Part shown: positions 1 through 64,000 of the stretch, piece after piece
How positions within the stretch are numbered: the first letter of the stretch is position 1
Layout: every line of letters starts with the position of its first letter
Translations under genes and position numbers: made by a program
Notes under the pieces: generated by a model
Told to the model about the DNA's origin: nothing
Databases searched by the model: none
What the model saw: only the letters and a program-made list of their open reading frames with translations
Assembly: GCA_000320545.1 (NCBI GenBank)
Contig: ADNK01000414.1
Coordinates: 12,052 to 76,051 of the forward strand
Direction of reading: 5' to 3'
Source: Bigelowiella natans CCMP2755
Taxonomy: Eukaryota; Protista; Cercozoa
DNA: 64,000 nucleotides

Positions 1-99
1 TTCCTGCTGCTGTTGCTGCTGCTGTTACTTCTGCTTCATGGAAATAGTAATGATAACCATCGCAATCTACTGTCGTCGTCTATGTCTATATCTATGCAG

Positions 100-2526
100 G
101 TGATTGTCAGCCACGACCGTGAGTTTTTGGACAAAGTCTGCACCTCAATCGTGGATGTGGAACCCCTAGCACCCGGAGAACCCTCGACAGCAGCCAAGTA
201 TGAGGGAAATTACTCCAAATTCCTTAGGCAAAAGAGTCAACGAATTGACGAGATGCAGAAAAAATGGGACTTGCAGGTAAACCTATTGCGGACGATGTTC
301 GCAACTTCACAGATCCACCTTGTCCTCTCTCACTCAAACCCTCCAATATCATTGCAGCAAAAGAAGGTGAAGGAAATCAAGCAATGGATGCAGAAGTTCC
401 GTAACAATGAGGCGATGTCCACACAGTCAGTAACTACTACAATTCTATAGATGCTAATGCTGTGCTGCTTTGCTCTCTGAGTGTAATTTCAACACAAAGA
501 CGCCTCCCAGAATGAATACATTTTATTTGTATGTATAGAGCTGTGATAGTTATGTTGATATGATGTTTAACCTTGAACAAACCTATGTTCATCATCATCA
601 TCATCATCATAGGTACCAGCAAAGAGAGAGAAAGCTGCGGGACATGCAAGACCCAAACTCCAAAGAGTAACTAAATAACCTACTACCAGAGTGCAATTGG
701 AGACTACTTTTCGTGTATCATCAACATCATTATGATCATGATCGATCATCATCATCGTCATCATCTTTCGTGGTTTGTCCATCCGTTACTCAGATGATGG
801 TGATGATGATAATGATGATAATGATGATAATGGTGCACCAGTAGCTAGCCTCTCATCGCATAGTCGTTATGGCGAATTGGCCATTGATTGTGTCACTTAT
901 TATTCTTGTTGCTCCTCCTACCCCTCCTCCTCCTACTGCTTGCTGCTACTGTTACTATTAGCTACGTGCAACGACCGATGAGGATGCAGAAGTTTTTCTT
1001 CCGATTCCCTGAACCTCCACGATGCCCTCCAGGACAGATCTTAGGAGTCTCCAAGATGTCTCATGGATACGGAGAATCACAGCTCTTCGATGAAGCCGAG
1101 TTTTCTGCCAGTACGGGCAATAAAATCGCCCTCATTGGGCCAAACGGTCAGCCCCCTCTCAGCTCCATTCTCTCTCCATGACAACTCCGTTGTCGTCGTC
1201 GTTTCTGTGATGATATCACTGCTTATAGACTGCTGCTGAGAAGCATTCGTTTGATTGTTAATCCCTTTCGCCATTTTTTGCCACTCACTCACACGGCTAT
1301 AGGCATGGGCAAGTCTACATTATTTCGATTGATGCAAGGAAAGGAAGAAGCCAATGACGGTTGTTGGATATGTCGTTCGTTTAGTGAAAAAAGGAACCCA
1401 TCCACACTGTTCTTGTTACCATTTCCTTTGTCCTTCTCGCCTTGATGATGATACCGCTATCCTAATAAAGTGCACATGACGATCAATCGTCGTCAGTCGT
1501 CATCGCCATTGTCTCTAAGATGTAAATTGAAGTCATGAACACACCGTGATGACTGATTAATAGGTACGGTTGAATGGTATGGCCCTTCCGTGAAAGTCGC
1601 CTACTACGACCAAAACCAAGCTGATGCCCTTGAGCTCGACAGAACAGTGCTGCAAACGGTGAGTGAGTACTACTACAAATATGACGAGAAACAACCGTAT
1701 CGACGTTATCGACTTCTCCTGATACAGCAGCCCCTCCACATTTGAATCAAGCACATATCAAAATTTCTATTCCTGATTTGCTAAAAAAGGTTGGAGACGC
1801 CGCTCCTTTTGACACGACGACAGAGGAACTCCGCGGCCTTCTCGGTAACTATTCCAGTAGAACCAAAATCAGCATCGTTATCTTCATCCTCCTCCTCTCT
1901 CCTTCTCCTCCTCCTCCTCCGCATTGCCTGGATCCTTCTAAAGTCAACGAATATATTGTCTATTCCAGGCCAATTTAAATTCACCGGCGACACAGTATTT
2001 AAGAAGATCAAGGTTCTTTCTGGGGGGGAGAAGGCCAGGGTCGCTCTCGCACAGATGATGCTTACTCCAGCCAACGTAAAACACACATAGGAAATTGAAC
2101 AATCGATACGGCATATGCAGAGTAATGATGACGATGATGATGATGATAATAGAAGCCCAATCGTTCAATCGTCACCACCCACCTCCCCCCATAATACAGG
2201 TATTAGTTCTTGATGAGCCCACCAACCATCTCGACATCCCTGCCAAGGAAATCTTGGAAGAAGCTCTGCAGAAGTAAGGAGCGACAATGCCCCTCTCAAA
2301 TCGTCCTTTCTTTTTTTGGCTGTGCTACGCTAGATAGAAACTGTTCATCGGCTTGACGCTGTCATTATTGAACATATATGCATATATATGCATATATAAT
2401 ATACCCAATCGCAGCAGCCAACTAACTAAACCATATCATTAACAACTGTTTCGTTTGTTTGTTTGTTTCAGCTACCCTGGAACGATAATTTTGAGCTCCC
2501 ACGATCGATTCTTCATCTCGCAGGTA

Positions 2527-2575
<49 letters not shown>

Positions 2576-3295
2576 GTGTGCGTGCGTGTGTGTGTGCGCG
2601 CGCGCGCGCGATGATGCCGGATATCGTGACATCGATGCCAAGACTTTCATTAGACGAACAACAGACGAAGGAAGACTGTTGTGATATATTTGGGTTTTTT
2701 GGAAACAACAGGTGGCGAATACGATAGTAAATCTTAAGGACAAGAAGCTATTCCGATACGACGTGGACTACAAAACCTTTTTAGAAGAGCACCCTGAGCT
2801 GAGAGAACAGGTGGGGAGTGCAGTAATAGTAGTAGTAGCAGTAGAGGTCCTGGGTGAGGTACAAAGAACCCTCGTCTTCTTTATTTCTCAAGATAAAACC
2901 CGCATCATCTATGTTGCTTGTTGCTGCTGTGTATCAGGTGGAAGCTCGCTACGTTGCTGGAGTTGGGCCGATCAAAGGTGGTGATGAGCGTCCGAGATGG
3001 CATGAGATATACATTACATGCAATGTTGCGTTTAAACTGAGGGGGGTTGCACGTACTGAAATCCGAAGAGGAAGCCGAGTCAACGAAATCAAACAAATTT
3101 ATAGAGGAAGAAACCACCATTCATTTTTCTATTTTGTCCGTGACGAGTTGTTAATTGTCTGATCACATTTCAGGTGTTGCAGACAAACTAGCTCAAATAA
3201 AGGAAAAACAAGGCAAGAAGAAATTTGTTTCAAAAGGCCCAAGCGGCAAGAAATCGAAGGGAATAAAGAATGCGAAACGCTATGGAGAATTATAG
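100..3295 (+). CDS. ABC-F family ATPase, plastid/cyanobacterial type (ABCF5-like); multi-exon, 5' part lies before the window
   Basis: Spliced GT-AG exons give [11 protein letters not shown] (H-loop of NBD1), a linker, Walker A GPNG^[40 protein letters not shown] and SSHDRFF. No TM segments. C-terminus ...[12 protein letters not shown] (TAG 3293-3295) resembles the KNAKRW end of plant chloroplast ABCF5. Confidence 0.9.
2530..2571. repeat. (GA)n microsatellite, followed by (GT)/(GC) units, directly behind an intron donor
   Basis: cag|gtatgtgagagag... in the ABC-F intron; representative of many intronic dinucleotide repeats in the window. Confidence 0.95.
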
Positions 3296-3449
3296 AACTA
3301 TACTAGTCCGTTTACTCGTTGAACAGTTGTCTAATTGTAGTAAGAAAAGAAACTCAAATTGTATATTGTATTGTGGTAGAAATGTGTTGCATGCACGTGT
3401 ATCATTTATGGGCCTAACAGAATCAATTTACTCGTAATCAAAATGTCAT

Positions 3450-4300
3450 ACATAATTAAATGTTAATGCAATCCAATGAGTAATACACGCGACACAGCAT
3501 ATATGTTAAAATAGATAAAAGCATAGTAAACCTCCACACACATATATACACGCTAGCACGCGGGTTAACTAGCCAAGGTACACGACGCTCTGCGCTGTTA
3601 TATGGCGCATACATCTTAGCTTATAAGCTAGCTAGACATGAAAGCTGCACAAAAAGAAAAGGTACGCTGTCAGTGGGGTATCAGTTGAATTTGGTGATGA
3701 CTTTGATATAGAATCAAATGCCTGGCAAACCTAAATGTGTGCAAAGACAATGTGATATGCAAGTAGGCCTACAATCACGCCATTGTTAGTGCTAGCGTTG
3801 CGACATTAGATGTACTAGTGTTGTAGTCTGCATGCTAGCATGGCACATGATGTAGCGCACATATATATGTCTACATCTAGGTGTGTACATCATGTGCACA
3901 CCTAGTTCACATCGATGTCTAGACGACATCTGGTAGCATCCACAGACACAGGAGGCTTAAAGTAAGACTAAAGCGTGTGATGAATATAACTGTTTATCTT
4001 TTAACGCCTTTGCTATCACTAGAATACGCCAACTAAGCTGATCAATGAGTAGATCGCCACCAATGTGTGCTTTGTACACAATAGCAGCCATGTGTACGCT
4101 GCATGCGCACATGTATGCGACACATAAGAACAAATGAGCAAAGAGTTAGCTCGGACGCAGCATCGTGCTCATCGAGCTAGTGTAGTCGAGCATTGTCAAA
4201 CAATGAAATAATAAGCATGAGAACTGAATGGGGTAAAATAAAATAATTAACGAGGCTAGAAGTCTTTATAATGTCTAGACGAATGACGATGTTGCACTTA
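3450..4300. other. Palindrome-rich (CTAG/CATG/TGCA/AGCT) tract 1 in the convergent gap ABC-F / gene 2
   Basis: Dense short palindromes; CATGCTAGCATG at 3831-3842; 14-bp-arm inverted repeat at 3877-3905; no ORF of 60 aa or more in the track between 3162 and 4426. Edges approximate. Confidence 0.8.
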
Positions 4301-4547
4301 TGAGGTACCCTCAGGGTCCATCAAGCAACCGAGTGACTTTTGAAGCCTGATAATAGAACCAACTTAATGAAGGCAGCAGAAACTGCTCTGCAATATAAAC
4401 ACTGTCCGTCTTGTGACTTTGCTGCTTGACAGGGCTATTTAAGCTGAACGTTGAGTGTGTTTTTAATTTTTCATTGTGGAGGCACACATACTGTTGTTGG
4501 TTTGCGGCTACGACTCGAAAAGCCGCAATTAAAGTTTCATGGAACCG

Positions 4548-5870
4548 CTACTTACTATTATGGCCGCCAGTGATCGTTTGCCACGGATCAAATGAGTCGT
4601 CATCCCTTTCTTGTTGCTGCTTGTGACTTTTTTTTTCTAACTGCTTGATGTCCTTATCGGACTCTCTCTTCGTTTTCTCAGAAGCTCTCTCTATTTGATC
4701 GGTCTCAGCATCTTTCTCGTTTTGGAATCTTTCTCGTTTCTTCTCCTTCTTATGATCTATTTCTTTCTGGACCTTTTTAGCTTCGCGTGCAGCAGCAGCT
4801 TCAGCCTCCTTTATGACCTTTTGGCGCTCAGCCTTTGCGGCGATGCGCCTCTGTGTTTCTTCTGCCTGTTTCCTTGCTTGGTCTGCAACTCTATCCGCAA
4901 ATTCACGCAGTCTTTCAGCCACCTTAGTCTCCCGCACGGCTTTCTTTGTAGCCTCGTCAGCAACAGCGTCCGCTGCATTCTTTGCAATCTGTGCGGCTTC
5001 GTCTGGGGTTAACTTTGCATTAGGTTGCTTGGAAGCGTCGCCGGTGATAGGGGGGGGGATTTCGTCATCCAGTGGTACTGGCGCTACAGCTGGGGCAGGT
5101 GGAGGAGGAGCAGGATCCTACAACAACAAAACCAATAATCAACATAATTCAAAAATTTCGAACACACACATTATCCACATTCAACACATCCAGATATACA
5201 ACAAGAAACACAAAGAACTTCGCTCCGCCCGCATTATTCGCAAGAATATAATTCACCGATGGTGGAGGTGGAGGTGGAGGGGGGGGAAGAGGTGCAGGAT
5301 CGCTTGTGGGGGCAGGAGGCAATGGCTGTGTGAGGCAAACAAGAAAAGATATCCATCAGTATCCGAAAAGTAGGAAAAACAAACAAGACTGATTTGACCG
5401 GAAGTGGATCATCGTCTTCAGAGTCTTCGACATCAAAGTTCGGATGAAAGTGGGGGATGCCATTCATCGTTGTTTTTTGTAGTATAGGACTGTTATAGGT
5501 GTCATTTGAATTTCCAAAGCAGCTCAGATAGAGGACGCACGATACAGCTATTGCTACGAATAATCCTAGCTGCAGGAAACTGCTCTGCGACCGGGTCATA
5601 AAACTGCATTGATTTTTCCTAAACCTTTACAAGAAAGCAATATTAGCTACTTGATTGCAGATATAAAAAAAAATGCAGTACGAAGCTTCTGAGGCTTTGC
5701 AGTTGTGTGGGTCGATAGAACCATATGCAGTTCCGACCACATCAATCCTTGCTCCTGTTGCCTACATAAAGCCATATGAAGAAGACGAACACGTAGCGAA
5801 ACTGCAACATTACTTCTACCTTAGTGTCGATGGTCTTTTTCAACTTCCGCTTTTCGTCGACCCAGACCAT
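4548..5870 (-). CDS. Hypothetical type II membrane protein: short cytosolic N-terminus with YGSI motif, signal anchor, Pro-rich linker, Ala/Glu/Lys coiled coil
   Basis: In-phase exons MVWVDEKRKLKKTIDTK^ATGARIDVVGTAYGSIDPHNCKASEAS^FMTRSQSSFLQLGLFVAIAVSCVLYLSCF..., then DPAPPPPAPAVAPVP and the coiled-coil ORF ending GGHNSK* at 4548. Confidence 0.7.
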
Positions 5871-6743
5871 CGTCTCCGGTCGGGGTTCGTGCTAGGGGGG
5901 TGTCCGATGGGTAGGCACTCCACGTCAATTTTTTTCTCTCTTGATTTCCTCTGTGCGACAATATGGAAAGCAGTTTTCTACGATAAAAGCGATACGTTTT
6001 CTCCAAAACGAGAAAGGCTGTACCAGTACGATTTCTCATGGAATCGGGGGAGCATTTTTAAGCGAGAAGCGGATCGGAACACCCAAAAGGGCCCTTTTTT
6101 TTGTTGGAGATTTGAGGCACGGATATCCCCGGGGACCTACAGCTAGTCAATCCTGTCAAATCTGTAGAGCTTTCTGGTTAAAGTGCCAGCGAACAAGCTT
6201 TTGTCCGATGTTTTCGGTCGAAAAATGCAATAGAAACTTCATGAGTTCGCATGATTGGTCCAAAAGACACACGAATCAGGATTTATTAAGAAATTCTTCT
6301 CTTCTCGTTGTTGAAATGAAATCCATCCATCTGGGATGTTCTCATGCTTTTTTATTAGTTCCAGCTCCTCCTCGCCAGAAAAACACATCGAGATCGATTT
6401 TTACACAATAAATTGTCGGTTAAGAAAAAAAAGACCCGTTTCAATCCCAAACTGTTATTTTTTTTCTGAGATCCGATGACGCAATACATAAATTGTTGGC
6501 ATTTTAATTTTTATGAGTCCGCAACCCGTAGACGTCGACGTTTGGGCCGCGTTACGCCAAAAACCCGCTCGTCTCCTTCATTTCCATTGTCGTACCCATT
6601 GATCACGTATACTTGCGTTCTTGTCCACCCGGTCCGTAACCCCCCCCCATTTAGTCCATTTGGTTTCTGGGCAATTGTGAGATTTTAATGCGGTGGGAGG
6701 GGTAAAAATAGGACTCAATTCGCTTACTACATTTCCTCTACAG

Positions 6744-9015
6744 ATGAATCGTTCCCGTGTTCAAGGAAGGGCCCTGATGGGTATCTTCGCTGCGTGTGCA
6801 TGCGCAATCGCGTTTGTGATGGTAGGTGCCTTTGTTTTATATTCAAACCTGCTGGAAATAAATTCATCCCATCCATAGTGTATAAGCTCAATGCGCCAGC
6901 CACATCTTCAGTCGGGTTTCCCAGGTAGCGCCTCCTATTTTCCATTTATTCAAACAGTTGGGTAAAAACATTCTCACCAGGCACGAAGTCTTTCTCAATG
7001 GCTGGGACTCGCCCGGCAGCGCTCAGGTAATTTTGCCTCGTGATTTGGAAAATTACTGCAAAATGGTAACAATAAGTATGTGTTACCCTTAGGATGAATT
7101 CGATCTCGAAGCCACTGCTTTCACGTGCTGGGTTGAACATAACATTACCACACGTCATCGCAATCGGACAGCGAATTCACTATTTTTTCCTCATGTGTAT
7201 GATTTAGACACATGTCCTTCCTCAAAGAGAAAAGTGGAACGTGCCCCGAACAAGCTCAGAAGAGGCGAAGTCTCTTCGTAAACGCGGCAACTGCAGCTGC
7301 AAGTGCGAACCTATATATTCCATCACATACTGCTGTAATATCCTAACATGGTGCAAATACTCTCTCGTTTAGGTGGTGATTATGACTACGACGTTCTCAT
7401 TATTGGGTAGTCTCACTTTTTTGTTTCTATTAGATGGATGTGTCCCATGTCAAAACCCGAGATTTGTCGATGTGTTGTATGAAATGTCTGAACGCGACCC
7501 GTCTCGATGATAATTCATGTGTAGTTAAATTCAATCACTTTTGTTCGGTAATTGCTAAGATGTGGAGTCGGTGGCCATGGAGCAGCTCTGCATGCTGTCC
7601 AACAGGGTCTCAAAGTAGGTGTGGTTGGGGGCCATGACGTCGGCGGAACGTGCGTCAACCGTGGTTGCGTTCCATCGAAAGCTTTACTTGCAGCAGCTGG
7701 AGAGCTCCATAAATTGAAGTCTCAAGACCACATGAGCGCTCTCGGCATCCAAACAGGCGAGCTGTCATTTGACCGTCAGAAAATAGCCGACCATGCCAAC
7801 AACCTAGCTTCCGCGATTAAAGCAAACCTTCGGAGATCTCTCGAAGCAATCGGTGTTGACATCATCCACGGCAAGGGAACCCTTAAGGATGAGCATACTG
7901 TGGAAGTTGGTCTTCCTGGGCGTGTAGACATCGAAGGTACCGTCACGGCTAAGGATATCATCATCGCAACTGGTTCGGTTCCCGCAGTCCCACCTGGCAT
8001 CAACATCGACGAAGACCGTGTGTTCACCTCTGATAAAGCGCTGAAGCTGGAGTCACTCCCTGAGTGGATTGCTATCATTGGCTCGGGATACATCGGACTG
8101 GAATTTGCAGATGTTTACACCGCATTGGGTGTGCAGGTGACCCTGATTGAGGCAATGCCGACGCTTATGCCAGGCTTTGACTCTGAGATCCGCCGTCTAG
8201 CCCAGCGCGTGCTTGTTGATGGCCGCAAGAGTGTAGACTATCACACAAATGTATTCGCTACCAGAGTAACTCCTACCACCTTTGGTGGCGTGGAGATCGA
8301 GTTGACAGATGCCAGTACAAGGGAGGTGAAGGACGTGATTGAGGTGGATGCTGTTATGGTCGCTACAGGCCGTCGGCCATACACGGAAGGCCTTGGGCTC
8401 GAGGACATGGGTGTTGAAAAGCTCAGGGGCGGTTTTATCCCTGTGAACGACAAGATGCAGGTCCTCGATTCGAATGGAGAGGCTTTCGAAAATATCTATG
8501 CTATTGGTGACGCAAACGGAAAGTACATGCTCGCGCATGCCGCCTCGGCTCAGGGTATCAGCGCTATCGAGAACATCGTCGGGAGGGAAAACACAGTGAA
8601 CCACAGGCACGTACCTGCCGCGTGCTTCACGCACCCAGAGATAAGTTTTGTTGGAGTTGATGAGGATACAGCGCGTAAGGAAGCAGAAGAGGGAGGATAT
8701 GCCGATAAGATTGGTGTCGCGAAGGTCTCCTTTAAGGGCAACTCCAAGGCCCTCGCCATGAAGGAACCCGATGGAATGGCTAAGATGATATACAGGAAGG
8801 ACAGTGGTGAGATCCTCGGCGTCCACATCATGGGTCTTCACTCCGCCGATCTTATCCACGAGGCATCAAACGCTATGGCGGCTGGGCAAACTCTCTACGA
8901 GCTGCGAATGATGGTGCACGCGCATCCAACGGTTGCAGAGGTGCTGGATGAGCTCTTCAAGCATGCACAACTGGAGCATGCAGTGAACCCAGAACCGGCC
9001 TTAGCCATGGCTTGA
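6744..9015 (+). CDS. LPD: Dihydrolipoamide dehydrogenase (E3 of plastid pyruvate dehydrogenase) with bipartite targeting leader
   Basis: [10 protein letters not shown]^[12 protein letters not shown], redox disulfide [53 protein letters not shown]; plastid/cyanobacterial-type sequence. About 90-aa leader [26 protein letters not shown]... spread over five small exons; last exon ~7560-9015. Confidence 0.95.
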
Positions 9016-9649
9016 CTGCCTGGAATAGCAGATATTAGTAGTGACGACCCTAAAACAACATCATCATCGCAGCAACCAACGAAGAAAATAATACAGGAAG
9101 CAGCCGGTCGGAGCGAAGTGAACGAATTTGTACAAAGTAGTAGTAATAGTAGTAGCAGTAGTAGCACTAGCGGAGGTAGTGATTCCTCGCCCAGCAGCCT
9201 AGAAGTAGGCCTGGCAAACGGGAGGGGGAGGACAAAGGGAAAGGATGATCAGCCGACTCCATGGCTTCTTCAAACTCTTAAAAAAATACTGAATAAACTA
9301 CGACAAAATGTCAGATAAAAGCTTCCTCATCAAATCTACCATCATCGTCATCATCACCACCATCGACTCCTAATATCTCTATGCCAATTATTTTCTCTGG
9401 ACTCCAGATCTCAACAACCACAGTTCATCACCATTCATTCGATCGAATCCCCCTTGTTAACTCATCCCCCCCTTTCATCTTTTTCATCATCACAACCACG
9501 GCCATCTCAGTAGATTGTCGTTATCTTCCTGAAGTGGATGTGTCTGTGAAACGAATGAGTGGGCCTATCATCATCCCTGCTGCAGCCTCCTGGGTTATTC
9601 TATAACTTGGTCTTGCATGGAGTTTTCGGATCAATCATTGCAACCGTGA

Positions 9650-9756
9650 CGCTACATGCAAAATAATTTGAAAATGCTGCATACATAACGTGCGTAAATA
9701 GAAAGGTGGTTGTTTACTTGATATTTACGTATATATTGCATAGCTACGTAACTGTA

Positions 9757-9793
<37 letters not shown>

Positions 9794-10900
9794 GTTGAAA
9801 TAATATCTCAATTTTACGCGAGGTGACGCTATGCGTTTTCGTTCGAGCTAGGTGTGCACCCCACACACATAGCATTGGACATCTAGAAATGCCAGTCGTA
9901 GCATCCACGCATAGAGGCTACTTGCTGCATGCTAGCATGTTTTGCAAATGAAATTTGGAGGCCTAGCTAGCTAGGCATTTCATGCAAGCATACTCTAGCT
10001 AGCTACATGTCGACTAGTAGACACTACGATGCATGCATCAAATCGATCTAGGCATCGTCTGTCGGCTCTAGCTAGCATCTAGGCTAGCTAGGGCTGCCTT
10101 TGTTATACGATATGCGATGTACGCGCAGGACTCATAGACTGCTACGACTAGCCAGAGGATGCTTATCTATCTCTCTAGCTCTATACACAGAGAGCGCTAG
10201 AGCGCTATATCTAGCTATATAGGCAGATGCACGGACAACCATGCTAGCATGCATGCAACAATTATGTTGCATGCATATGTTGCATGCATAGTTGCAGATG
10301 TACTAGTCTAATAGTGCTGTGTAGCTAAGCTAGCTAAGCTGCATAGTAGTTTAAACTTTCATCACATTCGTCACATCTCATAGTGGTTTAAGGCAGCTAG
10401 CTAGCTAGGCAGCATGCATTCATATGCTAGCATGTCTAGATGTGTGTGTGACATGTAATGTTCTCGTTTTTCATGAAACTTCTTTTTTGTAAAGCACACT
10501 GCCAGGTCACACTGCAAGAGCACACATGCTCTGATGCTGTTGCGACTGCTTCTCGGCATTATGCACACCCATGCTAGCATACAAGACCATTTAAACCATG
10601 ATGCATCGCAAGATTTGATTCGCTTGAATAAAAATAATATGATTTTCCCTCTCAGTCAACACGAACATGCCAAACAACATCTACGTATTGCTGAGCAGAT
10701 CTGGAGATGTGTAGATGTAGCAACATTATGTGCATGTAGCTTACGCATATACCACATTTGGCAACATCTAGAGTCATATAAGGCTTCGGGCACCATGTAA
10801 TATTTACATACCGTACATGTATATACATTGTGTTTGGCGCACGGTTGTAGTGAAGCTAATTTTATTCTATCCAACAGCTATCATTTATTTGGATTGTTGC
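9650..10900. other. Palindrome-rich tract 2 in the convergent gap LPD / CDS
   Basis: CATGCTAGCATG at 9928 and 10240; (CTAG)3 at 9963 and 10397; many GCATGC, TAGCTA and TCTAGA; (GT)n at 9759-9791. Edges approximate. Confidence 0.85.
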
Positions 10901-11023
10901 CTTTTATTTGCTGTAGCAACCCACTTACGCTATTCTCGCCCAAGTCGCCAGTCCAAAAGTCCCTGCACACACACACACACACACACACGCACACACACAT
11001 AGATAAACTTATGCAACCCTTTC

Positions 11024-11248
11024 TCAGTTATGACGTATGCTTTCGTGAACAGATGTCCGAACCTTCTCGATATCTTGCACATCACTGCCACAGATCCAAT
11101 GACGCTTAAAACCCCGGCAGCAGCACTCCCAACCCTGTTTCGTCAACCACGGACAGCATAGAGCAAGCAAAACGACAAATGGAAGAGGCATGCAAATCAA
11201 CACACGGCACTTAAGAGGAATGGGGGAAAAGGAAGGGTGGGAGGGAGG

Positions 11249-11287
<39 letters not shown>

Positions 11288-11969
11288 GGAGATTCGTTGT
11301 GGAATTAGCAAGATTTCAATATTGAAATACAAATATAGGAATCATTACCCTATCTGCTTCACCATTGGTAAGAATAGCGTCACAAATGCGTAAGCAAGAG
11401 GCCCAACAAAGATATAACTATAAGTCAAACATGGGCATTATTAGTCATGGAGCAGTAGCAGTAGGAGGAGGAGGAGGAGGAGGAACGGAGTTCATCATAC
11501 CATGAAAGACACAATGGAAACAACAGAAAACACTGTGAGAAAAGACCTATCGAGACGATCAAGCACGCCTCCATGGCCTGGGAAGCAGTTGCCGAAATCC
11601 TTCACGCCAGCATCTCTATATAGGAGAGAAAGAAGAAGAAGAAGAAGAAGAAGAAGAAGAAGATAGTAACAACAAAATTCGATGGGTGGTGGAGGTGCTA
11701 TATATGTGAATAATCAGAATGCTAGAGCGCATGCTTGACCGTTGTGATGATGGTGATAATGGTGATGATGGTGATGATCGCAGCAAGATTATGCACAACG
11801 AGCTTTTCTTTTGTGCGACAACTGAGACACCTCTTGATCATGGAGGCCATCAAATCGCCCAAAAGGGAGATAACGGAGACCATAAGCCCATACCTGATGA
11901 TGAAGCAAGAATAGCAACAAGAGCAGTGGCTTAGCTTGCAGTTGTTTCCACAATATCACCAATACCAGG

Positions 11970-12007
<38 letters not shown>

Positions 12008-12011
12008 ACAC

Positions 12012-12045
<34 letters not shown>

Positions 12046-13312
12046 AATTCAATTACATTGTCCCTGAAAACCACCAGTGCGGCCAATCCATAACCTATAG
12101 GAGTTGTGGGAGAAAGGGAGAGGATGGAACTTATTGGTGCTTTCTTCTTCCAGATATAGCACCACCTTTCTCGTAAAACATCTCGTTCAAATGAGAAGTA
12201 CCTTGGCACCAACAAGTGCAGTGATCATTGCCATGAGCGCTCCAGAAAGAAACCTGAGTGTTTGGATGGTAGCGATTATTCTATCCTGTTATATTGGTTG
12301 TAGGTATATTTGTCTCATAGGGAGAGCATTGTTATTTACGCCTGCACGCATAGAATAGACATGACGAATGGATCGGAAGAGCAGAGAAACGCTCAGAGGG
12401 GGCAAGGTATGATGGCAAAAGGTAGCAGAAAATATCAGTTCAATTAAATATTATAAATGCAGTCAAATCCAGCTCATCCCCGAAAATCGTTTCTCGTTTC
12501 CATCTTTGCATCTAAGACATCACTATCGTCACCCTTCGACTGTCTTGTTCGGCGAAGCACCACCGGCAGCCGGAATTACTTCGGAGATTTTCCGCCTATT
12601 TTAAACGTTCATTGTTATTTTCCTCTTTCCAATCTTGTATTGTATGTGAACACTACCGTACAAACACAAAACATATGTGTGTGTGTGTGTGTGTGTGTGT
12701 GTTGTTTATATGAAGCTATCCCAGTGACATTGCTAGGTGCATTGTGGTTTACTTTCCAAATTTCTTGCCTCCAAAGTATGCGCCTACGTCAGAGAGAGCA
12801 CATCCCAGTGCAGTGAACCAGTAGCTACGATTGATATATCACACAACACATTTGCGAATATTTACGTGCATATCGGTCCAAAACGGTGATGATGAGGATA
12901 AGGATGAGGATGAGGATGAGGATGATTAGATTAGCACGAAAAATGACAAATTCAAGATGCAACTTATTGCAATTCTCATCATTCTTTTTTTTTATGTGAG
13001 AAGTAGTACGTGATTGCGCCCTGAGTGATAACATCAGCTGCGACAGGGAGAGGGGACAGCCATCGAATGCCTTGGTCAAGATTCATGCCTATTGATGCAT
13101 ACATGCAATAACGACAAAGATGATAATGAAAGAATGAACAAGCACGAGAGCGATGTGATAATGATGATGATGGTGATGATGGTGATGATGATGATAATCA
13201 TGATAATGGCGCAATAATGATAAAATCACGCGTTGTATTTACCTACATAAAAAGCGCTGAATGATCATAAGCAATTGTTTGTTTTTCAAGTTTTTCTTCC
13301 GCCCCCTCCTCT

Positions 13313-13353
<41 letters not shown>

Positions 13354-15169
13354 ACCCGCCCCATTTCTCTACACATGTATGTATATAACATTGCAACTCC
13401 GACTAGTGACTTACTTAGCTGTGGTGATACTTCTAGGCCTTCCTTTAAGCACCGTAGACGTGCCCAATAGCTCGGCAGCAACCCCGTATAAACGCACCCC
13501 ATCAATGTCGTTGAAATATCGGCAATGCTCCCTAACATAAGAACGGCGAGTCTAAGATTGATTCATCATCGTCGTCATCATCGTTTCTCAGTCATCGTCT
13601 TCTTGTTCTTATACGCATTCTTACTACTCACCGGGCTTGGGTCGCATGACGAGGAACCACATGACAACCGCTGCAAAACCGAGGGGAAGGCCTAGCTGGT
13701 GCTGAAAAGGGAACTTGCACGCGCAGATGTACATTGCTGTCGTACACGATTATTATGATCAAGGTAGTAGTTGGGTTTCGTGAGGACGGCATGGATGATG
13801 ATGATGATGATGATAATGATGATGATGATGATGCTTTAAGGAGAAGAAAGTGAGCTGTGTAGTGCTAGTGTGCATGGACAGGTACGTTAACATATTGCGG
13901 AATCTTGAGATTGATTTTTCCAACAACTGGAGCGAAAACATAGGTTGTGTCTGTCTCGCGGTGATGCTCTCAGCACTCTCAAAGATCCTTGAAAAATGTT
14001 TTATGTACATTTACTAGTATAAATATATTGTGCACTACCTAGAGAAGCCACAAATGATATCCGGCGCGCCGGGTTCACTCCCGTCATCATCACTGTGTTG
14101 AAGTACCTGTGATAATTGTACAACGGGGAGGACTGAAATAAGATCAAACAAAACTGATTAATACGACGCAGTTGGTAGCTGATCATTTCACTAGATCTTG
14201 ATAGTGCGTTATTTTTAGTTTTCTGCTCTCTTTTTATTGATTAGAACGAACTCGTATTGCGCCATCATTGCCACTGTCACTAACACTGACGTGTACACCA
14301 AGTCTCCGGAGAAAATCACAGCCTGACAAAGGCGGTCGCAACGACAACGATAAGAAAAGGGTTTGCATATTAATGGAATAAAATCGGAGTGTAGAGAAGC
14401 GCATAACCAATATTAATCGAATCGTTTTAAGAATGTTTGTTACAGTATTAGGCTATTGCGAACGTATTTCACATTTTCCCTCAGATTGCTACAGGCACGT
14501 GTATAGCGACCGTTCCTGCAAAGGCGAGCAGCCAACCAGTCACAATCCTCTTGCTCAATTTCCGGACGCTCTTAGCCTCTTGCTGCGACGAAGACGGGGA
14601 AGGCGAGGGAAGGGATGGGGACGACGAGGAGGAGGGCACGCTGATGCCTCTGAGCGCATTGTGCAGGAGCGAAGGTGTCGAAGCCACAAGGTGCCTTGCA
14701 CTGAGTAAACCTCTGCCTCTACGACTGAGAAAGGACCCCATCTTTTGTTGATCTTGCCTAGAAACATGCGGGTTTTCGCTACCGAGGGTAGCTGTTGCGA
14801 TTGAGCAACAACGAGTTCGGTGTTTCTTCGGCTGGAATGCAGGCTGGGATGCAGAAGATGGTGAAAGCTGCGCGGCCAGCGCTGTAGCTGCAGAAAGCCT
14901 ATTTGTATTAGAATCATATACACATGTTACCTTGGAAAGTTATAGCTAGTAGTGAAACAGGGACACCTGCTGTGTTTGCTGGAATGAGATATTGGCCTTC
15001 GTAACAATGACGGGCTGCTCTGAGAGGAGGGTTGGAACCCCGGCTCTCTTTGGGGTCCCAGCTTTATGTTCAATGTTCCCTGTCGCTGTACCGCAATGGG
15101 TGATTGTGGAGCCGCGCCTCCTACTATGGCGAGAAGAGCGAAGAAGATCATGAGATAATGGGACACCAT
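11024..15169 (-). CDS. CDS: Phosphatidate cytidylyltransferase (CDP-diacylglycerol synthase), plastid type, with signal peptide + long transit-like leader
   Basis: Exons give MVSHYLMIFFALLAIVGGA (signal peptide), Ser/Arg-rich leader, KRIVTGW, SIADISTTLMGCVYTGLLPSYWARLR, SPNKTVEG, LLGDLMASMIKR^DAGVKDFGNCFPGHGGVLDRLDS^YIF (CTP_transf_1 signature). Exact start and last exon uncertain. Confidence 0.9.
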
Positions 15170-15416
15170 TCGCCGGTACCCCTCTTTGTTCCGGTTGTAT
15201 TTGTCGTTACTGAGACCATATGGGGATTTCCACGTTGCGACATCCTTCAAACGACCTGTTTTCCCTTTTCTTCCCTTCGGAAGCTTCCTGCAGGATAAAA
15301 GTCGCATATTTTATTTCCCAAACACAAAAATAAGAAAACAGGATTTTTTGTGGGCGAGCCGCAAAAAACCTGGCAGCAGCGCTTGTCGCAGGACGGTAAC
15401 TTTGTGCCAGTCAAGG

Positions 15417-16615
15417 ATGCGACTTCAACAACTAGCTTTCTGTTTCCACCGAAAATACGGCAAAAGTCCTGTGTCGCAGTATGTGCAACGCCCTTCCACA
15501 GTTGGCTTTTGTTGGGATGACGATGAAACGTCGTGTCTGCCTGCCCCACTGTCGCTGTTTCTCCAAGTGCTCGCATCCAGGAGCAACCGAAGTCCTCCAT
15601 CTTCACTGGCTCAATTGCGATCCCCCTCTCTCCTCTTCGACCACCACCGAGGTGCTCCTGGTTGCGAAGAGCTGCTCCTCCCTGTCTGCCTAGGGAGAGT
15701 GGTGATAGAGGATGCGCCGCAACAATCGCGTCAAACCGCTTGGGTCCTCTGACGCCTTTGGGCAAGATGATAGTGCTGATGCCAAAAGAAGGAGGCTTCA
15801 AAATGCGCCCTCGACGTAACTGATTCGCAATTAGGAAAATATTTTACATTAAATTTGATTGGGTTTTGATGAATGAAACAGAACGAATATAGGAAGTACG
15901 GATGAAATGAATCGTCCATCTCCAGAGGACATGATTCTTCCCACTCAGCCGAGACATGCAGGGAATCAAAGAGAACAGCAAATAAAAGAGTAAATATTAT
16001 TCCTTGTTCTAAGGGTATATCTGGCCTGACAAATGAACCGTCTATTATCTAAATTAAAGGCTGTCAGAGATGAGTGAGACCGTACCTGGAGCTTTCGGTG
16101 ATGAGGTGAGTTGCTAAACTCAGAATAACTTTACACATCTGAGCACTCACACACAGTGCTGTGAAAATATAGGACCCGAATAATACCCCTGGTGATACAG
16201 CTTCCTCGTTTGTCGACACACGTCGGGAGCGGAAACAATTGCCTGAGTATGTACTGCCAGCACACCAACCCCTCGTATTGTCCCCGACAGCCAAGAATAC
16301 TCTTGGGCGATGATGGTGCATGTCCGGGGAAGGGGGGGGATGAGGGGATAACAAGGACAATTAAGAGCAACATATGCAGCCGATTTTATTCCTTCTTTTC
16401 CCCAATATTAATAGATGGGCCCAAAGAAAAAATAACGACACAAAAGATAAAGCGGATCAAATTTTAGAAGAATATGGATTAGATAGCACAGACGCAGCGT
16501 CGTCGGGTTTAAAAGTTCCGCCGAAAAAAGGGAATCGTCTGAAGGAATTAGAGGATCTTGAAGATGACGGGGATGACATATTCGATGTAGTTTTTCTCCC
16601 CCCCCCTCTCTCTGA

Positions 16616-16650
<35 letters not shown>

Positions 16651-17066
16651 TTTGTGTTTGTGTGATTATCCGCTGTGTATGTTTGTTGTATCTGTTTGAA
16701 ACATCTTGTCTCGGTAGGAGGACGGAAAAGAGGGGAAAAGAGATTTCGTTCCGCCATTAAAACCTCTACGAAGAAACCAAAGAGGCTCCGTGCGAAGGTA
16801 TAAATTATTACAACGCTCTCGCCATCCGTACTGTACATGACGAAGAGGAAATGCCGAGAAGTTAATGTCAAACTTCTGCACCGCCATCATCGTTACCATC
16901 ATTACCAGCGACAGAGGGTTGCATTTTTCGTAAAGTAGTGAAGTCGTCATTAGTAATCGTCCCACAACTACTACTACTCTACACAGGCTTCCGAAGCTGG
17001 GCATGTCAAAAGTTGATCCATCTCAACAGCTCAGCGTGCAACCAATAGCTACAGCCAGAGTATATC

Positions 17067-17116
<50 letters not shown>

Positions 17117-18441
17117 TCTATATGTGTGTGTGTGTTATTCTGAAATGTAAGATGTGATTGCATGATTGGCGCTTTCAAAAAATGCCAGGCCGAGAGTCAG
17201 GTGGACAGCATTATGGACATAAATAAACAAGCAAGCGCCCCAAAAGAGGCTCTTAAGCTCAAAATATTTCGTGCAATGGGTTTAAAGATTCCGGAACTAC
17301 CCCCTCCCTTGGATAAAAGAGCACCACACGCGTATGTGACTATTGGCTTGCAGCCGCATTCGGCCTTCGTGGTAGCATCGACATATTACTTAAGTATTCC
17401 AAATATCGCCAAGTACCACAATGTTTTCACTGACTTCCGAATGCAATGAATAATTTAAACAATTGATAAATTACAATCAGCCAAAGATTCTTGCCACTCA
17501 ACCCATTCGTCTCGGTGAGCAATAGATGACGACGAGAAATTTATCAAAACTAAAAATTGTCCGATCAACGGGGACGTTCTGTAACCCTGACATTGCCTCA
17601 CAAAAACGCATCAGGGGCGATGAAAAAGAAGGACACATTCAGGGCACACGTTATCGATCTTACCCATGATGATCTCAAAGGTACTACGAAGGAGAGAATG
17701 TTGTCAATGAATCAAACGAGGCTAGTTTCATTCCAGAATATCAATTGACTCGATCAATTGCTCTAAAAAATATTCACATCCTTCTTGCCGCGGCAAATAA
17801 TTGGCAGGTTTCATCGAATTTCGGTTGTACATGAAAGATCCCTTCGGAGGCGAAGATGTGATGCTGGGTACGCCGCCCGCAAATGATTCTAAGGACTCTG
17901 AATGCATTCTCCATGCCTGCCCGTTTTCATTGCTCTGTTTCTCATTTTCTTCTACTGTTCTTGGCTATTAAAAAAACGGATTTTTCCCCAAGCCACAATG
18001 GGAAATGACATGCTTAGTGACACCCTGAGCGAAGAATATGTATCATTGGATCTCATAGTGGTGGAAACTGAGTGTAGTTGTTGTGATCTGCAGGCCGATG
18101 CGAAATATCCCCTCTAGAGTCTCTTAGGAGTATGAAGACAAGCGCCAGAGGACTCTCACTCGATCCTCAAGGGGTAAATAAATAAGAGATGAGATTAGCG
18201 CGTATGTTGAACAATAACAGAAAGGAAGAGCTAAGTACTATATCACGCAGGAGAGGAGTTGAGAAAGAGTAGTAATAGTCCATTGCGAATTTTGACAGCA
18301 GAGGGTTTAATTTATCATTATTGTTTTGTATAAATACCGGATGCTACGACATTGATATGTGCTGGCGTTACAATTCCTACTTTGACCTCGAAAAGGTAAT
18401 AATCGTCTCGACGGAGCTTTCGGCTGGAAGTTGGAGGTTTG

Positions 18442-18496
<55 letters not shown>

Positions 18497-21400
18497 ATTT
18501 AGGGGAGAGAGAGAGGGAGGGTAGATTAATGTATGGATAAATATGTTGTATATGTTTTGTGCTCTATTGATCATCCGGTGGTGAAGAGATGGTGTATTTA
18601 TTTGCTACCATTTAGTTGGGCTGGAGCAAATCTCATGGATCTCGAGCAAACAACGAAGATGATAGACGAGTACACGAATAAGGTTGCACGACGAGATTTG
18701 CCATGATACCTCTGCTTAATACCAATCTGTTATCCAGTCCGCCGGAACCGTAGAAAGCACCCGCATCGTGCATCCAGAAGCGAAGGAAGAGGAAGAAGCG
18801 TAATTCCATCTTTTCTCAAAAAAATACTTGGAACAAGATCACATATCTCGTCCAACATTGATATCAAGCTCCTAAATCTTACATCCCTATATTGAACATA
18901 GGAACTTGTACTCAAAAAATGCAACTGAATCATTTTTATGACTCTGAACTGGTGAAAATTAAGCGTCTGTCTACTGACTTACAGGTGGAAAGAAGAGGAG
19001 AAATGGCTGACCTCAGAGGGGTTGGAACTTGGTATGATCCATGTTGAGGATGTTATCAAGGTTTGTTCCAACCAAATTTTAGACTCATGAGACTTTGAGA
19101 GAAAGAGAATCATTTTCGTTCTGCGAGATCGCGGTACGCTCCAGACGTGTATTGCCTTTCGTCGTCGGCCTCTTCTCTTTCTTTCAGTTGTCCCGTTTCT
19201 TTTTTTAAATTCACCGGTTCGCCACAATTCTATTTTTCATTTTGTTTCTTGAAATGGGCGGCATGAGATAGTTCCACATGGATTTTGTGGGCATTCCATC
19301 TTATTTTTCGGCTTGAATATCGTCTCTGCTTTCAATGAAACCATCGTGATTGAACAGGAGCATAAAAAAATGACGGAGGAGCGGCTAACCCAAGTCTCGA
19401 GGGAAGTAGTTCAGCAGCACAACATCTACGAACGCCTTGCTGAGGAAGAAGAGGTGTGAAAAACAGCATACGTCATTCATGGATATGCTTGATGAGTGGG
19501 GGGGAGAGATTATATGGTGTTTCTTCAACTTATATGGTTTTCTCAGTTGGCTCAGCGCAGAGTTGTCGCGACGAGGGATGGTAACCGTGAAATCCTTGAA
19601 GCGAGGGAAGCTGGATTGGTATCTATTGAGAAACAGATAAATGAAAACAATTTGTCTCTCACGAAATATCTCCCCACCCCTCTTCCCCCAGATTGAAACA
19701 GTCTCCATGAGAGCCAAAAAATCACAACAGCACCAGCGCCGAGTCATGAACTCCCTCGAGAACGACGTGAGGGAGGTAAACAACCCGACGAAATAATGTC
19801 TTGGTCTTAGTCTCCGACGACGTTGGGTTGTTCTTAATGTTGTACATAATTTATCATTAGGCGGGTGGTGTGATTGAAGGAGGATGGAAGCATAACAGGC
19901 AATCGGACAACGTTATTCAGGTAACATTTGTTGTGTGCTACAAACAAGCAAAAGCGTCTTTTTCTTCCTGACCATTGACAAATGCCGCCGGTATATATTT
20001 TAGTCGAAACGTCAGCTGTTCAACGCCAAGGGGAATATGGATATACCAAGTATAATTGCACACACGCGCGTCAGCACACCAGACAAATAGACCGTATTTG
20101 ACTGTAACAATTTGTGCTGTGACATCATAATGTATTCCCTTCATTTTCTGCCCTTCACCACCAGGGGTTCGTTGGTTCCGGGCTCAATGGGAGGGCGCAC
20201 CGACTGTTCTTACAATACGTATCGATGAGCTAAGAGCTGTTAAAGATAAGGTAAATCTCACCGCGCAATGATTGTAATGATGCCACAAGCATGAGTCTTC
20301 GCATATTTTCTCCTACTCTAGCTCTTCCCAGGGAGACTCGTGATGATGGTGACGCTGTGGGATCGGTAAGTGGAAGCAGAAGTCCTGCATGCTCCCAGAG
20401 ATCGATGAACTCTCTCAAAGAGTTCATGCCCTTCATCTCAGCACGCAATGAAAATTTGTGATATTATCACCTATAATCTCCTTTGCAACAACGCGAGGCG
20501 CAAAGCTGGCGAACTGATGGAAATCGGCCGTTGTTGTTTTTCGTTCAGACTGGGAGGCAAGCCTAGAAAATACACCGGACCAACATTTAAGGGCAGGCTC
20601 TGGTCCGGGGTATTATTGCGTGATAGATTGAACACTAATGTCGCATAGCAGGAGAGTTTTCATCGTGAGAGGAATATGTTGTCATCGTTCCGGAATCGTA
20701 GCGATCACTCAGCGAAGAACCGGGGAGATAGTAATCCAGATGCATATCCGATCTCCATACCCCTTCTTCTTAACTTTCAAACACTTCATTTTGCGCCATT
20801 TCTGCTACCAAAGGTGACACCGAAGCCTGTTCGTCATCAAGGGCGATTCCATGATCAATGTGTCACGTTTGGACAAAAGGGCAATGAGGTACTTTTTATG
20901 GTTATGTGTACTAGTTCGTCGCATTGAGCGTGTCTTTGGTGTTTTCCATGAAAAATAGGCAGAGTAAATCTGTCAATATTCGAGTTCAAACCTAAATTTG
21001 CTATTGTTTGGACGTATCTACCCAGGTTTTTGTTGCAGTTCCTCCAAGAATACACGCCAACATTGAAATGGTGTTGACCTTCGAGTTGATTCAACTTCGT
21101 GGAATTCGTCAGAAGGTACCATCTCGTCAAAAACTGTTACAAAACAAATGAAATTGCGACATGCAAGAACACCCTGCCTGGTTTTGAGATATTCGAGAGG
21201 GCCCCGTGAAAGTTTTCGGCTTGTATATTGTATACACTCAAAACGTTTGATTTCAGGTTGATAAATGTGTTGCGTGGGGGACATTCCCAGCATTTTGCTC
21301 CAATTTTGAGCCAATTGACGGGCGTTTCAAGGTATGAATTACATGCGGGTATCATATTGGTATCATATTCTGCAAGTATTTGACACATTAATTTACTTTG

Positions 21401-23179
21401 GCGTTCTTGATTGTAAATGTTTTTCGCAATGTTTTGGTCAGATGCCCCTGTTTCGCGGGGAGGTTGATATGCACGTTGACCGGCACCAGATGTTAGAAGA
21501 ACGCATACAAAAAGTACAGCAGATTTCAAAAGGATGCCATGATCGCATAAATGATACACTGAGCAGTTCTAAAACCATCGATTACTACTTTGTCCTACAG
21601 GATCTGGACAGCTGGCTATGTAACTGCTACTTTTCCTGTCGTCGTATCTCTCAGTTTGATGGAATGGTCGTTCACAAATCAGCAGCCCACACTATCACCA
21701 CAAGCACTTAGAAGTCTCGAATTTTATGTTGCTTCTTTCTCTTGGAAAAGCGGAATATTGACCGAAGTATTATGCTCGATGTTTGCTACAGATAGAGGAA
21801 ACTGTCGAGATTGAGGAGGTAGTTGACATGAATAACCCAAATCATATTCTGCGAAGATGTTCAGGAGAAAGAAGAACTAATTTACGACACGAACCTGTCG
21901 TAGGTGAAAGACGTACCAAATTATAAGAAGTCGCAGGCTCTTGACATGCTATCAAGGAGCGAGAGCGCGGCCGATGAAGTAAATGAGGTTGTTCCATGAT
22001 GATCACGTGTACAATGTTTTTAGCTCTTTCATTCGATCTGATTTATATGCCACCAATCTTGGCCAGCTTCTTCAAGCTGGGGCACAGCTCGCAGAAAAAA
22101 AGAAGATAAAGGATGGTAAATACCAAAGAATGCTCCATTCACTTTTGAAGCATCTCATTCATTCCTGAGCAATGCCTATGTTCTCAGGGGACAATATCAC
22201 AAGTGCCAAAAATCAGGATGACACGAAGGTGTATTCTACTCATGATTTTCATTATTATTAATATTATTATTATTATTATTGTAAAGTTTGAAGCAGCAGC
22301 ACCATTCACAATGACGAAAGTTCATGATTTGCACGGCATAACCACATTAAATCAACACTCTACAGCACTTCAGAGCTGGCGGAATGCTAGATGAGAATTC
22401 AGAGAACGAACCGGAAGGTAACCAGAATTTAGAAAAGAGTACAAATGTTTTCTTTCGTTGGCTTGTTGCACCTCATTTCAAGCTATACTTTTAGGAAAGA
22501 ATTTATTGAAGTTCCAGCTTGACGAAAAGAATGCTCCGCCGTCGGATAAGCAACTGAAGCAAGACAACGATTTCGGTATGACTTCGATGGTGAAATATCA
22601 ACTGGACGTTGTTGGGGTGGGAGAGGGATTGCGCAATTTACTATCTGCTCGTTGTGGATTTTGAAGTAGCGTTGCGTTTTTACTCCCGCAGACAACGCTG
22701 GAGAAGAAGCACGTCTGAATCAATCGGTCCGAAGACGCCGCGCAGAAAATACTCTAGTTTGCTTCGTTTCTAATTTCTCGCGCATCTATTGAGGCCTCTC
22801 CCCCCACCCCCCTATGTCAAAATAGCAGATACAATCTGAGAGCGAATATGAGGAAGAGGAAACGTCAAAGGTTTGTCGTAACCATTGGCATTGGTTTTTT
22901 TGCGTCTGCTTGTCCTTATCTTGGTGTGGCACGTGTACCATGAGCTCCTTTCTAAAAGGGTATAACATCACTCTCCCGTTGTTCATTTATAGCTTGCTTC
23001 TCCTGAGGAGGTGGAACTACCATTGCTAAGGCTTGTGAGAGGTAGTACGGTGTAATCGTTTAATTCCGAATAATCCAGCCAATAAGCATGACGTGCTTCA
23101 TCAGGGAAGACCCGTTATGTAACCGTGGAATCGTACAGGAGAGCAGTAGATGTACAAAAGGAAATACAAATGAGGTAAC

Positions 23180-23211
<32 letters not shown>

Positions 23212-24017
23212 CGATGTATCACAAGAAAAGAAGTAGTAGTTGTGTAAAGAAGAGCGGCAAACATGTAGTGTTTCAATCAACCTCGACTTTCTCAGAGAAA
23301 AATTCGAGCATCCGCTCGGCCTTGCAGAGGGAAGTACACGCATTACAAACGGGGTAAGTTTCGACTGCGCGATCCATCCTATTTTCGTGCCGCAGTGTAG
23401 TGCCAATGATTGCATGAGCAACCGGATTTCTATTACAAGGCGCTTAAAATTAGCAGTTCATTCTCGCGCGAGAAATTTACATCATGAGTACGTTTGGTGG
23501 AGTCGTTGGACTGTGTGTGCTGTTGTGGTTGCTCCGAGTAAATCATTTGAATCTGATGCCCCTCCTCAGCAATACTACGCAGAGAAGAAATCCTACAAGG
23601 CGAGTGTGAGGTAAGTTATGCAGTTTATTCATAAGACGGTATATTTCTTATGATGGGTTGTCTTCGCGTTCTTCGTAGGAGAGTTGATCAAACCGAGTCT
23701 GCAGTAAAAACCAAGATGCTCTATCAGGCATTCTGGCAGGATCTTCGTTTCAAGGAAGGTGTGTGTGTGTGTGTGTGTGTATTTTCAAATCTGGGAAAAT
23801 AATTTGTGGGCGAAGTTTTATGCAATTTGAATTGGGAAGTTGGTGACAATTTGTACCGCCCTGTGCTTTTTACACAGGTGGAAGCTTGAGAGAGCATATA
23901 GGTCACGCCACACAGGACGAATTTTAATTCTACCGAAAAAAAGAATTAGCACAAACGCCACATTTAAACACGCGCGTGCGCGCGTACACACACACATAGG
24001 CACACACACCGATACAT

Positions 24018-24068
<51 letters not shown>

Positions 24069-24171
24069 GCGCAGGGTATATTCTCCTTTGGGTGGGGTTA
24101 CTCTGGGCACGAATCTATATTCATTACGGAGGGCAGCTGTTATACTTAATGGCGCTTCAAGTTAGGTGAGA

Positions 24172-24204
<33 letters not shown>

Positions 24205-25409
24205 GTCATGATGGCGGCAACGAGGCCACAAATAACTTTCTGGATGCGAATAATGAAAATAAGCGCATATCTTCTGCACTCTTGACGGATGATTTCCTAT
24301 CTTGAATAGCATCTACACCAAGGATTTTCTCGTTTACTCTGTACGGCTGACGTACAACAGAGACATCATGCTCCCAATACATTTCTGTGGGATAGTAATC
24401 GTCGGGTAGGTTGATCGTATGCTTCGAATCTAGTTGTAGATATACCTTGCTACTTTTACCCGATATAACTCGTGTACGCTGTGAGACTGTAGCCGTCGCT
24501 TCCTCTACAAACTTGAGCTAAAACGGTGATTTTTATTCTAAGCTGGGGCGCGAATATATTTCTCTTCGGAATGGTATTGTTGGCAATGCTTTTGACCAAG
24601 GTAGAGCAAGTCACGAACCTTGTCTTTCTGCAGAGAGGCTTGATGTTGTGCGCGCATCTGAGTATCTTGGTACCACTAAAAAACACTAACATTGTGTTTC
24701 ACATTGCAGTGGCTGATCGGATTTTATCCGGATTGGATATCGGACGTCATGATCGTATATGGTACGGTGTAGTTGAGAACGTATTGACGCAAACACTCTT
24801 TTCCAATCTTCAGCTGTCGCTTTATTAATTGCAAAATTAGCTTGTGAACGTGGAGTACCCCTATTCCATAATCATACCTGAGAGATTTCTATCGGCAATA
24901 CAACCGCAGGCATTGTCATGCTAGTGGATCCCCTTCTAATTGCGGGAGTCGATGTTTTAAACGGCAACACCAAATACGGTAAAATTCCATCAGCTTTATA
25001 CCGTTCATCTTCTGAACTGCCTTTACCGTGAAATTTAACCAATATAGGGGATGCTTTCTTACTGTACACGTACTACGTGGACCTTGAGGTAATCATGGTT
25101 ATTTCTTCAATTAATATGCGATTTTTCTAGTGAAGACCGATGGGGTGTGTGTCGAGGTTTCACGTTTATAAATCCTCAGGGAAATGGCCTTCAAGGAATA
25201 TTCATCACAGTCATCTGTTACGCAATAGAAATTGTTTTCGCTTTAGGTTCCCTAAATTCATTACACATACCTTAACTTCTTGATAACAAGAATTCGAAAC
25301 CGATGATTCTCTTCCTGCAACACATTTCATTACCACGTCTTCAGTATCACGCCAATATTCATCTACATTTGTCACACACACACACACATTATGTGTGTGT
25401 ATATATATA

Positions 25410-25446
<37 letters not shown>

Positions 25447-26703
25447 TGTTGGATACAATCTTCCGATTCCAAAATGTTACTCGAGTTAAACAATTCTTCG
25501 GTGGAGAGCACAATGTCACTCACCAGTTTTTCTGTCCTTCCTACATAACAGCTTTATTTTATTACTACATCGTCTTTGCGCACAAGGTACATAGCTCAAT
25601 CTCATTCGTATAAACCAAAGATATTAACCCGTCTGAACATGCTCCAACTTAAACCAGCATTTTCATGCCTATCTATCGTCGAAACTGTCTGTCATAAGCG
25701 CGCAAGTAATACGATGTGTGATGACCAACACAGGCGGGGCGGATATTGGACATATACAATCGGATCTGCAGACAAGAGCACCAAATATTTTTCCCTCTTG
25801 ATCTCGAAGTAAGTGAGAGCGAGACGATGACCAGTCATTGAAAAACCAGGGCCATTGAGTTGTACATTTGTAGTGGCATCATTGAAGAAGCAGTTGTGTC
25901 ATCTCTTATTCCACGTATTGCCAGTTGCTACAATTTTTCTAGTCATTTGTTTTTCATGAGGATACATGCACATGGGATTTGTATAATTCGGATATGTTTC
26001 ACTAATTTTGGGTGGTGGGTGGCATGTATCTAGGTCTCTCTTCGTACACTCCGACGGGTCACTGGGAAAGCCGAAAAATATACAAGCGCGGATGGAACGG
26101 TCATTTTCTGTCTTGTTTGATGAAATATCAATATCGTTTTATTGGCGTAGGGTGCGCACGTGTGAGATGCATGTTTATTGCTAAATGATGGTTCAAATGC
26201 TCTCAGGTGCGGAAGATATTCTCTAGCAAATATGAGGTACTTCTTCATCTCAATTGATTGAATATACGGATAATGCTGACCAAATTATGTATACAGATCC
26301 ATGATCATTTGCACTGGAATAAAAGACGGACGATGTTCCACGTATGACCTCCAAGCATCTCTATTCCATTGACTTGAATCCATTTTTTTAAATTTCCAGC
26401 TCGTATTTTCATATTCTTCATGTAAACTTTGAACAGGTGGCCATCTTCAATGTAAGTTTAGAAGGAGAAAGAACTCTACATCGGCACTTCATCCGCAATC
26501 ACAGTGGTTGTGTCGTGGAAATATTCGATCGGATCCATAGTTGTCACAAAGCATGGACTCACATTTTCAATGAAGAATTTAGCAAAAGGCGGAATCTTTT
26601 GCAACGCGGAACTAGACGGAAGCACCAAACGCTGGGCCACATCATGGAGGGAGATGAAAAAGAACAGAAAAAAGATTCGCTACAAATCATTGTTTCGTCT
26701 TAG
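15417..26703 (+). CDS. Large multi-exon multi-pass membrane protein, OFCC1/ojoplano-like (start provisional, somewhere 15417-15767)
   Basis: Consecutive + strand exons: coiled-coil N-terminal part; WEGAPTVLTIRIDELRAVKDK^LFPGRLVMMVTLWDR^LGGKP; PVRHQGRFHD; TM exons WARIYIHYGGQLLYL, GANIFLFGMVLLAMLL and LVDPLLIAGVD; GDAFLLYTYY; GRILDIYNRI..IFFPLDLEVS; RTLHRHFIRNHSGCVVEIF. Family assignment is from remembered OFCC1 motifs, not a search. Confidence 0.65.
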
Positions 26704-27640
26704 TCTTTCACGTCATGCAACCTGCAAGTTCATCGGATGGTGTGGGATTGCGTGCAAGTCAGGTGCAAAACAATGCAACAAATCCAAGATTCGCCTCAAG
26801 CTGCGTGAATGAATGAAGATGGAGCATGTTGTACATCGACCTCTGCATGCTGCCACAAACTGCAGATTGCTGAATGGCGATGCTCTTGCATGTGTTGGCG
26901 TTGAGTGCATCGCGTGCATCGACCATTGCTGCATGGCACGTGAACTGCAGCTGGTGTGCACGGGTGCAGTGCTGCTGCGCTTGCACGTATGTGTGGCTCT
27001 GATGATTGCATCCGATCCGGTCTGCCTTTCGATTCGTTTGCAAACTGGTCCTGCACAGCATCGCGGAAGCCACAAGTAGCAAGTGCCACTGAAGCTCTTG
27101 TCCACCTCTACAACGCGAACACGCGCGGTAAACAACAAGCTTGGAACTGGACGAAATTGGGTACGTGCTGCGTCTGAGTCCGACCTCAAACCTGGCAAGC
27201 GTGTGACAGCTTGATTGCACGTAGAGGGGCGGGAACGCACGACGCTAGCCAGCACGTTGCCTCGATCGCATGAGCTTGCAGGTCATCCATTTTGTGCCCT
27301 CTGTGGCCTGCAGATCGATATACGAATCTCCTCGTCAGTCAACGGCCCTGCTAGCCTGCTAGCCTGCACCAGCAGTTGGAAAAGAATTTGAATTGAACTG
27401 CATGAATTGTCATCGTGTTCGTTCAGACATTCCAACAAAATGTGAATGAATGAATGAATCACTTCTAATGCTTGAATCGGAAGGATACGATCATCAGACG
27501 TGCCAACTGAACCAGTCTAGCAGTGCACAATGCAAGCGCTGCTGACAAGCTGGAGCACCTCAACCGGCGGTGAAAGAAAGAAAGGAACTTGATGAAGGAC
27601 TACATTGCTAGCATTGGTGAGCAGAACATGCAGGAACAAG
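26704..27640. other. TpA-depleted, TGCA-rich degenerate coding-like segment (possible decayed mobile element or pseudogene)
   Basis: By hand about 8 TA and about 20 TGCA in 26704-27300; broken reading frames unusually rich in Cys/His; no recognisable domain. Confidence 0.5.
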
Positions 27641-27958
27641 AAGGTCATCGAAGTGGTTGAGCATATGTGCATATCTAGATATGTGGTGAACTTACCTAGG
27701 AATAAAACAAGCTACAATGGCTGAATGGCAAATGCGCACAACGTATAGCGGTTGCACCTTTGCGCACATATAGGCATCACAGGATATGCATCTATGCACT
27801 GCGCATGATGCGTACATACATGCAAGTCTAGAAGTTGGTGCTGAGGAGGACACTCGATCTAGACACCATGCTAGCATGTATGGTACGGTAAACTACTATG
27901 GCTACATATTATGGTGTGCCAAGCATGTTGGTTTTGTTATCACAAAGCAGATCCTGTA
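27640..27958. other. Palindrome-rich tract 3 in the convergent gap OFCC1-like / COMMD7
   Basis: CATATCTAGATATG (perfect 14-bp palindrome) at 27670-27683; CATGCTAGCATG at 27867-27878; CCTAGG, TCTAGA, ATGCAT. Confidence 0.75.
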
Positions 27959-28420
27959 TTATGAATAAGATTCACAAACACGTTGAGCTTGCTCCATCTG
28001 CTGAAGAAACTTGTAAAATTGGGGTAATGTCATCTCCATCAAATGTTCCTGGATGTAGAAAAGAGCACTCTGAGTCTCCCAATTAAAACTCAAACATGCC
28101 GGAGTAAACATCTAGGCATAATCGAGATACGCAGGCATCGTCAGATGAAAATACCTCTGTTTTATTCCCCGTGTTGATGATAAACTTTAGTTGTAGAAAA
28201 CAGGTGTTTACCTACGGACATTCCAATTCTTTAGTACCGAATTTATCATCGATAATATCTCGCGGCACTACTACCTGCTTGAGCGAATCAGTGGATGCTG
28301 TAACCCCGAATTTCCATTGCAGATCCACAAGTTCATTGACTTTTAAGGTCTATACACACAAGTATATTGTTGTATAATGTTCATTGACTTTTAAGGTCTA
28401 TACACACAAGTATATTGTTG

Positions 28421-28469
<49 letters not shown>

Positions 28470-28690
28470 GTGTGTGTGTGTGTGTAATACAATAATTAAA
28501 CGTAGAATGAATTGTTAGTTTGTTGGAGACTTTCTCTTTCATTGTCTGGGCAAGTTTGGTGAACGTTGTTTTCCACATAGCTCCAATACTCTCGCTTTTC
28601 CCCGCCTATTTTGCATAATAAAAATATGTGCGTCGAAAAATATATCTTCATTCTACTAACCCACCAAACTAACCCACCAAACCAACCCAA

Positions 28691-28729
<39 letters not shown>

Positions 28730-28736
28730 TCAGAGT

Positions 28737-28779
<43 letters not shown>

Positions 28780-29235
28780 CCTCAGGAGGATTCATTTGAT
28801 AAGACAAAACATGAGAACACTTACATCTACTCCAAGTTTTGTAAGTTCCTCCGTGACCGTCTCAGCCGACATATTTTTCCTCAGACTCTCGCTCAGGAAA
28901 AAGAGGAGCCCTTTCAGAGTTTCCTTCAGGACTTTTGGTTTTATGTTGTGTTCAGCGGCAAACGCAGCCAATTGCTCCTCAGGCAAACGGCCAGATGTAA
29001 GAGTTTGGAATGTGAACCCTACAAGATGCTCCAACTGCTTTGTATCTAAGAGTTCTAATTTCTGCATAAGAAATAAAGACATATTCTCTCACTGGCAAGA
29101 TTCTCTAAAGATTTTGCACAATGCTTTCATGACAATGGAAATAAGTGAGCCTTCAGCTTCATTGCGGAGTGATAGAGCTATGATTTCACATACTTGCAGA
29201 TCCGCGGAGATCTTTCCATCGCCAGAGGAAGTCAT
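27959..29235 (-). CDS. COMMD7: COMM domain-containing protein 7
   Basis: MTSSGDGKISADLQ^KLELL...LKGLLFFLSESLRKNMSAETVTEELTKLG...^TLKVNELVDLQWKFGVTASTDSLKQ^VNTCFLQLK...^EHLMEMTLPQFYKFLQQME...*; WKFGVT and EMTLPQFY are COMMD7 hallmarks. Confidence 0.9.
28331..28426. repeat. Exact 48-bp tandem duplication spanning a COMMD7 3' splice site
   Basis: gttcattgacttttaaggtctatacacacaagtatattgttgtataat at 28331-28378 and 28379-28426. Confidence 0.95.
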
Positions 29236-29685
29236 GGCGGCCACCTGAACTCTCGAATCCGATGTTGTTGGCTGAATGGGGCCAAAATACTACGATGTAT
29301 TTTCGGATGATCCATTAATGAAAAAAGATCCTAATATTATCGACAACAAAAACAACAACAACAACAACAACTTCGAATTCGACATCTTAGGATCATCGTC
29401 GCATGCAAACACTGTCCAATGATCGCCCATCCACGCTTATTCCAAAAATAAATATCTGGGGAATATCAGGACCCACTCAATGCTGATCAAAAGATGTTGT
29501 TTATGTTCCAGTGATTTTTGAGAGGGATCCCAAAAACACCCTCACTAAAACCCCCACGAAAAGAACTACCACAACCCCATCACGAGATCAGAACAAATAA
29601 ACAAGGAATCTGTCGATCTGTTCCCCGGGGGGGGGGGGGGGGACTGCGGGCCATCGGTCTGGCAACAAATCCACGATTCCGGACA
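29236..29685. promoter_or_regulatory. Probable bidirectional promoter between COMMD7 and TRPML, containing a G16 run
   Basis: About 450 bp between divergent ATGs; poly-G at 29627-29642. Function inferred from geometry only. Confidence 0.5.
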
Positions 29686-31907
29686 ATGAGGGACAGCGAA
29701 GACAGGAAGGATGAACTTTACCAAAAAGCGAGACCGCTTACAAACGGTGAGTGTATAGATGATAGAGTGCTTTGTTCGTTGAAACTGAAGGACAAACATT
29801 GGTTGTTATTAGTGGTCCGTCCCCAGATACGGCAAAAATCCAATTTTTGGTGGCGATGCTCTCCATGGATAGCCTGGAAGTTTTTAATCGAAATTGGCCT
29901 GGTTGTGGTGTCCACAGCTCTGGTAATAGTGATGAGCAGCAACGACTTCAAGGCGAACAGGGCCTTGATATGGTCGCTGGAAACCATGCTGACTCCTCCC
30001 AATCTTCGAGGGGACAGCGGGATGGTGACCTATCTTGCGTCGCCGATGGTTGTTACCCAAGATGAAGCCATAGGCATTATCAGCAACTTCCACAAGGTGG
30101 CACCGCACAAACCATACAGGGAGAGTGAGGGGAGGGAGGAGATGGATGATGCAAATAAGTTTGTTTTTGTGTAAATACGGGACAGGTTTACTATGACCTA
30201 GGAAACACAACGGTGGACTATTTTAATCATTTCAACGACGAGCAAGGGAAAATCGAACCACTCAAACTTACAGTCTCACGATATAAAGACCCTTCAAGCG
30301 CTGGTGTTGCCATAGAGCGGTATGATCTGCTGCCTTTATCAACCAGTGGCGGCGAACTTTCTTCTCCCTACGAGAGAATTGGATTCCTGGAAAAACTTTC
30401 TTCCTTCGAGCTTAATTTCCGCATCTACCATTGTCAGATCTTATACCGTCGAATTTGCAAGCAATGGACTGTCAACTACCAGCTATCTCTTAGAGATGTT
30501 CCCAACGAAAACAATCTCGGATATGCTTCTCGTGGGTTGTTTGATCTGTCCTATTCATTTGAGGACGATGACTTATACGGCATTCATCGAACAATAGTGT
30601 TGCAACTAGGGTTCTCGTTGCTTATATTGGCGTCGCTCTCCCTTTGCTCATTGGTCTTGCCGATTCTCATTAACCTGTATAAGCTTCTTGCACGATGGCG
30701 CTCTGAATATCAGCAGAAGTTAAACTGGAACCGCCTCAATCACAGTTGGTTCGCGTTTGTAAATGGTGGGAGGGGTGGGATGACGAGACGCTCGCATTAC
30801 AGTTCCGGAGTTGACGGAAGCTGTTGCTCAAATATTTGCAACGGCCTCCTCTCTTCAACAAGCAGTGCTGTGACCAAGTATGTTTGGAGAACCATCGCAA
30901 TAGCAAGGGATTCGCTCTTCATTGCCTCTATTTGCACCATTCTCGAGCGCCGCACGCACTTCGTCACCCCGATTTTCCACGCGAACAACCGTATCTTGGT
31001 GCTGGCTATTGGAGTTTTCCTGGGATGGCTCTCGCTGCTGCCACATATCAAGATTTTCGGTCCGGAATACTTCGCAACGCTTCTGACTCTTCAGCGAGTA
31101 TTCCCTTTCGTCTCAAAGTTTGTGCTGGGATGTTTGCCTTTATTCTTGGGGTACATCATTCTCGGTATCTCGATCCTGTCCGTCCACACGCCCAAGTTTC
31201 GGGGGATTGGTGATTCACTTATGACTCTCTGGGCGGTTCTCAACGGCGACTGGTTGTTTGACAATTTCCAAGATGCCGCGCAATACATGCCAGTGCTGTC
31301 ACGGATTTTCTTCTACACTTTCATGATCCTGTTTATCATCATTATCTCGAAGCTTGCTCTCGCCTCGGTTGAGTACATTTTCTTCAAAGCAATGCCCGAT
31401 GTGTCGGACAGCACCAAGGAGGCTCATCACCTGAAGAGTGGTAAGAGAGCTACGAATGGAAGACGGCTGCGACCAAAAGGTTCCAAAACAAATCCAGAAT
31501 TAGTTCTTTTGAACTACATCGTCTCGGCGAGCAACGAACTGCGCACTCGATTTGAGCATAGCGTGAGGGAATTTCAAGCCGTAAATCCCCGGTTTGAGTA
31601 TTTGACAGGCGTATCTTCCAAACATCTCTCATTGGACAGACAGGAGGAGAAGGAGGGGTGGGGGCAGAAGGAGACTGATTTGCCTGAAGGAAACACGCAA
31701 GGCTTTGCTGCACACCAGCTGATCAAGATATTTAGAAATCGTCAACTAGCCTTCAAGTCGGACGTATTTGCATGGATGAGATCCGAAGCCAAATCTCTGA
31801 TCAAGACGAAAATGGCAGCGAGAAAAATCGAGCAGACTAGTATCTTCACAAAAACGTTATCTGGGAGTTCTCGACGGAAGTTATCAACACCATTGGAGGA
31901 AAGCTAG
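29686..31907 (+). CDS. Mucolipin / TRPML-like cation channel (2 exons, intron 30097-30185)
   Basis: S1 motif WKFLIEIGLVVVST, large lumenal loop, six hydrophobic segments, LLTLQRVFPFVSKFVLGCLPLFLGY, pore helix/filter LWAVLNGD, S6 SRIFFYTFMILFIIII. Confidence 0.85.
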
Positions 31908-31909
31908 TA

Positions 31910-32680
31910 ATGGTATGCTAGTGTGTCTTGCGCACACTGGCGCTAAGCTCCCTAAACTTGCCCAGGCAGCTATCAATAATCGTCACGATCACCTACATGT
32001 GTACTTCCTAATTTGCGTATGCTTTGCTAATCTTGGAAGAAAAATGAATTAAATATCGATAGATGAATTTAAGCCTCATAATGTGACAGCAATATGCATT
32101 ACATGCACTAGAACATGTCTAGATGTACGTACACACAGATACATTGCATATACCTAGATACATTGTGTATATACGATAGCATTTTGAAGTGTCCAGCGCC
32201 ATGCTACGCATTGACCATCGCATTTATAGGCGCTTGCTAGCTTCTAGAGTTACGCATGCTATGTCCTAACGCAGGCTAGCGCAGGGCAATGCATCCGAAT
32301 GTGATATTTGGGCTTTGGGCATTGTACATGCTATATGCATGCATGCAAGCATCAATAATAGTCATATGTACTAGTATATCGAGCACTGCTAGCTAGCTAG
32401 ACTGACCACGCGTCGCAAGAAAGCGCATAGCATCGCGACATCTGTACGGTAAGATGCGCCATTATGTTACCTCGCGTTATTACACAACTAGACAATTTAC
32501 GAATGCGCTAAAACTAGAAAACGAGTAGCGTGGCACGTACATATCTAGATGTACTAACGACACATAGGCTACTTGGGCAATAACGCGCTAATGCTTCCTT
32601 TTTGTTGTCATATAGCATTAATAGATTTGATTTTCCCTGCTGAATTACCATAGGTAGTAGGCATACATGCATGTGGGGGC
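31910..32680. other. Palindrome-rich tract 4 in the convergent gap TRPML / giant gene
   Basis: (CTAG)3 at 32389-32400, ATGCATGCAT, TCTAGATGTAC twice, ACTAGT, GCTAGC; no ORF in the track between 31907 and 32726. Confidence 0.8.
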
Positions 32681-32725
32681 TCATTTTAGGATTGCCGCTT
32701 CACAACTAATGCGTCGTTGTAACAC

Positions 32726-34859
32726 TCAGTCAGAACCACCTTCCTTCCGCATCAAAAGACGCTCTCTTACGCGCTGAACAGCTGTTTCCAGCATCACCGC
32801 ATCAGAGAACTCGTTCAGAGCCTCTTGGACCGCTTCTTGAAGGATATCCTTCGTAACGAACTTTTCGCTATGTCTGCCCTTGCTGTCCTTTGTATACTTG
32901 CTATCGACGTTATCGTCGACCTCGTTGTTGACTCCGCTAAGAATCTTTGGCTCGAAAGAAGGCATTCCCCGCTTGATGGCGGGGCTTGACTCGTTGATGG
33001 CGGCGTCGCTGTTGTTGTTTTCTTCCTGTCCTTCTTGTTCTTCTTCCTCTTGTTCTTCTTCTGAGCCCGACCCTAGAATAAGGGGGGACATGCCTTCGTG
33101 CATCGTTTGCTCCTTTTCGAAAGTCCCCGACACATCGATCACCTCTGCCCCTATCAAGTCTGACTTCAGCTTTACTCTTCCGATCACAAGCGACATGCGC
33201 GTCCCTGTGCTCTGGGCAGCTGTATCCACGCTGGTACGACCGCTGGTTCTGGAACTGGAGGATTCTGCTTCCTCCTCTCTAAGCGGCAATGGAAGCGAAG
33301 CTTTTGTCGGAATAGGCATGGGGAATGGCCTCCGAGAATGAAGCGGCGAGTTCTGTGAAGGAGTACCGGCGCTATTATTCTTTCCATCTACGGCGGCAAC
33401 CTTGGTGGAAGACGAGGGAGTGCCGTCGCTTCGCTGGCGGTGGTGGCGGCCATAAAACAGAAGAGGCGCGGAAGTTGACCTGGGAACTCCCCCTTTTTCC
33501 CTCCGCTCGAGGGATCGAAGCAACCTCCTCTGCCTTCTTAACGTTTTGACACCATGGGAAAGCTCCCTCCACGTCACGCCAGGCTTAAGCGTCACACGGA
33601 CCCTCAGGTCTGACCTCGATTGTGGCACGAGTACCAGCGAAGAGAGGGGGGCATGCTCGTGACGGAGTGCAACGGTCATCGACACGTAGCTTGCCAGAGG
33701 TGGAAGCACACTGAACTCAAGCTTCAGTTCCAGCGTCCGATCATCGCTGGTATTTCTCATTGAGAACCACTCTTCCACGTGCGGTAGGTGCTGTTGGTGG
33801 TGGTGGCGATGGAGGTGGCGACGGCGATGATGGCTCCGCCCCCCCCGCCCTCCGTTTCCTCCCCCTCCTCCTGCTGCGTCTATTGTGTCCAATGCGGCAA
33901 TTTCCATGCTACTAACAGTTCTCTTTCCCCCCTTCCCCTCCCCTACTATCACTTCTGTAGCCGAGCTACCTCCTCTGCCATTGTTATTGTTGTTGCTGCT
34001 GCTGCTACTGGGGATTTCGAGGGGGGGTAGAACCAATCGCCTCTCCGCCTTCTTGGGAGCGATGGCTTTGCTGCTGTTGTGGGTGGTGGTAGTGCTGCCG
34101 TGGTGGGAAAGAAGCTGCTTTCTCCCTTCGTGACGACTGACCGGCAGAGAGGGAGGAATTTCAGCATAACCACCGCCGGATAGTGGTGTAGTTGTCGCAG
34201 GATGGGGCAGAATCGAGAGCATGTTGTCCTTCCCTAGAAGAAGGAGCTGATGCTGCTGTTGCGTGGGATGTGATGATAGGGTACTGTCCTTCATGGATGC
34301 AGCACCAGGCGATGGTACATTCCCTCGAGATGTACCAGTTCCATTTCTTTCAGCGGCCGTTGCTCCAACAGCCTCTGCTGCTACAGATTTTGCTACAACC
34401 TCACTCTTGGCCTTGGTTAAAGCAGCAGCAGCAGCAGCACCGTCGTACTCCCTCAAACGCCCTAAAGCTCTCTTAAACCGGAGGATGATATCCTCCTTCT
34501 TGTCATGGTCGGAATTTGTGCTCCCTTTCTCCATCCTCCCTCCCTTCGGATTGGCGACGGGGCCTTGGCCGAGGGAGAGGGAACGACTCAGTAGCGACGG
34601 TGTGAGTGATGATGATGAATATGATGGTGGCCGTCGGACGCCCAATACGAAGACACCTGAGGATGGCTCACCTTCTGCATCCCTATATGATGATGATGAT
34701 GATGATGATAATAATAATGATAATGATGATGATGATAATGCCCCTTTGGCCCCCCCGTCAGCAGCGTTTCTTCGATGCTCCTCGACTGCTCGAACTGCAG
34801 CTGATGGACTTTCTCCCGTTACCATTTTGCCTGCTGGGGCCACAGACAACGAGTCATCC

Positions 34860-34890
<31 letters not shown>

Positions 34891-34929
34891 CTGCACATCA
34901 AGATAGGAAGAAGACACACAAACGGCATA

Positions 34930-34966
<37 letters not shown>

Positions 34967-35660
34967 GATATACCTCTTTCCGCTGCTGCCATGTCCTTGA
35001 TGCTCACAGGGGGGGCCGAGGGCATCAGCGGAGGTGTGTGGGGAGGGAATGTTGTCTGAAGGCGAGAGAAAGACAACGCATAGTGCGAAGAATGCCCCGT
35101 GATTAAGATGTCATGCACATCGAAGACTGGGTTATTGACGTTGGTAAACGTTATCGTGTAGCTGAAGCTTCCCACATTCATCTTTTGAGATGAGATCAGG
35201 AGATAGGCCACACAGTTGTTCCCTTGAGTGTCTTTATGTTCCTTTTCACCGGTCTTTCCACCCACGGCATCGTTGCTAACATTACGCTGACGACACCGTA
35301 TTCCAGGAGGGTTCGTCACAATGAGTATGTGAGCGGAGGAGGGGGAGGAGGAGGAAGAAGAAGAGGGGGAGGAGGAGGAGGGAGGAAACGAGCCGGAATG
35401 GCGGCCGGTCATCCTATTCTTCATGATTGAAGCAGCAGAATGATGAGCACCAACAGCATCCGTGGGGAAGGGATCCCCTCGAGGAGCGACAACACCGCCA
35501 CCGCTCCTCTGCTCATTTCTGCCTTTGTCTGCGCCCATCATTGCAACACCCCGCTTGCCGTCTTTCTTTTTCTTCTCCTCTTCGGATATTAACGACGACG
35601 GCGATGATGACGACTTCATCGGCAAGGTCCCAGGTATGTAACGGAACTGACGAGATGAGA

Positions 35661-35693
<33 letters not shown>

Positions 35694-38600
35694 TACTAGT
35701 AGTCGTCTTTGGCGGGATTGCTTCTATTGTTGACGATGCCCGTGGTGGTGATGAGCCATCTAGCTTTGTCGTCTCTCCATCTCGATGTCCTCTGCCTCCT
35801 TGCTGAGCAGCATCCTTCCCTTCGAGTGTTCCGTAGAGCGAAAATGCGGTTGGAACCGACTCCCTTTTGACGCGGAAGGTAGCAGGCACACATGACAGAT
35901 TCACCATCTCGATGGGAATGACCTTATCTTGCCACCCATCGCAGTATCCGATTCTGCCAAGGTCATACCGGGTGAACTTCGGCCTCGATCGTGACAAGCA
36001 GGCGTGCCCAGATACTACCACCACCCCGCTGGTTTGGATCTCAGAGAACCTCGAATCTGTCATCATCTCGCTGCTGCCGAATGTCGGTGATAGTGACGAA
36101 GGCGACGATGATGATGATGATGACGACGACGACGACGATGTTCCCAGGTGCGGAATAGAAGAAGCTCTCTCGAACAGCACCCAATAGTGAAAGGGGAGAC
36201 GTGATCCACTCATCAAAGCCTCCTGCTCTTTCTCCATTTTGCCGTACTTTCGTGAGAATTTCACAGTAATTATAGCCACCCGTTTCCCGCCGGGTGGCAG
36301 GGAAATGGCTTCTCCACAGAGACGCACATCGCCGAACTTCCTCACGTTCAGTTTGTGTTCTGCCGTTCTTGACTGGCTGCGAGGAGGATGATGAGCCGTC
36401 GCATGATTTTCTTCTTTGCTGCGTGTCTGCCCTACTTCTTCTTCTTCTTCTTCTTCTTCTTCCCATGTGACAAATACCTCAATAGCACCATCACCATCAC
36501 CACCACCACCACTACTACTACTACTACTACGTTTTCTTCCGCCATTACTACTGTCGTCATTCTTCGTCTTCTCTTCCTCGTTTTCGTTCCCCTTTCCTCC
36601 TCCTCCCCACTCCTCCTCTTCCTCAACCCGAGCCAGTACCTCTTGCTCGTTATTCCATGTCCATAGCAAGGGCCGCAAACACAATGCTTCCCGAGTCGTG
36701 TTCTCGACGATTATGCGTTTTGTAGACGGCTGAACCGCCTCTACGTGGAGTCTAGAAGAGGAGGAGGAGGAGGAGGAGGAGGGAAGGCCAGATTGAAGAT
36801 GCCATTCATCTGGGTGGTCAAGACCATAGTAGCTGCTTCCTTTTCGTTCCTCACGATCGACCTCAAGAGCAACATCACCATCATCGTCGTCGTCGTCATC
36901 TTCTTCATCACCATCATCATCGTCATCGTCTTCTTGCGGCTTCGAACCGTTGAGACGACGAGTCTTCCTCCTCCTCCTATTTCCTACTATCCTCCTCCTT
37001 ACAACGAACCTCTTTGTGAAGGTGGAGCTATTTGACTCTTCCTTCTCCTTGATCGTTCTCGCACACCCCAAAGCATTCTGCAGGACTGGTTTTAGGCGTT
37101 TCGTGAAAATACACACTACGTCGTCGTCGTTGCTGTTGTTGCTGTTGTTGTTGTTGTTGTTGTTATTGTTGTCTCTATTCGGACTTTCCTCCTCGTCGTT
37201 TTCTTCCTCTTCTTCTTCCTCGTCCTCATCTTCCTCATCAGTTGCGTCATAGCCATTATTGACGACATTCTTGGCAGCGGTAGGGTGCTCTACGCCTTCG
37301 TCGCTGGTCTTTTCATCATGACCATCACCATTATCATCGCCATTCTCGTCTTCCTTGCGGTGGTGGCGCTTGTTCTTCAGAGAATTGTGCAAAGTCCGCG
37401 GTTTTGCTCCCATTGCATTTGCGCTGATAGCTTTTTCAGCCTCTTCTGATTTCTGCCCACTTCCGGGATCTCTCAACGACGCCTTCGTTATGGTCTCCCC
37501 CCCCTTCCCTTTTATTCTCTCCTTCCTTGGTTCGTATGGAGATGCCATCACGTGAATATCACCCAAATAGACATCACAACGTGACGCTGTAGAATGAGAT
37601 TCTCCGCCTTTACGAATGTCGTCGCTAGCATTACCACCACAACCGCCGCACGAAGAAGACGACGATGACGTCCACGCCAGAGGTAGCGTTCTGTGGAAAG
37701 CAATCGTTCCAGGATTCACAAGCGCGGTCAGGTGCAACACAAATGGTGAGGTGAGAGTTGTCGTATTCCAGATCTGGATTGTAGCATGAAAGACACCCAT
37801 CTTCCTCACGGTCACTTCTACAGGCATTACTATCCTGCTGCTGTTTGGCTTTTCCCTGTAGCTGCTGACACTGGTGGCGGCAGCGTATTGGGAGGAACTA
37901 AGTTTCTCATCATCTTCCACCAAGACGTCACCGCCATTTGACAATTCACCGCCGCTATTACTACAACCACTGATGCGAGACGTGAAAGGCGCTAGAAGGC
38001 CCTCAGCTTGACCCATTCGAATGGCTGACGGCTGTGAAGGCGTGCATCGGTAGGACAACGGCAATCCCTTCGTCATGTTTGAAACTTCTAGCGAGAAGCG
38101 GAATTTGGCCACATCTCCAAGGTACGCTTTGTAACCGAGATGGATTCTCTTTTCTTGCTGCCTTTGCTGCTGCCGGTGCGTTTCTTCGTTAAGATTCTTT
38201 GAGTTTGCAGTCAGAGAACCACTTATTCTTCTTCCATCTGTACCCCGCCGGTGTGTTGCACTTGTTCTTTGCTGCTGCTGCTGCTGCTGGGACCATGGAT
38301 TACTTGGCTGAGTGAAAATCACTTCCTGTCCTTTCTCTTCTCCCTCCCCCCCCACATCGCTTCCGGGCAACGATACGTGGCATTGTAGCCGAGAGTATGC
38401 TACCCTCCCCACGAGCTTAACAGTGTGCGCGGATAGTAGCATCACACAGGCATTCTCTGCTCCTCCACTCTTTCCCCCCTCCATTCTGCTCTTCTTCGCA
38501 ACAGGAACAGTGATTGTTTCCGGGAAGGAGCTGTTTCGCGTGGCCAAGGCAAGAACGTCGTTAGGAGACTCTTCGACTATCTCAAACCGAATGCCCACGG

Positions 38601-41099
38601 AGAACTCACGGTAATCTCCTCGCTTTGCCTCTGCTGCCGACAACTGTGGCCTCAGCCTAACGAAGACGGCATTATTGGGGGATTCTGCCGTGAGGACGAG
38701 CTTCGATGGTCGCAGCGGCTTGCAGCACAGAGGGTCAAGGAACAGCTCCACTTGCGAGGAGAGTGTGGTTCTTACGCGGACAACTACGGGTTTCTCGTCC
38801 GTCTCCGCCCGCCGGCTCCTTATAGGGATCCGTACCACTTTCATCTCTTCCTCAACTAGCGAGAAGGCCACACTTCCGACGTCAATTACCCCGTGGCTGG
38901 GAACCCCAGGAAATGCGAGGTACTTTGGCCAATCGAGCTCCGCCTTCACCATCAACTTATAGTACAATCCGGAGGAGAGCAACCGTGGCCAAGCTTGCTG
39001 CTTGAGTCGCGGTCCTCCTCCTCCTCCTCCTCCTTTGCCGATTGAAGACGACGACACAGGAAGGACGCTGGTACACACCAGATAGCATGGCACTGAAATA
39101 GCTGCTGGAGTGCCAGGGATCTTACGGAACTTGATATGTAGTGATGGGTGGTAGTTGTTGTTGTTGCTTCCTCGTGTATCATCTCCTTCTTTCTCTATTT
39201 TATGATCGCCTCCCTCTCCCCTTCCTCCTAATTCCTTCCTCGCCATCTTTATGGACGCGAATGCCTGGACAGAATTTCCTTGTGGTACGACGAAGACTGA
39301 TAGATGATGATTGTCAGCATCGGCAGCAGCAGTAAACTTACAGAAGGGTGAATGCCTAAGCTGTGGGAGTGGTGCGTAGGTCTCGAAACAACCGTTGAAA
39401 TCTGTTGTAATGCAGCCCAAATTTATAGTGGAAGAATGCCTTTGCTGTTGATGATCACAAGCCACATTATTTTCGAGCCTCCCACTTAACGCAACAGTCG
39501 TTGCTGCTGCATCGTTTAAGAGTAATCTGCACTCGTGTGAAGAAGACCTTACTACTCGAAATAGCATGGCTGGCTGCTGCTGCTGTGGTTGAGCAGTATG
39601 CTGTTCTCCTCCTCCTCCTCCTCCCATCGCTGATTCCTCCCCTCCTTCGTCCACAGTCATGATCAAATAGCCAATGACATTGGCTGCTGCTGTTGCTGTT
39701 CCTGCAAACTTTGTTTTCTTCTCTGCCTTCAACCGATTTTGTAGCATCCATTGCTGCTGCCGCTGTAATGCAGAGCTGTTGTTACCGCCGCTGCTGTTAT
39801 TGTTGTTGTTATCTGGCCTCAGGTGACAGAAAACCCTTCTGACCGAGTTTCCACGAAGTTTGACTGTGATACTGTTTGCCGTCCATCTGAGTGTTTTCTC
39901 CACCAGAAACCACATGGAAGAATCCGGCGATGATGCTGTCGATGATGCCTTTGGCGGTGATTGGGACGGCGATGGCGATGGCGATGGCGGCACGATTTCT
40001 CCCTCTTGCGGAGATGAGGGAGCGGAGCCGGGTAGAAATGCTGGGGTTCCTGGCGTCAAGGGAGGCTGCTGCTTTTGCTGTTGTTGTACCTGGTCTTGGT
40101 CCTGCTGCTGCTGCCGCATATTTATAGTCGGCGCTGCGTGAACGAAGTTAACGGTGACAGCTAGCGAACGCGACATCGTAGAGCGTACCAAAAATTCAGC
40201 ATGCAACATTCCTTCATCCCCTGCTTCCAGAGGAGCGTACTGATGCTGCTGCTGCTGGTGGTGGAGGTGGTTGGAAGGGGCTTGATGTTGGGGCGGTGGT
40301 GCAGCAGTAGTAAAGAGGAGTTGTTTGATGATAGCACCAGCATCATCCCTATTATCGACGGGGATCATTACTATATCTTGGATGGCCGTAGAAGCCTTTG
40401 GAGATGACGGAAGAAGAAAAGAAGAAAGGTGCTGATGCTCTTGCTTTTGCTTCAACTCCGGTTGTTGTTGTTGTTGTTGTTGTTGTTGCAAAGATCCCGC
40501 TGGCGTATTATTGACATGTCCATCAGAAGCATCCGTCCCCCCCCCCACCATCATCATCGCATAGGGTTTCTTAGCAGTAGAATGGCGATGCAGGTGGTTC
40601 TGCTGTTGGTGCTGCTGCTGCTGATGATAGCGTGTCGAGGATGACGGGGAGAACCGCACCGGTATGGACACCATCACGGGACTGCTTTTCGGCCTGAGCG
40701 AGGCAACCGAAGAGAGAGCGATCGTCATGTTGCTAGAGGTACTGGATTTGAAATAGTTTGGAGAAGGAGGAGGAGGAGAAGGTGTCGTAGCCATTCCTTG
40801 CCCGTTCTAGCAGAGAGCACCACGGAAAAGCAAGGATAGCAAACAAACAGAACGCACAGCAAATTAAAATCAGATATAGCCCCGACATTCCAACCACTCT
40901 GGAAAAACAGAATACGATTCTCTACATCTATGGCCGCGAGAAGCCGCTGTGGCGGAATTATAATAATCGGCCACGTGTTGAAAATTTTATAGGGATATCA
41001 TCATCTACAAATGTAGTCACTTAACCACAAAATAAAATGACTTCTTTCTGCCTCCGGTGGGTGGAGAAACCACATCAACCCGCACATAAAACTGTATGC

Positions 41100-41167
<68 letters not shown>

Positions 41168-44100
41168 CACATACATCTTCAAAGAGGCTCGGGTTGTATT
41201 CATCCATTGTCAGCTCCGTAGGTTCGCTGTGAAATGAGGAGACTGGCGATAACGACGGTGCTATTCCTGCAGGAGGGGGAGTGGTGGAGGTGGGTGGGGA
41301 GGGGGGACTCGGTACGCTTCTGCTTAAATGGCGGTTCTGGGAATGAAAGTGGTTGATGCCCTTTGACAAAGCACTTGGGATTATTCTTTTCTTTTCTCCG
41401 CCGCCTCCGCCGCTAGAAATATCGACCTGTAGCACGCTTCCTCGTACAGGCAGTTTTTGGGGGGAGGGCGCGATGATTTGCAATGGCAGTGCTTTTGAGG
41501 AAAGCGACGAAACATCCTTGAGAAAGTCACGTACAATGCCATGGGCTTGTGAGTTGCTAGATGGGAACGATGAAAGAGGCGGAGGCGGAGGCGGAGGCGG
41601 CGGCGGCGGCGGCACGTCCATCTCCCCCTCCTCCTCCGGTTGTGAGGGTAAATGATGATGGTAACGATGATGGTAGTGCTGGTGGTTATGAGTATGCTGC
41701 TGCGGGGAACGACGATGGTGAATGTTATAACTAAATGAATCACTATCTGCAGAAACTGGGGAGTTTTGGGACGAAGTTTCGTAGGTTGAGGCGGCGGAAG
41801 AATTTGGTCTGCTCTTCTGCGGTATCACAATACGCAGGCTATTCTTTGCCCCCCCATCCAGAGATTCGCCGCCGTTTGGGCCCGTAATTTTTTTGGTGTT
41901 GCTGGTGCTGCTGGTGCTGCTGGTGCTACCGCGCCGCTTTACAAATTTCGTCAACATGCTAGTACTACTACTGCTACAAGTACTACTGCTACCAGCTGCT
42001 GTTGTAGTGGGGGGTGGCACTCGAACACAATACTTAATCTCCTTAGCGGCATCAAGATTTTTCTCCTCATGGACTATCATGAGCCCTTCATAGGTCCTCA
42101 TCACCAAACTTTGATCTGTGTGCCGCTGTCCCTCCATCATAAGCTTACGGATGTTTGATGACGAGAAGGAGGAGGTCAGCGCAGAGTGAGCGGGCGGGTA
42201 GATGGGAGAAGACTTTGCTGATGATGGAGAGGATGGTAACGACGATATAATCTGATGTAGCTCAACATAGGCCTCGATCACTTGGATTGCGCTCGGGGGA
42301 AGCGTGAAGGAGATCTTATTCTCGTATATGTTCTTGTCACCGTTCTGATCTTTCTTCTTCGTCTTCTTCTTCTTCTTGTTGTTGTTGTTCTTCTTCTTTG
42401 ACTGTTGCTGGTTGTTACTTGCTGGTGCTGCTATCCCTGCAGTACCAGGCTCGGCACCAGCCGCTGCGATGATGCCGCCATCGTCGTTATTCCCCTCGCT
42501 TATTCCGCTACGAAGAACCCTGCCTTCCTCCGCCTCCTGTGCAGCCAATTCAAGGAGGCGTTTTTCAATCTTCTTCACCTTCTCTTTTTTCCGTTTTCGC
42601 AGAGCGACTCGAAGCTTGAGCTGCAGCTTCTCTATTTCTTCTTCCCTCAGCATGGTCTCATGCGCGGAGGCTGTCAGGTGCTTCTGGCCCATCCTGAAGA
42701 AAACTCTTGCCCGAACATGCTGATTTGGAGGATGCGGCGAATTTGATATATTGTCTACTTCTCGGTTGTGCTTCTTCTTCTTCGCTTCCTCCTCCCACCC
42801 CCCAAACATACTGCCACCACCAGAAATGCTTCTCTCTTCCTCGTCCTCCCCCCCCTTTTTCAATCTAGCTCCACCGCCCCCCCGACGATGCTGAGGGTGG
42901 GGTTGCTGCTGCAGCTCCGAAGAGACCATTTTCAGACGATTCTCGCGGCCGATGATAACGAACCGCCTTTCTCGGTTTGTCACGTTTTTCACCAAGATTC
43001 TCTGAACGTTGCTGCGGCTCTCTATGCAGCACTTGCCGAAATCGAGCCTGAGCCGCTGTATCCAGAAGTTCTCCCTCTCCTTCACACTCGCTTTCACGTT
43101 GAGGATAGCACTCCCGCACTCGGGATTCAGGATGTTGACGAAGCGGATGGTCTCCCGGAACTTTCCGGGAAAACTGGGCGAAAACTCGAACGGAACTTCA
43201 CACTCTGCCATTGGATTCAAAATGCCGCCCACACTCAGGGCGTTGGGAAACTTGACATCTGAAGAAGATATCGACCCTGACTTTTCTATGCGGAAGAGAA
43301 GTGGGCTGTCGCAGGGGTTCTGCAGCTGCAGCTTGCGTTTGCGTACACCTGCGCCGATGCCTTGAATCTCTCCAAAATGAAGGTTGGTTTGGGAGAGCGT
43401 GGCGATGGAACGGCAAACTTTCGTCTGGAGCGGGATCATCAGCACCGGAGCGTCACCACGGTGATAATAATTCTCCAATCGACGCTGAATGCTGTCTCTC
43501 TTGTTCGGGGGCAGAGGTGGGAGTTGTTGTTGTTGTTGTTGGTACTCTTTCTTGTTGGAAATGTAAGGCTTATGCTTCTCTTGCTGCTCTGTTAGGCTTT
43601 TCTCCGTCGGTCTTTCGACTACTACTGCTAGATTTCTCCGCAATGGCTGAACCAAGGAGGACGAGGAGGAGGAGGAGGAGGAGGAAGATGATTCTGCTGA
43701 TGCAGATGCTGATGGCAATGATGATGATGGTGACGAGGGCAGTCCATGCTGCAGAGAAGGGTGTGCATGCGACGTTGGTGGGGAAGATGTTGAACCAGCA
43801 GTAGCTGGAGAAGTACCAATAAGTAATCCATTGCTGCTGCTGCTGCTGCTGCTGTTGCTGTCGGTAGCGTTCATTCTCGCTGATGAAGCTTTGTTGACAG
43901 CTGCTACACCCATCATATTCTTCTTCTTCTTCCTCCTCCTCCTCCTCTCATCTTTCGCATCATCATCATCATCATCATCGTCACCACCACCACCACCACC
44001 CAACGCCTGGCTGGTCTCCATCAGTTGATGATCCAAAGAGGTATCACCGTCCCTCGCACTGAGAAGGAGGCTTTTGAGCAGGGATTTATCATAATCAACC

Positions 44101-45082
44101 ATGCGGATGGATATCGAGCCTTTCGCATTCCTGAAACGCCGGCTGATCCAAGACACCTCGCCCTGCATGCTGTACACCGCAAACACCCGCACCTTCTGAT
44201 CCCCCGGCAGCATCACTCGACATGATGATGATGATGATGACGACGACGAAGCTAACGATGATGATATCGGTAGAAGCTCTCTCTTCTCAATCGATTCTGC
44301 AATCCGCCGCTGTCGTCTTAGCTCGCGGTCTACCAGCTCCTGATCAGAGCTAGGATCCAGGGCGTTTGGAGGCCATCCTTGGTGCTCGATGCTGCTCTCA
44401 TCCGTGGTGGAGAAGACATCATTACAAATCTCTTCCTCCAGTATCTTGCTCAGCTTGCTTTTGTCGCCGCTTAAAGACCCGATGTCATTCGCGGCTACAG
44501 AAGAGGATGCTGATGATGATGACCGCTTTCGACCATAATTGTTGCTGGGTTGGAGGTGGTGAAGGTGCTGCTGATGATGATGGTGTTGAGAATTCTTATG
44601 AGGCTGCTGCTGCTGCTTTTCGTCAGTTGGCTGCTCCTCTATCATCTCTTTCTGCGTCCAGTGAAGATACAGTGATATGTTATGCGGATGTGACACCTGA
44701 TAGCACAGCCAGAGCATCATGCTGTTAGTGCGAGCCCAAAGATCATCAAACAAACATCAACCTACAAAGACTACTACTACTCGGCGCATTCTGTATATGC
44801 ATGCAATGCTCAATAGGGGCGGCGGTGGGGATATTAACCGACAAATGTAAGTTATAATCTTAGTTTGCGACTAGAAAAACGCCCTCATCTTGTTCTTGTT
44901 CTTGTTGTTGTTCTTCTTCTATTACTACTACTACTACTACTACTACTACCGCGAAGGACAGCTTGAGTGTGGAGCTTCTTGTGTTTTGAAGTGTGAATAC
45001 CCGAACCGAGGGACATGACGACACCAAAGCACCTATATTGTGTGTATGCCGTTTATGCAAGCACATATATGTGTACACATGT

Positions 45083-45114
<32 letters not shown>

Positions 45115-46647
45115 TGATTTATTTAGCAGCTGCAACTAATGATGATGATGATGGTGGGATGAATATGTTTTTTTTCGAAAAAGACAGAGATGGAAGGAAT
45201 AGCACACCGAAATTGAGGCAGTTGGCTAGTTTTGAAGAAGGCGGCGGGATGAAACGGAGGTAGTAGGAGGGTAATAGCGCAATCTTTGAGGGAATGATTC
45301 GTGCCCTGAAAGAGAAGAAACAAGAAGAAGAAGAAGAAGTAGAAAAAGAGAAGAATAGAAGCGAAAAGCAAGAATAAATCTTTTGGCAGCATGGATAGAG
45401 TAACACCAACATAGTAGAGTAACTTTTTATTCGTCGTCGTCGTCGACGTCGTCATCGCTATTTTTCGTCTCGTGGATGAGCTGCTGACCTCACGATTATT
45501 TTTTGCACTGGGTGCGTGGAAACATGCTGATGGTGAAAATGATGCTCTGCTCGCCGTCTCGCTCCAACGCGGCGATGATGATGATGATGATGACGACGAC
45601 GATGATGATGATGATGATGATGGCGAAGATGACGATGATGATGACGATGAAGACTCTTGCCGATGTTGTCCTTCGAGTCCGAATTATGGCGAGCATCGTT
45701 GTTGTGATGTTCCTGCTCTTCGTCCATCATATCGTCATATACAGGGTCGTAGGAAAACGTGGACTTTGAATCCTAAAAGACAACATATGTAACATCAGCA
45801 CCATTCTTGCTCGAATAGAGAGGCATGCATACTCCAACGCGGCGCTTTAAGCTTAAAAAGGGGAGAAAAGTGTAGTTTGCAGAGTTAGTAGTCGTTGTGA
45901 GGAGGAGGATATTTATCTTTCCGAATTTTATATGTTTGTTGCCACCGCATATTCCTTGCAGCTTAGATTTCGAATCAGCACCTTCGAGAACAACAACAAC
46001 AACGAAACAACAACCAAACACAAGACGAGGACGGAATATAAGATCAGATGTACATCAATAAGAGCAACAATGGGCCCGAATAATATTAACGATCGTAAAC
46101 GAAGACGATGCTACAAGTATCATAGATGCTGTTTGTTACTAAGAATGGTTGACATGTTTTTGGGGTATTTTTCTATAATGTTTTGTGTATCATCATAGCA
46201 TTGATCTTTCTGTTGTAATACCTCCTTCTGATAATCTGGATTCACTTTGCCTAGTCATGCATGATGGGGATAGACAGTTCAAAAGAAGAAGAAAAAGAAT
46301 GATGACAATGACGACAATGACGACAATGAACAAGACCACTTTCAAATCTTCTTCTGCTCACATGTACATCGACGTTATCAGCAGCAGCCAAGAAAGGAGA
46401 GAGGGAGATAGCAAGGGGGGGGCAACTTACGAGGCACAAACACGACTTTGATTCTTCGAAATCCACGGGGTGGTACGATGTAGCCACCGCCCCCCCCTTT
46501 TCCTTTTCCTCCTCCTCCTCCTCCCTCTCCGTCACCGCCCTGAGGAACACTCCCAAGATGGTTGTCTTGCTCATCTATGGGGGTGGTTAGACAACGAGAA
46601 TGTAATCGTAGTTGCCGTTCATGTAATCATATAACGCAACACACACA

Positions 46648-46701
<54 letters not shown>

Positions 46702-47309
46702 GGGAGGGGGGAAAAGAACTGATATGTTCACTAATATATATTATGCGGATGGGGGAGTTGTCATCATCATCATCATCATCATCGTCCTTTATCATCGTCA
46801 TCGTCGTATTATTACTAAAAGACAGGACCTTTACTTGCTACAGAGCGTGATGACACTACCCCCGCTAAGTAGAGCACAAAATTGGCGTTGATGATGGCGA
46901 CAATCGTAGACATTTATTCGTTTTCTTATTCGAGAGAGGAAGGCGGGAAATCGATTGGGACATGACATCTTCATTGCGTTCATATATTCTCAATTGAATG
47001 ATGATGATGATGATGATGCATCATAAAGCACTTCGTCTACCTGCTATGAGATGGCGGCGATGCTGACGTGACGTTGTCGGCTCATCCATCACGTAGCACG
47101 TGACGCACTTCGATGTGTACTCTAAGTCAAATCTATACAGCCAAAAGGAAAGAGCAAAGCAACAAGCGATTGGCTAAAAATGTCGCACACTTCTTCCCAT
47201 TAACATACATGGCTGTGCTGTAAGGCAACTTCCTCCTTATCCTCTTCTTACGTCGTCTTCGTCATCATCGTCATCATCATCATCATCATCATCATCATCG
47301 TAGTAGTAT

Positions 47310-47342
<33 letters not shown>

Positions 47343-47628
47343 CACATACCTTGCAGGAATATCACACGGATTTACAATAGAGAATATTCCTCGCTCGAGG
47401 CCGCCTACGACAATGCAAACCAAACAAAGAAGTACAAAGACAAACAACGGTCAGCTATCTCTTCAGCATCTTTCTTTTAGGAGGGAGGGAGGGAGGGAGG
47501 GAATGCTACTACTCCCCGTTTGCCGACACATCATCGATCGTCATCATTCAGTTGCTGCATATATCAGGTGAGATTATTCATTCTTCTCTCTTGTGAGAGT
47601 TCCTTCTCCTCCCCATGATGCTACTAGT

Positions 47629-47664
<36 letters not shown>

Positions 47665-48467
47665 GTAACCATTACTTATTGCTACTACTGCTGCTGCTGC
47701 TGCTGCTAGTACCAATATGCACATCTCCAAAGCGAACTTCCTTTTGTGAAATTACTAGTCTGCTGATGCGAACCTACTCGAATGCACGACGATGATGGTA
47801 ATGAGAATAATGATGATGATGATGATGATGATGGTGATGAGGATGCGAAATATAATGGTGATTGTGGCGATAGCTCATCATGATAGTGATGAAAATCACA
47901 AAGTCGCTCTCCGTGATCCTCTTTCTCTGTGTTCCTTCATGATTTACTGACCGTGGCTCGTGCCTCAACAACCACAGAGCTCCTGTAATACCCTCTCCCC
48001 CCCCCCCCCCCTCCATCTAGTAGTTCATTTCTCCTGTCTTTCCCAGTCAGCCTCATCTTGTCCCTTCTAGCACTTCTCGAGCCTGCTTCTCCATTGGCGC
48101 TGTCACCATCTTCCCCCTGGTGGCCATCTGCAGCTGCATCCCGCATATCGTGATCTTCGTTGTCACCATCATCGTCCTCATCGTCTCTTTCAGAGCCGTG
48201 ACCCTTTCCGTCGTATTGCTGCTGCAGCAGCCGGAGGTCAATCGCATGGAAGGTCAGATAAAACGACCTGATATATGTCACACAGTGGATATCGATCAGG
48301 ACAGCAATGAACGATCATGATAACGTGAGGAGGGACAGTGATAAGTGAAAGTAGGAAGGGGGGGGTGCTGACTCAATCACACGTACAACTCAGAGGATAT
48401 CACTACGAACACGATCATCGTTAAAATGGGCTGCTGTATCATATATTCTCGTGATCCATTCACTGTG

Positions 48468-48500
<33 letters not shown>

Positions 48501-48744
48501 ATATTGCTATGTTGCTGCTCTCTAGGACGACTACTACTACTACTACTACTGCTACTGCTACTACCGTTGTGATATTGGAGAAGGAAGGGCAGAAACACGA
48601 GTAGTGTTGAATGCCGTGCTGCCCGTTGTGAACGATGGATTCGAAATTTGCAGAGATTCTCTCGAAGACGACTCGAAGGGGCAGTAGATTATGCACAGCT
48701 TCTCACTGAAGGAGTATCAATACATATTCAGTATATATAAAATT

Positions 48745-48790
<46 letters not shown>

Positions 48791-49021
48791 TATATTTATG
48801 ATATTATATCATTCGTCATTGAGACAAATCAAAAACAGGATAATCACCTTTCACCAGGCCCAAGCTGAAACTTAGCAATGCTGTTCCTGCGAGATGATTA
48901 TGATGATGATAACGATGATGGTATATCCATACTCAATTGAAGCTTTAGTCAAGGTGTTCAGAGATTGTGAAATAGCTTTGTTTGCTCGCGCGCGCGCGTG
49001 TACATCGTGCATGTGCATGTG

Positions 49022-49061
<40 letters not shown>

Positions 49062-50196
49062 TGTGTAGGTGTGCATAGATATGTGCAAGTGACCTTGGGA
49101 TGATTCCTGAGTTCGCTTGCTGAGATCTTCGAGCAGCACTGTACGTCTCAATGAAAACCCGGTCTTTATTCATGTTGCCCCCATCCATCAACCCAGCCAC
49201 CAGCACCTATGGAGAGATAGGAGTGAAAGGAGGAGGAGGAGGAGGAGGAGGATCATGATAATGACAATGAGGAGGATCAATACTAAGCAAAACGTAAGTC
49301 GGAAAGAGTTGCTGTCAGCACCACCTTAACAGCATAGCTTTTTGGATTATTCACAATCACGATCTGTGTGAGAAAACAGGTTCTCAGTCATAGAATTCTC
49401 TGGCTTATGCACTCATTCTCTCTCCCTCCCTTCCTTCCTCCCCCCTCCACCTAGTTAATTGATTATTGAATATCAACTTGATAGTGCGACAGATATCAAG
49501 CATGATATAAAAAGAGAAGATCAATCGCTGAAACATCGATGATGCTGGCTGCTGTGCCTGAAAACCTACCGACGATTTCTGTTCAACTAATGAAATTCTC
49601 AGGAAATATGTAAAATCCTCTTCTATCATCATTCCCTCATTGACAATACCCGTTTGGTCATTGAAAATGCGTAGCAATCCCCAAAATGGAGGTTCCGATT
49701 GAGCCCTCCTCCTCCTCCTCCTCCCCCTCCTATCTTTGTATATCCTGTTGCTGCTGCTGCCGACGCTAGCACGTCCCCCTGCAATTGCTCCATTTCCATC
49801 AGCATTAAGTCTCTTTCCCCCGGGAGAGGCAGAATCCCTACTACACCAGCACTTGCATTTCCTCCTCTTCTTCCTCCCGTACCCCCCCCTCCTGCTCTTC
49901 CTCTTCCTCCTCCTCCGTGTAAATGTTTGGTTTGCCCAAAAACTTGCAATTCGGGCTGCTGCTGCTGGTGGTGGTGGTGGTGTGCATGCTGGTGCTGATG
50001 CTCTGGAGTAGCTGCTGCTGCCACCACATTCGCTACTATGCGGATACTCAAAGGCCTGGAACAAGTACAAAAACTGTTAGGGGAAGGGGGGCATGAATGT
50101 AGGATACCATCATCATCATAATCATCATCATATCGACCATGAAGGCTCATTACATACAAACAAACAAACACACAGGCACGCACAAAGAATATAATA

Positions 50197-50236
<40 letters not shown>

Positions 50237-51631
50237 ATATTCTCTGTCTCTCTTTCTTCTTGGTTTCATTATTGTTGTTGCTGTAGCGAGTTGATGACGG
50301 ACCTATCCCTTGCGTTGGCACTGTTCTCATTGATGATTCGTATCTACATGATGAGAAGAAGAAGAAGAAGAAGGAGAGAAAGAGGAGATGATGCAAGAAG
50401 AGTAAAGTATATGTTCCCGAGTACATTTCAAAGCCTGTTAAATGTCTACTGCACTTCTATCACTACTACATAATCATCACGACATAAATTGTACCACTCC
50501 CTCGTATCTTCCCGGTCTCGAGGTCCTAAAGGCGATGTGACACTTAAGCTTCGATTCCGCTCCGATAACTTGACAACCCCAGAGCCTGCAAGGAGAAGAA
50601 TTGGAAGAACAAGAAGAAGAACAAGAACAAGAACAACAAGAAGAAGAAGCTATGTGCAGTATGTCGCGAAAGAAAGCCACTCTCGCGCTATTTCATGAGG
50701 GGGAAGGGGGGGGGGCAGACAGGGATCGGTGCAGATGTAAATGATCGCAACAAAAGCCAACCGCCAAACCGTCGCACCTTCTCCCAGTTCTCGCATCACG
50801 GAAATCCACTGAAGATGACGACGCCTCTGCAGGGTCATTCCCTGTCGGCACAGATGATGACGGCGGAAAAGCGATGGACACAGCTCTCCTCTCTTCGTTC
50901 GAGACTGTGTCAGAATCGGACACATGCCGATGATGCAGCTTTGGCAACCGCGCGACGAAAACTCCAGCCACTTGGCAGGGGTTGTGTATGATGACTTCCT
51001 AGAATGGTTGCACCCGGCCATGCATGCATGTGCGAAGATTAGATAATGACGGTGATAGAGCATACGCACATCATCATCATCATCATTATCATCATCGCAA
51101 TTCAACCCAACGCGTAAGTGTGACATGAACATGCTTTAATAAATAATAAGTATAATTAATACTGTTTGGCATCGTCGTTGTCGTCATCATGCATATGTGT
51201 GTCAACGATTCAACCAAAGATGACGATGATGACGACGATGATAATGATGATGATCATCACCTGGATGTAGACTTCGTGGGTCTTACATTCCGAGAACAAA
51301 ACTTGGTTTCGATTCTGATGAATCATCATCGTGGGAGTAGACATTAACATACTTGTGTATATAAGTGATTATGTGGGTCAGAGAAAGAAAGGAAAAGAGA
51401 GAGAAGAGAGAGCTCATCTCCATTGGTGGTGGTTTCACAAGTTGGAAATGCGTATGTACTTATTCTGTTCCTTCTTATTATCTTTATTCACAGTTACACT
51501 CTTTTTATTCTTCTTCTTCTTCTTCTTCTTCTTTTGTTTCTTCTTCTTCCTCTCATTCATGCGAATCGCACAAAAATCTAAAGCAGAAGTTGCAACAACA
51601 ACTACAACTACTGCTACTACTTCTACGACTA

Positions 51632-51663
<32 letters not shown>

Positions 51664-52329
51664 CAGCGTCAAGATCGATCGGGATAGCATCACTCTTATC
51701 GGAATCTTAAGGGGCTGCAGGAACTCCTCATCTGTTTGCTCTTCGCCCATAGAGCGGGCTCTCTCCTTGTTACTAGGGTTGTTTTCTTCACTTTCAGAGA
51801 AGAAGAAGGGCCGCACCATGATCTTTCCCTTCATGTCGATGGCATTGTCTGTCTCTCTGTAATTTGTTGCTCCTCCGTCATCACTCTCTCCAACTCCAGT
51901 ACCATCTCCATCTTCCCCATCCACACTTTAGGAGAAAACAAGGCAAATTTGGACGACAAACAAGTAAATGATCAGTCCCCAAAACTACCTCCTCAAGCTT
52001 CTCTCACATGCAACAATGCAGAATTTATTGGTCGCGTTCTTATCTTACGTGGGTGAGAGCAATACTACGTTAGATACCTGTTAGTTTGCCCAGCTTGCTC
52101 GAGTTTTTTGAAGCAAATTATCAAAGCTGTTGGATAAAAAGAGACGTTTTTACAAAATCTGTTTAACACCTTCGCATTTAGGATTCTCCGTCAGTATTTA
52201 TCTCCCCTCGAATCTCCCTACCACCCTAACCCTCCACATCTGTATTTGTAAGGCCTGTTTACTTCTAGCTTCCTCCGGAGCTAGAACCATAGATTTCGTT
52301 TTATTCACCTTAGTAAGTAGTGTCATGTC

Positions 52330-52403
<74 letters not shown>

Positions 52404-53484
52404 TATCTTCCATCCACAGCTAATGAAGTGTGATACGGGCAAGTGAGCATTCATGCGTGGTGACGCAGTCGTGGCGTAGTTTATTCGTTTGCTTACCAAA
52501 TTAAATAATTCATTCTGCTCTTCAGGCGCCAGATTCAAATTGCGGTTTATAAGCTAAAGATAAAAATGTAATGCATCATCAGCACCATCACCATCATGAT
52601 CATCATCATCATCATCATCATCATCCCAAAAGATGGAGGAAACAAATTGTTCAAATCGCCCAGGTTTAGGTGTCTGCCCGACCTGGAAGGTAATCGAAGA
52701 ACCTACAGAATAATATCAAAGAATGAGGGGACACGAACTCAATAGTATGTTTACGCTTGGAGAAAGAAAGACCTAGTGTGGATTCCAGCCGGAGGTTCAT
52801 CTTTTTCGACTGTGAATGGTGTGCAAATATCACCTCAAGAGCTTTCAACATCACTGCACAAAACAATGACATACATGCATGCATGATATAGACGGATTGA
52901 AGGTCGTAAAGTATCCAATGGGAGGAGGCTAGGAAAGTGTTATGCTGGCAACCGGGTGAAGGTTAGAGATTTGGACGGGGTAAAGGATTGTCTTGTCAGA
53001 AAGGATTCCGGGTCCAATAACGATGCCCTCCTTGCCCACATCTGCCCGCAATACCTCACCATCACGCCCTCCTTCGCCCGGCCCTCCCGAGCTTGGATCA
53101 TGAGGTTGATCCTCCTTCCCCGTTCTCTTTCTCATCCCATCGGTCGGGCAGGGGAGAAGGGAGGGGAGCACGAAGGGGGCCGGAATCCAGTGTTCGGAAG
53201 CCTGGAAAGGGATGCGTAAGGAAAGTGGTTTTGCTACCCGGAGACTCTCCAGAGATTACGACAAATTATCGGATCAACAACCTGCGATTTCGAGATTGCG
53301 TCAAGGTGAATCTGTCTCTGTTGCTTATTTCTCGTCGGCCGTTGCGTTTCCGGGAGCAGGCAGAAAAATGATGAGTCGACTTCTCATTTTTTTTTAACTC
53401 GTGTTGCTCCTGTTCTCCGGCTGACTCATCGGCAGATATTAAACTTCCACGGGAGAGAGAGACTCTCACCGCGCATTGTTCCAT
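32726..53484 (-). CDS. Giant (>4000 aa) protein with repeated Ig-like ASH/MSP-type beta-sandwich segments separated by homopolymeric low-complexity inserts
   Basis: ORFs 32726-34861, 34819-40794 and 41001-44753 link through GT-AG introns (one junction checked in phase), with many small upstream exons to a provisional ATG at 53484. Segments such as LSQTNLHFGEI..KLQLQNPCDSPLLFRIEKSGSISSSDV..FEFSPSFPGKFRETIRFVNILNP, LDFGKC..QRILVKNVT and YDLGRIG..IEMVNLS fit the 'lDFG..(l)xNxs' pattern. The upstream exons may belong to more than one gene. Confidence 0.65.
52333..52400. repeat. (AT)n microsatellite, intronic
   Basis: Longest pure (AT)n run seen; similar runs near 18445, 24020, 28425, 41133, 53747, 59400 and 63945. 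Confidence 0.95.
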
Positions 53485-53740
53485 TTTAGAGTTCCATTGC
53501 TCTGTCTGCGCCCTGCCGGTTGGTACCTTGTAGATGATGAATGGGGGAACCTGCTTCGACGCCTTGCATCTAGCTGCGCGAGCTGCTGTTCGAACCTACA
53601 CCTTCTGTGGGGCTGCATCCGCATGTATTTTTCGGGGGTGTTCCTATGGATTCACAAAGTCACACGTTTTAGTTTTCATCGCAATCGAAGCTTCTCTGTC
53701 TCTCTGACGTGGGCGAATATGCGTACACACATGTACATGC

Positions 53741-53794
<54 letters not shown>

Positions 53795-53971
53795 TGTGTG
53801 TGTGAGTGGGTGAACCCGCGCGTGCGCTGTGTGCATTTGCCTGGATATGTGGAGCAAGTTACACGTTCAAATAAAAAGATATAAAAAAATTTCTACTTAA
53901 AACCTTGAGTCCCTGCGATAAGAATCCTACTCACAAAGTCGAATCACTACCGTTCAGCTCACCTCTGAAGG

Positions 53972-54894
53972 ATGGAGCAAATTCGTGATTATGCCGAGAC
54001 ATTGATAACGAAAAAGTGCTACGTGGACTTGTTCGAGTCGTTCATCTTCGAAAAGGAATGCGTCGAGATATTAATGTCTAAGGGATTGGGGCTGGCTATT
54101 GTTGTGGGTTCCGCGATCATGAAGCTGCCCCAAATCATTGCCATCCTTCCCGGGGATACCACCGGACTATCCCTTCCAACCTTTGTGATGGAATCCATTA
54201 CGTTCTCCGTTATCGTCATGTAAGGAACGTTCATCAAATATTCATCATTCTCACACCTCCACACCAGTTCGATAATAATGCAAGTAGAAATCCCTCTGTC
54301 GTCCATTAATCCTAACCCTTTATATCATCGACACAAAGGTACAACTACTTGCAAGGCTATCCAGTCTCCACGTGGGGGGAAAACTTCTTTCTCCTTCTAC
54401 AGAACTACATCATCATTTTTCTTATCCTTATCTACCGCAAACAACTTTTTAGTCTATGGACAATCAGTGGGTTGCTACTGTACGGCACGGGGATTTGGAT
54501 GATCTCTACAGGATTTCTAGAGGAGGAACTTAAGCCCTTGGAATTACAGATACGCTCCCAGAGTACTGTCATCTCTGCTGTTGTGCTCGCAGGTCCTGGC
54601 GCCCTGGAATCTATCTTAGCCCTGTGTACAAATGTAATGGCGCCAATCAGCCGAGTTCTGCAAATATACAAAAACTGGAGTGAAGGGTCGACTGGACAGT
54701 TATCGCTTCCTACCACATTTTTGGCTGCGGCGGGGTCCGTTGTTCGCGGCCTGACGATCTTGAAAGAAGTCCCCGATCCAATTTTGCTTCGTGCGGTCGC
54801 ACTATCCGTGTTGCTAAACAATATTGTCCTGGCTCAAATTATCTTCTATAGATTTATCTCAACGGGAAAAGTTGAGAAGGATAAGAAGGATTAA
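53972..54894 (+). CDS. MPDU1: Mannose-P-dolichol utilization defect 1 (PQ-loop) protein, 2 exons
   Basis: SKGLGLAIVVGSAIMKLPQI, YN..GYPVSTWGENFFLLLQN, SRVLQIYKNW..GSTGQLS, GSVVR..T.LKEV.D, LNNIVLAQIIFY; C-terminal KKD (dilysine-like). Confidence 0.92.
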
Positions 54895-54899
54895 TGATC

Positions 54900-55055
54900 G
54901 AAATGTTGAAGTTTGAAGCTAAGTAAAGAGCTGCGATAGTTTGTGCACTATTCCTAGATGTATGTCTATTATCGTAATGTTTACCACATCTAGACATGAC
55001 CAATAAAATATGTCTAGGTGCACTAGTGCATAAGAGGAATGCAAAGTAAGAGCTA

Positions 55056-55090
<35 letters not shown>

Positions 55091-56100
55091 CTACTACTAC
55101 TATCTTAGATCTAGAGATCTGGAGAACAACAATGCCTAGTCTCTAGATACAGATACGTCAGACGTACGCTGAGGCAAAGTGAGTCCTGTTTTAGCACATC
55201 TCTAGATCTAGAGATCTATACTAGTACACATCACTATCTACCCTGTACTTTGGCATGCTAGCATGTGACGTACATAGTACAGCCTAGACAACATGCTAGC
55301 ACGCGCTTTGTTAGTTTAACAAGAACACCAGTAGGCTATCTTTGCTATACCTAGATATTATAGCTAGCTAGTACTAGAGCATAGCAGTGAAGTAGGTCTA
55401 GACTAGTAGAGGTGCGCTGTATATATAGCTAGATAGCTGGCAGGCTAGCAGGCTAGCAGGGCTAGCTAGCCAGCGATGGTACTTACTATGGCTTATATAT
55501 CATACGTACGCTAGATACGGCGAATTGTTGCTCGCACTTGCTCATCACTGGATCATCTTAATATTTAATATGCGTATGCGTTCATGTCTCTAGCTAGCTA
55601 GAGCTAGTGGAGAGCTGTTCAGCTGTTCTAGTCTAGTACGTAGTGTGTGCATGGCTAGATTAGCTAGTTAGCCAGATGGTTAGACAGCTAACAAATCAGA
55701 GCCGGTCTTGATGCAATGCAAAGCTGAACGCTGAACGTAACATCTCGTTACTGCTGCAACTTTGCACAGCTAGATAGCTAGAAAGCTAGCATGACCTGCA
55801 TTATAGTCTATAGCAGTTACCAGTACTACGTACAGCAGGCGTGCAAGCTAGCTATATAGCGTGATGTGGCATGTATTACTTTTGCAGCACAGTTTTATAT
55901 TTCATTGCAGATACAGACGCGCGATTGCGTGAATAAAGCGTTAAGTACAACCTGCCTGTGTAACATAGCATATGCTTACTAACCAATAAAATAAAATTGA
56001 AATGGCAGCACGACCGTGCATTACCAGCTATGCTAAATCGACTATTGTACTAAGTACTGACTCCGTGCTATCTGCTTACTTCTCAGTTCTGGCATTAATT
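54900..56100. other. Palindrome-rich tract 5 in the convergent gap MPDU1 / kinesin
   Basis: 18-bp perfect palindrome ATCTCTAGATCTAGAGAT at 55198-55215; TGCACTAGTGCA at 55019-55030; CATGCTAGCATG at 55254-55265; (CTAG)3 at 55590; 12 TA steps in the 60 bp from 55321. Confidence 0.88.
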
Positions 56101-56114
56101 AAAATCCCGGAATC

Positions 56115-58046
56115 TCAAACGCACTTAACTCTTTTCAAGTACTCTGCGAATCGTAAAGTACAAATAGACTCACCAGCGGAGGCTGCTTCAGGAGATATGT
56201 TCACCAAGAAAGCGGTTTTGCCTGCGAAAAGGGAAGTCATGGCTTAGATGGATTTATTACGGCAAAAATGTGGCGGTGCAACACACGCGCACACGCACAC
56301 ACGTACACACCTGATCCCGCAAGAGCAGAATGAAGAAGGTAGGTCAGCTTAGAGTTTCGATAAGGTACGTGAGCGTTATTCTCTGCCAAGGCTTTTACGC
56401 ATGTTCCTGGGCAAAATAATCCTCAACATTAGCACACTACCACACCATCACACGCAACGAACAGCTCTCTTTTGAACTCGACATGCCCAACGGAATTGGT
56501 TACCTAGTGAAGAAAGCGAGGAATTGATGTTTTTTGCTTCTTCAAATCGGTCTCCCTTGCAGTTTGACTTGCTGACACGCTCTGACCCCGCCAGATCCAC
56601 CAACGACAAAACGGAGCTCACCTATGATATTAACCAAGGGAGAGAGAGAGAGAGAGAATGAGGATACTTAATCGTGGTAAGTGGCCACACACACGGCAGA
56701 ATGATCGGCAAGTGTACAGGCAATAATACTCCCCCTACCGTTTGTTTGCTCAGCTTATTTCGTCCTTCGATATGAAGCCGGAAAAGCGTGTGGGATCTTG
56801 AGGAATTAGAATTCATATCCGTGGACTCGCGCGTGGCTTGTTCTGCAGCCTGATATTACCATCATCATCATCATCATCATCATCATCATTATTATTGTGG
56901 TTGTTATTAGTAGAAAATAAGCGGTTAAGGATCCATAATCGTCTATCTCCGTCAGCTAGGTAAGCTGCAGAGCAAACATGGTCGCTGGCAAATACTAAGG
57001 AGGGGGGAAGGGGGAAGGAACCTGCCGAGTAAGAGCATGTAGCTGCCTGGGGTCATTCGCATCAACCTTCCTCTGAGTGAGGTTTGTAACATGCACTTTC
57101 CCAGTCTTATCGGTCTTAATCTCATGGCTACCCGACTGCCCACGCTGAGAAGAGACGATATATTCAGATTATTGGACAATCCAAAGATCCATTCAGAGAA
57201 CATGCATGTGGCACCGTCGCGACACTTATTATCAACGCCATTCCAACAGATTTATGAGCATAGTCATGGGAGTGTTGGTAGCGATAACGCTGGTAATGCT
57301 GCTCTCCGATACGTTTACAAATTGATTGTTGTTTCGAATAATAATAATAATAATAATAATGAAAATGATAATAATATCCACTTTGATAGGAAGGTACTAT
57401 ATTCTCGTGCCATCATCGCCAGTTACAGACATGTTGATACTGCATCCTCCTCCTCCTATTCCCCGAACAACTAACAGCATCAACTGCTACTATTGCTGCT
57501 ACAACTACTACTGTTTTCTACAAGTAGTACTGCGCTGCTACTACTACTACTACTACCTTGGCAAGCAAATCGCGAATACTTTCATTATAAATTTCAAGGA
57601 TAGACACAGACAGAGTGTACACCTTTTACCGGAGCAACGAATTAATGAATAATCATGATAAGCAGGATGATGGTACGTGAGGATCAAGGATATCTAGGCA
57701 CACGAGAGCGGAGAAGCTTATGACACGACAGTGACGTTGTCAAGCTACCAACACTAGCACCTATCGATGAATCATCCACCAAAAAGTTTCTTTGGGACAA
57801 AACTAACTAGAAAGAGGGCAGACCCATTGCTTGGAGTTGGCTTCTTTGATGATCTCAAAGATCTGCTCGACAGAACGAGGGACTACTCCACGATCTTCAT
57901 TATCGTATCACAACAAAGAAAGAGGCACATTCAAGATTTGCAAACTTGTTCTCGGATGCTACGACAAGTCTCCTATGCTCGTTGGAAATAAAGAAAACAT
58001 CAACGCTCCTCCTCCAAACGACCAGCCCCGCCCGCCCCCTCTCAAC

Positions 58047-58088
<42 letters not shown>

Positions 58089-58844
58089 AATATATTAAAT
58101 CCATTGCACTTGAGAATTAACTTCTCTAACTCTTCTTACTATTCTCCGAAAGAAAAAATTAATAAATCTATGATTACTATGAGTATGGGGATACCTTCTT
58201 CATTTTGTCGGCCAAACATCGTATAGGTTTTCCCAGATCCTGTCTGCCCATAGGCAAAGATAGTAACATCGTAGCCATCCATGCACGATGTTATCAATGG
58301 ATTGACGTCCCTGAGCAGGAAATAAGGAGTGAGTAAGTAATCTGTTAAATAATGTAAAGGAATTGTCCAGACAAAGAGGAAGTAGCATCGAATCATGAAA
58401 GAGAACTGCAAACGGTGAAGAATTTTGTCTCTCGACAGTGATGATGGAGTTCAGTATTTCTAATCGTCACACGAACGTGGAGGGTAACAACTCTTCGGCG
58501 GGGAAAATCACATTGACAACAATTACAACACTAATGAATAATATGTCATATCTCTGGCGTATTCTTCTTCTCACTCGAACACGTCCGCTTGTGTAGCGTG
58601 ACTCGCGAAGACCCCGTCAAATGTAAATCTTGTTCTCTTGATCCTGACATGAATCATCACAGGGAAGAAGATTAATGAAACCAAAAAAGGAAGCGACGGG
58701 GAGTCTGGCAAACTAGCCGATGCATGACATTGACACTTCTCGGTTAAAACGTAATAAAATCAATCTTTCGAACCCTGCTTGTTCTTTGCAGGATGGAGGG
58801 TATAGTATAATAAGGGAATTCATTGGAGAGTTTATTCGTCCGTT

Positions 58845-58877
<33 letters not shown>

Positions 58878-59398
58878 TTCTCACCTTGTGTTGCCCGTGA
58901 CATTGCTTCCTTGCTGAACAACTTCCAACACACCGGCACCGTCCTCTAGGCTGCAGTTGTAGTCACACGGGAAAGAGCCGTCCCTTTCAAGCTGTTCCTT
59001 GGGGGGGCGGATACGGCAAAAGACCCGCACTCGACCCAGGAGGTCCTGGACGCGATTGTGGAGCTTCTTTCGGATCATTTCTTCCTGGCGTCTTGCCTCA
59101 CTCAATTCAATTATCCTGCTTTCGAGTTTCTAACACATGCGTACAACACGCAACGTCAGATGTATTGATATGCATGACGCATATGATATCATCACCATCA
59201 TCATTATCATCATCATCATCTTTATTATTTCTTGCAAGTACCGCTATCATCTCGTCCTTGCGTCGGGCATCGTCCTCAAACCCTTTGACTTTGCGACCCA
59301 GGTCATCGATCTCTCCCTGTGACTCAGACTTGATATCCTGGATTGCAGAACTCAGCTTCTTTTCTTGCTTCTCCGCCATCTGTTGAGAAATATATAAC

Positions 59399-59443
<45 letters not shown>

Positions 59444-62117
59444 TACATACATTTATATATTATTTAATATTCACGAGGTCATCATCATCATAATTTTGCA
59501 AAAGATCCAGAGTTCACGCATTACAAGCTGCTCACCTGAAGTTTCTTTGCTAGGACCTTCTCAGCCGCGACAGATTTGGCGAGCTTAGACGTTAAATCCT
59601 CCACGTCTCTTTTCAGGTTCTCCATTGCAAACTCCAACTCCTTCCGCTCTATTACCATAGGATAGATGAATAGTGTGTGTATTGATAAGATACGTGAAAG
59701 TTTTGTCTGCACCGATTAAAAACGACAACGGCCGATATATCAACATTTATGTCTATTCTTTGTCGCAGTAGAAAATAGTTAAGAGTGCTGGTACTACTAC
59801 CGAAGCTGTACTCTTCAGATGTCTTTTGCAGGTCTTTCAGTTGACTTTGAAGCCTTTTGTTTTCTATTTCCAGCGCCATATTATTTCTATTATTACTACT
59901 ACTATCATCACTCTGGGTTGGCGACTCGAGGTTGTTGAGGCTGCTGCTACTGCTTCCACTTGAGTTGTTAGCTTGCAAGTCTAGCAATTTCTGGCGGGTT
60001 TTCTTCAGCTCATTCTGAAGATTTCGTGTTTGAGCGCTCAGCAACTCCCTAAATGCCGACAGAAAAGTAGAGGGGGGGAACCCTTAGTGTCAATTGTCGC
60101 TTTACGATTGCGATGCGGACATTATGGATTATGATACTCACCGCTGCATTTTGGTGGCTGTTAGCTTGTGAACGAGAGATTTAATGTTGAGCGACTCCTG
60201 GCTGCTTTGCGCTGATGCACTCTGCGTGGAGGCGAGAAAGGAGAAAAAGGAATGGTATTGGTGTGTAAATGAAGGGGACGCGAGAAAGAAATATTCAAGT
60301 ATTTTTGGAGAATTGACTTATTGAAAGACGACAAGACTACTAAAACATACACACGCTCGCGTACGCAAACACTAATATTGCTCCTACCAAATACAATCTC
60401 TGGGAAACAAAAACAACAACAATAACAACAACGATAACACACTCCTCCTCCTCCTATTCATCCTGCCCCTCATCATTACCCGGTTGAAGCGTTTGCACAC
60501 CTCCGACGGCGAGCTCATGATCGGCACAGGCCTGATTTGCTCGACGAGAATACGAGCAGCAGGTGTGCTTGGAACGTCCATCGCTGTGGGGGTGGATTTG
60601 CTACGTTGCTTACGTCGAACCGCCTTGGGAGTCTCAAAGATTACCTAGAAGCAATAATGATCAGTCATGTTCGTGAATAATGCCACCGGGGAAAGGAGAT
60701 GCGGGTTATGGAACGGATTTCGAAAGCCAAGAATGTTTATTCATTCTTCGCATGCTACCGTCTCGTCCTGTGACTTCGGTGGAGCAGATTGAGCGAGAGA
60801 AGGGAGAATGTCTGGGCTATCTCCAGGACTCTTCTTCCTGTCCTTGCAGATATTTTCTTCATCTTCAATGAGTTCCATATTAGTAGTGGAAGAAGCATTG
60901 CTCGCTGGAGAAATCTGCTCTGTAGCCTTATCCTCTTCCTAAAGATTTAATAGGAAGCGTTATACACAAATAATATTTACTAGTTTCCAAGATATCTGCT
61001 CACCATCTCTTTGCTCAAGCTGCTTTTCGTGCTTATCGTAGCCCCGCTCTCAAATGTTCCAGATGATTTTAATGTTTTTCTAAGAATTGGTGTTTTGTCT
61101 TCACTTGAGACTACAGCTACGGCGGTGCTACGATTATTATCCGAGCTCCTGCAATTAAATTAAATGCATTGACAAAATCAAAACCACATTACTTGGGGTA
61201 GCATAAGATCAAGTTACTCATCTTTCTCTTATTTTGCTCTTCTGAGATCTACTACTACTTGGTTCTTGTTGCTTCTCCAATAGTTGACAATTCTGATTTT
61301 CGACGATTCCGAGGTCTCGTTGTTCCTGCTTGTCTTTTACTCTATGGTGAAAAAGTAATATTCTTTTAAGCAAAAGCATAAAATAAAGCTTGGAGAATTT
61401 TTACCTTTCTCTTACGCAGTGCAACCTTTGAGGATAGCTCGGCCTTAGGAGCACTATTTTCCTTTTCTTGTTTCTTTGCTTTCCTCATCTTCCATTTTTG
61501 AAGCTGATTTGGAGGAGGAATAACTTAGAACTCAAAGTTTCATGCAGTGTGTGCGTGCAAACGAAGATAGTGGTACCTCTTCAGCCCTTTTAGAAGATTT
61601 AAACGTAATATCAGATCGACGTCGTTGCTTCAGAGGCATAGAAGAGGAATCGCTGCCTTTAGCTTTGTTCCGCCTTCATAGCATATAAATATCAACTCGA
61701 TTTATTCTAGAGAGAATGCATTGTGATACACATATTTCGCGGTGTTAAGCCGAAGCATCAATTGGAGGGGATAAGGAAATATTAACCGATTCTACCTTCG
61801 TAGGTTGTAACGTCCCGATCCAGATTTCTCATTTTTACTGCAGCATACAAGAACAAATATCAATACCTGGCCTCTGTCTACTTCACCTTACGTCAAGTCA
61901 ACCTTAAACTAGAGTTTGTCGAGGCTAATTGTACGTTTGGGTTCTGGTTCTCCGTGCAGTTTTGGCTATTATTCTCATTGACTTCGTCCTTGCTCAGAAA
62001 ATATGTGATCACAGATCCCTTCCCGGGCCTCAAGAAGACAGGCGAAGACGAGGATCTTTTCGAAGATGGGGGTGAAGTCATGGACAGCCTAGAACGTCGT
62101 CGTCTCTGCTTCTTCAT
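56115..62117 (-). CDS. Kinesin-14 (C-terminal motor, KAR3/Ncd/KIFC1-like), many exons; start provisional
   Basis: Basic Ser-rich N-terminus, coiled coil, neck [24 protein letters not shown]-loop [26 protein letters not shown], switch I NSNSSRSH, switch [24 protein letters not shown], ending [11 protein letters not shown]. Confidence 0.93.
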
Positions 62118-62642
62118 CCTGGGTTCGGCGGCGTCGAAGGACGGAGCACACTTCTTGCTTGGTGTTATGACCGTTAGGAGAACCAAGCTTCACACAGGAG
62201 ATTTCCACGAGATTATGTCGGCCTCGAAATCGAGGCCAAATAACGAAGAAATACAAGATAGGTACAGGGATATCATGAAGAAACCGCCGTGCTTTATGGA
62301 TGTGCTGTCGCGGATGAAAGTCTCTCGGCGCTCTCGAGAGAGTCCTCCATAGCACGTACCCTCCTCTTTCCCACCCGGCCGAGTGGGTCTCTTGATCCGG
62401 AACTTGAGTTCAAAGGAGTTTCTAAGAGGCAGGGTTGGCACGAATTTAGAGTGTTCACCGCCATAGAACTACGATAAAGCTAGACTGACCTCAAGGCTGA
62501 GTGGTAATGCGGAATAATTTGCCTTTCCTCCTCCGGTTTTCCATGGAGTACTCCCTAAAATGGTGCCCACGCCTTTTTCGCAAAGCACTTCCAAGTTGAT
62601 AATGTTACCCTTTCTATTTCTCACGAATATTTCTGCAGGAAA

Positions 62643-63605
62643 ATGTCTGGGAGTTCCTCCGCCGGTGGAGGGAAACCTGGACATAGAGATGGGCGTTCGG
62701 GTGAGTTTGGCAGCAGCAGCAGCAAAGCGCACCCACCCTTCACACCTCCAAGCGAACAGCAATCTTCACAGTCCACACCTGCACGAGGCAACTCAAGACG
62801 CTCGAGCCTTTGGATCAATAAAAATACTACCCCAGTATACAGTGCTTATTATCTCATTTTTGAAACTGTTTTCCCACAAAGGAATGATGTGTTAGGCTAG
62901 TAATGAATACCCTTTCATTTTTGTATCCGAGTATAGATGAATGTCTGGTAAATATATTTGTACAAATTACATGCATACGTATATACACGCATATGAAAAT
63001 ATTCCAACTTCCAATCATTTTACGAATACCCACAGGGAAAGGACGAAGATGATGGATGGATCCGCTATTTTGACGATCGAAGTGGCCTTTTTTACTATGC
63101 AAAAGTATTAATTGGATGGTGGAGATTCAGTGGAAAATTTTTTAACTTTTGTGATACTTGTTTCTATATCTACTTCTTCCCAGGTTCGGTGGGAGAAGCC
63201 CGAAGAAGATTGGGTAAATACGCACATACACTCACACACTCGCTTTCTCTCAGAGATACATTGAGAGCGAGAGAATCAAATGACTGTATTTTCTTAGAAT
63301 CAGCACCCAGCCTCCTTCGTGAAAGTATACGATACATATTAACGATAAAATTATAAACACTAGAATAGACCTTGTATTTACTTTTATAATGTTGCATTTT
63401 GCACCAACGTGTGAAGAAGCCCAATATGCAGTGTCAATTGCTCATTATGCATATTGCACGCTAGGTTGATCATAAAGACGTTCCGAGAGAAGAGAATCTT
63501 GCTATTGGCACGCCTGTGTTTGGTGCTGATAGCCAACCGATGCAACGGTTGCAGGTCCTCCTCATCCTCGTAGAATGCTGGCAGAAATAGCGACCTAGAT
63601 TGAGT

Positions 63606-63645
<40 letters not shown>

Positions 63646-63863
63646 TGTGTGTGTGTGCTTCTATCTGTCTATGTGTGTTTATGCCCATACTCTCCTTTGT
63701 TTTTGACGTGTGTTTGTGTGTGTGTGTGTGTGTGTAGAGCGGAAGTGGTAGCAAGACTTGTACGCCATTAAGTTGTCGGTGCATGTTGATTGGAGTGGTT
63801 GCTGTGGTTGTCGTGGGGATGCTGCTTTTCAACACGTTGGCACTCAATACTATTGTATACAAG
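62643..63863 (+). CDS. WW-like domain + single TM helix protein, runs off the window end
   Basis: Phase-0 exon chain MSGSSSAGG...NTTP^GKDEDDGWIRYFDDRSGLFYYAK^VRWEKPEEDW^NQHPASFVK^VDHKDVP...QRLQ^SGSGSKTC..MLIGVVAVVVVGMLLFNTLAL..YK^gtaaaat. Confidence 0.55.
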
Positions 63864-63940
63864 GTAAAATTCGAATTGTTGATGTAAGAAGAGATACTTT
63901 GATTTGAAAAGTTGCTCCTATCTACATGTTGAAGTGATGG

Positions 63941-63984
<44 letters not shown>

Positions 63985-64000
63985 CATATATGTTACATCT

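Follow-up and report, generated by a model that had tools for sequence, protein, structure and literature searches.

CTAG-centered 8-bp insertions with target duplications in spacers beyond gene ends of Bigelowiella natans

Excision of Tc1/mariner elements leaves footprints in which both TA duplications are kept, with 2-3 nucleotides of the transposon ends between them. piggyBac makes a 4-bp staggered cut in its target and duplicates TTAA, and its precise excision restores a single TTAA. The bacterial IS630 family inserts at CTAG and duplicates TA. Base J, which in trypanosomatids marks convergent strand-switch regions, is a modified base without a sequence motif of its own. In Bigelowiella natans itself, foreign DNA undergoes TpA-targeted A:T to G:C hypermutation (bioRxiv 10.64898/2026.01.13.699255).

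Here we describe short scars of the form N4-CTAG-N4, in which CTAG stands between two copies of the same 4-mer, from 64,000 nt of B. natans CCMP2755 (contig ADNK01000414.1 of GCA_000320545.1, positions 12,052-76,051, forward strand; this whole stretch is called the window). A literature search found no paper that joins B. natans with CTAG tracts or describes the scars. As in Tc1/mariner footprints, both copies of the target duplication survive around a few fixed nucleotides, and a short scar is left with the element gone; the B. natans duplication, however, is 4 bp long and variable (M-N-N-K), TA is not required, the core consists of CTAG, uniformity is far greater and the parent element is putative. 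With piggyBac they would share a 4-bp stagger and, if the CTAG overhang invoked below is correct, complementary 4-nt overhangs that ligate without synthesis, but piggyBac is TTAA-specific and scarless. CTAG is also involved in IS630 insertion, where it is the target, whereas in B. natans CTAG is what is inserted, and another 4-mer is duplicated as the target. Like base J, the scars mark places where transcription units converge; unlike base J, the signal is ordinary sequence produced by insertions. TpA hypermutation occurs in the same organism, its transitions would preserve purine-pyrimidine (R/Y) alternation, and DNA of a similar type abuts the third tract described below (26704-27340, TpA-poor and CpA/TpG-rich; rho TA 0.29, CA 1.52, TG 1.80). 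Hypermutation consists of point transitions, however, while the scars are 8-bp insertions whose CTAG itself contains TpA, and the hypermutation paper mentions neither CTAG nor convergent spacers (bioRxiv 10.64898/2026.01.13.699255).

CTAG-rich tracts and the genes around them

A sequence-only reading of the window had described palindrome-rich tracts in five tail-to-tail gaps. These tracts are real: 103 of the 205 CTAG in the window lie inside five spacers that together account for 7.3% of the sequence (binomial p 1.7e-60), at a density of 14.5-30.8 per kb vs 1.8 per kb in the rest of the window (bounds used for density, 3450-4300, 9650-10900, 27340-27958, 31910-32680 and 54900-56100). Flanking genes were identified by Pfam scans of ~50 short ORFs, by which some of the flanks only were settled. 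Home-made codon and dicodon models proved too weak (verified kinesin exons scored ~0) and were dropped as evidence of strand, except at the flanks of the first tract.

The first tract (3450-4300; 14 CTAG; two perfect scars, at 3549 and 3831) follows plus-strand exons of an ABC-F-type ATPase (1-3280; ABC motifs in the ORFs 1-447 and 2080-2274, read by eye without a family-library scan), with the last plus-strand ORF placed at 3161-3277 by the codon model. On its right is a minus-strand terminal ORF (4551-5117) with the top codon score among short ORFs and no Pfam match. The second tract (9653-10900; 29 CTAG, the first at 9848; seven perfect scars at 9928-10432) begins directly after the transcript end of a plus-strand, eight-exon gene for a plastid-type dihydrolipoyl dehydrogenase (DLD; 6599-9652, stop codon 9013-9015). 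It faces a minus-strand exon (11725-11955) that resembles the cytidylyltransferase family near the C-terminus, with matches below the Pfam curated cut-off (CTP_transf_1, E 5e-4; CarS-like, E 6e-4). The third tract (27340-27958, left edge moved out from 27640; nine CTAG; six perfect scars at 27347-27867) adjoins a minus-strand gene for a COMM-domain protein (COMMD; 27962-29088), with the HN domain at 28795-29088, the COMM C-terminus at 27962-28111 and the stop codon at 27959-27961. For the gene on its left, a representative search with ORF 26392-26700 returned weak, repetitive matches only, a search with ORF 24209-24517 returned no match, and a 24-nt exon probe was absent from metagenome contigs. 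A look-up of a 1991-aa ORF found no entry on record.

The fourth tract (32079-32680; five perfect scars at 32115-32510; last CTAG at 32545) lies past the transcript end of a plus-strand polycystin-channel-like (PKD-like) gene (29817-32078, stop codon 31905-31907) and faces a minus-strand ORF of 711 aa with no known domain (32726-34861). The fifth (54900-56100; 37 CTAG; 12 perfect scars at 54986-55660, nested and double ones among them) separates the last exon, with stop codon, of a plus-strand PQ-loop protein gene (54316-54894; PF04193, E 4.5e-6) from a minus-strand kinesin gene with its motor at the C-terminal end (56240-59129; P-loop, switch I and switch II exons; PF00225, E 3e-16).

As judged from these sequence comparisons, convergence is supported from both sides at four of the five junctions, at three by homology on both sides and at the first, for its right side, by codon score only; at the third, the right gene alone is placed. 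The sequence-only reading had assigned such tracts to every convergent junction, which could not be established: a candidate sixth junction at 23720-24205, probably convergent on gene models that are unverified, contains no CTAG, and gene structures in the regions 11-27 kb and 45-54 kb are tentative. Its statement that the texture is missing from head-to-head gaps and introns agrees with the two divergent gaps checked, both verified (5118-6598, with three CTAG in 1.5 kb, and 29089-29816, with none), and with eight transcript-verified introns (no CTAG in 657 bp).

The tracts are not end-to-end copies of one sequence, as had been noted by eye, and share no alignable sequence or spacing. The second matches only itself in the 91-Mb genome, and a paralog (contig C467) was found only for 27179-27516, at the left edge of the third. 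Descent of the tracts from a single dispersed repeat or transposon family, which had been named as an outcome that would refute the element, is contradicted by the single-copy second tract. A motif present near two 3' ends, GGGAAAATCA, was not enriched.

The insertion unit and its target

The CTAG excess consists of discrete 8-bp insertions, each of CTAG plus a 4-bp target duplication. Identical 4-mers stand on both sides of CTAG at 32 of the 205 sites in the window (0.4% expected), and all 32 of these perfect units fall inside the five spacers, with none in the other 59 kb. Outside microsatellites, CTAG is the sole central tetramer in the window with this effect; over 103 kb, the share with duplicated flanks is 13.2% for CTAG and at most 3.8% for 21 other cores, most of them below 2%. 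Peeling the five tracts within their originally drawn bounds removes 2, 8, 3, 6 and 12 scars, respectively, vs 0.01-0.09 in shuffles. Units also occur in tandem, as (CTAG)3 and as doubled scars built on CAGG, CCTG or CATG. Plain tandem duplications of 4 bp reach only ~2-fold enrichment in the tracts. No spacing other than 4+4 is enriched, and 7- and 9-bp variants are absent; end-joined excision footprints are usually heterogeneous, and the uniformity of the CTAG scars counts against reading them as such.

The insertion is visible directly at one site. The scar CAGT-CTAG-CAGT at 27513-27524 lies in AACCAGT-CTAG-CAGT-GCACAA, where the C467 paralog reads AACCAGT-GCACAA, i.e. an empty site with a single CAGT. 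At a second site, the double scar CCTG-CTAG-CCTG-CTAG-CCTG (27347-27366), the paralog is shorter by one 8-bp unit. Two pattern searches supplied the paralog sequence compared here, as matches of 57 and 45 nt. Besides the perfect scars, the tracts hold decayed copies, 20 with one flank mismatch (1.7 expected) and 20 with two (6.1 expected). The mismatch excess is 18 in the flanks vs 3.5 in the core, where point decay predicts 2:1, and this surplus in the flanks is a further observation at odds with excision.

The duplicated 4-mers are diverse (23 distinct ones at the 32 window sites, most occurring once) and follow a two-fold symmetric preference, 5'-M-N-N-K-3', with C > A > T at position 1 and G almost never. 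Symmetrized over the 32 sites, position 1 is A in 25, C in 29, T in 9 and G in 1 of 64 cases. Genome-wide, scars with CATG duplicated number 3828, AGCT 569, TGCA 134 and GTAC 11, the last at the level of the controls (6-9). CATG and GTAC thus differ 350-fold, while the abundance of the four 4-mers in the tracts is similar (54, 55, 58 and 34, respectively). CATG is duplicated in 6 of the 32 window scars, from which the genome-wide count extrapolates to ~20,000 scars in total.

Perfect scars occupy merely 16-96 bp of each tract. When they are removed, CTAG still occurs 65 times vs 22.7 in dinucleotide-preserving shuffles (z 10.8), GTAC is moderately above shuffles (z 3.5), CATG and AGCT are weakly so (z ~2), and TGCA, GCGC and ATAT are at the level predicted by composition. 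The description of the tracts as built of palindromes therefore stands clearly for CTAG and moderately for GTAC, but not for TGCA, and CATG and AGCT are weak. The strongly enriched 4-mers unrelated to CTAG are all alternating R/Y, and alternating runs of ≥8 nt cover 14.8% of tract bases vs 3.6% elsewhere (4-fold enrichment). CATG, TGCA, GCATGC and GTAC are by-products of these runs.

In the two cases with mapped transcript ends, the scarred zone is untranscribed DNA past the transcript. Same-species transcript contigs stop at 9652 and 32078, with perfect scars from 9928 and 32115 onward, i.e. 276 nt and 37 nt beyond, so that their position is not fixed. In the COMMD and PQ-loop genes, scars start just 81-92 nt past the stop codons, and some may therefore fall within 3' UTRs.

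Origin of the scars

We consider the scars to be probably the excision footprints of a putative cut-and-paste DNA transposon that makes 4-bp target duplications. A target duplication of fixed length (4 bp) encloses residual nucleotides at 32 window sites, a homologous empty site with a single target copy occurs once (on C467), and the two-fold symmetric, non-random target preference is typical of a dimeric transposase. Among the candidates offered by the sequence-only reading, a local mutational footprint fits these observations, with 8-bp insertions carrying 4-bp duplications, one filled/empty paralog pair and a second site one unit apart. The enzyme would cut with a 4-bp stagger at a symmetric M-N-N-K site, and excision would leave four element-terminal nucleotides between both copies of the duplication. 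CTAG could arise either if both ends of a CT...AG element contributed two nucleotides each, in the manner of Tc1, or if self-complementary CTAG overhangs, one at each end, annealed and were ligated untrimmed; the latter route would account for the uniformity of the scars.

The tracts themselves look like untranscribed spacer with accumulated 8-bp scars and alternating R/Y runs, the latter probably decayed (TA)n and (CA)n microsatellites, in which transitions keep the alternation. As for the confinement of scars, we favor targeting to untranscribed DNA or tolerance only there; selection alone seems an unlikely cause, given that introns should tolerate 8-bp scars without harm. Several results count against a transposon. 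No sequence bounded by terminal inverted repeats (TIRs) with a 4-bp duplication was found in the 103 kb scanned, where TIR pairs with 4-bp duplications and CTAG...CTAG pairs gave chance-level matches only. A published comparison lists only eight DDE-transposase orthologs in B. natans (PMC12730881), and a published mutation-accumulation experiment recorded 21 de novo indels without a single +8 CTAG event among them (bioRxiv 10.64898/2026.01.13.699255, supplementary tables). Short-read variant callers may, however, overlook such events in sequence of low complexity. The small share of each tract taken up by perfect scars and the closeness of some scars to stop codons also count against this reading.

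The absence of a parent element from 103 kb and the small number of transposase genes reported for B. natans (PMC12730881) would also suit an explanation without a mobile element, in which untranscribed convergent spacers are cut at a 4-bp stagger by a nuclease or transposase that is encoded by the host or domesticated. Both overhangs would be filled and joined via an invariant CTAG, and the scars would be traces of a cellular process, e.g. breakage under the torsional stress of converging transcription. A uniform scar lacking 7- and 9-bp variants, a symmetric target rule as for a dimeric enzyme and strict confinement to spacers past 3' ends are consistent with this explanation, which we nevertheless regard as unlikely: plain 4-bp tandem duplications are enriched just ~2-fold, and the de novo indels include no +8 event. 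To our knowledge, no repair pathway adds a fixed tetranucleotide. A trapped type II topoisomerase gives plain duplications of 2-4 bp without an insert.

It is also unlikely that the scars record a hit-and-run element or domesticated transposase rather than an ordinary selfish transposon, one that would be directed to convergent spacers by chromatin state or torsional stress, with repair via the self-complementary CTAG overhang.

The sequence-only reading had inferred a strand-symmetric cis-element. If such an element were functional, be it a boundary, a bidirectional terminator or a site of symmetric modification, selection would keep CTAG and other palindromes. The tracts do sit between convergent genes, decay seems to have affected CTAG cores less than the flanks, and alternating R/Y runs can form non-B structures, as those in the tracts might. 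Support for such an element was not found, and we consider it improbable. The tracts have no sequence or spacing in common, the duplicated 4-mers are diverse, and with scars removed CTAG alone is clearly above composition and GTAC moderately. Whole scars have been gained or lost between paralogous copies, and a probable convergent junction is devoid of CTAG. Scars begin after, not at, the two mapped transcript ends, and no shared sequence or structure of the kind expected of a terminator was found at a fixed distance from the cleavage site.

Replication slippage or microsatellite-like expansion of CTAG repeats, for which no specific enzyme would be needed, is very improbable, because the tandem forms ((CTAG)3 and double units), the one paralog difference in copy number of an 8-bp unit and the (CATGCTAG)n microsatellites in metagenome contigs of unrelated organisms are outweighed by a clean empty site without prior CTAG or repeat, which largely refutes it, by 23 distinct duplicated 4-mers, most seen once, and by the 350-fold difference between CATG and GTAC, which it does not explain. 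These microsatellites came from a scan of metagenome contigs with the double scar, which returned 22 contigs, mostly (CATGCTAG)n at 34-72% GC; they are uninformative about relatives.

Implications for the B. natans genome

If the excision reading is true, the B. natans genome contains identical 8-bp footprints by the tens of thousands, left by an undescribed mobile element or transposase-like enzyme that follows a clear target rule and is strikingly confined to DNA past the ends of genes. The scars would offer a handle for finding a new type of transposon or end chemistry, and a way to recognize untranscribed spacers from sequence alone in a genome that is still roughly annotated. They would also be a warning that insertion history, rather than signals, can lie behind palindrome-rich "elements" at gene junctions. 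Should an enzyme directed to convergent spacers be responsible, the scars would represent a new class of footprint and a new example of such targeting, and the ~20,000 extrapolated scars would amount to a genome-wide map of transcription ends. Together with TpA hypermutation, the scars suggest a role for convergent spacers as the places in this compact, intron-rich genome at which incoming DNA is stored and degraded.

CTAG-rich spacers and their flanking genes

CTAG occurs 7-22 times per 500 bp at five places in the window, and about once per 500 bp in the remainder. With the third spacer extended to 27340, 103 of the 205 CTAGs lie within T1 (3450-4300), T2 (9650-10900), T3 (27340-27958), T4 (31910-32680) and T5 (54900-56100), which make up 7.3% of the sequence (p = 1.7e-60); this bears out the texture that a sequence-only reading had described at these places, whose own boundaries give a 12.7-fold enrichment. 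The 4-mers GCTA, TAGA, ATGC, AGCT, GTAC, CATG, ACAT and TGCA are 2.5- to 6-fold commoner in the tracts, and purine or pyrimidine runs (GGGA, CCCC, GGAA) are 4- to 8-fold depleted. No second copy of T2 was found in the 91.4-Mb assembly; the tracts are therefore not copies of one repeat, as that reading had also held.

The window, C3323:12052-76051 of that assembly, comes from the nuclear genome of a chlorarachniophyte alga. The dihydrolipoyl dehydrogenase (DLD) that it encodes shares 99% identity with a protein derived from a JGI transcript and 88% with the Lotharella globosa DLD, and two JGI transcript contigs align to the window at 99.9-100% identity. T2 lies between the plus-strand DLD gene (exons and 3' end taken from a transcript contig) and a minus-strand exon that, by family match, resembles the cytidylyltransferase family near the C-terminus. 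T4 is flanked by a polycystin-like gene (+) and a 711-aa ORF (-), and T5 by a PQ-loop gene (+) and a kinesin (-). To the left of T1 are ABC-F exons (+), identified by eye from their motifs, and to its right is a strongly coding ORF (-) without a family match; on the right of T3, a COMM-domain gene (COMMD, -) has its stop codon at 27959-27961.

The DLD transcript contig (6599-6631 and 6743) shows a separate 5' UTR exon of 33 nt, and the seven DLD introns (51-152 nt) are each upstream of a single 2.1-kb terminal exon. The minus strand of 32726-44753, a GC-richer block (50-56%), carries ORFs of 711, 1991 and 1250 aa that lack Pfam domains and are separated by one overlap and one 200-bp gap with (TA)n; they may be a single giant gene of about 3900 aa.

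The insertion unit and its target

Identical 4-mers flank 32 of the 205 window CTAGs (expected, 0.4%), and no other central tetramer in the window behaves in this way when dinucleotide microsatellites are set aside. Over 103 kb, the equal-flank share is 13.2% for CTAG and at most 3.8% (mostly below 2%) for 21 other cores; CTAGs with three of four flank matches are 2-fold enriched, and the enrichment is restricted to the 4+4 arrangement. Iterative removal of this unit, or scar (N4-CTAG-N4, an 8-bp insertion of CTAG plus a 4-bp target duplication), recovers 2, 8, 3, 6 and 12 units within the boundaries first drawn for T1 to T5 (0.01-0.09 in shuffles) and separates nested events, e.g., ATCT first and AGAT after at 55198-55217. 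Counting decayed copies, scars explain about 75 of the 103 CTAGs in the tracts; the remaining 59 kb of the window contain no perfect unit.

Filled and empty sites are present in a non-coding paralogous pair, 27179-27516 and C467:85079-85388 (on another contig of the assembly), which is 82% identical overall, with flanking pieces in ungapped blocks at 95% and 91%. For the scar at 27513, the sequence is AACCAGT-CTAG-CAGT-GCACAA in the window and AACCAGT-GCACAA in the paralog, with homology running on beyond the scar; this single clean pair documents an insertion of 8 bp that duplicated 4 bp of target, at a site with no earlier repeat. The CCTG-CTAG units at 27347 number two in the window and one in the paralog. 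Indel differences between the paralogs are 8, about 7 and 5 bp, and 27443-27514 has shorter matches (78-84%) on four further contigs; 27179-27516 represents either a small dispersed repeat or an ancient segmental copy, lying in what would be a convergent spacer.

With the 32 sites symmetrised, position 1 of the duplicated 4-mer is C in 29, A in 25, T in 9 and G in 1 (total 64), position 4 mirrors it, and G and C are enriched next to the duplication. This preference is confirmed by genome-wide scar counts, made for palindromic duplicated 4-mers only and each with a control, which are 3828 for CATG (control 7), 569 for AGCT (9), 134 for TGCA (6) and 11 for GTAC (9); these 4-mers occur 54, 55, 58 and 34 times, respectively, in the window tracts. 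This two-fold symmetric target rule points to a dimeric enzyme that cuts with a 4-bp stagger, and explains why the sequence-only reading noted GCTAGC, TCTAGA and ACTAGT and did not list CCTAGG. Allowing exactly one mismatch, CATGCTAGCATG has 2851 genome matches (control 115); a scar divergence of about 5-6% is implied under a single-burst model, so the scars must have some age.

Source of the scars and residual texture

The scars best fit excision footprints left by a cut-and-paste element that duplicates 4 bp of its target. A CT...AG element would leave two nucleotides per end, in which it resembles Tc1; alternatively, each donor flank would keep a 4-nt CTAG overhang, and such self-complementary overhangs would anneal and ligate directly, which would explain the absence of variant footprints. 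Counting against a transposon, no parent element was found in 103 kb, Bigelowiella natans has only eight DDE-transposase orthologs by a published count (PMC12730881), and the 21 de novo indels from mutation-accumulation lines (bioRxiv 10.64898/2026.01.13.699255) include no +8 CTAG event. For these reasons, a host or domesticated enzyme that makes the scars is a serious rival to excision footprints; slippage and random breakage are both argued against by the two-fold symmetry of the target. We found no description of CTAG tracts or scars in the literature searched on B. natans, and the tracts are unmentioned in the two recent chlorarachniophyte genome papers, PMC12730881 and bioRxiv 10.64898/2026.01.13.699255.

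In the mutation-accumulation lines, 7 of 10 de novo insertions of at least 2 bp end in ACA (GACA, CAACA, ACA, ACACA, CATTACA and two 11-mers ending AACA), and in one multinucleotide change TGGC is replaced by AACA (bioRxiv 10.64898/2026.01.13.699255, Table S2). The pattern resembles a stereotyped signature of short insertions, of which we saw no discussion in the available part of that paper. Alternating 4-mers containing ACA are enriched in the window tracts.

The tracts had been described as built of palindromes. With perfect scars removed, this holds clearly for CTAG only (z = 10.8 over dinucleotide-preserving shuffles), moderately for GTAC (z = 3.5) and weakly for CATG and AGCT (z about 2); TGCA, GCGC and ATAT match shuffle expectation. 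The residual texture is compositional. Pure microsatellites aside, alternating purine-pyrimidine runs of at least 8 nt occupy 14.8% of the bases in the tracts vs. 3.6% elsewhere, and all strongly enriched non-CTAG 4-mers are alternating. We infer that the alternating runs began as (TA)n and (CA)n repeats and have since decayed; transitions would preserve their alternation. B. natans is reported to hypermutate foreign DNA from A:T to G:C at TpA (bioRxiv 10.64898/2026.01.13.699255), and the composition of 26704-27340, directly left of T3 (rho TA 0.29, CA 1.52, TG 1.80; no credible ORF), agrees with that signature. The tracts are likewise enriched for short tandem duplications (4-13 bp), which is what unconstrained DNA should show.

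Runs of (TA)n (6-33 units) occur at 14 window sites, one per ~4.5 kb and mostly outside the CTAG tracts (e.g., 24021-24064, 52334-52399, 59400-59439); [AT]n repeats are described as largely missing in B. natans relative to Amorphochlora amoebiformis (PMC12730881). Another contig, C3736, starts with a (CCCTAA)n run (L002:12-59) and is probably a chromosome end there; the repeat is that of the A. amoebiformis telomere, TAACCC (PMC12730881).

Scars, transcript ends and gene junctions

At T2 the last base of the DLD transcript contig is 9652, CTAG first occurs at 9848, and the scars start at 9928; at T4 they start at 32115, past the end of the polycystin-like transcript (32078). The 3' UTRs of these genes contain 2 and 1 CTAGs, respectively, and no scars. 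The scarred zone of both spacers begins shortly beyond the transcript contig end, which is not equivalent to a mapped cleavage site. At T3 and T5, scars start just 81-92 nt beyond the COMMD and PQ-loop stop codons, and the first may lie within 3' UTRs. Confinement of scars to spacers beyond gene ends exceeds 100-fold relative to other non-coding DNA of the window. Since an 8-bp scar inside an intron would be harmless, we infer that untranscribed DNA is targeted, or is the sole accessible DNA, rather than that selection alone shaped the distribution.

The tract was proposed to mark every convergent junction and no divergent one. CTAG is at background or zero in two divergent gaps and eight introns, all verified, which agrees with the second part; "every" is called into question by a candidate, 23720-24205, that has zero CTAG and consists of (TA)22, (TG)n, (CA)n and CG-alternating sequence. 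On its left is a donor on the plus strand (23611), and on its right a candidate minus-strand terminal exon (24209-24517) whose donor/acceptor pair is good, which makes it a probable additional convergent junction. If these gene models hold, alternating purine-pyrimidine DNA can fill a convergent spacer without scars.
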